Shown in pieces: positions 1 through 64,000 of a stretch of 64,000 bases of DNA (position 1 is the stretch's first letter; each line of letters starts with the position of its first letter). The DNA lies in contig CAWGYD010000005.1 in the NCBI GenBank assembly GCA_963826785.1, positions 32,001 through 96,000 of the forward strand, given 5' to 3'. A program made the translations under genes and the position numbers. This DNA is from an uncultured delta proteobacterium (GTDB lineage: Bacteria; Desulfobacterota; Desulfobacteria; Desulfobacterales; Desulfosalsimonadaceae). The notes under the pieces were generated by a model. It searched no databases and was not told the origin of the DNA. It was given only the letters and a program-made list of their open reading frames with translations.

Positions 1-1011
1 TTCTGCCGGTGATAAAACATGCGCTGCCGCATCCAGCTTGATCGCTTCCTGGGGCATCCCGAAAACCACCGATGTTTCCATGTTCTGCACGATGGTCAGC
101 GCGCCGGCGGAATTCATCTCTTTAAGACCGACGGAACCGTCATTTCCCATCCCCGTCAGCAGAACGCCCATGGCATTTGATCCGAAGATGCGGGATACGG
201 ATGAAAACAGGTGGGTGATGGGGCGCCGCATCAGGACAATGTGTTTATGACGACTGAGGAAAATCTGGCGGGCGGGCGTGATTTCCATGTAGTGATCCTC
301 AGGCGCGAAGTACACATGGCCTTTCACCAGGCTGTCGCCTGTTCTGGCGATTTTCAGACAAAGGGCCGTTGATTTGGACAGCCAGTTCAGCATGCCTTCC
401 AGAAATCCCAGGGAGATGTGCTGGACGATCAGGATGGGAATGGGAAAATCTTCCGGCAGCCCGGCAAGAAGGGTCTGCAGCACGGGCGGGCCTCCGGTGG
501 ACGCACCGATGGCAATGAGTTCGATGCGGTCGGATTCATCCTGGCGGACGGACACCGGCGGCATTTTGTCGGCTGTTGATTTTCGGTGCCGGGGTTTGAG
601 CCGCCGGACCACCTTGATCTCAGACATCAGCTTGACGGTCCGGACCAGTTTTTCCACCAGCACTTCGGATTCGGGATGCCCGATGCCGGGCGGTTTCTGG
701 GAGACCGCCACCGCCCCGGCCTTCATGGCCTGAAAGATATTTCCCGTCTGATCCGGGGCCACCAGGGTACTGTGAATCACGATGGGTACCGGGCTTTTCT
801 CCATGATGGCCAGGGTGGCATCATACCCGTTCATTTCCGGCATCTGTATGTCCATGATGATGACACTGGGTTTGAGCTGCTGGGCCAGCACAACCGCTTC
901 TTTGCCGTTTTTGGCAAGGCCCGCCAGCCTCAGATCCGGCTCGGATTCGATGATGTGCCTCAGGTATTCACGGGTGGTCAGGGAATCATCCACTACCAGT
1001 ACGTCGATCAT
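1..1011 (-). CDS. cheB: Chemotaxis methylesterase CheB/WspF (REC + methylesterase); runs off the left edge
   Basis: Translated by hand from the ATG at 1011 (ATGA overlap with the upstream stop): MIDVLVVDDS...MDIQMP (REC), then IAIGASTGGP, IVQHI, LTGMGNDG and SVVFGMP. Not in the ORF track because there is no stop in the window. Confidence 0.93.
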   Translation of the reverse strand, partial: MIDVLVVDDSLTTREYLRHIIESEPDLRLAGLAKNGKEAVVLAQQLKPSVIIMDIQMPEMNGYDATLAIMEKSPVPIVIHSTLVAPDQTGNIFQAMKAGAVAVSQKPPGIGHPESEVLVEKLVRTVKLMSEIKVVRRLKPRHRKSTADKMPPVSVRQDESDRIELIAIGASTGGPPVLQTLLAGLPEDFPIPILIVQHISLGFLEGMLNWLSKSTALCLKIARTGDSLVKGHVYFAPEDHYMEITPARQIFLSRHKHIVLMRRPITHLFSSVSRIFGSNAMGVLLTGMGNDGSVGLKEMNSAGALTIVQNMETSVVFGMPQEAIKLDAAAHVLSPAE

Positions 1012-1940
1012 ATGGATGTCCCTATGCTCTGATTTCTTCCTTTTGATTTGGCCTCATAGAGGCAGCGGTCCGCCGCTTTGATCATTTCTTCGGTATCGAT
1101 GTCCGATGTTTCGCTCCCTTCCGTGAGGGAGGCGATGCCGAAGCTGGCCGTGATTTGGATCATGTCGCCGTTTGCAGGCGTTTGCGCCTCCGAGACCAGT
1201 TGGCGGCAGCGCTCGGCTACGGCCGTTGCGCCATTCAGGTCGGTTTCGGGCAGCACGATGATGAACTCCTCCCCGCCGTACCGGGCCATCCAGTCAAGAT
1301 CCTTTCTTAAGCTGGTGTCGATGATGCGCGCAAATGATTGCAACACCTTGTCTCCCACCTGGTGGCCGTACTGGTCATTCACCCGCTTGAAATGATCGAT
1401 ATCGCAGATGATGACGGCCAGGGGAGAAAGATACCGCACCGCCCGCTTGAAGGCCTTGGGCAGGTTTTCATTCAAATAGCCGCGGTTGAACACGCGGGTG
1501 AGGGGATCGGTGATGGAGAGCAGCGCAATTTCCCGGTTGCGCTGCTTCAGGGATGCTTCCAGGCGGATAACCCGCTCGGCGGTGGTGAGCCGGGCGATCA
1601 ACTCCGCATCATCCACCGGCTTGGTCAGGTAATCGTCCGCCCCGGCTTCAAGCCCTTCGATGATGTCGAGTTTGGAATCCTTGGCCGTGAGCAGAATGAT
1701 GTAGACATACCCGCCGAAATCATGCTTGCGGATGGCCCGGCAGAGTTCCGACCCGTCCATTTCCGGCATGATCCAGTCGGTGATGACGATGGAAATCTGG
1801 GTGCTCAGCAGGGTGTTCATGGCCTCGAGCCCGTTTTGAACATGGGTGACAGGGTAGCCGTGGCTTTCCAGCATGAGCTGAAATTTCAGCGCCTGGGTCC
1901 GGCTGTCTTCCACCAGGAGTATTTCCAGATCTTTTGTCAT
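1008..1940 (-). CDS. Response-regulator diguanylate cyclase (REC-GGDEF, WspR/PleD-like)
   Basis: REC motifs LLVEDS and DWIMP; GGDEF-domain motifs TDPLT, DIDHFKRVND and RYGGEEF. Confidence 0.93.
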   Translation of the reverse strand: MTKDLEILLVEDSRTQALKFQLMLESHGYPVTHVQNGLEAMNTLLSTQISIVITDWIMPEMDGSELCRAIRKHDFGGYVYIILLTAKDSKLDIIEGLEAGADDYLTKPVDDAELIARLTTAERVIRLEASLKQRNREIALLSITDPLTRVFNRGYLNENLPKAFKRAVRYLSPLAVIICDIDHFKRVNDQYGHQVGDKVLQSFARIIDTSLRKDLDWMARYGGEEFIIVLPETDLNGATAVAERCRQLVSEAQTPANGDMIQITASFGIASLTEGSETSDIDTEEMIKAADRCLYEAKSKGRNQSIGTSI

Positions 1941-2028
1941 GAATTTAGTTATCCTGATTTGAATTATGCTAAATCAGCGGCCAGACGAAAACCGTCCATT
2001 TGCCCATATCCTGGTTTTCATCTGGCCG

Positions 2029-4425
2029 CTAAATTAACCGGTTGAGGACTTCGAGCAGATTGCTCTTGTCAAAATTGTTTTTTACGATATAGGCGTCCGC
2101 CCCCGCATCGACACCCCGTTCCCGGTCGGAGCGGGAATCCAGGCTGGTGACCAGGATTACGGGCAGATGGGAGAGCGACTTGTCTTTACGGATGGCTTCG
2201 GTCAATTCGAACCCGTTCATATTGGGCATCTCCACATCCGAGACCACGGCATCATACGTCCCGGATTTGAGGCATTGCAATCCGTCCGCCCCGTCAATCG
2301 ATGTCTGCACTAAAAATCCGGAGGCTTCCAGAATGTTCTTGAGCAGGGTCCTTGAGGTAAATGAATCTTCCACCACCAGCACGGATCTGGATGATGCATA
2401 ATCCGGCTGAGAATGCACATCGATGACCGCCGCTGGAACGGCGCTTTCGGTGGCGGACTTGATCAGATCATTTACATTGATGATCGGGACCACGCGGCCG
2501 CTTCCCAGGATGGTGGCGCCGGAGATGTTGGTGACCCGCCGCAGCTGTTTTCCCAGGGACTTGACCAGAATGGCCTGCTCCTGAATGATCCTGTCTACAA
2601 TAACGGCCATTTCCTTATCTGCGCTGCTGATAAGGATGGCCGGCAGCCCCCCTGAATGCCGGGAAAAGGAAGCAGGCGTCTTCTCAGCGGCTGGAATTTT
2701 CAGGACATCGCCCAGATCAACCAGAGACAGCGCGCGCCCGTTGAAGGAGAGGACACTGCGGTTTTCCGCCGTCTTGATATTCGCCGGATCGATATTCAGG
2801 GTGTGATTGACAAATGCATTGGGGATGATGAAAAAGTGGCCCCGGGTTAAGACCAGTATCCCCCGGTAGGTGGTAAGCGTCACGGGAAGATCGACAATAA
2901 AGGCACTTCCCCGGCCGGGTTCGTTATTAACGCGAAGGGTGCCGCCGAGCCGTTCGATAACATCCTGAACGATGGCCATCCCGAGCCCACGGCCGGATAT
3001 TTCGTCGATGATGGGGCTGGTGGAGATTCCCGAATGAAAGATCAGGGCGAGGGCTTCATCTTCGGGTATGTTTTTGGCATTTTCGGCGGTCATGATGCCG
3101 GCCTTGACGGCCCTGGCCTTGATGGCGCCGATATCGATTCCGCAGCCATCATCGGACAGCTCGATTTCCACCCGGCTGCTTTCGGGTTGACGGGCGATCA
3201 CCCGGATCCGCCCCCAGGATTTTTTGCGGCTCTTTTCACGAATGACGGGAAGCTCGATGCCATGGTCCACGGCATTTCGAAGCAGGTGAATCAGGGGATC
3301 TTTGAGGCCTTCGAGAATCCGTTTATCCACTTCGATATCGCCGCCGGCGAGTTCGACTTCGACTTCCTTGCCCCGCTGCCGGGCGATTTCCCGGACCATC
3401 CGGGGAATCAGGGCGAACAGGGTGGAAAAGGGGAGAAGCGAGGTCTTTTTCATTTCGTCCAGCAGGTCGTCCACCAGGGCGCCGATGGTCCGGGTATCGA
3501 GTTCCAGCGAGGCGGAAAGCGCGTTGATCTGCTCATAGACGTTTTGCAGATGCGCCTGCCCGGATTCGATAAAGCCGGTAATCCGCTTGCCGGCAAAACC
3601 ATTGGTACCGGCATTTTTGTTCCGGGCCTGGCTTTTGAGTTCGGGCATGATGCGTTTATACTGTTTGCGCCAGTGGCGAAGGATGTCATCGACCCGATGC
3701 ATCCTGAACAGGTGCTGATTGAGGATCTGCTTGATTGAAATCAGCTCTTCTGTTTTCAGCAACAGGCTGTCGAGCTTGGCCGTCGATATGCGCACGGTTT
3801 CGGAAAACAGCGGCTTGGGCCCGGTTGCGCAAGGCGATGGCGTCGACGGGCCGGAAGGCAGCGGCGGGGTTGTCCAGTTGTGATCATCTTCGGGTTCGGG
3901 ATCATCATTGAACTGAACCTGAGCGGGTGAAGAAGTAGTTCCCCGCGTTTTTGAGCGCAAATCGCCGGGATTTGAAATCCTGGCCACGTCTGCCGGCATT
4001 TTCGGCGAGTCCCCGCCGGCGATGGCGCTCTGGATGGCGATCAGCGTTTGCGCGGCCTTTTCAAACTGCGGATTGAGTTGATTGCGCCCGGATTCATCGG
4101 CGGCGATATAGGTTTCGATCAGGGCGGTCGATTCATGGAGGATGTCAAAAAGAGCGGGCGTAAATCCGGATTTCTGCTGTTTCAGCTCGCTGAAGAGGGT
4201 TTCCATGACCTGGCACAGGGATTCGATTGCGGGGATGTTGACCGACCGGGCAGCCCCTTTGAGGCTGTGGGCTTCCCGATAAATGATTTCCACAATCTTT
4301 TCAGATCTGTCCGCATCGTCTGTCTTTTCCAGTTCCGTGAGCCTGGAGAACAGGTTCTCGATGCGTTCGCACGCCTCCTCGGCAAAGGCTTCCAGCAGCT
4401 GTCGTTGCAGTTCCTCTGTATTCAT
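2029..4425 (-). CDS. cheA: Hybrid CheA histidine kinase with C-terminal receiver (WspE-like)
   Basis: Hpt motif REAHSLKG; HATPase motifs HLLRNAVDHGIE, DDGCG and SGRGLG; CheW domain; C-terminal REC (VVEDS, DVEMP). Confidence 0.93.
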   Translation of the reverse strand: MNTEELQRQLLEAFAEEACERIENLFSRLTELEKTDDADRSEKIVEIIYREAHSLKGAARSVNIPAIESLCQVMETLFSELKQQKSGFTPALFDILHESTALIETYIAADESGRNQLNPQFEKAAQTLIAIQSAIAGGDSPKMPADVARISNPGDLRSKTRGTTSSPAQVQFNDDPEPEDDHNWTTPPLPSGPSTPSPCATGPKPLFSETVRISTAKLDSLLLKTEELISIKQILNQHLFRMHRVDDILRHWRKQYKRIMPELKSQARNKNAGTNGFAGKRITGFIESGQAHLQNVYEQINALSASLELDTRTIGALVDDLLDEMKKTSLLPFSTLFALIPRMVREIARQRGKEVEVELAGGDIEVDKRILEGLKDPLIHLLRNAVDHGIELPVIREKSRKKSWGRIRVIARQPESSRVEIELSDDGCGIDIGAIKARAVKAGIMTAENAKNIPEDEALALIFHSGISTSPIIDEISGRGLGMAIVQDVIERLGGTLRVNNEPGRGSAFIVDLPVTLTTYRGILVLTRGHFFIIPNAFVNHTLNIDPANIKTAENRSVLSFNGRALSLVDLGDVLKIPAAEKTPASFSRHSGGLPAILISSADKEMAVIVDRIIQEQAILVKSLGKQLRRVTNISGATILGSGRVVPIINVNDLIKSATESAVPAAVIDVHSQPDYASSRSVLVVEDSFTSRTLLKNILEASGFLVQTSIDGADGLQCLKSGTYDAVVSDVEMPNMNGFELTEAIRKDKSLSHLPVILVTSLDSRSDRERGVDAGADAYIVKNNFDKSNLLEVLNRLI

Positions 4426-4441
4426 TTACGTCAAACCGCTG

Positions 4442-6413
4442 CTAAATGGTATAACTTGAAGTGATGTCTTTCATCATATGGGCCGTGGCCTCCAGCCCCT
4501 TGATGGCGTCTTCCAGCATCTTGACGCTGTCGAGGTTCTGCTGGGTCGCGTCATTGATGCTTTCCATGGCCTGGGACAGCTGGTCCATGCCGGAAAGCTG
4601 CTGCTGGTTGGATGCGGTGATCTGCATGGCCGCATTGGCGGATTCCACCACGGCTTTGGACAGGCGGTCGATGGCGTTTCCCGCCTGGTCGGAAAGTTCG
4701 ACCGCTTCCCGGACCGTCTTGGTTCCTCTTTCGGTGGCCATCACCGCCGCGGCGGTGGCCTTCTGGATGTCTTCGAGAATGGCCCGGACCTGGTTGGTGG
4801 CCTCTTTGGACTGATCCGCCAGGGATTTGACTTCCTGGGCCACCACCGCAAACCCCCGGCCGTGCTCGCCCGCTTTGGCCGCCTCTATGGCGGCGTTGAC
4901 GGAAAGAATATTGGATTGATCGGCGATATCCGAGACCGTGTTGATGATCTCTTCGATGCTCTTGGTCTGCTCGGAGAGCTGGACCGTGCTTTCGGCGATA
5001 TAATTCATTTCCTCATTGATCCGCTCGATGCCGGTCATGGTATTCTCGGTGGCCTGTTTGCCGGTGAAGGAAATCTTGGCGGTGGTGTCCGCGCTCGCGG
5101 ATACATTTTCCGCCTTTTCATTGGCGATCTGGGAGGTCTGTTTGACTTCTTCAACGGTGGTGGAGACCTCGCTGATGGAGCTCGATGTTTCCGAGGCGCT
5201 GGTGGCCAGCTGGGAGGCGGTGGTGGAAATCTGGCTGATGGAGGATACCAGCAGGTCCGTGGAATCGATCATCCGCTTGATCTGCTTCCTGAATTTCTTG
5301 ATGGTTTCATTATAGGTTTTGATCAGCAGCCCGATCTCATCCGAGCGGTCCTTATTGGCCATGGTCATTTCAGGGGTGAAAGTTGCCGTCATTGAGCATG
5401 ACGATCCGGTAGGAGAGATCGTTTATGGGACGTGCGATCATGGTCGACTGGAGATATCCCACCAGTGCGACCAGCACGATGAGCACGATCACCGTCCAGA
5501 AGGTGTTGACCCCCATTTTGTGAAGCAGATTGAATGCCTCCGTCCGGTCCACCTTGGTGACAATGGCCCAGTCGAAATCCGTCCCGATTTTTTCATTGAG
5601 CCCCAGGTCGGAATAGGCGCTCAGCACGGCCACCCCCCGGTAATCATGAATGCTCTGGGTCCCCGACCGGTGCTGCAGGGCCGGACCGACCGCTTCGGCA
5701 TTGACAATCCGGGTCAGGGTGGTCGGCTCCGTGCTGAAGCGTGAATCAGTGCGCATGTAGAGGTCTTCGCCCGCCAGGTAGGTCTCCCCGGTTTCTCCCA
5801 TTCCGGTGGAATCCAGCACCAGCGCATTGATCTGGGACGCATTGATCTGAAAGATCAGCACGGCCGTCAGTTCTCCGATATCGCCATAAACCGGGGCCCC
5901 CATGAACATGGCGGGGGGCGCATCGGTTTGATAGGTGATGATATCCGTCAGAAGGGGTTCTTCGGTTTCCATGATCTTTTTCCACAGACGCGTGGTATAG
6001 GCATTCTGATCCGGAGATACGGCCGGATCGATTTGATATTCATGGTTGGAGGCCGCCGAATAGAGCGGGTGGCCGGTTTCATTGAGCACGATGATATCGT
6101 TGTATCCGAAGACCTTCATGTAATAATCGAACAGCGGATTCATTTCCTGGTAGGTCCGGTTGTTGAGCATGGTCCGGATATGCTGGGACCGCGACAGCAG
6201 GATGAGATTGTTCAAACGGTCCCGGATAAAGCCCAGGGTCTGCTCCTGCTTGATCTTGTTGATGGAGGCGATATGGCTGAAGGCCTGGGCTTCCAATGCC
6301 TCCCTGGAGAAAAAATAGGTCAGTGAGCCAAGAACGATCAGTGGGATCAAGCCCACGATGAAAAACTGGATGATCAGCTTGGCCATGATGCTTCTCTTGA
6401 TATACCGGATCAT
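4442..6413 (-). CDS. Methyl-accepting chemotaxis protein (TM-periplasmic Cache-like-TM-HAMP-signalling), frameshifted near 5385
   Basis: ORF 5370..6413 has two TM segments and a HAMP start. ORF 4442..5392 continues the HAMP (DEIG) and has the signalling motif [20 protein letters not shown]. One extra base joins the two. Confidence 0.88.
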
Positions 6414-6467
6414 AGAAATCTCCTTATCGAAAAACCGACTTTACTGAAAAAAGATTTGAAACCGTTT

Positions 6468-7025
6468 CTATTCGTATGCATCCTGATCGATGCGCATCTT
6501 GGGGTCGGACAGAATTTTTCCGCCATCGATGATGACCAGGCCCTCGGCGGTCACCCCCTTCAGATAGGCCGAACGGACGCCGGTCAGCGTGGGCAGGGAT
6601 GGCTGGAGGGTATTTCGCGGTATGGATCTGACCCCGACGATCTCATCGGCGATGATCCCGAATTCCATATCCGTTTTTGAAAGGATGATCACATGGCCTT
6701 TGTCCGCGCTTTCACGACCGGGAAGGTCGAAAAAAAGCTTCAGATCGATCACGGATATGATTTCTCCCCGGTAATTGATAATGCCGACGATAAAATCGGG
6801 AAGCCCGGGGATGTAGGTGACCGTCTTTAGCGGTTCGATGATGCGGATACGGGACAATTCAATGCCATAGAATTCCCGGGCCAGTCGAAAAACCACCACC
6901 TCCAGGCCATCTGCCGTCCGGGCGGCATCGCTGATGCGGATGCCCCGGGCCAGGCGTTCCGCCCGGGCTTTCAAAATATCCGCCGGCGTCGATGAAACAA
7001 GATGTAGAAAACCGGTTTTTCGCAT
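6468..7025 (-). CDS. cheW: CheW adaptor (WspD-like)
   Basis: VVFRLAREFYGI, IPGLPDFIVGIINYRGEII and FGIIADEI. Confidence 0.88.
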   Translation of the reverse strand: MRKTGFLHLVSSTPADILKARAERLARGIRISDAARTADGLEVVVFRLAREFYGIELSRIRIIEPLKTVTYIPGLPDFIVGIINYRGEIISVIDLKLFFDLPGRESADKGHVIILSKTDMEFGIIADEIVGVRSIPRNTLQPSLPTLTGVRSAYLKGVTAEGLVIIDGGKILSDPKMRIDQDAYE

Positions 7026-7031
7026 AGGGGT

Positions 7032-8522
7032 TTAATTGATCATGTTTTTGATGGTTTCCATCAACCGGCGGCTGGTCAATCCTTCGGAGTGGGGCAGGAT
7101 GTCATCCGGGTCCCTGGACTGCAAAAGCGCCAGTGCATTTTGAAAACTCCTGCGGTTTTCAGCCAGCCGCTTCTCCTTTTGCATCAGCAGGCCGAGCAGG
7201 AAATGGGCCATGATAAATTCCGGATCCAGGTACAGCGACTGCTTTACCGCCCGTATGGCGGACGCCGTTTCCCCTGAAGCCTGAAACAGAGTGGCCATCA
7301 GATAGTAAATTTCCGGGTTGAGTTTTTCAGAGGCGAGGGCCTTCGCGCACCATTTGCGGGCGCAGCCCAGATCCCCCAGGTTGGCGTGCGCTTTTGCCAG
7401 AAGGGTCATGGACTGGGTTTTCATGAGAAACGCTTTATCCGCAGTTGCCTGATTGGACAAAAGCGGCGTCAGCAGATCCACACACCCTGCATATGTTCCC
7501 CGTTCATAGGCGGCCAGGGCATCCTGGAAGATTTCGACAGCCGGGCGGGTTTCGTTTTGCGTATCGGTGATGCGCCGGATGTTGGTATGACTTTTCTTCC
7601 GGTCGGACCTAGTGTCCGGCGGGCGCAGGGTCATTTCAGGCGGCCGGACATCCTGCGCATCATCGCGTTCCCGGGATCTGGGCATTCCTTTTCGATAAAA
7701 TATGGCATTGGGAAATCGGACCGGGGTCAGGCCGGGCGTCTTGACGAACCCGGATTCCGCCGGGCCGGTGATGAGCCATCCGTTGGCGACCAGCATCTGC
7801 GCAAGGCTGCCGAGCACGTGGTCGCGGCTGTGGGCATCAAAATACATCAGCACGTTCCGGCACAGGATGATATCGACGGGTTCAGCGCAATTGAGCCGGG
7901 CGCCCAGGTCCCGATCCGCCAGGTTCAGCTGGGTAAACCGTACCATGGAGCGGATGCGGGGCGACAGCTCGAAGCGGTTTCCGGAAAGCGGGGTGAAATA
8001 TTTTTCGATGATCTCATCCGGTGTTTCCCGGAGCGACCAGGGGGTATAAATGCCTTTTTCGGCTTTTTTTAAGGATTCCGGGTTGATGTCGCTTCCGATG
8101 ATGGTGATATCCCATCGCCTGAGGCGGGGAAGGGCATGGTCGATCAGAATAGCGATGGAATAGGGCTCCTCGCCAGTGGCGCAGCCCGCGCTCCAGAAAA
8201 TCAGCTTTTCAATGCCGCGCCGGGGGTTTTGGACAAGTCCTCGGAAAATATGATCCTTCAATATCTGGAAAAAATTTTTATCCCGCAGGAAATACGTTTC
8301 ACCCACGGTGAGATGCCCGATCACCGTATCGAGAAGTTCGGGCGAGGGGGGAGACGTCATGAACAGGTCGATGAACTCGCCAATTTCATAATCGAGTCGG
8401 GCGGCGGCGGTCTTCATCCCCTTGGATAACGTCTGCCATTTTTTTTCGGGAAAATGCAGCCCGGTATGCTCAAGGATATACCGGCTGAGCTGATCCAGCT
8501 GGTGATCCGCAATATCATTCAT
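7032..8522 (-). CDS. cheR: CheR methyltransferase with C-terminal TPRs (WspC-like)
   Basis: GETYFLRD, WSAGCATGEEPYS and DIILCRNVLMYF; TPR-like tail (SLYLDPEFIMAHF). Confidence 0.92.
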   Translation of the reverse strand: MNDIADHQLDQLSRYILEHTGLHFPEKKWQTLSKGMKTAAARLDYEIGEFIDLFMTSPPSPELLDTVIGHLTVGETYFLRDKNFFQILKDHIFRGLVQNPRRGIEKLIFWSAGCATGEEPYSIAILIDHALPRLRRWDITIIGSDINPESLKKAEKGIYTPWSLRETPDEIIEKYFTPLSGNRFELSPRIRSMVRFTQLNLADRDLGARLNCAEPVDIILCRNVLMYFDAHSRDHVLGSLAQMLVANGWLITGPAESGFVKTPGLTPVRFPNAIFYRKGMPRSRERDDAQDVRPPEMTLRPPDTRSDRKKSHTNIRRITDTQNETRPAVEIFQDALAAYERGTYAGCVDLLTPLLSNQATADKAFLMKTQSMTLLAKAHANLGDLGCARKWCAKALASEKLNPEIYYLMATLFQASGETASAIRAVKQSLYLDPEFIMAHFLLGLLMQKEKRLAENRRSFQNALALLQSRDPDDILPHSEGLTSRRLMETIKNMIN

Positions 8523-9007
8523 CAGGCAGACTCATTTTGGGCACAAACAAACGATGCGATATTTTCGATCTCATCTGCTGGAAACAGTTTTTCAATGGCA
8601 TAGATCAGCACGGTCCGGCCCTGATGCCGGGCCACGCCCGAGATGAAGTCTTCCATGCCGGGAAATATGTCTTCTGATCCCACAGTGGACTGTTCGGTCA
8701 GGGAGGCAACCTCGACGATGGCATCTGCAAAAAAGGCGACCGCGTGATTCGATATCCGGGCAATGATCATTTTGTCGTCGATCACCACCTCTTTATCCGG
8801 CAGCTTGAATTGCCTTCGAAAATCAATGACCGGCACGACCTCGCCCCGCATGTCGATCACGCCCATCAGCAGGTCCGGACCGTCATGAACAGCGGTGATC
8901 CAGACAGCGGGAATAATTTGGACCACAAATGCCACCGGTATGGCATAGTGCCGGTCTTCGGTGGTAAAGATGACGTATTGATTTTGCTCCATGACCGGTA
9001 GACCCAT
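8522..9007 (-). CDS. cheW: CheW adaptor (WspB-like)
   Basis: GVIDMRGEVVPVIDFR; first gene of the chemosensory cluster. Confidence 0.85.
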   Translation of the reverse strand: MGLPVMEQNQYVIFTTEDRHYAIPVAFVVQIIPAVWITAVHDGPDLLMGVIDMRGEVVPVIDFRRQFKLPDKEVVIDDKMIIARISNHAVAFFADAIVEVASLTEQSTVGSEDIFPGMEDFISGVARHQGRTVLIYAIEKLFPADEIENIASFVCAQNESA

Positions 9008-9065
9008 AAACAGCTTTCAAGGTACTTAACTCGGTAAATGGTTTAAAAAATGTAGTCTTTTGTTT

Positions 9066-9246
9066 CCGCAGGTCCGACACCCCCCTTCGCCCCCCTTGTA
9101 TGGGAATTAAAAGGGGGATCCTTGCGGCTGAAAAATTCCTTACTGCAAAAACATGGCGCAGCGGCCTGATCCCCCCTTGAGGGGGGGATTAAAGGGGGGT
9201 GTCCTTTCGGCTGCCGCTGAAAAGTTCCTTACTGCAAAAACACCGC
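9066..9246. repeat. Dispersed intergenic REP/MITE-like element, copy 1 (two internal direct units)
   Basis: CCCCCCTT..GGG..ATTAAA.GGGGG...TTCCTTACTGCAAAAACA occurs twice (about 9090-9153 and 9170-9243). Both ends match 14290-14535 in reverse complement. Confidence 0.8.
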
Positions 9247-9390
9247 ATGACGGGGTATAATGCTTGCAATATGATGAACGGCTGATCACCGTGGCTTCAA
9301 ATTGGCACATCGTCTGTTTTTTATCAAGTAAAACATTGGTTTTCGCCCGCATTGGACGCGCGGGAGGGGCTCAAAACGCCCAAATGCCCC

Positions 9391-9419
9391 TTGACATCGC
9401 CGCAAGATGGGGTTAAATA
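9391..9419 (+). promoter_or_regulatory. Possible sigma70 promoter upstream of the riboswitch
   Basis: Perfect TTGACA at 9391-9396; weak -10 (TTAAAT/TAAATA) 16-17 nt downstream. Confidence 0.4.
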
Positions 9420-9449
9420 AAGACAATTTGTATTAAAAATCAAAAAATT

Positions 9450-9620
9450 ACAAGTTGCCGGGTGCCGGAAACGGCTTAAAGGGGAAGACGGTGCAAATCC
9501 GTCGTGGTCCCGCCGCTGTGAGTGGGGACGAAGGCTGCAACAGCCACTGTTTCGGGTTGACCGAAATGGGAAGGTGCAGTTAATAGAGCGATCCACAAAC
9601 CAGAAGACCTGCCCGGCAGT
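9450..9620 (+). ncRNA. Cobalamin (B12) riboswitch
   Basis: Conserved blocks GGTGC..TAAAGGGGAAGACGGTGCAAATCCG..CCCGCCGCTGTGA..GCCACTG..GGGAAGG..CCAGAAGACCTGCC. P1 pairs TGCCGGG (9456) with CCCGGCA (9612). Lies upstream of btuFCD. Confidence 0.93.
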
Positions 9621-9682
9621 GTGGTGCTTTTCCGCGCGGATACCGGTACAGCGCCATTCATCAGGATGAAGAAACTGGGTGC

Positions 9683-9727
9683 AATCCTTGAATTCCCATT
9701 AGGGGGAATCCAGGGATTTTTTTATTT
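9683..9727 (+). terminator. Intrinsic terminator / riboswitch expression platform
   Basis: Stem AATCCTTGAATTCCC / GGGAATCCAGGGATT followed by a T-run, just before the GGAGG RBS of btuF. Confidence 0.7.
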
Positions 9728-9737
9728 GGAGGCCGGC

Positions 9738-10665
9738 GTGTCTGTTTTTGGAAAAACGGTGATTGTTCTGACGATGGTCTTTGCCTTTTCATGTGCAGGC
9801 CCGGCGAAAACGGCCGATGCTGCGGACCGGGTTGTGCGGGACCAGGCCGGAAGGACCGTCCGGGTTCCGGTTTTACCCTGCCGGGTGGTATCGCTTGCCC
9901 CGAGCATCACCGAGATCATCTATGCCATCGGAGAGCAGGATCGTCTGAAAGGGGCCACCGTATACAGCAATTATCCGGCAGCCGCCAGTAGATCTGCCCC
10001 GGGTGGGCACCTATATCCACCCCGACCTGGAACGGATTGTCTCCCTGCGCCCGGACCTGTGCATCGCCATCAAGGACGGAAATCCCCGTGAAGTCGTCGA
10101 CCGGCTGGAATCGCTCGGCATACCCGTGTACGCCGTCAACCCCAGGGACCTGTCGACGATTATGGGGGCCATCATTCAAATCGGGGACCTGCTGCAGGCA
10201 AATGATCAGGCACAGCAACGGGTTGCCGGTATGAAAAAGCGGATCGAGCGGGTCAGGGCGCTGACATCCTGCATCCCCCACCGGCCGAAGGTGTTTTTTC
10301 AGATCGGGGTGGCCCCGATCATATCCGCCGGCTCGGACACCTTCATCCATGAGATGATCGAACTGGCCGGCGGAGTGAACCTGGCCGCCGAAAGCACCGG
10401 CTACCCGGCATTTTCAATGGAAGAGGTCCTGGTAATGGCGCCGGAAGTCATGATCATCACCACCATGGCCAGGGAAAACGTCTTCGACCAGGTGATGGAC
10501 AGGTGGCGCAGATGGCCGCAGATTCCGGCGGTGAAAGATGACCGGATCTACCTGGTGGACTCGGACCTTTTCGATCGGCCCACCCCGCGCCTGGTGGATG
10601 CCCTGGAAGAACTGGTCCGTCTCATTCACCCGGAATTGAACCTGAACCCGCCCGGATCCTCGTGA
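9738..10665 (+). CDS. btuF: Cobalamin ABC transporter substrate-binding protein, frameshifted near 9990
   Basis: GTG at 9738 after GGAGG; RVVSLAPSITEI, then in the shifted frame LPRVGTYIHPDLERIVSLRPD and DLFDRPTPRL. Confidence 0.85.
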
Positions 10666-11663
10666 TGTCGAAGATCGTTTCTAAAATCTTCTGGACCACC
10701 TTCGCCACCGGTATGCTGCTGGCGCTGCTGATGTTTCTGGGCCTCTGCCTGGGGTCGGCTGGAACCGGCAGTCGGCCGTTTGTCGAGGTCATCCGCAGTT
10801 TCCATCACCCGGAATCGCCCATGTATGCCATTATCTGGCAGCTTCGTTTTCCCCGGGTGCTGGTGGCCGCCCTGGTGGGGGCCACGCTTTCCATCGGCGG
10901 GCTGGTTTTTCAGGCCCTGCTCCGCAACCCCCTGGCTGAACCCTACATCCTGGGCATTTCCGGCGGGTCGGCCATAGGCGCCATTATCGGTATACTCTTG
11001 AATCTCGCCCGCTTCCCCGGAGTGAGCCTGTTTGCCTTCCTGGGCGGCATGGGGACCCTGTTTCTGGTGCTGGCCGTGAGCAGGGGGGCGACGTTGATGA
11101 AAAAGGAAACGCTTCTGCTGGCCGGCGTGATGGTCAACGCTTTCTGCTCGGCGGTCATCATGTTTCTCATCTCCCTCACCCAGGATGCGCGGATCCACAA
11201 CATCATCTTCTGGCTGATGGGCGACCTTTCCGCCATCGGCATGCACGAAACCGGCATGCTGGCCCTGATGGTAATTCCCTGTTTTCTGATCATATTCCGG
11301 CTGTCAAATGCCATGAACCTGCTGCTGATGGGAAAGGAAATGGCCCAATCCATGGGGATCAACGTCACCTGGATCACCATGCTGCTTCTGGTCATCAGTT
11401 CGTTCATGGTGAGCGCCACGGTGGCCAATTGCGGGCTGGTGGCCTTCGTGGGCCTGGTGATACCGCACCTGTTCCGGCTGATCCTGGGGGCGGACCACCG
11501 GATTCTGGCGCCGGCCTGCATCTTCGGGGGAGGCGCCTACCTGGTGGCCTGCGATCTGCTGGCGCGGACCCTGCCGCGCCAGGGGGAAATCCCGGCCGGG
11601 GTGATCACCGCGCTGGTGGGGGCACCGGTATTTATCCTGCTGCTCAAGAGGGCGGGCAGATGA
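10662..11663 (+). CDS. btuC: Cobalamin/FecCD-family ABC permease
   Basis: LRFPRVL, FQALLRNPLAEPYILGISGG, FVGLVIPH and EIPAGVIT. Confidence 0.88.
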   Translation: MMSKIVSKIFWTTFATGMLLALLMFLGLCLGSAGTGSRPFVEVIRSFHHPESPMYAIIWQLRFPRVLVAALVGATLSIGGLVFQALLRNPLAEPYILGISGGSAIGAIIGILLNLARFPGVSLFAFLGGMGTLFLVLAVSRGATLMKKETLLLAGVMVNAFCSAVIMFLISLTQDARIHNIIFWLMGDLSAIGMHETGMLALMVIPCFLIIFRLSNAMNLLLMGKEMAQSMGINVTWITMLLLVISSFMVSATVANCGLVAFVGLVIPHLFRLILGADHRILAPACIFGGGAYLVACDLLARTLPRQGEIPAGVITALVGAPVFILLLKRAGR

Positions 11664-12481
11664 CAGATGCGGTCCGCGTTCACTCCCTTTCATACGGCTA
11701 TGAGGCCGAAACGGTGCTGGATGATATCTCCTTCAACGTGCGCGCAGGGGAGTGCTTCGTCATCATCGGGCCCAACGGGTCGGGCAAAACCACCCTGACC
11801 AAGATCATCGCCGGGCTCATCCGTCCGAAACAGGGACAAATCGATTTGATGGGAACCCCCATGCGGGCCTACTCCCGCAGGACCCTGGCCCGGTTGCTGG
11901 CCATCGTCCCCCAGTCCATTCCCATGGATTTTCCCTTCACGGTAAAAGAGGTGGTGCTGTTCGGCAGGACTCCGCACCTGGGCACCTTCGGCCTGGAATC
12001 GAAAGCGGATTTGGAACTGGCCCGGCAGGCCATGGTTTTCACCGAGGTGGCCCACCTCGCCCGCCGGCGGCTGGACCAGTTAAGCGGCGGCGAGCGCCAG
12101 CGGGTGTTTATCGCCCGGGCCATCTGTCAGGAGCCCGAGGTCATGGTCTTAGACGAGCCCACCGCTTCGCTGGATATCGCGCACCAGCTCCGGATCATGG
12201 ACCTGATGGAAAAGATGAAAAAGGAAAAGGGGATCACCGTGATCATGGTGTCCCATGATGTGAACCTGGCCGCCCTGTATGCCGATACCCTGCTGTTGAT
12301 CAGCAGGGGAAAGCTGGTTGAGTACGGCCCACCGAAAGACGTGCTCACCTATGAGATCCTGGAAGCCGTGTACGGGTGCCCCCTGCTGGTGGATGAAAAT
12401 CCACTGGACCGCCTTCCCCGCATCACCCCCGTGCCGGGGCGCTATCTCTCCGGCGGCAGCTTTCCCCCCGATGATTCGTGA
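11660..12481 (+). CDS. btuD: Cobalamin/iron-chelate ABC ATPase
   Basis: ATG at 11660 (ATGA overlap); GPNGSGKT, LSGGERQR, LDEPT and SHD. Confidence 0.88.
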   Translation: MTDAVRVHSLSYGYEAETVLDDISFNVRAGECFVIIGPNGSGKTTLTKIIAGLIRPKQGQIDLMGTPMRAYSRRTLARLLAIVPQSIPMDFPFTVKEVVLFGRTPHLGTFGLESKADLELARQAMVFTEVAHLARRRLDQLSGGERQRVFIARAICQEPEVMVLDEPTASLDIAHQLRIMDLMEKMKKEKGITVIMVSHDVNLAALYADTLLLISRGKLVEYGPPKDVLTYEILEAVYGCPLLVDENPLDRLPRITPVPGRYLSGGSFPPDDS

Positions 12482-12509
12482 TTGGTGAACGTAGGCGTTC
12501 ACGCAGATT

Positions 12510-14244
12510 TCACCCACCCGTGAGCCGTTCCAGACTATCTCTTGCAAATTCGATTCCCGGGTCGATCTGAAGTGCGATCCGGTAAAATTCGATGGCTTTT
12601 TCCGTGTTCCCCATGTCGCGGTAGTTGGAGGCGATATTGGCATAATCGATGGCCGATGCGGGATTCAGCCGCACGACCTCTGAAAAGCAGTCGATGGCTT
12701 TTGCATGCTGTTTGAGCTTGAAATGGCAAAACCCCATCAGGTTGAGGATATCGGTCCGCTCCGGATCTGCCGCCAGGCCCTGCTGCAGGATTTCAAGCGC
12801 CTTTTCAAAGTGCCCCAAATCTTTCAGGCAGACGCCCATATAGGAGCAGATGCTGGAAACATCCTGGGGATCCGGATTCAAATTAAGCGCCCGTTCAAAG
12901 TGGCCGTAAGCGGTTTCGGGATCCCCGGCAGCCAGGTGAACGGTTCCCCGGTAGAAGGCGACGTAGTATTTTCCAGGAAGCACCCGGTCGATCTCGGATA
13001 GTTTCTGCATGGCCGTGGCCGGATCCGCATTTTCGGCGATCAGCTTGCAGGAGAACATGCCCACGCTGGTGGCGGCCGCCCGCTCCCGGAAATGGGCGCC
13101 GGGAACGATGGTGTAAAAGGCGGCGCAATCCAGCTGCGGATGGGTGGTATCGATGGCGATAACTTCAAAATTTCGTTCAGACAGCGCCGATATGCAGCGG
13201 CGCACCTCCGTCCTGAAATTGGGGTCTGATATGTCCGGCAGGCGGGTTATGGGGATTTGCGATGGCGGATGCGTGATGAATCGCGCCTCGTTAAGCGCGG
13301 CAAACTTGGGCAGGCCGCTGGCCACATAATTGGACCCGGAATTGAAATCTCCGCCCAGCTGTGCGGTTTCCGTCAATGCGCGGCTCAGGGCTTTTTCCGG
13401 GTGGGTGGCGGTTCCGGCGGTCCAGACGATCTCGCTTTTTTCCGGAAATGTGGCCGGGTCATGGGCCAGCACCCCCACCGTGGGAATGCCCATGTCCAGG
13501 GTGAAATCGGAAAGATAAAGTGAAATGCCATTCTTTTGGAACTTTTCGATCAGCTGGCGCACCACCGGGTCCGTCGACCGAGTCCGCCTCAATGGCGGGA
13601 ACCCGGCGCTTCTCCCGGCAGATCCGGGCCGACACGTGGCGTTCCACGATTTCGCAGATGCCCTGGCAGAGGGCTTCCTCGGGGCAGTTGCCGGCCGACG
13701 TGCCGTTAAATTCGTTGATGGCGAAAAACCAGTCGAAGGGGACCCGAACGCGTTCTTCCCGGGTCAGGTTGTACCCCCAGGTCCACTTCATGGGCAGGTC
13801 GGAAAAAATTTCTTTGGCAACGGCCAGGTCATCTGAATCATCATGCACGGATTTGGCTATCGAATCCAGATCGATTCGGGGTTCTTTCAGATTTCGGAAT
13901 GTGTCGAAAATGAAGTTTTGGGGCTGACTGGCAAAAGAATAGAAACTGAAGCGCTCCACCAGTTCCATCACCGCGCTGGCTTCGGCCTGGGCCGGGGTGG
14001 CCCCTTTGCCCATCTGTTTCCGGGTGCCGGTCAGGCTCGCCGCATCGGAACCGCAGACACTGAAGTAAACGGGGATATCGAGCCTGCCGTTGTCGATGCG
14101 GACCGTCTGATCCAGGATGCGAAGGTCGAGTCGGTTAAATGCGGCCTTGACCCGGCGGATGGTCTCCTCCGGTGGAACCAGTTTGTCCAGGTCATGCGTG
14201 AATTGCTTGACGGCATCGTGTAAGCGGAGGTGATCCGGTTTCAT
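12510..14244 (-). CDS. YcaO-family protein with C-terminal TPR repeats, frameshifted near 13580
   Basis: GKGAT..ASAVMELVER, NGTSAGN..EEALCQGICEIVER and RALTE, followed by several TPRs. Spans ORFs 13459..14250 and 12510..13592. Confidence 0.85.
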
Positions 14245-14289
14245 AATCAAAATGCTCTCAATGGTCTATATTTGTAAAAAGATTCCGAT

Positions 14290-14535
14290 CCCGCTGCGCG
14301 GTGTTTTTGCAGCAAGGAACTTTCGAGTGGTAAGAGCGGCCGCCGGGACACCCCCCTTTAATTCCCCCCTCAAGGGGGGATTCTTTTTTCTATTCCCCCT
14401 CTCGCGAGGAAGGGCTTTTTGTTTTTATTCCCCTCTCGCGAGGGGGGCTCCATTTTTTATTCCCTTTTGCGCGGGGGGGACTCCTTTTTTAATTCCCCCC
14501 TGTGAGGGGGGACAAAGGGGGGTGTTGGACCTGCC
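14290..14535. repeat. Dispersed intergenic element, copy 2 (inverted), with an internal array of five palindromic units
   Basis: The reverse complement of 14290-14382 matches 9168-9246, and 14505-14535 matches 9066-9097. Units TTCCCC(C)..GGGGG start near 14362, 14393, 14428, 14460 and 14493. Confidence 0.8.
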
Positions 14536-14811
14536 GGCGGGGCTAAGCCATCCGATTATCAAAAGAGCCAATTATTTATAATGGTTTGCAAAAAATCAAA
14601 AAGGCCATGCAGCCGATAGCGCCATACCATAGGCAATAAGGGCGGCCGGGTCAAGTTTTAACCCGGTTTGGAGTTTGACTTTGAGTGTCATGGTGCGCGG
14701 CTTTGATTCATTTGGATGTAACTAAAGGAAATAATTGTTTTTGATTCATTGCGCCATGGGTGTTATGAAGAAATTCTGGATATGAACCTTTTAAAGGTAC
14801 CGGAGAGTTTG

Positions 14812-15861
14812 ATGATCACGCGCAAATCCAAGATCGGCCTTTCGCCAGGGTCGCTGGTCTATGTGGGGGACCGGAAGGACGAACCGGTCCGGATCTCGAT
14901 TATTCATTATGATGCGGATCATGCCACGGAGATGAAATCTGCGGACATTGAAGACGTCCTTGAAACCAAACCCGGTGCAGGGGTGGTTTGGATCAATGTA
15001 TCCGGGGTCCATGATATCCGCATCATCGAAAAAATCGGCCGGCGGTTTGATCTGCACCCGCTTCTTCTGGAAGATATCTTAAATACCGAGCAGCGGCCGA
15101 AGATCGACGACTACGATGATTACCTGTTTTTGACACTGAAGATGGCCTATTTCGACACCAAAGACAAACTCGAACTGGAGCAGGTGGGGATTGTCATTTC
15201 CAGCGGGGTGATCATTTCCTTCCAGGAGCGGGAAGGGGATGTTTTTGAAGCCGTGCGGGAACGGATCCGTAAAGCCAAGGGGCGCATCCGGAAATCCGGG
15301 GCCGATTATCTGGCCTATGCATTAATCGACATGGTGGTGGACCACTATTTCGGGGTCTTGGAAAAAATCGGGGATATCATCGAGGACCTGCAGGAGGAGG
15401 TCATCCATGAGCCGGATCCGGAGACCCTTCATTACATTCAGAATCTCAAACATCAGATAATTCACCTGCGCCGGTCCGTCTGGCCCCTGCGGGAAGTGGT
15501 GAACTGGCTTTTGCGGGGGGAATCGAACCTGGTGGGCAGGGATGTGATGATCTATCTCAAGGATATCTACGACCACACCATCCAGGTGGCGGACACGGTG
15601 GAAACCTATCGGGACATGCTGGCCAGTCTGCTCGACATTTACCTGTCCAGTCTCAGCAACAAAATGAACGAGACAATGAAAGTCCTGACCGTCATTGCCA
15701 CCCTGTTTATTCCCCTGACGTTTTTTACCGGGATATACGGGATGAATTTCAAGTACATGCCGGAGCTGGACTGGCGGTATTCCTACCCGATTTTCTGGCT
15801 GTTCGTCATCGTGGTTTTTATCATGATGATTTTCATGTTCAAACGCAAAAACTGGCTTTGA
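14812..15861 (+). CDS. corA: Magnesium/cobalt transporter CorA
   Basis: GLSPGSLVYVG, HPLLLEDI, QRPK and C-terminal PLTFFTGIYGMNF..MPEL. The start could be 14782. Confidence 0.93.
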   Translation: MITRKSKIGLSPGSLVYVGDRKDEPVRISIIHYDADHATEMKSADIEDVLETKPGAGVVWINVSGVHDIRIIEKIGRRFDLHPLLLEDILNTEQRPKIDDYDDYLFLTLKMAYFDTKDKLELEQVGIVISSGVIISFQEREGDVFEAVRERIRKAKGRIRKSGADYLAYALIDMVVDHYFGVLEKIGDIIEDLQEEVIHEPDPETLHYIQNLKHQIIHLRRSVWPLREVVNWLLRGESNLVGRDVMIYLKDIYDHTIQVADTVETYRDMLASLLDIYLSSLSNKMNETMKVLTVIATLFIPLTFFTGIYGMNFKYMPELDWRYSYPIFWLFVIVVFIMMIFMFKRKNWL

Positions 15862-15908
15862 TGGGTGCACATGACCGGGTTGCCCGTCCACGTGAACGGA
15901 AAGTGAAC

Positions 15909-15938
15909 GTAAAGGTAAAGGTAAAGGTAAAGGTAAAG
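15909..15938. repeat. Microsatellite (GTAAAG)x5
   Basis: Five perfect copies with degenerate GTGAAC/GGAAA units on the left, between the convergent corA and dehydratase genes. Confidence 0.85.
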
Positions 15939-16237
15939 GTTAAAAGACAAAGTAAATATTTATGGGAGGAAAGAAGGTATTTGGAGGGTTATGGCTGGCG
16001 GGCATGTGGACAGGATTCTGTCCGCTCAGTGATCTTTTTGCCGTCCGAAGCAGCTGTGCTCGGATAAATGCTTCGACTTTTGATTACGGCGGACCCACAT
16101 TCCGGCTTTTACAGGCAAAAATCTCAAATTCGCTCCCAGAACCCTGTTCACATGTCCGCCAGAGGTCATATTGCAACAAGATTTAGTTTATTAAGTTTCC
16201 CGGCCCGCATTTGTGAATATTATACGAGGCGGACAAA

Positions 16238-17491
16238 TCAGGCCCGGTGTTTTCTTTCTAAAAGCATTTCGATAAACGCGTCTGCCCGGGTCTGGAATTG
16301 GGCCATGGAAAAATTGCGTTCATCCATGTGATCGGCATCGATGAATACCGACGGGATGCCGAGTTCTTCTTCCAGGGCGCGCCGGATTTCCATCTGGCCC
16401 AGGGTGATGGGGAGGCATGACTTGTTGCGGTGGAAGATCACCCCGTCGATGGCGTAATCCCGGCAGGCCTTGAGCACCATCTCCTTTCTCCGGGAAATGG
16501 AGACGCAGGAAACCAGGGGGTAGGACATGAGGCTTTTGATGGCCAGCGCCCGGATGGGATCGCTGGTGTCCATACGGATGGACCAGGCGGCACTGTAGGT
16601 TTCCGCCACGAAAACGCCGCCGGCGGGTTCGAAATAGTTAAACAGCGCCATGTTGTACCACAGGGGAATATTGTCCCAGAACAGGCGCAATTTTTCGTCT
16701 TCGATCACGCCGATGCCGGCTTCCGCCCGGGATCTGACCTCATCTCTTACCCGGCCGAGATAATCGACTGCGACATCGGTCCCCTGGAGGGTCACCATCA
16801 CGAACATGATGCCCATTTCCGCGGCGGAAAAAGGGACCGGTACGCATTTGCGAAAGGACATGATTTCATCCCACAGGGCGCATGCTTTGTCTGAAAGCGC
16901 CACGGTTTCCGCGAGCCGATCCATATCAAGGGTCCGTCCGGTTTCTGTTTCCAGAAAATCGATCAGCCGGTTCATCTCCGAGACGGCATATTCGATGTGA
17001 GATTCTCCGATCTCTTCCACTGCGGTCTGGGGAAGGTCTCCGGAATAGACCTTTGCCCGGGGAAACCGCCGCTCCAGTGCCTGAAAGATTTTCATCACCG
17101 GGACGCAGCCGCCGAAGGGGGTGAGCAGCAGGTCCGGTTCGGGCAGTCCGCCGAAGGGGGAATTCCTGTCACTCATGGGGCCGTGAACATACCCGATGAT
17201 GTTTCTCAGATACCCGCATAAATCCCGGGAATACCCCATGTTTTCAGATACGGTGAAGTTTTGGGGGGAGAGCCCGAAGGCCGCGCACACCGGCGACCAG
17301 TTCTCCGGAAACACGGGCTGCAGGTCCATGGCGTAAAACAGCTCGATGGCGCCGTTCATGGGCGGCATCCACCCCACCGGTATTTTCTTTGTCTTCGCCT
17401 CGACACATCGGGTGTAGTATTCGGTGATCACCCGGGTGAGTTCTCTTGCCGTGTTGAGCCGTTTCTTGGTTTTGGGCGGACTGTTCATCAT
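16238..17491 (-). CDS. 2-hydroxyacyl-CoA dehydratase / benzoyl-CoA reductase family subunit (HgdA/BcrB-like)
   Basis: PVFPEN, GYSRDLCGY, GGC, DGVIFH..KSC and DADHMD..QTRADAF; three Cys for a 4Fe-4S cluster. Confidence 0.85.
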   Translation of the reverse strand: MMNSPPKTKKRLNTARELTRVITEYYTRCVEAKTKKIPVGWMPPMNGAIELFYAMDLQPVFPENWSPVCAAFGLSPQNFTVSENMGYSRDLCGYLRNIIGYVHGPMSDRNSPFGGLPEPDLLLTPFGGCVPVMKIFQALERRFPRAKVYSGDLPQTAVEEIGESHIEYAVSEMNRLIDFLETETGRTLDMDRLAETVALSDKACALWDEIMSFRKCVPVPFSAAEMGIMFVMVTLQGTDVAVDYLGRVRDEVRSRAEAGIGVIEDEKLRLFWDNIPLWYNMALFNYFEPAGGVFVAETYSAAWSIRMDTSDPIRALAIKSLMSYPLVSCVSISRRKEMVLKACRDYAIDGVIFHRNKSCLPITLGQMEIRRALEEELGIPSVFIDADHMDERNFSMAQFQTRADAFIEMLLERKHRA

Positions 17492-17506
17492 ACTCCCGGA
17501 AGAATT

Positions 17507-18637
17507 TCAGGAATTGCCAGCAGATGGCGCCATCATCTCGAGAAAGGACTCCAGCCGGTTTTTCAGCTGGCCTTCGGCCTGCCAGGTTTCATCCACTTCC
17601 AGCAGAAGGCTGGGCCAGCCGCGGCGCTTGAGTTCATCGGACAGGGCGGGAAAATCGGCCAGGTGCGGCGTACAGAATTTTTGAACCACAAAGATGGCGC
17701 TTTTAGCTCCGGATATTTCCATCAGATCCGCAATCATGGCGCCGCGATCCGCCGCACGGCTCCGGGAAGGGCAGGGGAGGCGGTGGATATGCCGGTGAAA
17801 CAGCCGTTTAACAGGATCTTTTTGATTGCCATACTCCGGAAAGTACCTGCGCAGCCCTGTGCAAAGGTCGTCCGCCACGATTCTGGCCCCGCAGGATTCG
17901 ATCAGGGCGAATATGGCATTTTCTTCGACCAGGCTTCCCGACACCAGCACCCGGGGCCGTTTGTCTACCTGCACAAACGTGTTTCTCATGTGTCCGGCCA
18001 GGGACTCGAGTGCTTCCAGATAATCCTCGGGGGACAGCGCATCTTCTGCGCTCACAATGGTGTTGAAATCCGCTGCGGAGAAGGAAAGCTCGTCATGCAT
18101 CCGCATTTCGTAAAACCGCCACAGGATATCATAGGTGCGGCCATACAGGGCAATGGAACGCGCCAGGGCCGAATCGGAATAGGTGCCGCCGCAATTATTC
18201 AGCCTTGTGGCCAATTCCCGGACAGCTGCGGAAAAAAAATTTCCGGCACCCTCCGTCTGGTTATAGGGCAGGGGCAGGGTGTGCACCAGTTCAAGGTCTA
18301 TGGCGTCCTTCCAGATGTTGACCGTGCCGCAGGCCGCATCACAGGTGTATCCCTGAACGAGTCCGGAAAGGTAATCGTATTTTCCATTCAATGCATTTTC
18401 CAGGCCCCGTTTCATGTAAGGGCAGATGAAATCCGGAACGTGGGCATTGGCTTTTTCAACCGGACCGGGACCGCCGTTGATGCGTGCCGGGATAAATCCG
18501 GCCGCATGGATGATTTCCACCGGCGTATAGGAGCAGAAATAGCCGATGATTTTTTTGCCGGAAGCAGCGGCCCGGCGGAAATAATCAGTGCTTCCATCGA
18601 CCGCATCGGCAAACGGCTTGAGCAGGTCGTCTCTCAT
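17507..18637 (-). CDS. 2-hydroxyacyl-CoA dehydratase family subunit (HgdB/BcrC-like)
   Basis: GYFCSYTPVEIIHAAG, FICPY, YTCD, DDLCTG, KFCTPH and QLKNRLESF. Confidence 0.85.
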   Translation of the reverse strand: MRDDLLKPFADAVDGSTDYFRRAAASGKKIIGYFCSYTPVEIIHAAGFIPARINGGPGPVEKANAHVPDFICPYMKRGLENALNGKYDYLSGLVQGYTCDAACGTVNIWKDAIDLELVHTLPLPYNQTEGAGNFFSAAVRELATRLNNCGGTYSDSALARSIALYGRTYDILWRFYEMRMHDELSFSAADFNTIVSAEDALSPEDYLEALESLAGHMRNTFVQVDKRPRVLVSGSLVEENAIFALIESCGARIVADDLCTGLRRYFPEYGNQKDPVKRLFHRHIHRLPCPSRSRAADRGAMIADLMEISGAKSAIFVVQKFCTPHLADFPALSDELKRRGWPSLLLEVDETWQAEGQLKNRLESFLEMMAPSAGNS

Positions 18638-20346
18638 TTGACGGCTTCCGCATTCCTGCTCAGGGTCTCTGCCGAATCCTGATGCAATCTTGCAAGTTCC
18701 TGGTCCCGCAACTTTCTGCGCAGGATTTTGCCCACCGCACTCTTGGGGAGTTCATGGACAAATTCCACCTGCTTCGGCATCTTGTAGGCGGCCAGGCGCT
18801 CCCGGCAGTAGGCCAGGACCGCTTCAGCCGTCAGATTCTCTCCGGGTTTTACCACCACGAAGGATTTGACCGTCTCGCCCCGGTAGGCATCCGGGATGCC
18901 GATGGTGCACGCCTCCAGGATTGCGGGATGGTCGAAGAGCACATTGTCGAGTTCCACGGGATAGATGTTGTAGCCGCCGGCGATGATCATGTCTTTTTTC
19001 CGGTCCACGATGGAAAGATACCCGTCTTCGTCGAACCGTCCGATATCGCCGGAGTAGAACCACCCGTCCACCAGCACTTTATCCGTCTCTTCCGGCTTCT
19101 TGTAATAGCCCTTCATCACCTGGGGGCCTTTGATGAGGATTTCGCCGGCCTCGCCGGTGGGCATCTCCTTCTCGCCGGTTTCAATGTCCATGATTTTGAT
19201 ATCCGTGTCCGGCACCGGGCAGCCCACCGTTCCCGGTTTGATGACCCCGCCCCAGGGGGTGACCGTGACGACGGGTGAATTTTCGGTGGAGCCGTACACC
19301 TCGCACATGTCCGCGCCGGTTAAGGTTTTGAGCTCCCGGATGGTATCGGCCGCCAGGGGCGCGGCGCCGGAGAAGAAGCCCTTGATAGAGGCCATGTTCA
19401 GCTTTCTGAATTCGGGATCATTTAAGAGCCCCACGAAAATGGTCGGCACGCCGGGCAGGAAAGTGGGCTTGTATTTTTTGATGATCTCGATGTTGATCTT
19501 GGGTTCCGGCCGGGGCACCAGGATGATCTGGTACGCCTGCCAGATGGCAAAGTTCTGGATGGCGGTAAACCCGGCGGAATGGAAAAAAGGAAAATTGCCC
19601 ACCATGATTTCCCCTGCGGGCGCAAGGTCCGGGAACCAGGCGGCAAACTGCTGGACATTGCAGCTCATGTTGGCGTGGGTCAGCATCACCCCCTTGCTCA
19701 CCCCGGTGGTGCCGCCGGTGTAGAGCAGGGCGCCGATTCCTTCCCACTCGCTTCGGTCTTCCACCGGGTCTGTCGGGTATTTTCCAATCAGGTCCGTGAA
19801 CTCCAGCAGGTTTTCATCCGGCGTAATTTTGCGCACCATATCCTTTTTGACCAGCGGGAACAGCTGTTTCTTGGGGAAGGGAAGATAGGAATGGATATGG
19901 CAGGCGATGATCTTTTCAATTTTCGTCTGGTCCATGATTTTTAGGATCCGCGGCACCAACAGGGACAGGGTGATGATGGCCACGGCATCCGAATCATCGA
20001 GTTGATAGGAAAGCTCCCGCTCGGTATAGAGGGGGTTGGTCTGGACGGTTGCCGCACCGATTCTGAAGACCGCGTAATTGGCGATCACCGCCTGGGGAAT
20101 ATTGGGAAGGCATACCGCCACCTTGTCTCCGGCCTTGACACCCAAATCCAAAAGGGCCCGGGAAAACGCATTGACCATTTTCTCCAGTCGTTCATAGGCG
20201 AAAATTTTTCCCATGTAATTGAGAACGGGATGGTCGGGAAAATTTTTTGCGGACCGGGAAAGGGCGGCTGAAACCGTGGTGCGGTCATAATTCAGGCTCG
20301 GTTTTACGCCCGGTGCATAGGATGGGTGCCAGAGTCTGCTGTCCAT
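18634..20346 (-). CDS. Long-chain fatty acid-CoA ligase (FadD-like)
   Basis: YTGGTTGVSKG, YGSTE, GPQVMKGY, YSGDIG, DRKKDMI and LPKSAVGK. Start taken at MDSRLW. Confidence 0.9.
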   Translation of the reverse strand: MDSRLWHPSYAPGVKPSLNYDRTTVSAALSRSAKNFPDHPVLNYMGKIFAYERLEKMVNAFSRALLDLGVKAGDKVAVCLPNIPQAVIANYAVFRIGAATVQTNPLYTERELSYQLDDSDAVAIITLSLLVPRILKIMDQTKIEKIIACHIHSYLPFPKKQLFPLVKKDMVRKITPDENLLEFTDLIGKYPTDPVEDRSEWEGIGALLYTGGTTGVSKGVMLTHANMSCNVQQFAAWFPDLAPAGEIMVGNFPFFHSAGFTAIQNFAIWQAYQIILVPRPEPKINIEIIKKYKPTFLPGVPTIFVGLLNDPEFRKLNMASIKGFFSGAAPLAADTIRELKTLTGADMCEVYGSTENSPVVTVTPWGGVIKPGTVGCPVPDTDIKIMDIETGEKEMPTGEAGEILIKGPQVMKGYYKKPEETDKVLVDGWFYSGDIGRFDEDGYLSIVDRKKDMIIAGGYNIYPVELDNVLFDHPAILEACTIGIPDAYRGETVKSFVVVKPGENLTAEAVLAYCRERLAAYKMPKQVEFVHELPKSAVGKILRRKLRDQELARLHQDSAETLSRNAEAVK

Positions 20347-20371
20347 GGCCAATCTCCTTGTGAAGAAGGGT

Positions 20372-21298
20372 TTACTGCAGGTGGGATGCCAGGAACCGGG
20401 CCTGTTCAAAAACGGCTCTTTCGAAATCAGGCCCGGTATAGATGTCGAAGTGTCCGATCGGATATTGAATGAATTCGCAGTCCGGAATTTTATTGGCTGT
20501 TTTTTCGACCATTTTCGCGTCGATCAGTGAATCGTATTTCGCCGACATGAGCATGGCCGGGCAGGTGATCTTTGGCGCAGAAGCAATGGGGCGGTATGAT
20601 GCAAATTTCAGCAGGATGCGGGCGGGGCACTTGTTTTCCCACCCGGTGTTATCGGGTTTGATGGCCATCAGCCCGTCATAGGCATCGGGCGTATTCATGA
20701 TGGCAAACTCATCGGGATGTCCGACGATTTTGACATAATGGGGCGCCCGGAAGGTGGCCATCCGGGCCAGATCGCGCAGCCCATGGGGCAGTGCCTGCAA
20801 GAGGAACGCCGGCCCCAGTTTCAGGGTGGTGGAGATGGCATCCACAAACGGGACCTGGGCGACGATGGCACAAAGCCCTTTTTCTCTTGCGGCGGTGACC
20901 ATCACGTGCCCGCCGGAAAAGGAGCTTCCCCACAGGGCAATCCGCGTGGCGTCGATTTGCGTCAGGGCGCGGACATGGGAGAGCGCGGCCGTCCAGTCCT
21001 GGAGGTGCCGGGCCGGGTCCACCAGGTTCCGGGGTTCGCCGTCGCTGTCGCCGAAGGTGCGGTAATCGAACACATACACCGCCATGCCCCGGGCGGCGAA
21101 ATGCTCGGCATAGGGGGCCAGTCCGAACGATTTTTCCGCCCCGAAACCGTGGGCCATGATGATCACGGGCGGCTTTTGGACGCCGTCTGGCAGATAGAGA
21201 TCGCCGCCGCAGCGGATCTTATGGCTGATGAAATCGGATGACGTTTTTACGTAAGGGTAATCTGGAGATGAATTCATGGCAATTAACTCCACCGGCAT
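20372..21298 (-). CDS. Alpha/beta hydrolase
   Basis: IIMAHGFG, FDYRTFGDSDGEPR, nucleophile elbow GSSFSGG and GHF. Confidence 0.85.
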   Translation of the reverse strand: MPVELIAMNSSPDYPYVKTSSDFISHKIRCGGDLYLPDGVQKPPVIIMAHGFGAEKSFGLAPYAEHFAARGMAVYVFDYRTFGDSDGEPRNLVDPARHLQDWTAALSHVRALTQIDATRIALWGSSFSGGHVMVTAAREKGLCAIVAQVPFVDAISTTLKLGPAFLLQALPHGLRDLARMATFRAPHYVKIVGHPDEFAIMNTPDAYDGLMAIKPDNTGWENKCPARILLKFASYRPIASAPKITCPAMLMSAKYDSLIDAKMVEKTANKIPDCEFIQYPIGHFDIYTGPDFERAVFEQARFLASHLQ

Positions 21299-21369
21299 GC
21301 CTCCTTCAGTACCAGGCCTGAAAGAGATGGGGATCGGGATATCGGCAACTATATGGCGATCATGCCCGA

Positions 21370-24300
21370 TCAGTTCACGGCAACGATGGTTTCCGCGATT
21401 TTTTCGGCGGAAAGCCCGAACAGGTCACGCATGTTCACCCGTTCAAGAAGATTGTCATTCCAGGTGATATTGGTTTCCTGCACCAGGTTCTTAATGTGTT
21501 CATGTTTGCCGCCCAACGCCTTGACCTTGGCCTCCAGCGAAACGGCTTCATTGAATGCGATATCTAAAAGCAGCAGGTGTTCAATCGTGTTGGGCCGGTC
21601 CGGGTCATCCGAGATCAGGGGAATGACCAGGATGCTGCGGTCGTCCTTACGTCCCTTGCCGATATACACGTTTCCGCGCCGGACGATGATCTTCTTGGTC
21701 CCTTTCAGCGTCCTGTCCTGTTCCGCCCGCGACGACATGGCGGCAGATGTGCCGGTTTTCCGGACGACTTCGATCACCGTATCATCGGTGGGCTCCCCCA
21801 GCAGGTTGATGCCGGCGATATGATACAGGGTGGCCCCCTTCAGGTCTGCGATGATCCGCTGCAGGTTCTTCAATACCATGATGTTGCTGATGGTGAGCTG
21901 GTCGATGTGAAATCCGTATTCGGCCACCGCGTCGAAAAGCGGACCTTCGATCTTCTCTTCGATGCGGCTGGTCCCCACGGTCACCGTCTTGGCCTGGTGC
22001 TTGATGGCATCCACCGGCCGGGCCAGGCAGTTGATGGCCTCCCCCAGCGCCTCGAAAAATCGGGTGAACATGTTGGTGGCGGTCCCCTTGATGCCGAAAT
22101 CAAGTTCAAAATCGGCTACGGGCAGGCGGCCGGCCAGGTACTTCAGCAGCAGGATCAGGTGGGTGGCCCCCCGGATGCCGATGGTGGCGGACAATCGGTT
22201 TTCATCCTGCTGCTGCCTGAGTTCCCGGTAGAATCGGATGATCTTTTCCCGGAAAGACTCCTCCAGTGCAATTTCGAAAATATCCATGTTCTTCTCGGTA
22301 TTTTCCTGGATCAGCTGGTTGATGTCCGTACGGAAATCATAGAGGAAGCGGGAGCCCTCGTTGATGGCCAGCGCCGCATAATATCCCCACAGATGCCCCA
22401 CCAGGGTATTTAAAATCGGGGCGAAATGTTCGCTCACCGCCGGCACGTGAATGACATCGGCCGCATAAGGGGCAAACCGGTGCTCGTGCTCGTCGGCGAT
22501 GACGATGGGCAGGGCTTTGTGGGACTTGAATATGGCGGTGTCCTTGATGATATCACCGATCACGCTGCGCCGGGTGCCCGCTGCGCAGACAAAGATCAGG
22601 GGTTCCGAGGAGAGATCGATGTGTTTTTTGTCCTCCACGTAATCGGAAGAAATGGTCTTGTAGCACAGTTCGCTCAGCTTGATGCGGATTTCGTCTGCCG
22701 CCGCCTTGTTGGGACCGGACCCCACCGCCGCCCAGTACGTCCTGGCGACCGCGTGGCGGAAGGCGGATTCTTTGATCTGGCGCTTGCCGGCCAGCACGGT
22801 TTCCATATGGCCGGGCAGTTCGATCATGGTTTTGATCTCGTTTGAGATAAACCCCTGGTTTCTTCGGCCGGTCAGCTGTGCAAAAAAAAGCCCGAGCACC
22901 GCACCTGCGATAATCTGGGAATAAAACGCCTTGGTGGAGGCCACCGACATTTCGATATCCCGGCCGCTGCTGGTGTAGATGACGCCGTCCACCTTGAAGG
23001 TCAGATCCGAGTCCCGCCGGTTGACGATGGCAATTGAAAATGCGCCCCGCTTTTTGACCATGTCCACGGTCTTGTTGGTGTCGGTGGTGGTCCCCGACTG
23101 GCTGATGGGGATTAAAAGCGTGTCCGACATGTCCCCGGTTCCGTTTGGGTCCATCACGAATCCGCTCAACTCCGACGATTTCAACGACTGGATCACGACG
23201 GCCGGATCATTCAGATAATAACGCATAATGTCGCCACATGCCTGTGCCGCCACGCCGGCGGTTCCCTGGCCGATCAGCAGGATGCGCCGTATTTTGCCTG
23301 CGCAGAATGTTTCCCGGATCTTTTCCGGCACCATCTTGTCATCTAAGGTCACCGCATAGCGAAGCTCTCCGTCTTCGATGATTTTCCACCGGTTCTGAAG
23401 GGTCTTTGAAACCGATGCGGGCGATTCCGAAATTTCTTTTAAGAAATAATGATCAAAATTCTGGCGGTCGATATCCCGGGCGGTCAGCGGTGTTTCGCGG
23501 AGATCATCCCTGCTCAGGGGAAGCGGCGTGCCGTTGTACCAGGCGGCACGGATCCCTTCCAGAGATCCGCTGCAATTCTGATCGATCACAAAAATCTGGC
23601 CCCGCACGGCATTTCCGGCAGCATCCGTGTGGATTTTTTCTCCGTCCATTTTAATATATTGCGACGTCTCCTCCACCAGTCCGTACAATTCCGAGGTGGG
23701 GATGTAATGGTCTTTTGCCAGGCCCACAAAAATGGCCTGGCCGCTTCCTTTCAGGGCCAGGAAAAGTTTTCCCGGGGCAAGGTCCGTGTGCATGGAAATC
23801 GCGTGGGACCCGTCAAAATCATTCACTGCCAGCCGGAACGCTTCTTCGATGGGGTGACCCTGCTTGACATAATGTTGAATATGGACGGGAATGATTTTGG
23901 TATCCCCGGTGATTTCATCGGGGAAAACGAGGCCGTTTTGCCTGTATTTTTCTTTCAGGGACTGGAAATTGTCGATATCCCCGTTCAGGCAGACGTGAAT
24001 CGTGGCGTCTGCATCTGATGATACGGATGTGATATTGTCCAGGGGGTGGCAGTTGGCTTCGTTGATATCCCCCACCGATGCCCATCGGGTATGCGCGCAA
24101 ACCGTGTGATACTGGTGGGGCAGGCTGATGAGGAGTTGAAGGATCCGGTCCTGTCGGATCTGCTCCCGCAGGAAGGCGACGTTGTCGCCCAGCCGTCCGA
24201 TTTCAGCGGCGATTTTATAGGTCAGGGCGATGGACACCCGGCAGGCCGTGCCGTCCGCCTGCATTTTTCGATACCGGATGCTGAGGTTGGAAAGAATCTG

Positions 24301-25134
24301 ATGACCGCACCTGTCGAAAAAGGCAGCCTCAAGCCCGGATGCGCCAAGCGCCCGATAAAAGTCCGCATCTGCGGCATCATCTATGATAAACAGGAGGGAA
24401 ATGCCCGCGGAATCGCGGCCGCGGACTTCGAGCCGATCGATGCTGTTGAATACGGCATTTAGATTTTTCAGGCAGACGGCGGCCTGATGATGTAAAACCG
24501 GCTCCGGGACGCTGGACAGCGCCCGGATCTTTTCCATATTCCCGAGCAGTTCCGATAAAAGCGCCCACCGGATGTCTTTTAACGTCTCCAGGCGGCGGCT
24601 GATGGTATCCACATCGGCTGCGGCAAGCCGGCCCATGTGGACCTGCAGCAGGCTTGTCTCTTTTAAGATGACATCCTGGATGGTTTTCTCCAGGCGTTTG
24701 ATCCGCTCCTGCGCCTCAAAATCATTGATCAACTCTAAAAAAGGCTTTTTGCCCTTGAGTGCCAGGACCGCGCCGGAAACTCCGGCAATCGCGTCATTGC
24801 CGCCGAGATAATGGGTGTGGGCCGGATGGCTGTTACGGGCGCAGAATTCATACCCCATGGAAAGCAGATTTTCAATCCGGCTTTCGATTCCGGACAGGTC
24901 CGGGGTATGTCGCTCATCTTCACCCTTTTTATAATAAACAATGCCGGTAAAGCCGCAGTTGAGGATGGCCGACCCCAGGAATGGGAAAAAGATCAGCGTC
25001 TGCGGACCTGTGCTTGAAGGATGTTTTCCGAAGCAGACCCGGGTTTGCACCCATATATGCCGCAAACATTTAAGATATTTGCGTATGGATCGTTCGTGCA
25101 TCTGTTTTTCAGGTCTGTGGTGTTTCATCGTCAT
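21370..25134 (-). CDS. Oversized GlmS-like glutamine amidotransferase / 2xSIS protein (1254 aa); start uncertain
   Basis: CGFTG, RLEVRGRDSAG, HTRWAS, NCHP, NGDIDN, ISQSGTTTDT, VASTKAF, IKLSELCY, KKH and AKTVTV; large insertions and extensions. Confidence 0.85.
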   Translation of the reverse strand: MTMKHHRPEKQMHERSIRKYLKCLRHIWVQTRVCFGKHPSSTGPQTLIFFPFLGSAILNCGFTGIVYYKKGEDERHTPDLSGIESRIENLLSMGYEFCARNSHPAHTHYLGGNDAIAGVSGAVLALKGKKPFLELINDFEAQERIKRLEKTIQDVILKETSLLQVHMGRLAAADVDTISRRLETLKDIRWALLSELLGNMEKIRALSSVPEPVLHHQAAVCLKNLNAVFNSIDRLEVRGRDSAGISLLFIIDDAADADFYRALGASGLEAAFFDRCGHQILSNLSIRYRKMQADGTACRVSIALTYKIAAEIGRLGDNVAFLREQIRQDRILQLLISLPHQYHTVCAHTRWASVGDINEANCHPLDNITSVSSDADATIHVCLNGDIDNFQSLKEKYRQNGLVFPDEITGDTKIIPVHIQHYVKQGHPIEEAFRLAVNDFDGSHAISMHTDLAPGKLFLALKGSGQAIFVGLAKDHYIPTSELYGLVEETSQYIKMDGEKIHTDAAGNAVRGQIFVIDQNCSGSLEGIRAAWYNGTPLPLSRDDLRETPLTARDIDRQNFDHYFLKEISESPASVSKTLQNRWKIIEDGELRYAVTLDDKMVPEKIRETFCAGKIRRILLIGQGTAGVAAQACGDIMRYYLNDPAVVIQSLKSSELSGFVMDPNGTGDMSDTLLIPISQSGTTTDTNKTVDMVKKRGAFSIAIVNRRDSDLTFKVDGVIYTSSGRDIEMSVASTKAFYSQIIAGAVLGLFFAQLTGRRNQGFISNEIKTMIELPGHMETVLAGKRQIKESAFRHAVARTYWAAVGSGPNKAAADEIRIKLSELCYKTISSDYVEDKKHIDLSSEPLIFVCAAGTRRSVIGDIIKDTAIFKSHKALPIVIADEHEHRFAPYAADVIHVPAVSEHFAPILNTLVGHLWGYYAALAINEGSRFLYDFRTDINQLIQENTEKNMDIFEIALEESFREKIIRFYRELRQQQDENRLSATIGIRGATHLILLLKYLAGRLPVADFELDFGIKGTATNMFTRFFEALGEAINCLARPVDAIKHQAKTVTVGTSRIEEKIEGPLFDAVAEYGFHIDQLTISNIMVLKNLQRIIADLKGATLYHIAGINLLGEPTDDTVIEVVRKTGTSAAMSSRAEQDRTLKGTKKIIVRRGNVYIGKGRKDDRSILVIPLISDDPDRPNTIEHLLLLDIAFNEAVSLEAKVKALGGKHEHIKNLVQETNITWNDNLLERVNMRDLFGLSAEKIAETIVAVN

Positions 25135-26464
25135 TGGTTTTAAAATACCTTTCGATTACCATCCGTGCGTATTGGGCGGACCGGGTGCCGATGTAGTCCT
25201 GATGCACCACCAGTGTGCAGAGCGCGATTTTGCGGACTCCGTTTTTGTCTTCGGCAAACCCCGCAAACCAGTCATATTTAAGATGGCGCATGTTGTTGTT
25301 GATGGAGCCGGTCTTCCCCCCGATAATGAGTTTGGACCAGATTTTATCAGACTTCAAGGGCTTGAACGACCGGGCGGCGGTCCCGGAAATCACCGTGGCC
25401 TGAAGCAGTTCCTTCAATGTGGCGGCGGTGCAGTTCTCCACCGCCTGAAAACAGAATTCCGGCTGCTGTTCATACAGCATCCGGCCGCCGGCAGTGGTGA
25501 CCCGGTCGATAACCGTGGGTGCGACGAATGCCCCCTCGTTTAATATGGCGGAAATGATCAGTGCGCCGTGAAGCGGGGAGATCCGGGTCCGGTGATTGAA
25601 CCCGCTGGCCACCTCGGCCCAGTTGTATGGATTTTCATCGACGGCCATCTGGCTGGCCGCCATGGGGATTTCGAAGTCGAACTCCCGGTTGAATCCGAAA
25701 GCGGCCGCATAGGTTTCAAGGGTGGATTTACCCAATACATGATAGCCGATTTTTCCAAAGACCGGGTTGACCGAATCGGCAAATGATTCTTCAAATGTCA
25801 TGGTGGAGGTATATTTGTTGATCTGATCCGACAGCTGACGTTTATAAAGCGTGTACTTGTTGCCGTTGAATTCAACCGGCGTGTTGCAATTGTAGCTGTT
25901 TTTTTCCACGGCGGCCGCCGCGGTCACGATCTTGAACAGGCTGGCGGCCGGAAAATCAGCAATTGAACAGGTGTTTTGACAAGCCCCGCTCCGGTCGAAG
26001 CTGACCATGCAGATGAGCCTGCCGGTGTCCGGTTCCATGGCCACCAGCCCAAAGTACAGGCTGTTTTTTTGATCAACGTGATCGGTTACATATTGCTGCA
26101 GGTCGGGATCGATGCTCCATTCGATGGTATAGGTTTTCCCGCCGGTATTCAACATTGTTTCAGCGGAATCAATCCGGTCGGGGGGCATCCATCGGAGAAT
26201 GCGCTGCCGGGCACGCTTGTCAACGGCTTTGATTTTATCGGGAAAGATTAGAGAGTACTGTTTGAACGGCACTTCGAGGCTCCGGTCCAGCAGCCGGAAT
26301 ACGGAATGGATCGCCAGCAGCAGGATCGCCAGGAGCAGAATGTAGCCGGGTAGCCGTCTTACGGCCCTGTAGGCATCGTCCTTTTTCTGCAGCCGGGACT
26401 GGTAGGTCTTCCATTTTTTGGCGGCACTTTTCCTGCCCTGTTGAAAAACCGGCCGTTTACCCAT
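25109..26464 (-). CDS. Penicillin-binding protein, transpeptidase domain (class B-like, single TM)
   Basis: SxxK (SLFK), SxN (SVN) and KTG motifs; N-terminal TM helix. Confidence 0.85.
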   Translation of the reverse strand: MGKRPVFQQGRKSAAKKWKTYQSRLQKKDDAYRAVRRLPGYILLLAILLLAIHSVFRLLDRSLEVPFKQYSLIFPDKIKAVDKRARQRILRWMPPDRIDSAETMLNTGGKTYTIEWSIDPDLQQYVTDHVDQKNSLYFGLVAMEPDTGRLICMVSFDRSGACQNTCSIADFPAASLFKIVTAAAAVEKNSYNCNTPVEFNGNKYTLYKRQLSDQINKYTSTMTFEESFADSVNPVFGKIGYHVLGKSTLETYAAAFGFNREFDFEIPMAASQMAVDENPYNWAEVASGFNHRTRISPLHGALIISAILNEGAFVAPTVIDRVTTAGGRMLYEQQPEFCFQAVENCTAATLKELLQATVISGTAARSFKPLKSDKIWSKLIIGGKTGSINNNMRHLKYDWFAGFAEDKNGVRKIALCTLVVHQDYIGTRSAQYARMVIERYFKTNDDETPQT

Positions 26465-26650
26465 TTATGAATATTTACGGTCCATCAATATTAATCCAAT
26501 ATACTTAACTTCAGCCCATAACGGTGTCAAACCGTTTTTCAGCGGAAACGGATGGGACAGTGAATCCCCGAAACCGTATCGTGAGAGAGTGAGCAGATAA
26601 AATCGTGGGTTGTCTCTTTATTCCGGTTTTTTAACGAAGAAGTGATGATG

Positions 26651-27508
26651 TTATTCAAGATCAGAAAGAAGGTTTTTTGCCTGATCCTGCCAGTATTTAT
26701 TCTTCGAAATTTTTGGCACTTCCTCTAAAAGTGCTTTTGCCTCATCTCTGGTCTTGCTGTCCTCCATCAGCAGTTCGGCATAGTATACATTAAATTGTAC
26801 CGTATACGGGCGCCCGAAAAATTTTGTTTTATGAAATTCACGATAATACTTCATTGCCAGTTTTTTATCTTTTAAAGGCCACGGGAGAACCGCCCAGAAC
26901 CTTCCCAGCGCTGCGATGGGGCCGCCATGCTCGTAATATTTGTCATATTGGTAAGATGTTTCAAAACTTTGCTGGACCTTACCCTTTAACCCCTCCAAAA
27001 TTGCGGTCAGCATGCTCACCGAGTCTGTATAAATGCCGGCATTCATACCATACCAGAAATGTCCCTCAACTTTTTCCGGATTCAATGCAATGGCCTTTTC
27101 AGCGTATGTCATCCCCATTTTTCCGTATAGCCGGCAGGTGTCTTTCCAGTCGGGAAGATACAACTCCTTCGTGTACATTCCATAAAACCAGCAAGTCTTC
27201 GCAGCCATCCAGTTTGCCTCGAAACTGTCGGGGTCTTTTTTCAAGCCTTCCAGGCAATAATCAAGCGCCTTTTTGGAGTTTTTCAATCCCTCCTTTTCCA
27301 TGAGCTCCTGCTCCTGGATTATTTCCATGAGTTTTTGCGCCTTGATCAAAACATCAGGCGTTTCATGAGACGCTGAGTCGGTGGTGACTGGCTGCATGGC
27401 TTGATTTTTGGGATCAGACTGTGGCAAAATATCCTCGGCCCATATGCCTGGGCAATTGAGCAAGACGCACAGTAAAACAAAGTAAAAACATATATCAAGT
27501 GCTTTCAT
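26651..27508 (-). CDS. Exported TPR-like helical protein, function unknown
   Basis: Hydrophobic signal-like N-terminus; AEKAIALNPEKVEGHFWYG and GGPIAALGRFWAVLPWP. Divergent from the lipid operon. Confidence 0.65.
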   Translation of the reverse strand: MKALDICFYFVLLCVLLNCPGIWAEDILPQSDPKNQAMQPVTTDSASHETPDVLIKAQKLMEIIQEQELMEKEGLKNSKKALDYCLEGLKKDPDSFEANWMAAKTCWFYGMYTKELYLPDWKDTCRLYGKMGMTYAEKAIALNPEKVEGHFWYGMNAGIYTDSVSMLTAILEGLKGKVQQSFETSYQYDKYYEHGGPIAALGRFWAVLPWPLKDKKLAMKYYREFHKTKFFGRPYTVQFNVYYAELLMEDSKTRDEAKALLEEVPKISKNKYWQDQAKNLLSDLE

Positions 27509-27796
27509 TATTTATCAGCTGGACCTTTTTTCGGTTATGTGGGTGATGGCTTTTTTCGCTTGTGTTTATCCGTAAATGAGATATTTTGCTCAAGTTGTGG
27601 ATGGACACTGACTTGATATTCATGCCAGCTTTCAAAAGTCCTGTCAATTAAACCTTCTCATTTACTATAAAATATATGGTTATTGATAAATCAACAATGT
27701 TTTAAAATTCAGAAAATACTAGTTTTCAACTAGCATTAACCTGCCATAATTTCAGTTATTCATATTTATTAAGAATTGATAATTACAAAATGAATT

Positions 27797-27934
27797 ATTG
27801 ATGAACCCGCAAAAAGTCGGATTTTACGGTTTCGTCATTCCGGCGGAGGCCGGAATCTACTACAAACTAAGTTGGTTATAGACTCCGGTTTTCACCGGAG
27901 TGACGAACTTCGGACTTTTTACGGGGTCATCAAT
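27797..27934. mobile_element. MITE/REP-like element (138 bp) with 22-bp terminal inverted repeats
   Basis: ATTGATGAACCCGCAAAAAGTC vs GACTTTTTACGGGGTCATCAAT (20/22 complementary); internal hairpins ATTCCGGC-GGAG-GCCGGAAT and ACTCCGGT..ACCGGAGT. Confidence 0.7.
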
Positions 27935-28049
27935 TATTGGTTCAGCAATAAACCGTGTTCATCACTACATATCTACTACAAACTAAGTTGGTTATAGACT
28001 CCGGTTTTCACCGGAGTGACGAACTTTGGACTTTTTACGGGTTCATCAA
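27855..28049. repeat. 79-bp direct repeat (27855-27933 and 27971-28049)
   Basis: 77/79 identical; the second copy is the right part of the MITE-like element. Confidence 0.9.
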
Positions 28050-28075
28050 ACTTAAACACATCAGGAAAGCAGATC

Positions 28076-28732
28076 ATGAAAGATAGATACTCAATTGTTG
28101 GGCCTTTTTATGACCTTATGTCAATCGTTTACAGCTTCAATCAAATAGACAGATGCAAAATCGCCATGCTTGACCGGATCAAGCCCGACAGCAAAGTTCT
28201 GTTCGCCGGCGTGGGGCACGGCATTGATGCAATAGCAGCCGCTGAACTCGGTGCAAAGGTGACGGTTGTTGATTTGTCGGCGACAATGCTGGAAAGATTC
28301 AACAAGAGAATCGGAAACAAAACATTTACAAATCCGATCCGGCAGCTTCATCAGAATATCCTTGAGACAGATGAATTCGAAACGTACGACATGGTGTTTG
28401 CTCACTTCTTTCTCAATGTGTTTTCAGAAAAAATGATGATCGAAGTTCTTGGCCACCTGACCAAGCTTGCGAAGAAGGAAGGATTCGTAGTGGTGGGTGA
28501 TTTCACACCACCCAAAGGGAATTGGATCGCCAGATTTTTTCAAATTCTTTACTGGCGCATGGCGGATCTGTTTTTCTGGATGGCCACTAAAAATGCACTT
28601 CACCCCGTATATGATTATCAAAAGCACATGCAGGATCTCGGTCTCAAAATAAAAACCGTAAAATATTTCAGAATGCTTTTTGATGAACGGTACTATTCCA
28701 TACTGGGACAGAAAGCGCCACTCACTCAATAA
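28076..28732 (+). CDS. Class I SAM-dependent methyltransferase
   Basis: VLFAGVGHG, VVDLSATML, YDMVFAHFFLNVF and VVGDF. ATG at 28076; the track's upstream start lies inside the repeat. Confidence 0.85.
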   Translation: MKDRYSIVGPFYDLMSIVYSFNQIDRCKIAMLDRIKPDSKVLFAGVGHGIDAIAAAELGAKVTVVDLSATMLERFNKRIGNKTFTNPIRQLHQNILETDEFETYDMVFAHFFLNVFSEKMMIEVLGHLTKLAKKEGFVVVGDFTPPKGNWIARFFQILYWRMADLFFWMATKNALHPVYDYQKHMQDLGLKIKTVKYFRMLFDERYYSILGQKAPLTQ

Positions 28733-28768
28733 AAGATTATCAACGATACTGATATCGCTCATAAGACA

Positions 28769-29761
28769 ATGATATTACTACTTCCCACGTCAAAAAGCAC
28801 CAGCCGGTTCTCTCTTGAAGAGAGAATGTCATACCTTAAGGAATACGGCAGTCACTGCATGGCTTTTTCATTGCTTCAGCCGGGAATAGGATACTTTGAT
28901 GTTCCGGGAAAAGGATTTATCGCATATGAGGAAAAATGGGGTCGGCGGGCGGTATTAGCCGAACCGGTGTGTCATAAAAGCGATCAGCAAACACTCCTTG
29001 GCGAATTCCTGAAAAAGGGCGCACCTGCGGGGTTTGCCCAGGTATCTGAACCCGTTGCCCGACTCCTGCATGAGGAATTTGGTTTTTTTGCGACTCAATT
29101 CGGTATTGAATCGATCATCGATTTGCAAAACTGGGACCTCAAGGGCAAAAAAAAGCAGATCCTGCGGACATCGGTTAATCAAGCCAGGAAAAAGGGAATA
29201 TCCATCCAGGAAAATTATGATGAAAAAAGACACCATCAACTTACAGGGGAATGGCGTCAGACAAGGAAAGTGAAAAGCAGAGAAATCAGATTCCTCATCA
29301 GACCCATGAAGATGGATTGCGAGGATTCAACGAGAAAATTTTTCGCTTATCAGGGCGATGAACTCATTGGACTGATATTCTTCGATCCGGTCTACTCAAA
29401 CGGTAAAATTATCAGCTATGTTCCAAATATATCAAGATTCAGCCCGTTATTCAGGCAGGGGATCTTCTATACCATCATGATTCACGCCATGGATATTTTC
29501 AAAAAGGAAGGGGTCGAGCAGATACATCTGGGGCTTTCCGCATTTGCAGTTGATGACGCGAATCAGTATTATGAAACGGTGATACCCAAAAAACTGGTCC
29601 GGTTTTTATATGAATATGGCAATGGGATTTACAGTTTTAAAGGCATTCATTTTACAAAATCGCGATTCAGTGGAAAAGAGTACCCGACGTTTTGTTCTCA
29701 TAAAGGCAAATTCCCGGTCAGGGAAATTATCACCCTGTTTAAAATTTCAAACTTTTTTTAG
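28769..29761 (+). CDS. Stand-alone DUF2156 / LPG-synthase C-terminal (GNAT-like aminoacyl-tRNA transferase) protein
   Basis: AEPVC, GIESIIDLQNWDLKGKKKQILRTSVNQARKKG, IHLGLS and YSFKGIHFTKSRF resemble the MprF catalytic domain; no membrane domain. Confidence 0.75.
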   Translation: MILLLPTSKSTSRFSLEERMSYLKEYGSHCMAFSLLQPGIGYFDVPGKGFIAYEEKWGRRAVLAEPVCHKSDQQTLLGEFLKKGAPAGFAQVSEPVARLLHEEFGFFATQFGIESIIDLQNWDLKGKKKQILRTSVNQARKKGISIQENYDEKRHHQLTGEWRQTRKVKSREIRFLIRPMKMDCEDSTRKFFAYQGDELIGLIFFDPVYSNGKIISYVPNISRFSPLFRQGIFYTIMIHAMDIFKKEGVEQIHLGLSAFAVDDANQYYETVIPKKLVRFLYEYGNGIYSFKGIHFTKSRFSGKEYPTFCSHKGKFPVREIITLFKISNFF

Positions 29762-29797
29762 CGGCCATTCATGAGCCTTAATTTCAGGAGATAGATT

Positions 29798-31339
29798 ATG
29801 GACATACCGTCAGTATTTCTTAAAAAACTTTACGCCTCCGGAAGCCTCGCAAACGACGAAAAAGGCATTCGCTTCAGCCTTACCAATCCCCTTGGCGACG
29901 CGACCCTGACGGGAATGACGAAGGTTGAAATCGACGGAAAAGAGATGCCGCTTGATAAAGTTGTGGCAAACGTTGAAGGGCGGCCGGTGAAGGCATCGGA
30001 GGTGGATAAAGACAATCCCATCCAGTTCCGACTCGGTCAGACAGTCGACATCCATGTCCAGGCGGATCCGCTTGAAACGGGGAAAGCCTATTGCCTGCGG
30101 TTTGCTTTTGAAACAGCACCGTTCGGCCCCTTGAAGTTTGACGTTGATGATACCATTGTCGAAGACGGTGGCGTCCAGGTAAAGATACCGCACGACAGGG
30201 CGCATAACTACGATCCTGACATTATCGAAAAGCGGCAGACATTCATTGAATCTTACACCGGTGTAAAACTTCAGCATATTAACAAATACTCATTCGACCC
30301 GAAATTGACCCAGGGGAATATTGAAAACTTTACGGGGGTTGCCCAGATTCCGATCGGGCTTGCCGGACCTTTGAAAGTGAACGGCGAGCATGCCAGCGGC
30401 GAATTTCTGATTCCGCTGGCCACCACGGAAGGCACACTGGTCGCCTCCTACAACCGCGGCATAAAGATGATCAACTTGAGCGGCGGTATTACCACCACCA
30501 TATTGGATGATATGATGCAGCGGGCGCCGGTTTTCTGCTTTGACTCCGCCCGCAGGGCACTTGCCTTTTCCAAATGGATCGATGAAAATATAGAAGAAAT
30601 CAGAAAACAGGCCGAAGCAACCTCCAATGTGGCCAAACTCATCGACATTCAAAAATTCCTTACCAGCAAGTTTGTTAACTTGCGCTTCAACTATGCCACC
30701 GGAGATGCGGCCGGGCAGAACATGGTGACGTCCGCCACGTTTGCGGCCTGCACCTGGATTGCGGATCATTTTGACGGTATCCGGCGCTATTACATGGATG
30801 GCAATATGACCACGGATAAAAAGACATCCATGATCAATACCATGCATACGCGCGGCAAGCGTGTCGCAGCTGAATTGATCCTCAAACGGGATCTGCTGAT
30901 CGAGCACCTGAGAACTGATCCTGAAGCCTGTGAATATTATCTGAAGGTTGCAAGTCTCGGCACATTCATGGCCGGCGGCACCAGCAACGGCGTTCAAAGT
31001 GCAAATGCCATTGCTGCGCTTTTCATGGCGACCGGGCAGGATGTGGCGAATGTGGTGGAATCTTCAACCGGTATGGTCCATATGGAAATTACACCGGAAG
31101 GAGATCTTTATGCCTCGCTGACCATCCCTTCGCTGATCGTCGGTACTTACGGCGGCGGCACCGGACTCCCCACCCAACGAGAATGCCTTGAAATTTTAGG
31201 ATGTTATGGCAAAGGAAAGGTTCTCAAGTTCGCCGAAATTGCTGCCGCCGTTGCAGCGGCCGGAGAAATATCACTCGGCGCAGCGGTATCTTCTCTTGAA
31301 TGGGTATCGGCCCATGAAAAATACGGGAGAAACCGCTGA
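29798..31339 (+). CDS. Class I HMG-CoA reductase homolog with an extra N-terminal domain of about 120 aa
   Basis: ENFTG, PLATTEGTLVAS, DAAGQNM, GNMTTDKK, ATGQD, GTYGGGT, GEISL and C-terminal AHEKYGR. Confidence 0.88.
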   Translation: MDIPSVFLKKLYASGSLANDEKGIRFSLTNPLGDATLTGMTKVEIDGKEMPLDKVVANVEGRPVKASEVDKDNPIQFRLGQTVDIHVQADPLETGKAYCLRFAFETAPFGPLKFDVDDTIVEDGGVQVKIPHDRAHNYDPDIIEKRQTFIESYTGVKLQHINKYSFDPKLTQGNIENFTGVAQIPIGLAGPLKVNGEHASGEFLIPLATTEGTLVASYNRGIKMINLSGGITTTILDDMMQRAPVFCFDSARRALAFSKWIDENIEEIRKQAEATSNVAKLIDIQKFLTSKFVNLRFNYATGDAAGQNMVTSATFAACTWIADHFDGIRRYYMDGNMTTDKKTSMINTMHTRGKRVAAELILKRDLLIEHLRTDPEACEYYLKVASLGTFMAGGTSNGVQSANAIAALFMATGQDVANVVESSTGMVHMEITPEGDLYASLTIPSLIVGTYGGGTGLPTQRECLEILGCYGKGKVLKFAEIAAAVAAAGEISLGAAVSSLEWVSAHEKYGRNR

Positions 31340-31423
31340 TGAAAACCGCTCATTTTATATAATTTCGTTTTTGTGCAACAGGCCGAAGCATCCTGCCACT
31401 GAACCTTTGAGGAAGTTGAATTC

Positions 31424-33067
31424 ATGCAGCGTCAGTCCCTGGCTTCTATCGGTTTCTGGAATCCGACATCATCTTACCCTGCATTTTCAAGAAAAGATCT
31501 GCTGTCGGTAATTCCACTGGTGCGCGAACCGGTTCACGTCGTTCAGGATGAATCAAACGGGCGACTCGGGCTGTCATTGGCGGGAGAGGTTTTTCAGACA
31601 ACCGGTGCGCGAAATACCCATTATCGACTGATGGCATCCCTTCCCGCACTCTATCCGGAATGGCTGGGCGACAGGTCATTTAACGAGGTGCACGGCGTCC
31701 GGTTCCCCTATGTTGCCGGTGCCATGTTTCGGGGTATCGCATCCGCCGAAATGGTCATTGCAATGGCAAAAACAGGAATGATCGGTTTTTTCGGCGCTGC
31801 CGGGCTATGCATCGATGATATTGAAAAAGCCATCCAAAAAATCAAATCCGCCATCGGCCACGCGGGATTGCCCTGGGGCAGCAATTTGATCTATTCACCC
31901 AATGACCCTGAACTGTCGGAAAGGGTGGTTGATCTTTACCTTCGGGAAGGGGTGAATCGCATATCCGCCTCTGCATTTATGTCTCTTACGCCAAGCATCA
32001 TACGATATGCAAGCACAGGATTATCTGCAGACAGTCAGGGAAACATCAACAGAAGAAATTTTGTTTTTGCAAAACTTTCACGACCGGAAGTGGCGCGATT
32101 GTTCATGTCCCCGGCGCCAAAATCCATTCTGGATCTTCTGGTTAAAAATGGCAAACTGACCCAGGCAGAAGCTTTTTTGGCATCCAAAATACCGGTTGCC
32201 GAAGATATTACCGTTGAAGCGGACTCGGGCGGCCATACGGACAATCGACCCCTTACCGCCCTGCTCCCGACGATTCTTTCGATGAGAGACGATATATCAT
32301 CGGCAAACAGCTATGTCCGGCCCATACGGATCGGTGCTGCAGGGGGATTGGGAACGCCGTCGGCAGTTGCCGCCGCCTTTTCGATGGGGGCCGCATATGT
32401 GCTGACCGGTTCCGTTAATCAGGCAGCCATCGAATCGGGCTTGTCTGATGCAGGGAAAAAAATGCTGGCAATGGCCGATGTCGCCGACGTGACGATGTCG
32501 CCTGCGGCTGACATGTTCGAACTCGGGGTAAAAGTCCAGGTGCTAAAACGCGGTACCATGTTCTGCAACCGGGCGGCGAATCTTTATACGATCTATTCCC
32601 AGAACACTTCCATCGATACCATTCCAGAAGATGTCAGGGCCCAACTGGAAAAAGATGTATTTAAAGCACCGCTGGAAAAAATATGGGCACAAACCCTTGA
32701 TTTCTTTTCTCAACGCGATCCAAGTCAAATCGAAAAAGCTCAGAAAAATCCCAAACAGCGCATGGCGTTGATTTTTAAATGGTATCTGGGCAATTCAGCC
32801 AATTGGGCGATCTGCGGCGATCCGGATCACCGGATCGATTATCAAATTTGCTGCGGCCCCTCCATGGGGGCGTTTAATACATGGGTAAAAGGGTCATACC
32901 TTGAAAAAACTGAAAATCGACGCGTATCCGATATTGCCCTCAACCTTCTTGAGGGTGCGGCGGTTGTCACCAGGGCACAGCAGTTTCGAAGCTATGGCGT
33001 ACCGGTACCCGGCGAGGCATTCAACTTCAAGCCCCGTCCGCTTTCCTATAATCATGCCTCAAAATGA
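31424..33067 (+). CDS. pfaD: PUFA-synthase enoyl reductase (PfaD / myxobacterial Pfa1)
   Basis: YVAGAM, SASAFM, DITVEADSGGHTDNRP, IGAAGG, YVLTGSVNQ, PAADMFELGVKVQVLKRG and DYQICCGP. Confidence 0.93.
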   Translation: MQRQSLASIGFWNPTSSYPAFSRKDLLSVIPLVREPVHVVQDESNGRLGLSLAGEVFQTTGARNTHYRLMASLPALYPEWLGDRSFNEVHGVRFPYVAGAMFRGIASAEMVIAMAKTGMIGFFGAAGLCIDDIEKAIQKIKSAIGHAGLPWGSNLIYSPNDPELSERVVDLYLREGVNRISASAFMSLTPSIIRYASTGLSADSQGNINRRNFVFAKLSRPEVARLFMSPAPKSILDLLVKNGKLTQAEAFLASKIPVAEDITVEADSGGHTDNRPLTALLPTILSMRDDISSANSYVRPIRIGAAGGLGTPSAVAAAFSMGAAYVLTGSVNQAAIESGLSDAGKKMLAMADVADVTMSPAADMFELGVKVQVLKRGTMFCNRAANLYTIYSQNTSIDTIPEDVRAQLEKDVFKAPLEKIWAQTLDFFSQRDPSQIEKAQKNPKQRMALIFKWYLGNSANWAICGDPDHRIDYQICCGPSMGAFNTWVKGSYLEKTENRRVSDIALNLLEGAAVVTRAQQFRSYGVPVPGEAFNFKPRPLSYNHASK

Positions 33068-33076
33068 GCCGACATT

Positions 33077-36000
33077 ATGTCTTCCCCAAAAAGCATAAGA
33101 ACAAAAAAATCCGATGCCGACACCCGGAATCGGGTATCTGAAACAAAATCAACCCCAAAAGCGCCTCCCATAGCCGTCATCGGCATGGGTTGTCTCTTTC
33201 CGGGGTCTCAAGATAAAGAGGGGTTCTGGCGCGATATCACGGCCGGTCGGGATACGATAACGGAAGTGCCGCCCAGCCATTTTCTCATCGATCAATACTA
33301 TGACCCGGATCCTTCCGTCCCCGATAAAACATATTGCAGAAGAGGCGCTTTCCTTTCTCCGGTTGAATTTGATCCCATGGCATTCAGTATTCCGCCGGCC
33401 AACCTGGCGGCCACCGATACGTCGCAATTGCTAAGTCTTCTGGTCGCTGAACAGGTGCTGACGAATGCGTTTGACGGAAAACTGAAAAGCATGGACCGCA
33501 GCCGGATCAGCGTGATCCTGGGGGTGGCTGCCGGTCTGGAGCTCCTTGGCGAAATGGCAAACCGGCTCGTGAAGCCCAACTGGATCAAAGGGATGCGTGA
33601 GGCCGGTCTTCCGGAAAATGAAATCGAAGATATCTGCAAACGGATCATGGCGACCCATTCGCCCTGGAAGGAAAGTACGTTTCCCGGTCTTCTCGGAAAT
33701 GTAGTTGCCGGACGTATTGCGAACCACTTTGATCTGGGCGGCATCAACTGTACGAATGACGCCGCGTGCGCCAGCTCTTTATCAGCGATGTCACAGGGGC
33801 TTAATGAACTTTATGCGGGAACGTCGGATGTGGTGATCGTCGGGGGAGCGGACACCAATAACGACACCTTTTTGTTTGTCAGTTTTTCAAAGACACCGGC
33901 GCTGTCCCCCACGCATGACTGTCGACCCTTTTCCGACAAAGCAGACGGCATGGTTCTCGGAGAAGGCATCGGTATGGTCGCGATCAAGCGGCTCGATGAC
34001 GCGGAACGTGACGGCGATCCGATTTACGCGGTGATACGCGGCATCGGGGCATCATCGGACGGCAAAGGGACCAGTATTTATGCGCCGCTCCCAAAGGGTC
34101 AGGCGCTTGCGCTCCGCCGTTGTTACGCGGCATCCGCTTACGGACCTGAGACCGTAGAGTTGCTTGAAGCCCATGGGACCGCGACCAAGCCGGGCGATAA
34201 AGCTGAAATCGAGGCGCTTACCAGCGTTTTCGGCCATGAAACCAATCGGACGGACAAACAATGGTGCGCCCTTGGATCGGTAAAATCCCAGATCGGTCAC
34301 ACCAAAAGTGCAGCCGCTGCAGCCGGTATCATCAAAGCCGTCATGGGCATCCGTCACAAGGTGCTGCCGCCGACGATCAAGGTTGAGCGGCCCAATCCGT
34401 TGCTGAAGCTTGAAGAAAGTCCATTTTATGTGAACACGCAGTGTCGGCCATGGGTAAGGGATGATTCTCACCCGAGAAGAGCTTCGATAAGTTCTTTTGG
34501 TTTCGGCGGAACTAATTTTCATTTAACTGTTGAAGAATATAAGGGGCCGGGCAAATCCGCCTGGCGACTCCGCAACGTTCCGACGGAGCTCGTCATATTG
34601 GGTGCCCAAAATGCCAAAGCGCTTGAAGATCTTTGCCGGCAGGCAGCCAAAGACCTGAACACCGAAGGTGTCCTGACCTATATCGCAAAAACATCGCAGG
34701 AAGCCTTTGATTCATCATGCCCGGCCAGATTGGCAATCGTTGCATCCAACGAAAGAGATCTTGAAACCAAGCTTCATTATGCGGCAAAAGCCCTCTCCGA
34801 AAAACCCGGGAGCGGATTTTCATTGCCCAATGGCTTGTTCTGTGCGGTTGAAAAAGCAGAGCCCGGCGATATTGCTTTTCTGTTTCCCGGGCAGGGCACC
34901 AGCGGTTGTCTGGATATGGGTGCCGATCTGGCGATGCAATTTAACGACGCCATGAATATTTGGGATTTTTCCGCATCGTTTGACAAAAAACGCGGCGCCA
35001 GGGAATTTCTGCACAAAGTGGTTTTTCCCATTCCTGCCTTTACCGAAGCGGAAAAGGATGCACAGCATGCAAAACTCGCCCGGACCGAATGGGCCCAGCC
35101 CGGCGTCCTGACATCCAGCATATCCATGTCGGCGATTCTTAAAGGCCTTGGCATCAAGCCGGATTGTGTGGGTGGGCACAGCCTTGGCGAAATCACCGCA
35201 CTTTATGATGCCGGTGTGCTTGATCTGGAAAGCCTGCTCAGTGTCTGCTTCAAACGGGGCGAATTGATGGCCGGCGCAGCACAAAATCCCGGCACCATGA
35301 CCGCTGCACTATGCGATATTGCCAAAGCACAGGCCGTTCTGGACAAAATCAAAAACAAAAATAAAATCATCATTGCAAATCACAACAGCCCGAGTCAGGT
35401 TGTTTTTTCCGGTCCTGTCCCTGACATGGAAGCGGTTGAAACGGTCCTTAAAGCAGAAAACATAAAATTCAGACGTCTGCCGGTTTCCGCTGCATTCCAC
35501 TCGTCTCTGATGAGCGAGGTGTGCGCTTCATTTCTGGCATACATGAAGGAATTTGATTTCAAAAAACCAACGGTTCCGATTTATTCGAATGCGACCGGAA
35601 AGCCGCATCAAAACAAACCGGACAAGATCCGCGAAGCACTGGCCAATCAGATCGACCATCCTGTTCAATTTGTAAAAGAAATCGAATCGATGTATGCAGC
35701 CGGTGTCCGCACCTTTATCGAAGTCGGGTCAGGTGCCGTCCTCACCAGTTTTGTCGACAAAATTTTAAGCGACAAACCCCACACCGCCATAAACATGGAC
35801 ACCAAAAAAGAACACGGCATCACAGGCCTTTGGAAAGCACTTGCAAGACTTGTCATTTCCGGCGTAACGCCCGATTTTTCATATTTATGGAAAGAATATG
35901 CCCCAATAGAGGATCCCCGCAAAAGAGAAAAGCCCAAATTTTCAGTCATGCTATCAGGAACGAACTACGGAAAACCCTACCCGCCGGCCGGCGGAATAAG

Positions 36001-39000
36001 CGACTACCCGAAACCGAATCCACCCAGAGTTCGAGAAGCGGATAAGGAGCCAGACAAATTGAATGCTGCTGTTGAGAACAGGGTAAGTAATACAGGTATC
36101 AACGTTAATACGGACCTTGGAAGCCAGGCGGCAGGGAACCAGGCGACTCAAGCATCAATACGTCCACAGGCACCCCCTCTGCCGTTTGCTCAGGAACCCA
36201 TTTCCGTCCAAAGATCAGCGCCGCCGCATACCCCCACCTGCAATATCAAATCCGGTGAAAGTGCATGGGTTAAAACATTTCAGGATATTCAGCGGCAAAC
36301 CACCGAGGCGCACAGTGCCTATCTGAAATTTATGGCGGACAGCCATCTCAGCTTTCTAAAAACCGCCGAATCATCCAATATCGCCTTCAGTTCGCTTCTC
36401 ACAGGGGGCACCGGCCTTTCAGGCGGAGTCGACATCCAACAGCCGCCCATGAATTCAAGTGCAGGGATCACCGCTGCACCCGAACCAAAACCTGTTCATC
36501 GTCCGTCCATCCCGGCTGCATCGATGGAAATGGCATCCCCCACACCTGAGCCAGAGGCGCCGTATCAGTCGATTAAAGCCCCGACTGCTGAAGTACCGGT
36601 CTCCGCTCCGGTGGAAACACCGGTGGTTGCTTCCAGTCCTTCACCCCCTGCTTCGTCGCCCACCGGCATTGATTTTACGGAAATGCTCCTTGACGTGGTT
36701 GCGGATAAAACCGGCTACCCGAAGGAAATTTTAACCCTTGAAATGGATCTTGAGCTCGATCTGGGGATTGACTCCATCAAGCGCGTTGAAATTTTCTCCG
36801 CCATCAATGAAGAAAATCCGTGGATCCCGGAAGTCGATCCGTCGGTCATGGCGGAAATCAAAACACTTGGCGATGTGGTCGATTTTATCGGCCGATACGC
36901 ACCTTCAATTCCTGCTTCAGCCCAACCGCAGATTGTTGAATCGCCGGTCGCCCAACCGGCGGCAACGCCGGTAGCTGCTTCCAATCCTTCAGCCCCTGCT
37001 TCGCTGCCCACCGGCATTGATTTTACGGAAATGCTTCTTGACGTGGTTGCGGATAAAACCGGTTACCCGAAGGAAATTTTAACCCTTGAAATGGATCTTG
37101 AGCTCGATCTGGGGATTGACTCCATCAAGCGCGTTGAAATTTTCTCCGCCATCAATGAAGAAAATCCGTGGATCCCGGAAATCGATCCTTCAGTTATGGC
37201 GGAAATTAAAACACTCGGCGATGTGGTCGATTTTATCGGCCGATACGCACCTTCAATTCCTGCTTCAGCCCAACCTCAGGTTGTTGAATCGCCGGTCTCC
37301 CAATCGGCGGCAACGCCGGTAGCTGCTTCCAATCCTTCAGCCCCTGCTTCGCTGCCCACCGGCATTGATTTTCCGGAAATGCTCCTTGACGTGGTTGCGG
37401 ATAAAACCGGCTACCCGAAGGAAATTTTAACCCTTGAAATGGATCTCGAGCTCGATCTGGGGATTGACTCCATCAAGCGCGTTGAAATTTTCTCCGCCAT
37501 CAATGAAGAAAATCCGTGGATCCCGGAAATCGATCCTTCAGTTATGGCGGAAATTAAAACACTCGGCGATGTGGTCGATTTTATCGGCCGATACGCACCT
37601 TCAATCTCTGCTTCAACTCCATCACAGGTTGTTGAATCGCCGGTCGCCCAACCGGCGGCAACGCCGGTAGTTGCTTCCAATCCTTCAGCCCCTGCTTCGC
37701 TGCCCACCGGCATTGATTTTACGGAAATGCTCCTTGACGTGGTTGCGGATAAAACCGGCTACCCGAAGGAGATTTTAACCCTTGAAATGGATCTCGAGCT
37801 CGATCTCGGCATTGACTCCATCAAGCGCGTTGAGATTTTCTCCGCCATCAATGAAGAAAATCCATGGATCCCGGAAGTCGATCCCTCGGTCATGGCTGAA
37901 ATCAAAACACTCAGTGATGTGGTCGATTTTGTAAAACATTCACTTGATAAGGCCGTCTCCACCTCATCCGAGCCATCGACCCCTGAAGCGCAGCGTTTGG
38001 AAACATCAGCAACCGAGACAATTCCGGGCATTGACAGATATGTGCTTCGCCTAACGCCGGTCTCCTTTTCCGGTTTTTCCATGCCCGGCCTCCTGGAAGC
38101 CCGCCATTTATGTATCACAAACGATGAAACCGGCATTGCCAAGGCGTTGGCCGCAGAACTTGAGAAAAATGGCATAACTGCAACGGTTGTTGAAAATGTG
38201 CCGGATAACTGCGATGGGTTGATTTTCCTTGGCGGGTTGCGGAAAATTGCAAACCCGCAGGACGCAATTCATGTCAACCACGAAGCATTTGCCGCCGCCC
38301 AGAAAATCGCCGCGCAATTGACCCAATCCGGCGGCATTTTGGTGACCGTCCAAAACACCGGGGGTGATTTTGGATTATCCGGACAGGCAGGTGATCGTGT
38401 CTGGCTTTGCGGACTTACCGGCCTGGTCAAAACCGCGGCCATTGAATGGCCGAAAGCATCGGTCAAAGCAATCGACATTGATCGCGGAAAGTTGTCGGCG
38501 AAAAAACTGGCGGCCGCCATTTGTCTTGAACTGATGACCGGCGGCCCGGACCTGGAAGTCGGGATCAAATCGGACGGCAGCCGGTATTGTCTGAAAAGTT
38601 ATCGCAAACCCGCCAGCGAGTCCGGCCATATGCTTAATGAGAATGACGTCATCGTCGCGTCCGGCGGCGCCAGGGGAATTACGGCAAAAGCACTCATCCA
38701 GCTGGCCCGGGATTTTCATCCCCGTCTGGTGCTGCTGGGCCGAACCCATCCGGCTGATGAACCGGCCTGCTGCCGGGGAGCTGCAACAGACGCCGAGTTG
38801 AAAGTGGCGCTTCTTCAAGCGGCCAAGGCAGGTGGGAAAACCGTAAAACCGATGGATCTTGAAAAACAGGCGCACCAGATCCTTGCGGCCCGGGAAATGA
38901 AATCAAACATAGACGCCATGAGACAAGCCGGATCTGATGTCAAATATGTGGTGGCGGATGTGCAGAATGAAACTGATATTTCAAACGCGCTTGACACGGT

Positions 39001-40303
39001 CAGAAAAGAGTGGGGCGGCATCACCGGGATCATCCATGGCGCAGGTGTTCTGGCGGACAAACTGATCGCCGAAAAAAGCAAGGCGCAATTCGACCGGGTT
39101 TTTGACACAAAGGTGCAGGGACTCCGCTCACTTCTGAACGCTACTGCCAAAGACCCGTTGAAAGTGATCTGTTTCTTCTCCTCCATTGCAGGACGTACCG
39201 GGAATATGGGGCAAAGCGATTACGCCATGGCCAATGAAATTCTGAACAAAGTAGCCGATGCAGAGGCGATGCGGCGCAAAGGCAAATGCCTTGTCAAATC
39301 CTTGAACTGGGGCCCGTGGGACAGCGGCATGGTTTCACCGCTGCTTAAAGCCCATTTCAAGGAAGCGGGCATCCCGCTCTTGCCGATGGATGCCGGCGTG
39401 AAATACTTTGTGAAGGAAATCACCGAAAATGCATCAGAAGATGTCGAGGTGGTTATCGGCCCGGATCCGAATTTCGCCTTTTCAAGCAGCCCCATTACAC
39501 GCGAACTGAATTTAAGTCTGCTCGTAAACAAGAAAAATTATCCATTCATGGACAGCCATCGCATCAAAGAGATGCCGGTCGTACCGGTTGCCATGGTCAT
39601 CGAGTGGTTTGCCCGTACCGCCCAACTCTACAATCCGGACATGAATTACATGGGTTGTAAAGATCTCAAGGTCCTCAAGGGAATTAAGCTGGATAACTTC
39701 ATCACCGGCAGTGATCATTTTACGATATGCTGCCGCCAGGAAAACGGAGACCGATCGTTTCTGGAGCTGGATCTGCTGGGTCCGGATAAGGGTGCTCATT
39801 ATAAAGCAAAGATCGAAATGTCTGCTGAAAAAATCACAAATAACAATGGGAAAAAACCCAGGTCGAACGGAATTCCAAAATGGAAATGGGACGTTTCTGA
39901 CATTTATACAGACAAGCTTTTTCACGGACCCGAATTTCAAGTCATCAAGTCCCTTAAAGGCGTTTCCAGCAATACCGCAACCGCCGTTCTGGGTGGCATA
40001 GACGGATTGTCATGGCCGCAGGGATTATGGAAATTTGATGTTGCCGCACTCGACGGCGGTTTGCAGCTGGCGATTCTATGGGGGCTGCACAATTCAAATA
40101 AGAAATCGTTGCCGACCAAAATCGGTGCCTTTTACGCCTACCAGAATGGTCCGATCAACGGGCCAATCGACTGCATACTGGATGGCAAATCAATTCAAAA
40201 CGGGCGAACGCTCTCGGACATTTCGTTCTTCGATAAAGACGGGAAACTTGCTGCAAAACTGTGCGATGTGGAGATGCATATGCTGCCGGACAGCACGGTT
40301 TAG
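33077..40303 (+). CDS. pfaA: Iterative type I PKS / PUFA synthase subunit KS-MAT-4xACP-KR-DH (PfaA / Pfa2)
   Basis: KS DAACASS, EAHGT and IGH; AT FPGQG, GHSLG and AFHS; four LGIDSIKRVEI ACPs; KR SGGARGI, HGAG and YAMAN; C-terminal DH (SHRI..PVVP, DGGLQ). Confidence 0.93.
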   Translation: MSSPKSIRTKKSDADTRNRVSETKSTPKAPPIAVIGMGCLFPGSQDKEGFWRDITAGRDTITEVPPSHFLIDQYYDPDPSVPDKTYCRRGAFLSPVEFDPMAFSIPPANLAATDTSQLLSLLVAEQVLTNAFDGKLKSMDRSRISVILGVAAGLELLGEMANRLVKPNWIKGMREAGLPENEIEDICKRIMATHSPWKESTFPGLLGNVVAGRIANHFDLGGINCTNDAACASSLSAMSQGLNELYAGTSDVVIVGGADTNNDTFLFVSFSKTPALSPTHDCRPFSDKADGMVLGEGIGMVAIKRLDDAERDGDPIYAVIRGIGASSDGKGTSIYAPLPKGQALALRRCYAASAYGPETVELLEAHGTATKPGDKAEIEALTSVFGHETNRTDKQWCALGSVKSQIGHTKSAAAAAGIIKAVMGIRHKVLPPTIKVERPNPLLKLEESPFYVNTQCRPWVRDDSHPRRASISSFGFGGTNFHLTVEEYKGPGKSAWRLRNVPTELVILGAQNAKALEDLCRQAAKDLNTEGVLTYIAKTSQEAFDSSCPARLAIVASNERDLETKLHYAAKALSEKPGSGFSLPNGLFCAVEKAEPGDIAFLFPGQGTSGCLDMGADLAMQFNDAMNIWDFSASFDKKRGAREFLHKVVFPIPAFTEAEKDAQHAKLARTEWAQPGVLTSSISMSAILKGLGIKPDCVGGHSLGEITALYDAGVLDLESLLSVCFKRGELMAGAAQNPGTMTAALCDIAKAQAVLDKIKNKNKIIIANHNSPSQVVFSGPVPDMEAVETVLKAENIKFRRLPVSAAFHSSLMSEVCASFLAYMKEFDFKKPTVPIYSNATGKPHQNKPDKIREALANQIDHPVQFVKEIESMYAAGVRTFIEVGSGAVLTSFVDKILSDKPHTAINMDTKKEHGITGLWKALARLVISGVTPDFSYLWKEYAPIEDPRKREKPKFSVMLSGTNYGKPYPPAGGISDYPKPNPPRVREADKEPDKLNAAVENRVSNTGINVNTDLGSQAAGNQATQASIRPQAPPLPFAQEPISVQRSAPPHTPTCNIKSGESAWVKTFQDIQRQTTEAHSAYLKFMADSHLSFLKTAESSNIAFSSLLTGGTGLSGGVDIQQPPMNSSAGITAAPEPKPVHRPSIPAASMEMASPTPEPEAPYQSIKAPTAEVPVSAPVETPVVASSPSPPASSPTGIDFTEMLLDVVADKTGYPKEILTLEMDLELDLGIDSIKRVEIFSAINEENPWIPEVDPSVMAEIKTLGDVVDFIGRYAPSIPASAQPQIVESPVAQPAATPVAASNPSAPASLPTGIDFTEMLLDVVADKTGYPKEILTLEMDLELDLGIDSIKRVEIFSAINEENPWIPEIDPSVMAEIKTLGDVVDFIGRYAPSIPASAQPQVVESPVSQSAATPVAASNPSAPASLPTGIDFPEMLLDVVADKTGYPKEILTLEMDLELDLGIDSIKRVEIFSAINEENPWIPEIDPSVMAEIKTLGDVVDFIGRYAPSISASTPSQVVESPVAQPAATPVVASNPSAPASLPTGIDFTEMLLDVVADKTGYPKEILTLEMDLELDLGIDSIKRVEIFSAINEENPWIPEVDPSVMAEIKTLSDVVDFVKHSLDKAVSTSSEPSTPEAQRLETSATETIPGIDRYVLRLTPVSFSGFSMPGLLEARHLCITNDETGIAKALAAELEKNGITATVVENVPDNCDGLIFLGGLRKIANPQDAIHVNHEAFAAAQKIAAQLTQSGGILVTVQNTGGDFGLSGQAGDRVWLCGLTGLVKTAAIEWPKASVKAIDIDRGKLSAKKLAAAICLELMTGGPDLEVGIKSDGSRYCLKSYRKPASESGHMLNENDVIVASGGARGITAKALIQLARDFHPRLVLLGRTHPADEPACCRGAATDAELKVALLQAAKAGGKTVKPMDLEKQAHQILAAREMKSNIDAMRQAGSDVKYVVADVQNETDISNALDTVRKEWGGITGIIHGAGVLADKLIAEKSKAQFDRVFDTKVQGLRSLLNATAKDPLKVICFFSSIAGRTGNMGQSDYAMANEILNKVADAEAMRRKGKCLVKSLNWGPWDSGMVSPLLKAHFKEAGIPLLPMDAGVKYFVKEITENASEDVEVVIGPDPNFAFSSSPITRELNLSLLVNKKNYPFMDSHRIKEMPVVPVAMVIEWFARTAQLYNPDMNYMGCKDLKVLKGIKLDNFITGSDHFTICCRQENGDRSFLELDLLGPDKGAHYKAKIEMSAEKITNNNGKKPRSNGIPKWKWDVSDIYTDKLFHGPEFQVIKSLKGVSSNTATAVLGGIDGLSWPQGLWKFDVAALDGGLQLAILWGLHNSNKKSLPTKIGAFYAYQNGPINGPIDCILDGKSIQNGRTLSDISFFDKDGKLAAKLCDVEMHMLPDSTV
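36661..37930 (+). repeat. Four tandem ACP-linker repeats, 348-bp period
   Basis: CACCGGCATTGATTTT starts at 36661, 37009, 37357 and 37705; the copies are nearly identical. Confidence 0.95.
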
Positions 40304-40334
40304 ATCCGCCCCGATAACAGGAGAACATCAATAA

Positions 40335-43300
40335 ATGCCCTTTGAGCCGATTGCCATTGTCGGACAATCCTGCCTTTTCCCCGGAGCACTGAATCCAGAA
40401 GCACTCTGGGAAAAAATAGCCGCCGGTAAAAATTTGCTGTCAAAAGTCCCCGAAGGGTATTGGCGGATCAGGCCTGATCTCGTCATGGCGCCACCGCGAC
40501 AAAATGCCATTGATATCACCTGGTGCGACCAGGGCGGATATATCAGCGGATTTGAGTCGATTTTCAATCCCGATGGTTTTGCAATCCCCAAAAAAGAAAT
40601 TTTAAAATACGGTCATCTGGTGCACTGGCTCCTTCACACGGCACGCGAAGCATTAAATGACGCCGGGCATGCCAGTGCCGATGGTCTCAATGCCGGGATT
40701 GTCTTCGGTAATTTATCCTATCCCACGCCTGCCATGTCCGAATTTGCCGAATCCGTCTGGCTTGATGCACAGGCAAGCCGTTTTTTGGGCGGTAACGCCA
40801 GGCATATCGCCAATGTTGCACAACCCCATGCGGTCAATCGGTTCATGTCCGGTCTGCCCGCGCATGTTGTGGCCCGGGCGCTCGAATTGAATAGAGGTGC
40901 TTTTGCCATCGATGCGGCTTGTGCGTCATCTCTTTTCGCCATTAAAATTGCCTGCGACCGATTGCACGATCGAAAGGCGGACCTGATGCTCGCCGGGGGT
41001 GTACAGGGGGCCGACGATTTGATTATCCACATCGGTTTCTGTACCTTGCAGGCCATGAGCCAGACCGGCCGAAGCCGTCCGTTTCATAAAAACGCGGACG
41101 GCCTCGTCCCCGCGGAGGGCTGCGGTTTTGTGGTTTTAAAAAGACTTGCAGATGCAGTCAAATCAGGCGATGAAATTCACGGCGTCATCAGAGGGATCGG
41201 CCTTTCAAACGACGGGAGAGGACGCGGTCTGCTTTTCCCATCGGCTGACGGCCAATTCAGGGCCATGCAGAAAGCGTATCAGATGTCCGGGATTGATCCG
41301 TCACAGATTTCATTGCTGGAGTGTCATGCCACGGGCACCAAAGTCGGTGATGAAATTGAATTGGAAAGCACCAGCCGGATTTTTAATGGTTTACGCCAGA
41401 TTCCCATCGGCACCATAAAATCAAATATGGGCCATCCCATCACCGCCTCCGGAATCGCCGGCATTTTGAAAGTCACCGGCGCGATGAAGGCGGGCACCCG
41501 GCCGCCGACCCTCCACGTGGATGAACCCACCGAAAAGTTGAAAAACACGCCGTTTCGCCTGATTAAAGAACCGGAACCATGGCCATCAGACGCTCCGAGA
41601 ATCGCCGGGATCAGCAACTTCGGCTTCGGCGGAAATAATGCGCACCTGATTCTGGAGCAATGGGACAAAAAATCGTACCAAAAACCGCTCCCGGCAAAAT
41701 CACTTCGAAAAACCGATATTGCCATTGTCGGCATGGGCGCCGTCGTTGCTTCAGGGAACGGATTGGAAGATTTCATCAAAACCATTTTCTCCGGCAATCC
41801 GGCGCTTACGCAAGAAGATGACGGAAAAATGGCCGGAAAGGCAGTTTCTTTTGAACTGCCGATCATGGGGCTCGGGTTCTTCCCGGCGGCCCTCGATCAA
41901 ACCCTGCCACAGCAGCTTCTCATGTTGAAAGCCGCCATGGATGCACTTGATGAGGTGGATATATTCCCGAAAAAGCGGGCCGGTGTGTTTGTCGGGATGG
42001 GGTGTGATTGCGAGGTGACCCGATCCGGAATGTGCTGGCGGCTTCCGCAATTTGTCTGCGACTGGCTGAAAACAAAAGAGATGACCCCGGAAATGAAGGA
42101 CTGGATTGAATCGGTCAAGAACGATCAGATCAATCCGGCCCGTGAGGCTTCAGCCATCTTAGGGGCCATGCCGAATATCGTGGCCAACCGGTTAAACAGC
42201 CAGTTCGATATTGAAGGCCAGAGCTTTACGATTTCATCTGAGGAGCTGTCCGGCATACGGTGCCTTGAAACGGCCATACGCGCACTTCAAGCCGGTGAAA
42301 TCGATGCCGCCATCGTTGGCGCCGTCGACCTGTCCTGTGAAACCGTTCATATGGCAGCGGCCCGGGAAGTACTCAATAACGAAAGCCAAATTCCCGGCGA
42401 TGCCGCCGTTGCGCTGATCTTAAAACGCAAATCAGATGCGATATCGGATGGTGATCAAATATATGCGCTTTTCCCCGGTAAAAAAGATGAGATCGCCGAT
42501 GATCCCATGTCTAAGCTGGAATGGTCATGCGATACAGCCGGACAACTCATTGAACCGCTGGTCGGGCATTCACATGCTGCGTCGGGGTTGCTCCATGTCG
42601 CGACCGCGGCACTGGCATGCCATTTCAGAGCGCAGCCGGCTGGTATTGGAAATAAAGCCATCCCCTGGCTTTCATCACAAAAACGAACCGCCGATGTGAC
42701 GATCAACGCCCTGGGAGGAGAATCCTCAAGAATAACTGTAACCGAAGATACAGACATCTCACCGGGGCGTCTGGTATTATCGCCTTTCCCAAAACTCCAC
42801 ATTTATTCCGGCAATGATAATACAGAAATATTAGAAAATCTCGATAAAGGCCGCGAATCAGATACCGGGCCGGCGCGACTGGTCCTTGTTGCAGAGCATC
42901 CGTCGTTGCTTTCAGACCTTCAGCAACGCGCACGGATGCTTCTTGAACAAGATCGAGATAAGCCTGATTTTTTTCTAAACGAGGGTATTTATTACTGCCG
43001 TCGGCCAATTGAAGGTGAACTTGCATTTGTATTTACAGGCGCTGCAGGCATATACCCCCAAATGGGAAGCGATTTGTTTCTTGCGTTCCCGGAAGATGAT
43101 TCGAGGCGGTGATAACGCGTTTCGGCCTGAACACCGATAAAATCCGCCAATGGATGCGCGATACGGACGAAGACGCTATTCCAACCCCCGAAATCATGCT
43201 GTGGCGCAGTTCGTTTTTGTCACAAGTCCATGCCGTCATTTCGCAAAAATATTTAGGCCTCAAACCGCAGGCCGCCATTGGTTTTTCCTCCGGAGAATCC

Positions 43301-46300
43301 AATTCCCTCTTTGCCATGGGCGCATGGCACGATATGGGACAGATGGCCGCTGATCTTGAACATAAGAACGTCTATGCCCATGAAATCGGCGGTGCGTTCA
43401 ATGTCGCCAAAAAAGCCTGGAATTTAAAAGGAAGAAAAAAAGCGGTCTGGACGAACTGGGGGATTCTCGCCCCGGAGAGCGAGGTCAGAGAAGCGCTTGA
43501 CGTCGGAACCTCTGGCGCACCTGATCATCATCAACGCGCCGGGCAGTATGGTCATCGGCGGAGAGCGGGGCGCCTGCGAACGGATTATCGATAAAATCGG
43601 TAAAAGCAAAGCATATCCGCTGGCCTACAATATCATCAACCACTGCCCTGAATTATCCCAATACGCGGATGAATGGCGAACACTTCATCGCCGTGACACG
43701 GCAGACGTTGCCGATGTCCGGTTTTACTCCGCCGCGACATGCAGCCATTATCATCCCACGGCTGAAAAATCGGCCCGGGCCATTCTGGATATGGCGACCC
43801 GCACGCTCGATTTTCCCCGGATGATTGAAAACGCCTGGAAAGACGGGGTTCGAATTTTCCTTGAACACGGCCCTCGCAATAACTGCAGCCAGTGGATCGA
43901 TCAGATCCTTGAGGGGAAGGATCACCTGGCGGTCTCGCTGGATCAACGCGGCCGATCTTCCCTGACCCAGATGGTGCATGCTGCGGCACAACTCAAGTCG
44001 GCCGGGGTGTCCGTCAATTTCGATGAGTTTGAAAAACGGATAGCGTCATCCGATTTGAGCAAAAATGATCGTCATAACAGTAAACAGGATAAACAGTTTC
44101 CCACCAGAACCTATCGCGTTCATCCTTCCAGAATTGAATTGCCTGAAATTCCCCGGGCCGGCGGAAAAGTTATCCATTTTTCGCCGGCCCAAACCGATGC
44201 ATCCGGTATATCTGAGAAAAGCGGGGATACAGATCCGGAAGATATGCAAATGATGCCGCCGGCCCCCCACCTGCCGTCCATTATGGAAGAGATCGAGGCA
44301 TCAGCGAAACAGACTGAGGACACACAGGAGATATCGGATATTTTGAAAAACAATCCAGAAACGGATCTTTTTACAGAGCGTATTTTGGCGGATATCGCAT
44401 CGCAAAATGCCGATATATCCAAAGTGCATCAGGATTTTCTCGCACAGCAGTCCAAAGTCCATGAACGTTATCTGGATCACCGCTTAAATGTGTTAACCCT
44501 GCTGGGAAAGCTCGCCGGGCAGGAAATTTTTCCTTCTTCTCCTGAAGCAGGCGCATCCGCGATTCCGAACCGGAAAAACGCTTCTTGTCAACCGCCTGGC
44601 AAACCTGTTCGTGATAATGAGGCCAAACCGGAAATCAAATCTGGTCGCAAATCAGATACCCCAAGTGCCCCGCCTGTTTCTGCTAACCCGGATCATGATT
44701 CCGGTGCATCCGATGCATCCGAAAATTTTATCGACCCTGTGAATGATGGCGTTGTTCATAAGCATGTCGATCCGGTCAGAGAAAAGTTTTCCCATGAACG
44801 ATATATCGAACCGACCGGGCCGACATTTTCCAAAGAACAGCTTGAAATTCTGGCGTCGGGCAACATATCAGACGTTTTCGGGCCGATGTTTAAGATTCAG
44901 GACAACTATCCCAGGCAGGTGCGCCTTCCTGAATATCCGCTTCTGCTGGCCGACAGAATCACCGGGCTGGATGCAGAACCCGGCTCAATGGGCAAAGGCG
45001 TCATCTGGACGGAAACAGACGTTGTTGCGGGGGCCTGGTACTTAAATGATATTTACATGCCTCCCGGCGTCACCGTTGAGTCCGGCCAATGTGACTTGAC
45101 CCTTGTTTCATACCTGGGTGCGGATTTTAAAAATCAAGGCAAACGCGTATATCGGCTGCTCGGGTGTGACCTCATCTATTACGGCGAACCGCCGAAGGTC
45201 GGCGATACGCTCTGCTACCAGATCCACGTGGATGGTCACGCGAATATCGGCGAAACCCGGATTTTCTTTTTCCACTATGACTGCCGGATCAATGGCGAAC
45301 TGCGTCTGTCCGTCAGAAATGCGCAGGCCGGGTTTTTTTCCGATGAAGAACTGGCCCGATCCGGCGGCATTCTCTGGCGTCCTGAAACCGGTGAGCACAA
45401 GCCGGATGATGAGGCGATTCTTGTTCCGCCATATGTTAAATGTACCCGAAATCAATTTTCCAAAGACCTGGTGAAAGCGTTTTCCGAAGGCCGCGTGTTT
45501 GAATGCTTCGGCCCCGGTTTCGAGTTGACCGAGACCCACTCAAAAACGCCCAAACTCCAGTCCGGCATGATGCTGCTCCTGGATCAGGTCACCCGGTTCG
45601 ACCCGAAAGGCGGCCCATGGGGCCGCGGGTATCTCAAGGTGGAGAATGATATCCCGCCGGATGCATGGTATCTGACATGCCATTTTAAAAACGATCCCTG
45701 CATGCCGGGAACCTTGATGAGCGACGCCTGTTTGCAGAGTCTCGCGTTTTATTTGACGGCCATGGGGTTTACCATTAAAAGGGACGGCTGGCGTTTCGAC
45801 CCCGTACCGGATGAAATATATCATATCAAATGCCGGGGGCAGGTCACTCCGGAAAGTCATAGACTGGTGTATGAAGTTTTTGTGGAAGAGATCATTGCCG
45901 AGCCATGCCCCACCGTCTATGCCGATATTTTAGCCACCTGCGACGGACTGAAAATTCTGCATATTCGCCGCATGGGGCTGCGTCTGGTGCCCGATTATCC
46001 GCTGGATTGCTGGCCGCACCTGCTTGAAGGGCATGTTGAAAAACATCCGGTTGCCCGAATCGGGGATATGGAATTCGGATACAGGTCGCTTTTGGCCTGT
46101 GCGTTCGGCAGACCGTCAGATGCTTTCGGCGAGCTGGGGAAACCGTTTGACGGGCCGCGGCATATCGCCCGTCTTCCCGGCCCCCCCTACCATTTCATGT
46201 CACGGGTCGTATCCATTCAAGCAACCATGGGCAGCATGCGCACCAATGAGACGATCGAGGTTGATTACGATATTCCGCCGGATGCATGGTATTTCGATCA

Positions 46301-48410
46301 AAACGGCAACCGCACCATGCCTTTTTGCGTGCTCATGGAAGTTGCGCTGCAGCCCTGCGGCTGGCTGGCGGTGTTTGAAGGCGGTCCCGCCGCATCAGAA
46401 AAACCGTTGTACTTCCGCAACATGGATGGCACCGGTACGCTGACCAAAGAAATTTTTCCGGATTCCGGAACGATCCGCACCCGTACGACCCTCACCAATA
46501 TCATCAATTTCTCGGGCTTTATTCTCATTAATTTTGATGTTGAATGTTTTATCGCCGACGCCTGTATTTATAAAATGAAGACGGGGTTTGGCTTTTTTCT
46601 CAAAGAAGCCCTTGACCATCAGGTGGGACTGCCCGCCACGGATGAGGATCGCCAGTGGCTCGAGGAACCCTGTGATTTTCTGGTGGAACTGACAGACAGA
46701 CCGCCCGGGTATTGTGAAGTCGCGCCCTGCCTGCCAAAACCCATGCTGTTAATGATTGATCGTGTGACCGGTTTCTGGCCGAAAGGCGGACGCAAAGGCA
46801 TCGGTCGTCTCAGGGCTGAAAAAAAAGTTGATATCAGTGAATGGTTTTTCAAAGCCCATTTCTTTCATGACCCTGTTCAACCCGGTTCCCTTGGGGTGGA
46901 GGCCATGATACAGACGCTTCAATTTTACATGTGCCACACCGCCATGGCCGAAGGAATTAAAAATCCGCGGTTTGTACCCATCGCCATTGATAAGCCGGTC
47001 ACCTGGAAATACCGGGGCCAGGTGACCCCAGTCATTAAGCGAATCTCCGTTGAGATGGATATTATCGAAACGGGACGGGATGAAAAGGGTTCCTTTGCCG
47101 TTGCCGAAGCATGGCTGTGGGCGGATCAGCTAAGAATTTTTCATGTAAAAGATTTATGCATGTATATTGTGCCCGGAGGCCCTGACGCATATGAGAAAAA
47201 GAGAAACAATAATGAAAGCGGGGATCATTCCGGTGCGAAAAGCCAAAAACATTCCGTAAAAAACAGTGTCATTAAATATATCACGGGTACCGTGCCCATC
47301 GATCATGTCGATCCCGCTTTCATTCATCTTTCCAGAGACAAAAAAACAGCTTCATGTGACTTAATGCCCCTTTCCCGTTTTCCAATCATGATTCAGAAAA
47401 CAGACAGCAAAAAGCCCTGCATCGAAGTGGGAGCGCCTGTACTGGATTATGAGCGGATTTTTGAATATGGCCGGAAATTATTTAATATCGGTCCCTGGTT
47501 ATTTGAAAATATTACCCGCTCGCTATGGGAACGGTTTGTAAGATATGTGATTATCGAAGATCCCAACGCCTTTGAAAAAGTCTCGAACCGCAGTCTCCTT
47601 TATCTTGGAAATCACCAGATCCAGGTGGAATCCATGCTTTTTCCATTATTGGCCCAGGTACTGACAAAACGCCGAATTGTCACCATTGCCGATGCAGCCC
47701 ACAAAACCGGTTGGATCGGCGCTTTAAATGATATTATCTACTCGCATCCGGGGATTTTTTACCCCAAAAATATCGTATACTTTGATCAGACCAACCGAAA
47801 ATCCCTGTTTGATATCATTGATAAATTCAAAGAACAGATTCAAAAAGAAGGGATATCCGTATTTCTGCACACCGAAGGCCGACTTGGACTGACATGTAAA
47901 ACGCCCGTAAAGGTGTTAAGTTCGGTTTTTATCGACATGGCCCTTGAATCCGATTTACCGATCATACCGGTCCGGTTTACCGGCGGGCTTCCGGTTGAAA
48001 AACTTGAAAAGACCCTCGACTTTCCGGTGGGGTACGGAAAACAGGACTACTATATCGGCAAACCGATTTTACCTGAAACACTCAGGGCGTTAAATTATGC
48101 GGACCGCAGAAAGACGGTCATTGATGCCATCAACAGGCTTGGTGGTTTAAATGAACAGGAAACCCCTCATGCGCCTGACCCGCATTTCACGAAAGAAGTT
48201 GAATCATGGCAGAAACAGACAGGCGCCTCCGAAGTAAAAGCAGTAATTTTTAAAGCCTTGGAGATGTTAAACGATCCCCCGGAAACAAACCTGCACAACC
48301 TGCTGGTGAAACGCGGCAATAGAGCGGCAGTTCAGTATGCAGATGATGAAAGCGGCCTCTGGTTGGAAAAACTGTCAGAGTGGCTATTCAGTTCGAAGGG
48401 ATATATATAA
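40335..48410 (+). CDS. PUFA synthase subunit KS-CLF-AT-DH'/DH/DH'/DH-AGPAT (PfaBC / myxobacterial Pfa3-like), broken near 43095 and 43500
   Basis: KS DAACASS, ECHATGT and MGH; CLF SEELSG; AT GFSSGE in the middle ORF; FabA-like CHFKNDPCMPG and AHFFHDPVQPG; C-terminal LGNHQIQVES, HTEG and PIIPV. Confidence 0.88.
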
Positions 48411-48420
48411 GGAATTCATA

Positions 48421-50172
48421 ATGCCAAAGACCCCCATAAATAAACAATCCTCCCAAAAAACCGACGGTCCGCCCACTTTTTTTTTAAAAGATAGAGATAT
48501 TGAAGAACAGTTACTGATCAAGGACAGGGCCATTGCTTCGGCCATTTATGGAATTGGGATCGGCGATCTTGAAGGAAATATTATCTATGTGAATGATGCT
48601 GCCCTGCGGATGTGGGGAGCGGGAGACCCTTCGGAAATTCTGGGCCGATCTGCCCTGGAATTTGCCAGAGATAAGGAACAGGCGGAGCAGATTTTAATTG
48701 AAATGGTGCAAAACGGGCACTGGGAGGGCGAAATTGAAGGGTTTCGAAAAGATGGCACGCCGGCCACCATTCATATGGCGGCCAATATCGTCTACAATGA
48801 AAATGGCGAGCCCATCTGCACGATGGATTCCTTTATCGATATCACCGATCGAAAGAAAATGGAGGAAGAGCTCCGTATCAAAGACTTTGCCATCGCCTCT
48901 TCAATTTACGGCATCGGCATGGGCGATCTGGAAGGCAATATCACCTATATCAATAATGCGGCGCTGCAAATGTGGGGAGCGGATGACCCTTCTGATGTGA
49001 TTGGCCGATCTGCCCTGGAACTTGCCAGAGATAAAGACCAGGCGGAGCAGATATTGCTTGAAATGCTGACAAAAGGGAGCTGGGAAGGTGAAATTGAAGG
49101 GTTTCGAAAAGACGGTACGCCGGCCACCATCCAAATGGCAGCCAATATTGTCTATAATGAAAATGGCGAGCCCATCTGCACAATGGACTCTTTCATTGAC
49201 ATCACCGATCGAAAAAAAATGGAGGAAGAGCTTCGCATCAAGGATTTTGCGGTCTCATCGTCCATCCAGGGAATTGTCATCGGTGATTTGATGGGGAATA
49301 TCACGTATGTGAACAGCGCCTTTCTTGAATTGTGGGGCGATGATGATGCTTCTGAAATCATTGGAAAATCAGCCATCAGCTTTGCAGTGGATCAAGAACA
49401 GGCGGAAAAAGCCCTGGAAGCCGTTTTGGACAAGGGTTATTGGAGGGACGAAGTCGATGTAATGATCAAAGACGGCTCCATCATCACCGTTCTGGTTTCA
49501 GCCAATCTGGTGAAAGGTGCCGAGCATAATCCGATCTGCATGATGGCATCTTTCATGGATATCACGGATCGTAAAGTAGCCGAAGCAAAACTCGAAGCGG
49601 CCAACGAAGAGCTTGAAGCACGGGTAATGGAGCGAACCCGTGAACTTCTAAGGATGAATGAACGACTCGTTGCCGAAGTTGAAGAACGCAAGCTGTCTGC
49701 AAAGGCGTTGATCGAAAAAGAGGAGGAGCTTCGTCTGCAAACGATAAATCTTCAGGAAACAAACACCGCTTTGAAAATTTTATTAAAACAGCGGGAACAG
49801 GACAAGGAAGATCTTGAAGACAAAGTCTTGTCAAATGTCAAAAATTTAATTTTACCCTACATCGAAAAACTAAATGAAACCCGGGTAAACTCCAAACAAA
49901 AAACGTATCTGGACATTCTTGAGTCAAATGTTAATGAAATCGTATCCCCTTACCTGCAAAAATTGTCGGGGCATTTATTAAAAAACCTCACCCCCATGCA
50001 GGTCCAGGTGGCCGACCTGGTTAAAGCCGGCAAAACAACCAAGGAAATTGCCGATCTGCTTCGTCTGTCCGACAGAGCCATTGAATTTCATCGAAACAAT
50101 ATCAGGGATCAGCTGGGATTAAAAAGCAAAAAGATCAATTTAAGAAACTTCCTGCTGTCTCTGACGCAATGA
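48421..50172 (+). CDS. 3xPAS - coiled coil - LuxR HTH transcriptional regulator
   Basis: Three PAS/PAC units ending DITDRK at a 360-bp period; C-terminal LTPMQVQVADLVKAGKTTKEIA..IEFHRNNIR. Confidence 0.88.
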   Translation: MPKTPINKQSSQKTDGPPTFFLKDRDIEEQLLIKDRAIASAIYGIGIGDLEGNIIYVNDAALRMWGAGDPSEILGRSALEFARDKEQAEQILIEMVQNGHWEGEIEGFRKDGTPATIHMAANIVYNENGEPICTMDSFIDITDRKKMEEELRIKDFAIASSIYGIGMGDLEGNITYINNAALQMWGADDPSDVIGRSALELARDKDQAEQILLEMLTKGSWEGEIEGFRKDGTPATIQMAANIVYNENGEPICTMDSFIDITDRKKMEEELRIKDFAVSSSIQGIVIGDLMGNITYVNSAFLELWGDDDASEIIGKSAISFAVDQEQAEKALEAVLDKGYWRDEVDVMIKDGSIITVLVSANLVKGAEHNPICMMASFMDITDRKVAEAKLEAANEELEARVMERTRELLRMNERLVAEVEERKLSAKALIEKEEELRLQTINLQETNTALKILLKQREQDKEDLEDKVLSNVKNLILPYIEKLNETRVNSKQKTYLDILESNVNEIVSPYLQKLSGHLLKNLTPMQVQVADLVKAGKTTKEIADLLRLSDRAIEFHRNNIRDQLGLKSKKINLRNFLLSLTQ

Positions 50173-50242
50173 ATTTATTGAAGTTGGAAAACCTGGTCCT
50201 CTGGGCCAGGTCAGAGCAATCGGCTATGCCACACCACGGATA

Positions 50243-50268
50243 TGGAATAATGGAATGTTGGAATAATG
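50243..50268. repeat. Short tandem 8-mer TGGAAT(AA/GT) x3
   Basis: TGGAATAA TGGAATGT TGGAATAA between the convergent regulator and metG. Confidence 0.6.
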
Positions 50269-50292
50269 GGTTTGCAGGTATCCTGCTTTCTT

Positions 50293-52221
50293 TTATTTCA
50301 CGGACAGGCCCGGCGGCACCGGCCGATCCAGGGTGACCACGGCGCCGTCTTTATCGGAAATGGCCGCCAGCAACATTCCCTCCGAGCGGACTCCCATGAT
50401 GGTGGCGGGTTTCAGGTTGGCCACGATCACCACCTGTTTTCCGATAATCTGTTCGGGCGTGTAATGCCGGGCAATCCCGGCCACCAGGGTCCGCCTTTTG
50501 CCCCCATCTTCAACTTCAAGCTTCAACAGTTTATTGGCTTTGGGAACCGGTTGGGCAGCCACCACCCGGGCCACCCGGAGGTCGAGTTTGAAGACATCCT
50601 CGATGCTGATCTCCGGTTTTGCTGCCCCGGGTGCCGCTGGCGAGGACTTCTTTTCCGGTTTTGGGTCAATTTTTCCAGGTTTGTCCGCCTCGATGCGGGG
50701 GAAGAGCTGCACCGGCTTTGATATCCGGGTTCGGGGCAAAATGGAACCCCAATTCTTGAGCCGGCTGAGCAGACCATCGGCCGGGTCGTTTCCCTGGCCC
50801 AGGTGCGCCATCATGGCCGTCGATGTTTCCGGCATTACCGGCGAAATCAGGCCGGCTACAACCCGCAGTCCTTCCAGAAGATTGATCATGACCGCACCCA
50901 GGCGGTCTTTTTGCGCTTCGTCTTTGGCCATCTCCCATGGCGCCATCGTATCCACGTATTTGTTCATCCTTGAAATCAGCTGCCAGACCGCCTGCAGGGC
51001 CTTGTGAAACTGCAGGTTTTCCATTGCGGCTTCAAAATCGGAAATGGCCCCGGATGCATCCTCTTTCAAGCCGGGAATATCGGTTTTTGCCGCCGGATCA
51101 ATATCCGGGACGATGCCTTTGAAATACTTGTTGAACATGGCCAGCACCCGGGAGAACAGGTTTCCCAGATCATTGGCCAGATCCGAATTGATGCGGCTGA
51201 CCAGGATGTCTTCTGAAAAATTCGAATCCAGGCCGAACACCATCTCTCTCATCAGGAAGAACCGGATGGCGTCCGTGCCATAGGTGGATTTCAAATACAC
51301 CGGGTCCACGACATTGCCGATGCTTTTTGACATCTTGGTTTCATCCACATTCCAGTAGCCGTGCACATACAGGTTCTGGTAGAGATCGATGCCGGCCGCT
51401 TTTAGCATAATGGGCCAGTAGATCCCGTGGGGTTTCAAGATGTCTTTTGCCACGATGTGGCGTGCATGGGGCCAGAATTTCTTGAAGTTGTCGCCGTCCG
51501 GATAGCCGAGAGCGGAGACATAGTTGAGCAGGGCGTCAAACCAGACATAGGTGACGAATTTATCATCGAAGGGCAGGGGGATTCCCCATTCCAGGCGAGA
51601 CTTGGGCCGGGAGATGCAAAGGTCCTCCAGCGGTTCGCGCAGAAACGCCAGTACTTCATTTTTATACCGTTCCGGCTGGATGAACTGCGGATGGGCGTGA
51701 ATATGGGCGATCAGCCAGTCCTGGTAGCGGCTCATTTTAAAAAAATAATTGGATTCCCGGATCATCTCCGGCCGGGTGCCGTGATCCGGGCATTTCCCTT
51801 CCGTGAGTTCGCGTTCCTGATAGAACCGCTCGCAGTCAAAGCAGTAGAGACCCTGGTATTCTGAAAAATAAATGTCTCCGGCATCATAGATCTGCTGCAG
51901 CACCCGCGTGACCACCCGGATGTGATCCGGATCGGTGGTGCGGATGAAATGGTCATAATCGATGTCGTAGCGGGGCCACAGGTCGAAAAAGAGGCGGCTG
52001 ACGGCGTCCGCGTATTCCCGGGGCGCCATCTGCTGTTTTTCCGCTGCCTTGACGATCTTGTCCCCGTGCTCGTCGGTTCCGGTCAGAAAAAAGGTATCGG
52101 CTCCCTGCATCCGGTGAAACCGCCGGGCTACGTCCGCGGCGATGGTGGTGTAGGTATGGCCCAGGTGGGGTCTGGCATTCACGTAATAAATGGGAGTGGT
52201 GATATAAAATGGATCGGTCAT
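50293..52221 (-). CDS. metG: Methionine--tRNA ligase
   Basis: YITTPIYYVN, HLGH, GTDEHG, Zn knuckle, YVWFDAL, KMSKS and a C-terminal tRNA-binding domain. Confidence 0.97.
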   Translation of the reverse strand: MTDPFYITTPIYYVNARPHLGHTYTTIAADVARRFHRMQGADTFFLTGTDEHGDKIVKAAEKQQMAPREYADAVSRLFFDLWPRYDIDYDHFIRTTDPDHIRVVTRVLQQIYDAGDIYFSEYQGLYCFDCERFYQERELTEGKCPDHGTRPEMIRESNYFFKMSRYQDWLIAHIHAHPQFIQPERYKNEVLAFLREPLEDLCISRPKSRLEWGIPLPFDDKFVTYVWFDALLNYVSALGYPDGDNFKKFWPHARHIVAKDILKPHGIYWPIMLKAAGIDLYQNLYVHGYWNVDETKMSKSIGNVVDPVYLKSTYGTDAIRFFLMREMVFGLDSNFSEDILVSRINSDLANDLGNLFSRVLAMFNKYFKGIVPDIDPAAKTDIPGLKEDASGAISDFEAAMENLQFHKALQAVWQLISRMNKYVDTMAPWEMAKDEAQKDRLGAVMINLLEGLRVVAGLISPVMPETSTAMMAHLGQGNDPADGLLSRLKNWGSILPRTRISKPVQLFPRIEADKPGKIDPKPEKKSSPAAPGAAKPEISIEDVFKLDLRVARVVAAQPVPKANKLLKLEVEDGGKRRTLVAGIARHYTPEQIIGKQVVIVANLKPATIMGVRSEGMLLAAISDKDGAVVTLDRPVPPGLSVK

Positions 52222-52898
52222 GATCCGGTTTCCTTTCTGCCCGGGCGCCTTTCCGGCGGGGTGTAGGCATCATTTTCAAACGTCAGGCAGCACATCAGGC
52301 GCCCGCAAACCCCTGATATCTTTGTGGGGTTGAGCGAAAGTCCCTGCTTTTTCGCCATTTTGATGGAAACGGGATCAAATTTGGTCATGAACATGCAGCA
52401 GCACAGTTCCCGGCCGCATCTGCCGATCCCGCCGCACATCTTCGCCTGGTTTCGGATGCCGACCTGGCGCATTTCGATTTTGATGCGGAATTCCCGGACC
52501 AGCATCTTGACCAGTTTACGGAAATCCACCCGGCCGTCGGCCGTAAAAAAGAAGGTCATTTTGGTGGCGTCAAAATTGCTTTCGGCGCAGAACAGGTTCA
52601 TCTCCAGTTCCAGTTCTTTAATGCAGGCGTGACAGAAGGCAAACGCCCGGGCTTCGGTCTCCCGGTTCTGTTCAAGCTGCCCCAGGTCCTGCTCCGTGGC
52701 CGGCCGGAATACTTTTTTCAAGGCATGGGACTGCTTTTCAACCTGGGCCGGCTGAGTGGCCACAACGCCGAACCCAAGTCCGTTTTCCGTCTCCACGATC
52801 ACCCGGTCGCCCACATTCAGCACAAAGGCACCGCAGCTGAAATCGTATATCTTGCCCGCTGGTTTGAAACGGACGCCAATGACTTTCTCCATTTCCAT
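52218..52898 (-). CDS. PSP1 / RicT (YaaT) family protein
   Basis: GRVDFR, CGRELCC and ISGVCGRLMCCL; conserved holB-yaaT-metG context. Confidence 0.9.
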   Translation of the reverse strand: MEMEKVIGVRFKPAGKIYDFSCGAFVLNVGDRVIVETENGLGFGVVATQPAQVEKQSHALKKVFRPATEQDLGQLEQNRETEARAFAFCHACIKELELEMNLFCAESNFDATKMTFFFTADGRVDFRKLVKMLVREFRIKIEMRQVGIRNQAKMCGGIGRCGRELCCCMFMTKFDPVSIKMAKKQGLSLNPTKISGVCGRLMCCLTFENDAYTPPERRPGRKETGS

Positions 52899-52963
52899 AT
52901 ATTCAACCTTTAATGGCAAACCTGAGCCATCTTTTTATAATTGCCCGGAAACGATTTCAGGCG

Positions 52964-53995
52964 CTAATTTCTGGCGGCAATCGCCATCACAAGACGATCC
53001 ATGGTCAGCCGCGGATTGGCATTTGCCTGAAGATCCGATTCCGCAATGGATATGGCCTCCAATTTACGGACAACCGCGTCCAAACTGGTTCTGGAAGCTG
53101 CCTGACGCAAAACAACGATTAAATCCCGGTTGATCACCCGATCCGGCGCATCCCCGCAGACGGCGATGTCCCGGAACCAGATTTTCATGACATCCAGTGC
53201 GTTTGTCAATTGGTCCCGGTTTTTGGAAAGGGCTTCTGAAAAGACAAGACCCGGACGGATCCGGCCGGAAGAGAAACAGCGGACGGCCTTAAGAATCTGA
53301 TCGCGCTGGTCAATCCAGTCCGTTTCGATCAGTCTTTTTGCCCGGGCCATGCTTCCCTGTGCCATTGCCGCAATAACCGAGGCATGGGGTGTGGCCAACC
53401 CCTCGTATTTTATCAAATGGTCCTGCAGGCGGTCCCGGGAGATCGGATTGAACCGGATGTGCCGGCACCTGGAAACAATGGTGGGCAGCAGGTTTGAATC
53501 GCTGTCCGCGATCAGCAGAAAGATGGTCCGATCCGGTGGCTCTTCGATGATCTTGAGCAGCGTATTGCCCGCTTCGGCATTCAACGTATGGGCATCCGCG
53601 ATAATCGCCGCACGGATTTGGGCCTCGTTGGGTTTAAGGATGAGTTTTCGGCAGAGGTCCCGCACCGAATCCACTTTGATGGCTGCCCCTGCCGGTTTGA
53701 GGCGATGGATATCCGGATGGCTTCCCCCCAGGATTTTCCGGCAGGACCGGCAGGTACCGCAGGGATAAAAAGCATCGTTTGTCTTTGCCAAAACAACATC
53801 GGTCGTGACCGTCGGATGGCGGACATGCCGATTTTCACAGTTGCAGGTCATGGCCAACATCAGCGCGGCGGCACTTTTTCCCACTCCCGCCGTTCCCGTA
53901 AACAAAAAGGCATGGGGAAGGTTGCCGCTTTCAAGGATGTCCGTCAGCAGACGGACGGGCCTTTCCTGGTCGATCAGTTTGTCTATCCCGGGCAC
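52964..53995 (-). CDS. holB: DNA polymerase III delta' subunit
   Basis: HAFLFTG..GVGK, CGTCRSC, HPD, LLKIIEEPP and LPTIVSRC. Confidence 0.92.
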   Translation of the reverse strand: MPGIDKLIDQERPVRLLTDILESGNLPHAFLFTGTAGVGKSAAALMLAMTCNCENRHVRHPTVTTDVVLAKTNDAFYPCGTCRSCRKILGGSHPDIHRLKPAGAAIKVDSVRDLCRKLILKPNEAQIRAAIIADAHTLNAEAGNTLLKIIEEPPDRTIFLLIADSDSNLLPTIVSRCRHIRFNPISRDRLQDHLIKYEGLATPHASVIAAMAQGSMARAKRLIETDWIDQRDQILKAVRCFSSGRIRPGLVFSEALSKNRDQLTNALDVMKIWFRDIAVCGDAPDRVINRDLIVVLRQAASRTSLDAVVRKLEAISIAESDLQANANPRLTMDRLVMAIAARN

Positions 53996-54011
53996 GCGGT
54001 TATCCGGCCGA

Positions 54012-54287
54012 TTATTTATTGACCCGTTCCCTGAGTTCTTTGCCGCACTTGAAGAAAGGCAGCTTCTTGGGCTGAATCATTACCTTTTCACCGGTCTTGG
54101 GATTACGGCCCACATAGCTTTTGTAATTTTTGACAAAAAAACTGCAAAGGCCGCGGATTTCAATTCGTTCATCTTCGATCAGGGCGTCGGACATGGAATC
54201 GAAAAATATCTGCACCACCTTTGCCGCTTCGGATTTTGAAATGTCCGCTTCCTTTTTAAGAGCTGAAATGAGCTCCAGTTTGTTCAT
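54012..54287 (-). CDS. Integration host factor beta / HU family protein
   Basis: MNKLELI, IEIRGLCSF, GRNPKTGE and FKCGKELRERV; GGAGG RBS before the ATG at 54287. Confidence 0.9.
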   Translation of the reverse strand: MNKLELISALKKEADISKSEAAKVVQIFFDSMSDALIEDERIEIRGLCSFFVKNYKSYVGRNPKTGEKVMIQPKKLPFFKCGKELRERVNK

Positions 54288-54556
54288 ACTGCCTCCTGTT
54301 TTACGTGAATATCCTCGGTGATATGCTGGATAAGCGCACATGTTTCTAAACGGGGGCGCTGCCCCCGGCAACATTTTTAACGGCCGGCAATTTTGCCTTC
54401 TTCCGGTCAGCCATAAATGCCGGTAACATTCGGTATTGCCTATAATTAAATATAAATTTATAGAAAGTCAAGGGGTTATATAAATATTATCATCATGCGG
54501 GGATCGGATTTCAGATAAATGCCAAAAGTTCCGTTGTTTACCAGTGGCCCCACCCG

Positions 54557-56822
54557 TCAGAGGGTGTTTCCGATGCCACCCAACCCGAGCAGATTGACCA
54601 TCAGCCCGAACCGGCGGTCGTCTTCTTTGTCTTCCACAAAGACGTCCACTCCCCAGCATTGTGCGGTATACAGCAGGCCGATCCCTTTTTCAATATCGAT
54701 GCCGTCTTCCAGGTTCCGTTCATATTTCCCGTACAGCCGGATGCGGCGGGTGATCAACTTGCTGAAGTTGAGGTAAATGGACTGACTGACGTCTTTTTCA
54801 TACCGGTGCTCCACCAGGAGGTAATCTCCGGTAAGAAAGGCCATGCGGCCGTAGATATTATGGGTGATCAGGTCCCCCTGATCATGGCTCCACTGCGCAT
54901 CGGCATGAAGGGTTAACAGATGAGCAGGGGTGACGTCAAGCTCGAAATACAGCGGGCGGAAGGGGTCGGTGCCCTCCGGATCATCCGGTTTGAAATCATA
55001 GGGTTGTTCGACCCGAATGCGGCATAACTGGTCATACTGATAAATGGGCGCGCCGCCGATTGCCGGCCGTTCAGGCAACGGCGCCAGCGTTCTGGCGGTA
55101 AAGAGCTGGGTCAGTGAGAAGGTGAGCAGGTTTAGGCTTTCCAGCCGGTCGGTTTCATCAAAAAACGGAAATTCGGATTGATCTGTTTTGGGAACATAGA
55201 AATATGATATTTGTGGAATCAGGGTATGCTTGATTTTATCGATGGACCATCGGTCGACCTCATATATTCCGGCCATTTCCGTGGAGAGGTCCGCCCCCAG
55301 GTCGTAAGTTTCCCGGTGTTGTAAGGCGGCATCATCCATGTCCTGTGAGTCGGTGTCGTCTTGATCCACATACCAGGCGGTTTGGCGGAAACCCGCCGAG
55401 GGTTCGAATGCGACGAATCGTTCTAAAGGACAGGGGAAGATACAGCCGGGGGTAGATATCAGTCCGCTGTCCATCGAGGCCGTCTTTTCGAAAGAAATTC
55501 GTATAGCCCGATTCCAGTTCGTAAAAGACCGGAGACCGGCCGATGGGCTGCTTTAAGGTGGCAAATGAAATCCGCGGCAGGCGCTGGAGCGTATCGTCGG
55601 GCAGGTCCTGAGTCCGATCGATCACGTTGTCATACCAGATCACATCGGCATCGAAGCTGGCCGTGGACCATGTCCGGTTGATGGACGCGCTGTTCTGGCG
55701 GACCGGATCATTTTCATCATCGAGATCCCGGCCGTACTCGGATACAAAATAATCCCGGGTGGCGTTATAACCGGTATATCCGCTGTCGAATTCCCGCAGG
55801 TAATCCTGATCGCTGACGATATCGATGTCCATCTTGAGCTGTGCTTCAAGGGGCAGTTCCTGATTGGCCTTGGCCCTGAACCAGTACCGGTCCGAATTGG
55901 TGCGAAGAACCTTGTCCTGCGGGTACCCCCAGTTATCACTGGCATCACCGATGCCGTCGTCGATTTTCTCGTCATCTAAATAGTCCGCCATCAGGGTGCC
56001 CAATGATCCGGGCGAAAGCGCATAGCGGTATTCGGCGCCGTATTTCAGGCCCCGCGCCTCGAGATAGTGGAGGTAGAAAGTGGCATCGGTGCTGCGGTTG
56101 ATGGCCCAGAAATACGGCTGTATGTATTCGGCGCCATTTCGGTTCGAATATCCCAATTGAGGCGGCAACAGGCCGGACTGCCGCCTCTGCTTGACCGGAA
56201 ACAGAAAATAAGGAACATAGGCGACGGGCAGCTGTTTGGCCCATAGGGTGGCATGTTTCAGGGTGCCGTAGGACTCCAGGGTGACATCGAGGTCCCTGCC
56301 GGTGATTTCCCAGGCCGGGTGATCCCCATCGCAGGTGGTCAGGCTTCCCCGATCGATGGTGTAGCTTTGTTTTCCGGTTTTGCGGATCTCGTTTCCACGG
56401 ATATAGAAATGTTTGCTTTCCACAAAAATGGTGCCATCATAGATCACGCCGGTGGCGGTATCCAGGTTGATTTCGACCCGGTCGCCAGTGAGAAAATCTT
56501 TGCCCACACTCAGCCGGACATTTTTTTCCGCTACGGCTTCCATCGTGTCCCGGTTGAATCGGACCACATCGGCGGCAAGGGTTTTATCGCTTTGGGTGAT
56601 AATCACGTTGCCGGTAGCGGTGAATATGTTCGTATCCTGGTCATAGGCGACCCGGTCTGCCGTCAGCCGCCAGGGCATGCCTGCCGTCGAAGGGGCGGGA
56701 GGGGCGGTATCGGTCGGGGTGGATGCCGGGCATGATCCCGGCTGAACCAGAAAGATCAGCAATGCGGCAATAAAAAAGATGCACCGGGGTAAACAATATA
56801 TTGGGAGATGCCTCAGATGCAT
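54557..56822 (-). CDS. lptD: LPS-assembly protein LptD, frameshifted near 55424
   Basis: OstA-like N-terminus (LTADRV..ATGNV), TTCD..PAW, RQSGLL, PYFWAI and barrel C-terminus YTAQCWG. Confidence 0.85.
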
Positions 56823-57011
56823 TCGATTTTGATCCGTCCTCTGGGGATTGCCTGAAACAGAGCGCCCGCCGCTTCCGGCGGGCTGCGGGAAGAGATGCCC
56901 TGTTTTCCCGGTTTGGGGAAGAATACCTTGATGAACCCATAAATTTCCAGTATAAAATCGTCCAACACCCAAAAAGTCAAACGAAAATCGTCCTTCAAGG
57001 GGAAGGCAGAA

Positions 57012-57968
57012 GTGAAAAAGACATTTATTGAACTGATCAAGCCGGGCGATGCGGTGGACGATCTTTTCGTTTTGTCAGAAAAGGTAATGTCGCGCAAAAA
57101 GGATGGCGGCAGCTTCATCAGCATCATGCTCACGGACAGGACCGGAAAGCTCAAGGGCGTTATCTGGGATGATGTGGATCAGTTCAGCACAAGTCCGGTC
57201 TGTGGCGATTTCGTTCACGTCCGGGGAAGCGTTTCAGAATACCGGGGGGTGCCCCAGCTGGTGATCAAGTCCATGATCGTCCACCCTTCCGATGCAGTGC
57301 AGCTCGCGGATTTTCTTCCGGCCACCCGGAGAAACGTGGATGCCATGATGGGGCGCCTGCTGAAACTCACCGACAGCATCCAGACACCGGAGATCAAATC
57401 GCTGCTGTATGAATTCTGGGGGGATGAAGCCTTTCTCGTCAGGTTCAAATCCGCTCCGGCCGCCAAAAGGATGCATCACGCATACCTGGGCGGTTTGCTG
57501 GAGCACACCCTTTCCCTGGCCATTCTATCCGACCGGGTGGCGGACCACTACACCGGGATCGACCGGGACCTGCTGATGGCCGGCGCCATGCTGCACGACA
57601 TCGGCAAAATCGAAGAGTTCAAGTACGATGTACGCATCGATTACTCAGATGCCGGCCGGTTGATCAGCCATATTGTGATCGGAGTGGGCATGGTCGAAAA
57701 AAAAATATCGGCTATGGACAATTTCCCCGAAAAGCTCGCGCTTTTGTTGAAACACATGGTCGTCAGCCATCATGGACAAAAGGAACTCGGATCGCCGGAG
57801 ACGCCAAAGACCCTTGAAGCGGTTTTGCTGAATTACCTGGATGAAATCGATTCCAAGATCAACGGCATCCGTGAATTTATGGAATCCCAGGACGCAAACG
57901 AAGACTGGACAAGCTATCACCGGCCCCTGGAGCGGTTTTTCTACAAGGGGGGATTGAAAAGTGAATGA
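57012..57968 (+). CDS. OB-fold + HD 3'-5' exoribonuclease (YhaM-like)
   Basis: LTDRTG, PAAKRMHHAYLGGLLEH, LHDIGK, SHHG and YLDEID. Confidence 0.88.
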   Translation: MKKTFIELIKPGDAVDDLFVLSEKVMSRKKDGGSFISIMLTDRTGKLKGVIWDDVDQFSTSPVCGDFVHVRGSVSEYRGVPQLVIKSMIVHPSDAVQLADFLPATRRNVDAMMGRLLKLTDSIQTPEIKSLLYEFWGDEAFLVRFKSAPAAKRMHHAYLGGLLEHTLSLAILSDRVADHYTGIDRDLLMAGAMLHDIGKIEEFKYDVRIDYSDAGRLISHIVIGVGMVEKKISAMDNFPEKLALLLKHMVVSHHGQKELGSPETPKTLEAVLLNYLDEIDSKINGIREFMESQDANEDWTSYHRPLERFFYKGGLKSE

Positions 57969-57996
57969 TGTCCCTTTAATGGATTTGTGATGATTC

Positions 57997-58641
57997 ATGT
58001 TTATCTCATTTGAAGGGGGAGAAGGCTCCGGGAAAACCACCCAGATCCGTGCGGTCGCCGACCGGCTGGCCGAATCGGGGCATGATTGCGTGGTGACCAA
58101 GGAACCGGGGGGGACCGTCATCGGTGAAAAAATACGGGCCATCCTTTTGAGTCCCGGAACCGGTGCGCTCGATCCCGTGACCGAACTTTTGCTGTATGCC
58201 GCGGACCGGAATCAGCACGTCCGGGAAATGATCCAGCCAATGCTCGCGGCGGGAAAGATCGTCCTGTGCGACCGCTTTCTCGATTCCACCCGCGTTTACC
58301 AGGGATTTGCCCGGGGCCTTGACAAAAAGCTCATTGACCGTTTAAACGATCTGGTCCTGGGCCTGTTGCGGCCGGATCTCACCTTTTTGCTCGATATTAA
58401 ACCCGAGGAAGGGCTCAAACGGGTCTGGCGCCAGGTGGAAAGCGGGGGGCGCCCGGTGGATGAGACCCGGTTTGAAAATGAGCGGCTCTTGTTTCACCAA
58501 AAGGTTAGAAACGGATACCTGGAACTGTCTTTTCAGGAACCGGACCGTTTCGTGGTCATCGATGCCGCCGGCAGTCCCGACCAGGTCTTCAATGCGATCT
58601 GGGAAAAGATCGCCTCCTTTTTAACCGATTCGAGCGCGTGA
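57997..58641 (+). CDS. tmk: Thymidylate kinase
   Basis: FISFEGGEGSGKTT, EPGGT, LCDRF.DS..YQG and PDLT. Confidence 0.95.
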   Translation: MFISFEGGEGSGKTTQIRAVADRLAESGHDCVVTKEPGGTVIGEKIRAILLSPGTGALDPVTELLLYAADRNQHVREMIQPMLAAGKIVLCDRFLDSTRVYQGFARGLDKKLIDRLNDLVLGLLRPDLTFLLDIKPEEGLKRVWRQVESGGRPVDETRFENERLLFHQKVRNGYLELSFQEPDRFVVIDAAGSPDQVFNAIWEKIASFLTDSSA

Positions 58642-58702
58642 TTGTGCACGCGCATCAGCGCAATACCCGCGGCATTTATCGCCGTGTCCAAGGATAATTT
58701 CG

Positions 58703-60967
58703 ATGGCAGACTCAATCCTCGATACCATCGGCAATACGCCCATGGTGGAAATCCGGCGGCTGAACCCCAATCCGGATGTGAAAATACTGGCAAAGCTGGA
58801 GTATTTCAATCCCGGCGGGTCTATCAAGGACCGGCCGGCCCTGTATATGATCGAAGATGGCGAAAGATCCGGCCGGCTCACGAAAGACAAGATCGTCATC
58901 GAGGCCACCAGCGGCAATACCGGCATCGGCCTGGCACTGATCTGTTCCGTGAAAGGGTACCGGCTCCTGTTGGCCATGTCCGAGGCGGCCAGCATCGAGC
59001 GGCGCAAGATCCTCATCGCCCGGGGCGCCGAAATTCTGCTCACCCCCGGCCATCTGGGAACCGACGGGGCCATCGAGGAAGTCTATCGTCTGGTCCGTGA
59101 AAATCCGGACACCTATTTCATGTCGGACCAGTACAACAACCCGGCCAACTGGAAAGCGCATTACCACGGCACCGCCGGGGAAATCATCGCCCAGACCGGC
59201 GGAAAGGTGGATGCGATTGTCGCCACCATGGGAACCACCGGCACAGTGATGGGCCTGGCCAAGCGCTTTTCGGAATATGACCCTAAAGTGAAAATCATCG
59301 GGGTAGAGCCCTACCTGGGCCATAAGCTCCAGGGCCTGAAAAATCTCAAGGAAGCCTATTGCCCTGAGATATTTCAAAAAAATCTGCTAAGTGCCAAGGT
59401 CAATATCGATGATGAAGAGGCCTTTGAGATGACCCGGCGCCTTGGGCGGGAGGAGGGGCTTTTCGTCGGCATGAGCAGCGGTGCGGCCATGGTGATTGCC
59501 GCGCAGGAGGCCCGGAACATGACCTCGGGAACCATCGTGGTGATCTTCCCGGACAACGGGGAGAGGTATTTGAGCACCCCGCTGTTTTCGGTGAAAAAGA
59601 AGGTCGACATCCGGCTGTTTAACTCCATGAGCCGCAAAAAAGAGCCACTTGAGCCGATCCAGCCGGGGCGGGTCTCCATTTATTCCTGCGGCCCCACCGC
59701 GGATTCCCGGATGCACCTGGGCGAGTGCCGGCGCTTTGTGTTTTCGGATCTGCTGTCCCGGTACCTGGGCTACCGCGGGTATGCCGTCAACCACATCATG
59801 AACATCACCGATTACGACGACAAAACCATCCTCGGATCCGAGCGGGCCGGTAAGGCACTGGCAGAATTTACCCAGGAGTACATCGATCTTTTCAAGGCCG
59901 ACCTCGAAGCACTCCGGATCAAGCCTGCGGACCAGTATCCCCGGGCCAGCGAACACATCAATGACATGGTCGACCTGGCCAAGCAGCTGACGGCCAGAGG
60001 ATCGGCATACGAGAAGCTGCGCTCCCTCTATTTTTCCATTGCGTCATTTCCGGAATACGGCAGGCTTTCAGGGATCGACCTGGAGAAAATCAAGCTGGGG
60101 GCCACCGTGGATCTGGACGAATACGAAAAAAACAACCCCCGGGATTTCACCCTGTTCAAGCGGGCCAAGCTGTCGGAGCTGAAAAGGGGCATCTACGTCA
60201 AGACCGAATGGGGAAATGTCCGCCCCTCGTGGCATATCCAGTGTGCCGCCATGGCCATGAAATATCTCGGCGAGCGCTACGATATTCATACCAGCAGCCG
60301 TGATCTGATTTTTCCGCACCATGAAAACGAACTGGCCATTGCAAAGGCGGTCTCGGGAAAATCCATGGTGAAATACTGGATCCATTGCGAACAGGTCCAG
60401 GTGGAAAACAGCAACGGGCTGCCGGAGATCGGAGAGGTGTTCGGTGACGGTATCACGCCAAGAGAAATCCGCTTCTGGATGATTTCAGGGCATTACCGTA
60501 AGCCGATCACGTTTTCCAAGCAGCGGCTGGTGCAGGCCCGCAGTGCACTGAAGCGCCTGGACACCTGTATTCAAGCATTGATGAAGGTGAAGGGCGGCAA
60601 AGGCTGCCCGGAATCTGATCAGCTGGCCTACGACATCAAGCAGGGGTTCATCAACGCCATGGATGACGACCTGAATCTTCCCCAGGCCATGGCCGTCATC
60701 TATAAAAAGATCAAGGAGATCAATACGCTGGTCAGCGAGGGCCAATTCAGCGAAGATGACGCCCGGAAGGTAATCGCCGCATTTGAAAATATCGACCAGG
60801 TACTTAACATATTTGATTTTGAGCCCGGCGAAGCCGACCCTCGGGCCCGGTCCCTGCGTGAAGAAAGGCAGGCGGCCCGTAAAGCGAAGGATTTTGACCG
60901 GGCCGATGCCATACGGGCGGAACTCGAGGCCCTTGGGATCGAGGTCCATGACGATAAATTGCCTTAA
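58703..60967 (+). CDS. Cysteine synthase (CysK/CysM) fused to a divergent cysteinyl-tRNA synthetase-like domain
   Basis: NPGGSIKDR, EATSGNTG, MGTTGT and DNGERYLST, then YSCGPT, NITD.DDK, RPSWHIQC, FPHHENE, HYR, MDDDLN and ADAIR. Confidence 0.9.
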   Translation: MADSILDTIGNTPMVEIRRLNPNPDVKILAKLEYFNPGGSIKDRPALYMIEDGERSGRLTKDKIVIEATSGNTGIGLALICSVKGYRLLLAMSEAASIERRKILIARGAEILLTPGHLGTDGAIEEVYRLVRENPDTYFMSDQYNNPANWKAHYHGTAGEIIAQTGGKVDAIVATMGTTGTVMGLAKRFSEYDPKVKIIGVEPYLGHKLQGLKNLKEAYCPEIFQKNLLSAKVNIDDEEAFEMTRRLGREEGLFVGMSSGAAMVIAAQEARNMTSGTIVVIFPDNGERYLSTPLFSVKKKVDIRLFNSMSRKKEPLEPIQPGRVSIYSCGPTADSRMHLGECRRFVFSDLLSRYLGYRGYAVNHIMNITDYDDKTILGSERAGKALAEFTQEYIDLFKADLEALRIKPADQYPRASEHINDMVDLAKQLTARGSAYEKLRSLYFSIASFPEYGRLSGIDLEKIKLGATVDLDEYEKNNPRDFTLFKRAKLSELKRGIYVKTEWGNVRPSWHIQCAAMAMKYLGERYDIHTSSRDLIFPHHENELAIAKAVSGKSMVKYWIHCEQVQVENSNGLPEIGEVFGDGITPREIRFWMISGHYRKPITFSKQRLVQARSALKRLDTCIQALMKVKGGKGCPESDQLAYDIKQGFINAMDDDLNLPQAMAVIYKKIKEINTLVSEGQFSEDDARKVIAAFENIDQVLNIFDFEPGEADPRARSLREERQAARKAKDFDRADAIRAELEALGIEVHDDKLP

Positions 60968-61012
60968 ACGTCAACAATACCGATGAAACTGCAGAGAACA
61001 GGCATAATTTAA

Positions 61013-61948
61013 ATGAAACCCGCATACTTCCCATTTTCGTATATTCCGGAACCGGTTGCCGCCGCCATCCATGAATTTTTCGGCGGCGTGGTGGTATACC
61101 AGCCCAATGACCGATGCATTCCCGCATTGGCACGGCAGTTGGCCGATGCCGGCAAAGTAGAAATCCGGGTTCCGGTCACGGGTGACGAGGATCGATTATC
61201 CGCAAAGTTGGCCGAATACCATCAGTGGAGCAACATCCATGGAAAGAGTGCCGCCATGCTGGCCGCCCGGCCCGGAAAAGGGACCTATCCATCCGATTTT
61301 TCATCAAACATCAGTTCCGAGATTCTGGGTGAATCCGCTCAGGCGGATGAAAAAGCCGATCCCCTTTTTTCCGCGCGGTTGTTTTTGCAGACGGCCCAGC
61401 AGTTCGATCAGGATCAGGACGATATCGATCGGAAACTGGCCCATGCCGAGCGGTCCCGGAAAAATCTGCTGTCCGGTCTCGACGGACGGCCCGCCGACGC
61501 ATCCCTGGACCTGCCGTTTCCCGAGGAGGATGCCGGGGCGCTGATGACGCTCTCCCGGCTTTCCGCGTGGTGCCGGCTGGCAAATGAAGATGCCGCCATG
61601 CCGTTGGTTCTGGTCACCTCCAGCCGGGAGGTGGTGCGCCACATACAGGAAAAGTTTTCCGAAAAGCTCCGCACCATCGATGTTTTGTCATCGGGCGCAG
61701 GGGGAAATCTTGCCGAGGCAGTGAATAAAGCGCTTTTGGACCTGACGCAAATTCCGCGGGACGCCAAAACCCTTGAATTCCCCGCTTTTTCGGCAAACGT
61801 GAATGAAAACATTCAAATTCAGATGCTTATCATAGAGGACACATCCCCGGACCGATTCTGCCGCCTGTTCATCGATCCGGCGCAGCATCTTCCCGCACCC
61901 AAGGGGCCCAGTGCCCATATGGTGGTCTTCCTATTTTCGATAAAATGA
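61013..61948 (+). CDS. Hypothetical protein
   Basis: 311-aa ORF filling the gap on the same strand; no family recognised. Confidence 0.6.
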   Translation: MKPAYFPFSYIPEPVAAAIHEFFGGVVVYQPNDRCIPALARQLADAGKVEIRVPVTGDEDRLSAKLAEYHQWSNIHGKSAAMLAARPGKGTYPSDFSSNISSEILGESAQADEKADPLFSARLFLQTAQQFDQDQDDIDRKLAHAERSRKNLLSGLDGRPADASLDLPFPEEDAGALMTLSRLSAWCRLANEDAAMPLVLVTSSREVVRHIQEKFSEKLRTIDVLSSGAGGNLAEAVNKALLDLTQIPRDAKTLEFPAFSANVNENIQIQMLIIEDTSPDRFCRLFIDPAQHLPAPKGPSAHMVVFLFSIK

Positions 61949-62101
61949 TTAAAATGAATAAGAATTCTTGACTCCGGATTCCATTTGGGTTAAGGAAAAT
62001 TTCTTCGTATACCATGCCGGAGTGACATCCTGTCATTCGGGTTGAAATTCAACATATCATTGAATTCAGGGTAATTTATCAACAGGAAAGGAGAATGAGA
62101 G

Positions 62102-62290
62102 ATGGCTTTTAATCCGACCGTCGATTCGGACAAGTGTGAAGGTTGTGAAGAATGTGTAGACGTTTGCCCCGTGGAAGTATTTGAGATCCAGGACGGCAAA
62201 TCCGTACCGGTCAATGCCGAAGAATGCCTCGGCTGCGAAAGCTGCGTCGAAGTATGCGAGCCCGGCGCCATTACCGTTGAAGAAAGCTGA
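62102..62290 (+). CDS. 2x[4Fe-4S] ferredoxin
   Basis: CEGCEECVDVCP and CLGCESCVEVC; acidic; AAGGAG RBS. Confidence 0.92.
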   Translation: MAFNPTVDSDKCEGCEECVDVCPVEVFEIQDGKSVPVNAEECLGCESCVEVCEPGAITVEES

Positions 62291-62303
62291 TTTTTGCGAT
62301 TGC

Positions 62304-62345
62304 GCTTCCCCGGTTGGATTCAATTTCCGTCCAAACCGGGGAAGC
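62304..62345 (+). terminator. Hairpin after the ferredoxin gene (terminator or mRNA stabiliser)
   Basis: GCTTCCCCGGTTGGA ... TCCAAACCGGGGAAGC; no immediate T-run. Confidence 0.5.
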
Positions 62346-62423
62346 CGATTGCCGTTTGCCCCCCTGTTTTTCTGATTTCACCCCGTCTTTCACCATTTCC
62401 TCAATCCACCATGCAAGACGCTC

Positions 62424-63704
62424 ATGATATCTGACTTTCCGGAAATGGCGCTGGTCCGGCAGCAACTCATCCGGTCTCGAATCGATGATCCGTCATTGGC
62501 ATTCCAGCAAAGCCTTGCGCTGATTTCAAACCGCATCGCTCTGAAAAAGGGACAGACCATCGCCATTGCGGTGGGCAGCCGGAAGATCGACCGGCTCGAT
62601 GCCGTGGTGAAGACCTGTGTAGATTTCTTGAAGGAGAAAGGCGCCCGGCCGTTTATCGTTCCGGCCATGGGAAGCCACGGCGGGGCCACTGCCGAGGGGC
62701 AGAAAAACATCCTGGCGGGCCTGAATATCACCGAAGCCGGAATGGGGGTTCCCATCGCCCCTGATATGGACACGGCCCGCATCGGCGCTATTGATGGCGT
62801 TAATCTGTATGTCGCCAAAACCGCTCTTTCTGCGGATCATATCGTTGTGATCAACCGGGTCAAACCCCATACGAAATTTGAAGCACCCATTGAAAGCGGT
62901 CTGTGCAAGATGCTGACCGTCGGCCTGGGAAAGGCCCAGGGAGCGGCCGAGTTCCACCGGGCCGCGATTTCCCGTTCGTTTGGCATCATCGAAACCGCCG
63001 CCCAACACCTGCTTGGACATCTCAAGCTGCTCTTTTGCATCGGCCTGGTCGAAGACGGCTGCGGACAGATGGCGCATATCGAAGCCGTGATGCCGGATCG
63101 GCTGATCGCAGCGGAAAAACAGCTGCTGATCCGCTCCAGGCAGATGCTGGCCCGCATACCGTTTGATCAGCTGGATATCCTCATCGTTGACTACATGGGC
63201 AAAAACATTTCCGGTATCGGCATGGATTCCAATGTGACCGGGCGGCACAGGGACCTTACGGGAGACATGTTTATGGCGCCCCATGTCAAGCGGATATTCG
63301 TCCGGGACCTTTCCCCCGCGTCGGACGGCAATGCCAACGGCATTGGCCTGGCGGATTTCACCACCGATCGTCTGGTGAATCGTCTGGACCGCAGAAAAAC
63401 GTTTGTCAACGCCATTACGGCCATCTCGCCGGAAAAAGCGGCCATCCCGATTCATTTTCCCACGGACCGTGAAAGCCTTTCAGCTTGTGCGAAGACCACC
63501 GGTGTCCAGTCCGTCAAGGAACTTCGCATGATCCGGATCACCCATACGGCAGACCTTGAATTCATGTCGGCCTCGCGCGCTCTTGAAAAGGAGATTCTAT
63601 CCAATCCCCATTTAATCCGCAAAAGTCCCTGGGCGCCCATGGCATTTGACGCAAATGGAAATCTGGAGGAGTTTTTACCGGATGAAAAAAGAATACCTGT
63701 ATAA
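62424..63704 (+). CDS. LarA N-terminal-like / DUF362-type protein
   Basis: IAVGSR.I, IVPAMGSHGGAT, NRVKPHT, ESGLCKML.VGLGK, GKNISG.GMD.NV and GNANGIG. Confidence 0.7.
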   Translation: MISDFPEMALVRQQLIRSRIDDPSLAFQQSLALISNRIALKKGQTIAIAVGSRKIDRLDAVVKTCVDFLKEKGARPFIVPAMGSHGGATAEGQKNILAGLNITEAGMGVPIAPDMDTARIGAIDGVNLYVAKTALSADHIVVINRVKPHTKFEAPIESGLCKMLTVGLGKAQGAAEFHRAAISRSFGIIETAAQHLLGHLKLLFCIGLVEDGCGQMAHIEAVMPDRLIAAEKQLLIRSRQMLARIPFDQLDILIVDYMGKNISGIGMDSNVTGRHRDLTGDMFMAPHVKRIFVRDLSPASDGNANGIGLADFTTDRLVNRLDRRKTFVNAITAISPEKAAIPIHFPTDRESLSACAKTTGVQSVKELRMIRITHTADLEFMSASRALEKEILSNPHLIRKSPWAPMAFDANGNLEEFLPDEKRIPV

Positions 63705-64000
63705 GTCGGGGGTTCAAACCCCCTATGGGCGGATCACCCTGACCTTTTACGTGGACCCGTTTGTTCTTAAAGAAATTTTGCTGCCCGGTGCGGCGCCGGA
63801 ATCTCGATGCCTTGATTTTCAAAAGGACGGTTCCGATCACGCCAAACTCGATGAGATGATCGGGCGGATCATGGAATGTATTGAGGGCAGAAACAGCCAA
63901 GACTTCTGGCAATACCTGAGTTTTGACGGGTTGAGCCCGCTTCAGGCGGAAGTTTTGAGAAAAGTGGCCCAGATCCCATACGGTGAATTGGCCACCTATA
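63682..64000 (+). CDS. ogt: Methylated-DNA--protein-cysteine methyltransferase; runs off the right edge
   Basis: Translated by hand: MKKEYLYKSGVQTPYG...LSPLQAEVLRKVAQIPYGELATY. Confidence 0.75.
   Translation, partial: MKKEYLYKSGVQTPYGRITLTFYVDPFVLKEILLPGAAPESRCLDFQKDGSDHAKLDEMIGRIMECIEGRNSQDFWQYLSFDGLSPLQAEVLRKVAQIPYGELATY

Follow-up and report, generated by a model that had tools for sequence, protein, structure and literature searches.

The locus described here raises the question of whether a PUFA-type (Pfa) synthase and three genes upstream of it, encoding a methyltransferase (MT), a DUF2156 protein and a homologue of HMG-CoA reductase (HMGR), act together in making a lipid. Coordinates count from the first letter of the window, by which we mean the whole stretch of DNA analysed (64,000 nt). 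The host belongs to an anaerobic Desulfobacterales lineage and is a relative of sulfate reducers. ORF calling gave a block of seven genes, all on the + strand, and a repeat search placed two repeat copies at its 5' edge:

27855-27933 and 27971-28049, unstranded: 79-nt dispersed repeat, two direct copies, 97% identical
28076..28732, + strand: class I SAM-dependent methyltransferase (MT), 218 aa; Methyltransf_12/25/11 over cut-off
28769..29761, + strand: DUF2156/LPG_synthase_C protein (MprF C-domain family), 330 aa; PF09924 145.5 bits against a cut-off of 27.5
29798..31339, + strand: FcrA-type reductase (the HMGR-like gene); PF00368 416.8 bits, PF25653 N-domain 104 bits
31424..33067, + strand: PfaD/Pfa1 enoyl reductase; TIGR02814 637.8 bits against a cut-off of 449
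33077..40303, + strand: PfaA/Pfa2, KS-MAT-4 tandem ACP-KR-PS-DH (Pfam)
40335..48410, + strand: Pfa3, KS-CLF-AT-FabA-like DHs-PlsC/AGPAT-like (Pfam); frame interrupted twice
48421..50172, + strand: PAS-PAS-PAS-LuxR(GerE) regulator (Pfam)

From 5' to 3', the genes are separated by 36, 36, 84, 9, 31 and 10 bp. These ORF coordinates agree exactly with the original prediction of seven same-strand genes at those spacings; the gene identities that it proposed were borne out by Pfam and NCBIfam profiles, and, judging by gaps and strand, the genes are packed tightly, as in an operon.

On its sequence signatures, the 'HMG-CoA reductase homologue' is an FcrA-type fatty acyl-CoA reductase, since every testable signature of that family was found. 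FcrA, a class-I-HMGR-related fatty acyl-CoA reductase characterised in 2025 (Grossi et al., ISME J, PMC11948995), is described as having an acidic residue in place of Ser684, a small one in place of Lys735 and Trp in place of Leu862, changes tied to the loss of HMG-CoA activity. It carries an all-beta N-terminal Lad domain of about 10 strands, and its hosts lack the mevalonate pathway (PMC11948995). Alignment to 6hr7 and 8ecg placed E176, K341, D415 and H506 at the class I catalytic positions Glu559, Lys691, Asp767 and His866, and these residues were invariant in 10/10 homologues. The substitutions in the window protein are D334 for Ser684, A385 for Lys735 and W502 for Leu862. The first position was Asp or Glu in all nine homologues that carry the N-domain or lie beside DUF2156, and Ser in a short homologue not linked to DUF2156 (L087); the second held a small residue, and the third Trp, in 10/10. 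An AF2 model of the N-terminal Lad domain (pLDDT 83) was all beta, with 9 strands of at least 3 residues. Shared with published FcrA (PMC11948995) are the Lad and HMGR-like catalytic domains, the catalytic Glu/Lys/Asp/His, the three substitutions and a host lacking the mevalonate pathway. That this protein reduces a thioester to an alcohol had been predicted, and the biochemistry of the FcrA family now backs the idea (PMC11948995). The contexts given for FcrA in that paper are wax-ester (WS/DGAT) and possibly ether-lipid synthesis, and its text does not contain the words 'aminoacyl', 'polyketide' or 'polyunsaturated'; here, the gene lies between DUF2156 and a Pfa synthase.

The DUF2156 protein is a putative aminoacyl-tRNA transferase. 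Among PDB sequences it matched 4v36 best (E 7e-12), a Lys-PG synthase domain in which the ISGKKRAGLR region aligned to the basic helix LKGKKKQILRT of the block protein; this helix, KGKKKQxxRT, lies between the two GNAT halves and was invariant in 7/7 DUF2156 sequences. The protein consists of the DUF2156 domain alone, with no membrane or flippase domain, and assignment as a bifunctional MprF was rejected (NF033480 74.9 bits against a cut-off of 600; N-terminal flippase domain absent). Two separate MprF-size genes (876 and 864 aa) are present in the same genome, and a long branch splits the block protein from both; to judge by sequence, it belongs to a distinct subfamily far from these MprF-type copies. 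It shares the PF09924 double-GNAT fold and the basic helix with bacterial MprF/aaPGS enzymes and with fungal ErgS/ErdS (PMC8913301, PMC7334510, PMC6103681). MprF differs in having a flippase domain, and identity to solved MprF domains, which belong to a different subfamily, is about 20-25% in an alignment judged by eye. ErgS and ErdS are freestanding like the block protein and aminoacylate the 3-OH of ergosterol (PMC8913301), ErgS thereby transferring from aminoacyl-tRNA to a simple lipid hydroxyl; they provide a precedent for a plain lipid alcohol as acceptor. Linkage to a reductase and a methyltransferase is particular to the block protein, and does not feature in the available portions of these accounts (PMC8913301, PMC7334510, PMC6103681).

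The MT passed the cut-off for generic class I methyltransferase domains in Pfam only, with no equivalog-level match. Its best NCBIfam match was CpaM (90 bits against a cut-off of 180), and its similarity to PrmA and lysine methyltransferases was weak (E about 0.002-0.005). Identity as a PmtA-type phospholipid/betaine-lipid N-methyltransferase was rejected (NF045882 PmtA 27.5 bits against a cut-off of 390). MT orthologues, 51-84% identical, adjoin DUF2156 in 68 of the 70 assessable loci (group A, 13/13; B, 8/10; D, 47/47).

How far do these genes travel together? Other Desulfobacterales MAGs have kept the block, with identities of 72-84%. As the original prediction would have it, MT-DUF2156-FcrA adjoins pfa elsewhere, in 8/8 related loci with enough flank (L003, L004, L005, L007, L010, L017, L079 and L080), one of them (L003) with the permuted order PfaA-Pfa3-MT-DUF2156-FcrA. 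Compared with G003, the entire stretch from MT to LuxR has been turned around as one unit while its flanking genes are unchanged, and in a relative (L092) an orthologue of the PAS-LuxR regulator, 60% identical, lies directly 3' of Pfa3. However, the three genes are not tailoring genes confined to pfa clusters, as had been supposed: MT, FcrA and DUF2156 occur without PfaD (at E<=1e-80) in three Desulfobacterota genomes (G121, G215 and G327), and MT-DUF2156 is conserved across the genus Marinobacter, all Marinobacter-type loci being without pfa. The earlier description of a 'complete pathway' was therefore an over-reading.

Members of the DUF2156 subfamily were found in Marinobacter, in Desulfobacterota without PfaD and in one Methanosarcinales MAG, and they adjoin thioester reductases of three architectures. 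FcrA is the neighbour in 12 loci of group A and 11 of group B. In the Methanosarcinales MAG (L008), in L078 and in the host genome's own second locus for the subfamily (L094), DUF2156 overlaps or directly adjoins a gene for a short NAD_binding_4 reductase. A FarA-like protein (NAD_binding_4 + Sterile) is encoded within 1.5 kb in 6/49 Marinobacter-type loci and at 1.5-10 kb in 29/49; in most Marinobacter loci this gene is 6-7 kb away, behind regulators, and its proximity may be plain genus synteny. Spacing between DUF2156 and reductase ranges from a 4-nt overlap (L008) through gaps of 3 nt (L020) and 30 nt (L094) to 36 nt in the window. An even sample of 401 Desulfobacterota genomes contained 8 loci of the subfamily, five of which adjoin a reductase; neither a reductase nor an MT was nearby in the remaining three (L096-L098), nor in L075-L077. 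From this recurrence with reductases and MT in distant, pfa-less lineages, we conclude that the triad is an autonomous module present in several phyla, joined to a Type-L pfa cluster only in this lineage. Since the triad occurs without pfa, and the pfa-linked loci, at 72-84% identity, represent one clade, the link between the two may be lineage synteny only.

These observations suggest a model in which two lipid modules are combined within a single block on one strand, the alcohol produced by FcrA being aminoacylated by DUF2156 and then methylated by MT; we regard the chances that this model is right as evenly balanced. In the first module (MT, freestanding DUF2156 and FcrA), FcrA would reduce a long-chain acyl-CoA to a fatty alcohol with four electrons, an activity shown for the family and predicted here from the signatures. 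DUF2156 would then esterify an amino acid from aminoacyl-tRNA onto a lipid hydroxyl, most likely that of FcrA's fatty alcohol or of an alkylglycerol made from it, a step suggested by gene linkage and by analogy with the fungal enzymes, which act in this way on the hydroxyl of a sterol. MT might methylate the aminoacylated product, probably on its free amino group; this is the weakest step of the scheme. The second module, a Type-L Pfa synthase (ER; KS-MAT-ACP4-KR-DH; KS-CLF-AT-DH-DH-PlsC-like), would build a long, probably unsaturated acyl chain, which the acyltransferase-like domain at the C-terminus of Pfa3 could pass to a glycerol-phosphate acceptor. As the two modules are fused, with the PAS-LuxR regulator, only in this Desulfobacterales lineage, the Pfa chain is a plausible feedstock for FcrA. 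We infer the final product, and likewise the amino acid and the recruitment of the Pfa chain.

The literature searched contained no description of an MT-DUF2156-reductase module and, in agreement with the original prediction, no characterised pfa cluster in which all three are present. We suggest, tentatively and with some doubt, that MT, DUF2156 and a fatty acyl-CoA reductase form a widespread new route to O-aminoacyl, then N-methylated (cationic or betaine-like) fatty alcohols or alkylglycerols, with aminoacyl-tRNA as donor, in Marinobacter, several Desulfobacterota and a Methanosarcinales archaeon, and fed by a PUFA-type synthase in one Desulfobacterales lineage. FcrA and FarA often occur without a wax synthase and must then serve other pathways (PMC11948995); this locus and its relatives make tRNA-dependent aminoacylation of an alcohol a concrete candidate for that other role. 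If correct, it would be the first prokaryotic case of tRNA-dependent aminoacylation of a non-glycerolipid, non-sterol alcohol, and would extend prokaryotic DUF2156 chemistry beyond glycerolipids. A gene pair conserved throughout Marinobacter, a cultured and genetically tractable genus, would also gain a function. For the anaerobic sulfate reducers, with their ether and amino lipids that serve as sediment biomarkers, there would be a lead on what their pfa-like clusters make. The lipid made by the block would be of an undescribed kind.

An alternative is that the genes are unrelated neighbours, with FcrA supplying alcohol for wax esters or alkyl-ether lipids, MT and DUF2156 making methylated aminoacyl-PG or -DAG without any alcohol, the Pfa chain going to phospholipids, and adjacency reflecting shared regulation of membrane remodelling. 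We consider this possible, if somewhat unlikely. Because WS/DGAT was over cut-off, outside the block, in 4/4 cluster-bearing relatives tested, FcrA could simply feed wax esters; the host genome, however, has only a 27.7-bit WS/DGAT fragment. FcrA together with PlsC-like genes has been suggested to function in ether-lipid synthesis (PMC11948995), and Pfa3 has a PlsC-like domain. ElbD-type ether-lipid synthesis (PMC11948995) resembles the block in that a reductase forming fatty alcohols is encoded together with a PlsC-like acyltransferase domain, but here these are on separate proteins (FcrA and Pfa3), the block contains no FadD or AGPS, and DUF2156 and MT have no known ElbD-type counterpart. 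The characterised bacterial DUF2156 enzymes named in the available parts of PMC8913301 and PMC6103681 all use glycerolipids, and the existence of the triad without pfa also fits separate functions. Against this, the block protein belongs to the flippase-less subfamily remote from the MprF-type copies, and reductases of three architectures overlap or abut DUF2156 in distant lineages (L008, L020, L094 and the window).

The Pfa genes have the Type L order and domain set (ER / KS-MAT-ACPn-KR-DH / KS-CLF-AT-DH-DH), and the ACPs of PfaA form four repeats spaced 348 nt apart (36586-37929). The myxobacterial Type L pfa1-pfa2-pfa3 clusters (PMC4882568, PMC3098273) similarly begin with the ER gene, continue with KS-MAT-ACPn-KR-DH and end in a fused KS-CLF-AT-DH-DH that bears an acyltransferase-like domain at its C-terminus; a review states that AGPAT occurs only in the myxobacterial Type L (PMC4882568). 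In contrast to those clusters, the host here is an anaerobic member of the Desulfobacterales, and the block has a PAS-LuxR regulator and, upstream, three additional genes. The acyltransferase domain also differs: of the earlier 'Pfa3-AGPAT' assignment the Pfa3 identity stood, but the AGPAT call is sub-threshold (PF01553 21.0 bits against a cut-off of 23) with Glu replacing the usual Asp in motif I (NHQIQVE; HX4E). Its motifs NHQIQVE, TEGR and PIIPV are kept in 3/3 Pfa3 sequences. It counts against the two-module model that the seven-gene block contains no thioesterase or CoA ligase, though FcrA needs acyl-CoA.

In this assembly, Pfa3 is not a single open frame, a point that escaped the original prediction. 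Frame 0 stops at 43112 and resumes near 43497, and the AT active-site stretch sits in another frame (43109-43594). Comparison with three homologues placed two compensating frameshifts near 43,097-43,110 and 43,497-43,530, the window carrying about +2 nt near 43,097-43,105 and +1 nt near 43,49x; in relatives, Pfa3 is one intact ORF (2721, 2725 and 2771 aa). If the frameshifts were real, the synthase would be dead in this organism and the block a decaying remnant without a Pfa product, in which only the triad, if anything, was functional. We think this improbable, even though the indels lie 400 bp apart on either side of the AT active site, neither is in a homopolymer, and the only public read-derived contig found (covering 43514-43664) spans neither site. 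Together the two indels bring the gene back into frame, the conserved AT motif GFSSGESN can still be read in the 130 codons that separate them, and the remainder of the 8-kb gene is free of stops. Elsewhere in the 64 kb, lptD and a YcaO-TPR gene are split likewise, as probably are an MCP and a binding protein, so that two or more further conserved genes share the defect. Completeness is low (87.8%) for a genome in just 11 contigs, in keeping with uncorrected indels; assembly indels are therefore the most likely explanation.

Finally, a true HMG-CoA reductase, in a triad whose target is not a lipid alcohol but mevalonate or a small molecule resembling HMG, is very hard to sustain: Pfam and JGI/NCBI annotations, intact catalytic residues and a best PDB match to an archaeal HMGR (6hr7) speak for it, but the protein missed the TIGR00533 equivalog cut-off (350.5 against 441.8 bits), Ser684 and Lys735, the ligands of the HMG carboxylate, have given way to other residues as in FcrA (PMC11948995), it is the sole PF00368 gene of a genome with two IspH genes, and in the six cluster-bearing genomes, all incomplete MAGs (host and five relatives), no MVK was over cut-off and HMGS_C was matched only in G004, just over its cut-off (39.3 against 25.1 bits).

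A scan of 27400-34000 gave 7 terminator-like signals (7.4 expected by chance), none of them an intergenic terminator, and 10 promoter-like signals (9.3 expected), neither count exceeding chance. The 79-nt repeat that borders the block on its 5' side has 63 matches across the host genome, of which some 30 are nearly complete copies with >=92% identity.

The seven genes of the block lie together on the + strand at 28,076-50,172, and ORF calls returned the intergenic gaps exactly as originally stated. In order, they are:

MT, + strand: class I SAM methyltransferase of 218 aa (Pfam/NCBIfam domains)
DUF2156/LPG_synthase_C, + strand: freestanding protein of 330 aa (PF09924, 145.5 bits)
HMGR-like, + strand: reductase of 513 aa with a PF25653 N-domain and PF00368
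PfaD, + strand: TIGR02814, 637.8 bits against a cut-off of 449
PfaA, + strand: KS-MAT-4 ACP-KR-DH
Pfa3, + strand: KS-CLF-AT-FabA-like DHs and an acyltransferase-like C-terminal end
PAS-LuxR, + strand: regulator, last gene of the block (Pfam)

A repeat search shows the four ACPs of PfaA as 348-nt repeats, and the PlsC-like domain at the C-terminus of Pfa3, which carries an HX4E motif, falls below the Pfam threshold. Against the PDB, MT gave weak matches only (E 0.002-0.005), with a faint likeness to PrmA and lysine methyltransferases. The pfa part of the block matches Type L as described in PMC3098273 and PMC4882568; the latter, a review, gives AGPAT as known only from myxobacterial type L.

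The predicted gene list stands except in one respect that it had missed: Pfa3 is not a single open frame in the assembly. Frame 0 meets a stop at 43112, the AT active-site stretch lies in another frame, and frame 0 is regained near 43497; compared with three homologs at the DNA level, the window carries about +2 nt near 43,097-43,105 and +1 nt near 43,49x. The Pfa3 genes of relatives are single ORFs of 2721-2771 aa. We favour assembly indels as the cause, because similar breaks, with overlapping ORFs that lie in different frames, affect other genes of the window, and because the genome is assembled in 11 contigs with 87.8% completeness. Thus lptD is divided over 54557-55474 and 55332-56972 (profile positions 2-139 and 144-378), and a YcaO-TPR gene over 12510-13592 and 13459-14250, this gene being intact (575 aa) at locus L003 of a relative. 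An MCP (4442-5392 and 5370-6413) and a periplasmic binding protein (9621-10091 and 10003-10665) are probably split as well. Breaks of this kind in conserved genes suggest that indel errors are frequent in this assembly. From one public run, matching 10% of sampled words, a single read-derived contig of 151 nt (43514-43664) was obtained for the target region 42600-44000, and it spans neither frameshift site.

The gene described originally as an HMG-CoA reductase homolog does encode an HMGR-related reductase, but its 350.5 bits fall below the class I equivalog cut-off of 441.8. It is the sole PF00368 gene of its genome, in which profile searches detected two IspH genes, no mevalonate kinase over the cut-off and no HMGS_C match; similarly, mevalonate kinase exceeded the cut-off in none of five block-bearing relatives, and HMGS_C was missing from four of the five. 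The FcrA enzyme of Grossi et al. 2025 (PMC11948995) derives from HMGR and has a beta 'Lad' domain at its N-terminus. According to that paper, it keeps the catalytic residues, whereas Ser684 becomes acidic, the HMG-carboxylate lysine small and Leu862 Trp; Ser684 and Lys735 take part in HMG binding (PMC9500038). In alignments, the window reductase has E176/K341/D415/H506 at the catalytic positions and D334, A385 and W502 at the diagnostic ones, and its N-domain is all-beta in a predicted model (pLDDT 83). Judged by its residues and domains, it is an FcrA-family member. A fold search with the N-domain model gave C-glycoside deglycosidase small beta subunits as best matches (8qvc_B and 7dnm_B, TM ~0.67), which we dismissed as a functional clue, the likeness being generic to beta-sandwiches. 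Complex prediction for DUF2156 with the FcrA N-domain gave no answer (score 0.00).

Scanning for the DUF2156 protein yielded 10 loci in the genome collection and, with an alignment-based scan, 71 in metagenomes; the pfa-linked relatives, clade A, were delimited by tblastn of all block proteins. This clade comprises 16 loci that are 72-84% identical and carry the labels Desulfobacterales, Desulfococcaceae or Desulfosalsimonadaceae. MT adjoins DUF2156 in 13 of 13 assessable loci. A locus counted as assessable if it had an MT match or an upstream flank of at least 2.8 kb, a definition slightly biased toward matches. FcrA is adjacent in 12 of the 16, the remainder being cut by contig ends. The triad of MT, DUF2156 and FcrA co-occurs with pfa genes outside the window: tblastn found them in all eight clade A loci with enough flank. 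The order can differ (PfaA-Pfa3-MT-DUF2156-FcrA at L003). In the relative G003, one strand reads holB-PSP1-metG-[MT..Pfa3-PAS-LuxR]-up2-up3; compared with this, the part in brackets has the opposite orientation in the window, between the same neighbours, and the seven genes therefore move as a unit. Since the pfa-linked loci all belong to one fairly close clade, the link to pfa counts as about a single evolutionary event and two rearrangements.

The DUF2156 protein itself belongs to a wider subfamily; in a quick ML tree, a long branch with full support sets this subfamily apart from the two MprF-size copies of the genome. Its members repeatedly have a thioester reductase as neighbour, of one of three architectures: FcrA, FarA-like or short NAD_binding_4. 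FcrA is the partner in group B (13 loci, 54-63% identity, order MT-FcrA-DUF2156), where it is adjacent in 11 loci and pfa genes were found within 10 kb in none of the 13. Identity between clade A and group B is alike for the three proteins (MT 54-58%, FcrA 55-59%, DUF2156 54-60%), which fits joint inheritance of the three. Among 49 Marinobacter loci, a FarA-like reductase (NAD_binding_4 plus Sterile) lies within 1.5 kb in six and at 1.5-10 kb in 29; databases name the Marinobacter proteins 'DUF2156 domain-containing protein' or, automatically, 'phosphatidylglycerol lysyltransferase'. By the same definition of assessable, MT adjoins DUF2156 in 8/10 group B and 47/47 Marinobacter-type loci.

Short NAD_binding_4 reductases overlap or abut DUF2156 at L008, L078 and L094. 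L008 lies on a contig of a Methanosarcinales MAG, together with archaeal FEN1, KaiC and V4R genes; at 7485-10948, a methyltransferase of another type is followed by the reductase, and the stop of the latter overlaps with the start of the next gene, a DUF2156 gene 51% identical to the window's. L094 (G000:C6:232000-251000; 7614-10016, minus strand) holds the second subfamily member of the window's own genome, 56% identical, with a 435-aa thioester reductase 30 nt after it, a NifS/IscS-like gene upstream and no MT at the locus. Among 401 evenly sampled Desulfobacterota genomes, PfaD occurs in 31, an FcrA/HMGR-like gene in 15 and the subfamily in six. Three genomes of family f51 have MT-FcrA-DUF2156, and PfaD was not found in them. 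Eight loci of this sample reach at least 53% identity; a reductase adjoins five, and the other three are extra paralogs without one. The proposal of an undescribed lipid system is retained in part, as an autonomous three-gene module together with a pfa cluster and not as a proven single pathway.

We suggest that FcrA would make a fatty alcohol, as shown for its family, and that DUF2156 would use aminoacyl-tRNA to aminoacylate this alcohol or an alkylglycerol derived from it. The second step is proposed because of the repeated tight linkage to alcohol-forming reductases and the precedent of the DUF2156 enzymes ErgS/ErdS, which use a sterol hydroxyl as amino-acid acceptor (PMC8913301); the authors of that paper hold that DUF2156 specificity is not readable from sequence. 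MT might methylate the amino group, as its generic methyltransferase domains and its faint PrmA and lysine-methyltransferase likeness weakly suggest. The Pfa chain may be a feedstock for FcrA; FcrA acts on acyl-CoA, and the block contains neither a thioesterase nor a CoA ligase. The PlsC-like domain of Pfa3 could instead, or also, put the chain onto glycerol phosphate, and its presence with FcrA recalls the ether-lipid idea put forward in PMC11948995. A role for FcrA in wax-ester synthesis is kept alive by WS/DGAT genes over the cut-off in 4/4 block-bearing relatives (G001, G003, G004 and G005; one to three copies each, away from the block); the window's own genome has merely a 27.7-bit fragment in a 72-aa frame (G000:C10:310276-310431).

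FcrA and DUF2156 are each known families. Within open-licence PMC and bioRxiv, we found no published description of a module of MT, DUF2156 and a fatty acyl-CoA reductase (the search included the text of PMC11948995), nor of its fusion to pfa. Of the lipid aminoacylation reviews, PMC6103681 gave no match to reductase or methyltransferase in a text search, and PMC12945691 gave none to MprF, DUF2156 or fatty alcohol. With alcohol aminoacylation as the working proposal, the locus offers FcrA and FarA a concrete 'other pathway' that can be tested, and adds a new class of acceptor to the tRNA-dependent aminoacylation of lipids; cultured Marinobacter is an available test bed.

Three neighbours were considered as pointers to the amino acid and rejected: the racemase in Marinobacter is MurI, with a score above the TIGR00067 cut-off, the aminotransferase next to the paralog in the window's own genome resembles NifS/IscS, and metG belongs to the conserved holB-PSP1-metG housekeeping run adjoining the block. 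Cysteine-containing 'BACys' aminolipids are described from Desulfatibacillum, a related group, in PMC11181052; we found no tie to the window locus. Separately, 58703-60967 (+) encodes a protein of 754 aa in which a PALP (cysteine-synthase-like) domain is fused to a CysRS; the fusion is kept in G003, 79% identical and about 8 kb away from the block there. Of the three CysRS-like genes in the window's genome, the canonical one lies elsewhere (C10, 586 bits).

Near the start of the block, promoter and terminator counts were no higher than in shuffled sequence. Rfam gave nothing over threshold in 26400-28200, a sub-threshold mir-205 match being put down to chance, and a repeat search found no inverted repeats at either block edge. 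A 79-nt repeat with an internal hairpin stands in two copies (27855-27933 and 27971-28049) just upstream of MT, at one of the two edges of the segment that has the opposite orientation in G003. It has 63 matches genome-wide, about 30 of them near full length at ≥92% identity; since opposite-strand matches of ~70% identity, offset by ~57 bp, flank many copies, it is a MITE/REP-like dispersed element. GC is 0.44-0.46 in 26001-30000 and 48001-50000 against 0.51-0.57 in the surroundings, the low-GC stretch spanning a 285-aa ORF (26651-27508; no Pfam or NCBIfam match), the repeats, MT, DUF2156 and the PAS-LuxR gene.

Beside the group B triad, a PF12710 HAD hydrolase (L020, L071, L089) and an amine-oxidase-like flavoprotein (L020, L088, L089) recur convergently, and AFOR and Fe-ADH genes lie near the triads of L020 and L088. 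Two further FcrA-like genes were noted. At L087 (G097:C138, 5922-7991, minus strand), a short gene without the N-domain keeps Ser684, yet has the Trp and the small residue; it is immediately followed by the gene for a membrane methyltransferase of the ICMT/PEMT family, in a genome whose mevalonate kinase-like match is better (113 bits), though still under the cut-off. L091 (G327:C46, 7108-10222) holds a second N-domain FcrA copy of its genome, with neither DUF2156 nor MT; a gene for a CDP-alcohol phosphatidyltransferase lies about 1 kb upstream of it.

Follow-up and report, generated by a model that had tools for sequence, protein, structure and literature searches.

A cysteine synthase fused to a degenerate cysteinyl-tRNA synthetase domain in Desulfobacterota: a putative tRNA-Cys-gated enzyme

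A stretch of 64,000 nucleotides from an uncultured delta proteobacterium (hereafter, the window) contains a single open frame (58703..60967, + strand; 754 aa, ATG start) in which a CysM-type, PLP-dependent synthase is followed by a domain resembling cysteinyl-tRNA synthetase (CysRS). As this second domain has lost its ATP motifs, the question arises what it does behind an enzyme that makes cysteine. A sequence-only reading of the locus had offered two answers: either new cysteine is channelled onto tRNA by a non-canonical activation, or an altered domain acts as a sensor of cysteine or tRNA. We favour a form of the second, namely a cysteine synthase that works without CysE and has a tail which would bind tRNA-Cys and gate the activity according to the charge of this tRNA, replacing the feedback through CysE. 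We give this reading, including the regulation that we infer, a probability of about 0.5.

Two halves of one chain

Pfam assigns PALP to residues 6-284 of the fusion, tRNA-synt_1e to 317-613, DALR_2 to 649-704 and CysS_C to 713-752. Among the NCBIfam profiles, the fusion scores above the cut-off for TIGR00435 (cysS; 347.9 bits, cut-off 340) and just under it for TIGR01136 (cysKM; 342.7 bits, cut-off 344.15), while its scores for the CysM-subtype profile TIGR01138 (326.9 bits) and the MshC-type profile TIGR03447 (179.6 bits) lie below the respective cut-offs of 394.2 and 485.1. An AlphaFold2 model of the whole protein had a mean pLDDT of 91.0 and a pTM of 0.70, and the modelled halves resemble solved cysteine synthases and CysRS structures, respectively (CysRS half: TMt 0.90 against 8qhp_A and 0.83 against 1u0b_B). 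According to the model, the structure matches and Pfam, all parts of a class I CysRS are present, i.e., the Rossmann fold, the CP domain, the helical bundle and a C-terminal anticodon domain; together with an alignment to E. coli CysRS, this half was assigned to residues 298-754 (59594..60964, +).

The synthase half (residues 1-297; 58703..59593, +) was delimited using TIGR01136 and an alignment of 86 fusions with E. coli CysK and CysM. Its catalytic set is intact, comprising the PLP lysine K42 in the SIKDR motif (starting at residue 40), the TSGNT loop, which presumably binds a free carboxylate, Q143, GTTGT and S258; all catalytic motifs are likewise intact across the aligned fusions. The sequence-only reading of this half as an intact CysK/M-type enzyme therefore holds and can be refined, since the substrate loop is CysM-like and not CysK-like: a basic residue and an insertion are found at E. 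coli positions 210-216, and Lys213 (codon 59339..59341, +) aligns with Arg210 of E. coli CysM and is Lys in 86/86 fusions. The available part of PMC9547175 describes this basic residue and insertion as a feature of the CysM subtype. Judged from motif conservation, the N-terminal half would almost certainly be an active PLP-dependent beta-replacement enzyme.

In the alignment of the other half with E. coli CysRS, HIGH reads HLGE (residues 338-341; H40 replaced by E) and is followed by R343-R344, in a segment that begins with C329 (E. coli C28) of the CGPT motif (59687..59734, +). GRPGWHIEC reads VRPSWHIQC (starting at residue 506; E208 replaced by Q), and the cysteine/zinc pocket is formed by W510, H511, C514, H529, H539, H540 and E543 (60218..60331, +), with TSS (530-532) in place of GGG (G225-G227) and PHHENE starting at residue 538. 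Behind YWIH (residue 558), a loop without any lysine (residues 562-572; 60386..60418, +) replaces K266-S270, i.e., KMSKS. The zinc ligands, which we take to be C28, C209, H234 and E238 of E. coli CysRS, are all kept (C329, C514, H539, E543), as is W510. Both the retained ligands and the four motif changes had been named from the sequence alone, and each was borne out at the place given. What can be added is that the anticodon domain at the C-terminus is intact, with R722, R726, D735, R738 and D750 (60866..60952, +) corresponding to E. coli R423, R427, D436, R439 and D451. We assume that 423 and 451 are further anticodon-contact positions besides the published ones. CysRS residues 427, 432, 436 and 439 contact the anticodon according to excerpts of PMC13449415.

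The motifs by which class I enzymes are recognised, HIGH and KMSKS, are in contact with the adenylate, as stated in PMC7373986 and PMC9736012, and nothing conserved takes the place of either motif in the fusion. Since three ATP elements are lost and a canonical cysS is present in the same genome, ATP-dependent activation of cysteine by the C-terminal half is very improbable in this organism. This second gene, the search for which had been suggested by the sequence-only reading, was found at G000:C10:101740-103170 behind an ispF-like gene; its product has HIGH, GRPGWHIEC, GGG and KMSKS and scores 586.8 bits with TIGR00435. In total, a translated search of the host genome (completeness 87.8%) detected three CysRS-like genes. 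The genome further contains one tRNA-Cys (ARAGORN), SerA and SerC, and a separate cysE-cysK operon on contig C8, so the fusion is not its only cysteine route.

The third CysRS paralogue (424 aa; L002:7192-8466, contig C6) is a mirror image of the fusion, as HIGN and KMSKS are kept and the anticodon domain is absent; thus, an anticodon domain can be shed. In its pocket, C209 is replaced by D, H206 by N and E238 by N or I. Five relatives with 57-63% identity were detected among the family members, with neighbours not shared with the C6 copy. The protein may ligate a different amino acid at the expense of ATP. Elsewhere in this genome, a 96-base tRNA-Trp call (L004:4359-4454, contig C1) with mismatched stems and no CCA is probably false, and a MetX-like gene lies in three pieces (G000:C5:260298-261246).

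Retention and loss across the family

All 120 best homologues listed contain both Pfam domains, and their taxon labels are mostly Desulfobacterales or Thermodesulfobacteriota. The fused domain is present in 31/31 genomes of the order, and the fusion was found in 59 of 151 genomes drawn across the phylum; one further copy in the phylum sample (G095) is cut by a contig end and was set aside. The motif K[MIL][SA]KS occurs in none of the 120 best homologues, 80 GTDB loci, 30 order-level and 56 phylum-level fusions (four overlapping sets). The loop in its place is free in sequence and length among the relatives, most of which have E or Q at the position of E. coli H40. Thus, aligning the protein with E. 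coli CysRS and with homologous fusions, as had been advised, confirmed the motif loss for the whole family, and this family-wide absence rules out an assembly deletion at the KMSKS position.

Mean pairwise identities were compared between 26 canonical and 29 fused domains of the same genomes, after removal of one fusion with a frameshift and of three canonical rows that belong to another type. The identity is 95.2% in canonical versus 45.4% in fused domains for HIGH, and 86.1% versus 29.2% for the KMSKS loop, whereas the CP domain (74.7% versus 80.2%), the helical domain (45.2% versus 49.1%) and the anticodon domain (50.7% versus 47.1%) differ little. Judged by these values, the ATP motifs are relaxed family-wide and the CP and anticodon domains are not. 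A decaying pseudogene is ruled out by the conservation of the latter two domains, which is as in canonical CysRS. We conclude that the fusions form a real, widespread and misannotated protein family.

Some members deserve separate mention. In P0175 (858 aa), one chain contains a tandem of two CysRS-like units. Frame breaks were observed in the C-terminal part of the fusions of G019 (L035/L150) and G042 (L200), and in the canonical cysS of G066 (L215/L224). In three members of the order (G021, G028 and G029), the canonical cysS (L140, L141 and L142) is of another type than in their kin.

Is the domain retained for cysteine or for tRNA? In the 55 whole phylum fusions (of 56), R423, D436, R439 and D451 are kept in every case, and position 427 is occupied by R (50) or K (5). 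Among the zinc ligands, C28 is kept in 46 of the 56 phylum fusions, C209 in 50, H234 in 55 and E238 in 42. These numbers bear on a feedback similar to that of HisZ, in which free cysteine in the zinc pocket would inhibit the synthase and tRNA binding would be secondary. Such a feedback would suit the genomes without CysE, which lack the usual cysteine feedback, and all four zinc ligands together with W510 are kept in the present protein and in most of the order; moreover, excerpts of PMC7373986 present HisZ as a synthetase paralogue acting in histidine synthesis. Nevertheless, we consider it unlikely, as zinc ligands (H234 apart) are lost in 6 to 14 of the 56 phylum fusions while the anticodon residues stay, and 23% of 30 close relatives have V in place of E238. 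In P0125 (labelled Desulfovibrio ferrophilus), C28, C209 and E238 are all missing but the anticodon set is kept, and zinc ligands are also lost in P0130 and P0131. Because the anticodon residues are constant where zinc ligands are lost, the constant part is the tRNA surface and not the cysteine pocket. Of the two answers given by the sequence-only reading, the altered sensor is thus the one strengthened, by the canonical cysS, the family-wide relaxation of the ATP motifs and the retained anticodon residues, and it would be narrowed to tRNA-Cys instead of cysteine. The channelling answer finds no support for this protein, since nothing conserved replaces HIGH or KMSKS.

An active bifunctional enzyme, which makes cysteine and charges tRNA-Cys by an unusual use of ATP, is nonetheless compatible with some of the data. 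The TIGR00435 score exceeds its cut-off, and 17 of the 56 phylum fusions keep KMS[KR], four of them with near-canonical HLGN-type and KMSRS-type motifs, in which residual activity is possible. In three draft genomes, no canonical cysS was found (G006, 77% complete; G019, 91%; G175, 95%). In addition, P0124 (768 aa, labelled as a Nanoarchaeota MAG) is a cysteine synthase-CysRS fusion with every canonical motif. However, an unrooted tree (FastTree, 96 rows) sets the 38 degenerate fusions, joined by some relatives that are unfused or partial, behind a branch with a support of 99, apart from P0124 and apart from the canonical CysRS of the hosts. In the present protein, H40 is E, the KMSKS loop is without lysine or any conserved substitute, and the host has its canonical cysS. 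A second, canonical-type CysRS match was also obtained in 29/31 genomes of the order, a second CysRS-like match in 58 of the 59 phylum fusion genomes, and each of five single-contig genomes has one fusion and one separate cysS. Taken together, we regard a charging activity of this protein as very improbable. P0124 itself is a candidate for a true channelling enzyme. The same tree does not support an origin of the fused domain as a duplicate of the host's own cysS, as the two lie apart.

Cysteine supply and the proposed gate

If the tail does not charge tRNA, its role may be sought in the pathway which it is attached to. The alignment of K213 with R210 of CysM makes O-phosphoserine a likely substrate, and in the accessible text of PMC3805590, R210 helps to select O-phosphoserine in some organisms. 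However, in E. coli, CysM works with O-acetylserine despite its Arg210, which binds thiosulfate according to PMC9547175, and P0262, a 50% identical relative of the N-terminal half, is fused to a hexapeptide acetyltransferase-like domain, which counts against O-phosphoserine; K213 is, therefore, no proof. The fusion may nevertheless prefer O-phosphoserine to O-acetylserine, and the N-terminal half would probably convert O-phosphoserine from SerA/SerC and sulfide to cysteine. In another relative of this half, P0142 (436 aa, 58% identical), a free serine kinase is the best PDB match of the N-terminal domain (E 3.6e-07); with this kinase-like domain before a CysM-type synthase, it possibly forms a route from serine to cysteine in one protein.

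The gene content of the phylum sample was inspected with respect to this route. Of the 59 fusion genomes, 30 (from 16 families) have no CysK/M match besides the fusion itself. A match to the host's CysE was obtained in 0/30 of these fusion-only genomes versus 27/29 of those with a second synthase, and in 69/91 of the fusion-free genomes, counts that do not form a statistical test and are overstated in such a cross-table because kin are not independent. A cysE HMM gave no CysE-level match in the 30 fusion-only genomes (one match at 2.6e-33, four at 2e-17 or weaker); in G152, it also revealed a cysE whose parts are divided between contig ends. MetX was considered as a source of acetylserine in the fusion-only genomes and rejected, as a MetX-like match was present in 2/30. 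SerA was detected in 28/30. These genomes could instead rely on cysteine import or on another route. The control point of the usual pathway is the inhibition of CysE by cysteine, according to excerpts of PMC9547175. With a synthase fed from phosphoserine without the CysE step, a dead domain binding tRNA-Cys would most simply be its regulator.

Accordingly worded as a mechanism, our proposal is that the C-terminal half, judged by its conservation, would bind tRNA-Cys by the anticodon and the acceptor end, which we hold with good confidence, this binding being the job for which a non-catalytic CysRS-derived domain would be selected. The charge of the bound tRNA-Cys would then control the synthase allosterically, a step to which we assign slightly better than even odds. 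In the simplest version, uncharged tRNA-Cys signals shortage and turns synthesis on, and cysteine or Cys-tRNA on the zinc may serve as the off signal where the zinc site survives. Such gating would supply the feedback that CysE provides in the usual pathway.

A bound tRNA might also serve a reaction, which would be the bolder proposal. The C-terminal half could hold aminoacyl-tRNA-Cys, e.g., with a mischarged or sulfur-modified residue, for repair, conversion or deacylation without ATP. R42, H206, H234, the CP domain and the anticodon residues are kept across the phylum fusions, and synthase and tRNA site always lie in one chain; further, tRNA-dependent cysteine synthesis is known from SepRS/SepCysS, as described in parts of PMC8762117 and PMC5424206. 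We still rate this as rather unlikely. A SepRS match was obtained in 0/5 genomes tested, the pocket residues differ among lineages, and the TSGNT loop is intact, which binds a free carboxylate that a tRNA ester does not have. Excerpts of PMC7373986 add that CysRS needs no editing against serine.

Fusion-specific residues on both halves suggest a conserved contact. E125 and Y128 of the synthase half are present in 86/86 fusions, and Y128 in 0/9 unfused relatives; D639, Q640 and D644 of the CysRS-like half, surface-type residues like E125 and Y128, are present in 30/30 fusions, and the fusion-specific R344 in 55 of the 56 phylum fusions. When residues 301-706 were docked on a dimer formed by residues 2-296, the score was 0.56 versus 0.00 for the best control, with at least 93% of the contacts shared between runs and a partner pLDDT of at least 86. 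In the benchmark, the mark was reached by 116/157 solved and 2/215 mismatched pairs, but at a score of 0.60 or less by 18/157 solved pairs and both passing mismatches. The complex is weakly supported, its score being of a size at which predictions fail more often than they hold. The docking result, like all conservation data, would also fit a scaffold without regulation, which tethers tRNA-Cys or the canonical CysRS near new cysteine and so raises the local supply, or which stabilises the enzyme. On the other hand, a catalytically dead domain that holds tRNA would be in competition with CysRS, and unfused synthases of 52-59% identity in other genomes show that folding does not depend on the tail. 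We judge a mere scaffold to be decidedly improbable.

Other regulatory clues were sought around the gene. By eye, no shared tRNA-like mRNA leader was found in 103 upstream regions, several of which abut the tmk stop, and autoregulation via such a leader was rejected. The upstream neighbour, dTMP kinase (tmk; 57997..58641, +), shows no functional link and lies beside the fusion in 71/80 loci of the order and 1/28 distant loci; a 311-aa gene of no known family directly downstream (61013..61948, +) is kept in 73/80 and 0/28, respectively, and an atlas search with it gave nothing usable. As a clue to the role of the fusion, the neighbourhood was discarded, being conserved within the order only and consisting of housekeeping genes. 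Further upstream, a gene that we take to be LptD-like (54557-56972, -) is split into two frames (546 and 305 aa); its relatives cluster with one long frame, and a frameshift is possible.

Whether the fusion is already annotated in relatives had been left open by the sequence-only reading. It is present in databases, but under the plain names cysteine--tRNA ligase or cysteine synthase, and the atlas fusion clusters bear automatic CysRS names only. Full-text literature searches returned no description of it, with subscription papers and supplements outside their scope, so that a mention in a table may be missed. The fusion is also unmentioned in the accessible portions of PMC7609411, PMC5388404, PMC8762117, PMC5424206, PMC2922099, PMC3431258, PMC3805590, PMC9506716, PMC13449415, PMC9736012, PMC7373986 and PMC9547175. 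Many records of the phylum called cysteine--tRNA ligase probably cannot charge tRNA and would need correction.

Based on these data, the analysis suggests that cysteine output in many sulfate reducers may be switched by the share of empty tRNA-Cys. A stronger statement, to which we give somewhat less than an even chance, would be that a bacterial metabolic enzyme contains a dead class I synthetase, which reads the anticodon and 3' end of the cognate tRNA and switches the enzyme directly by the charge of this tRNA, and that this enzyme is the main cysteine route in about one fifth of the sampled Desulfobacterota. If true, this would explain how cysteine is made and limited in sulfide producers lacking serine acetyltransferase, and the few known cases in which a synthetase paralogue regulates metabolism would gain a class I, anticodon-reading member. 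The natural series of fusions from intact to fully degenerate makes testing simple, and by database label, the carriers include cultured species such as Desulfosalsimonas propionicica and Desulfovibrio ferrophilus.

Comparison with known systems

With class I CysRS (E. coli CysS, PDB 1U0B; TIGR00435), the fusion shares the fold, the CP domain, the anticodon residues and, in the present protein, the zinc pocket. Unlike these enzymes, it has no HIGH, GGG or KMSKS and sits behind a synthase; wherever the assemblies permit a judgement, it is accompanied by a canonical cysS. CysM-type enzymes and O-phosphoserine sulfhydrylases (E. coli CysM, M. tuberculosis CysM 3DKI), among which a T. vaginalis enzyme is reportedly also grouped, have the same PLP fold, the basic residue at CysM R210 and a short loop before the substrate determinant; they differ from the fusion with its 457-aa CysRS-like tail, which moreover has no sulfur-carrier gene among its conserved neighbours. 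SepRS/SepCysS likewise joins O-phosphoserine, a PLP enzyme and tRNA-Cys (parts of PMC8762117 and PMC5424206), but the folds are different, and the SepRS partner had no match in any of the five genomes tested.

Among the CysRS paralogues, MshC keeps HIGH and KMSKS and uses ATP, according to excerpts of PMC9736012, whereas the fusion is without these motifs for Cys-AMP formation. CysRS* of the selC* system is a CysRS paralogue from the same order, Desulfobacterales, and is active without an anticodon domain (available text of PMC7609411); the fusion, in which this domain is present, is its mirror image. Thus, the fusion belongs neither to the active CysRS family nor to CysRS* or MshC, both of which keep catalysis.

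Parallels to the proposed role are found in systems with no homology to the fusion. HisZ is a class II protein and a separate subunit that is not known to carry an anticodon domain. As a paralogue of HisRS, it is tied to the synthesis of its own amino acid, as the accessible part of PMC7373986 describes. The fusion, in contrast, is of class I, forms one chain with the enzyme and keeps the anticodon domain. The sensing domain of GCN2 is HisRS-like. Excerpts of PMC7373986 describe GCN2 as the eukaryotic sensor of deacylated tRNA. While GCN2 is a protein kinase reading many tRNAs, the fusion would be a metabolic enzyme reading one, and the proposed logic is alike in both: uncharged tRNA is recognised by a domain resembling a synthetase, through which the attached enzyme is switched.
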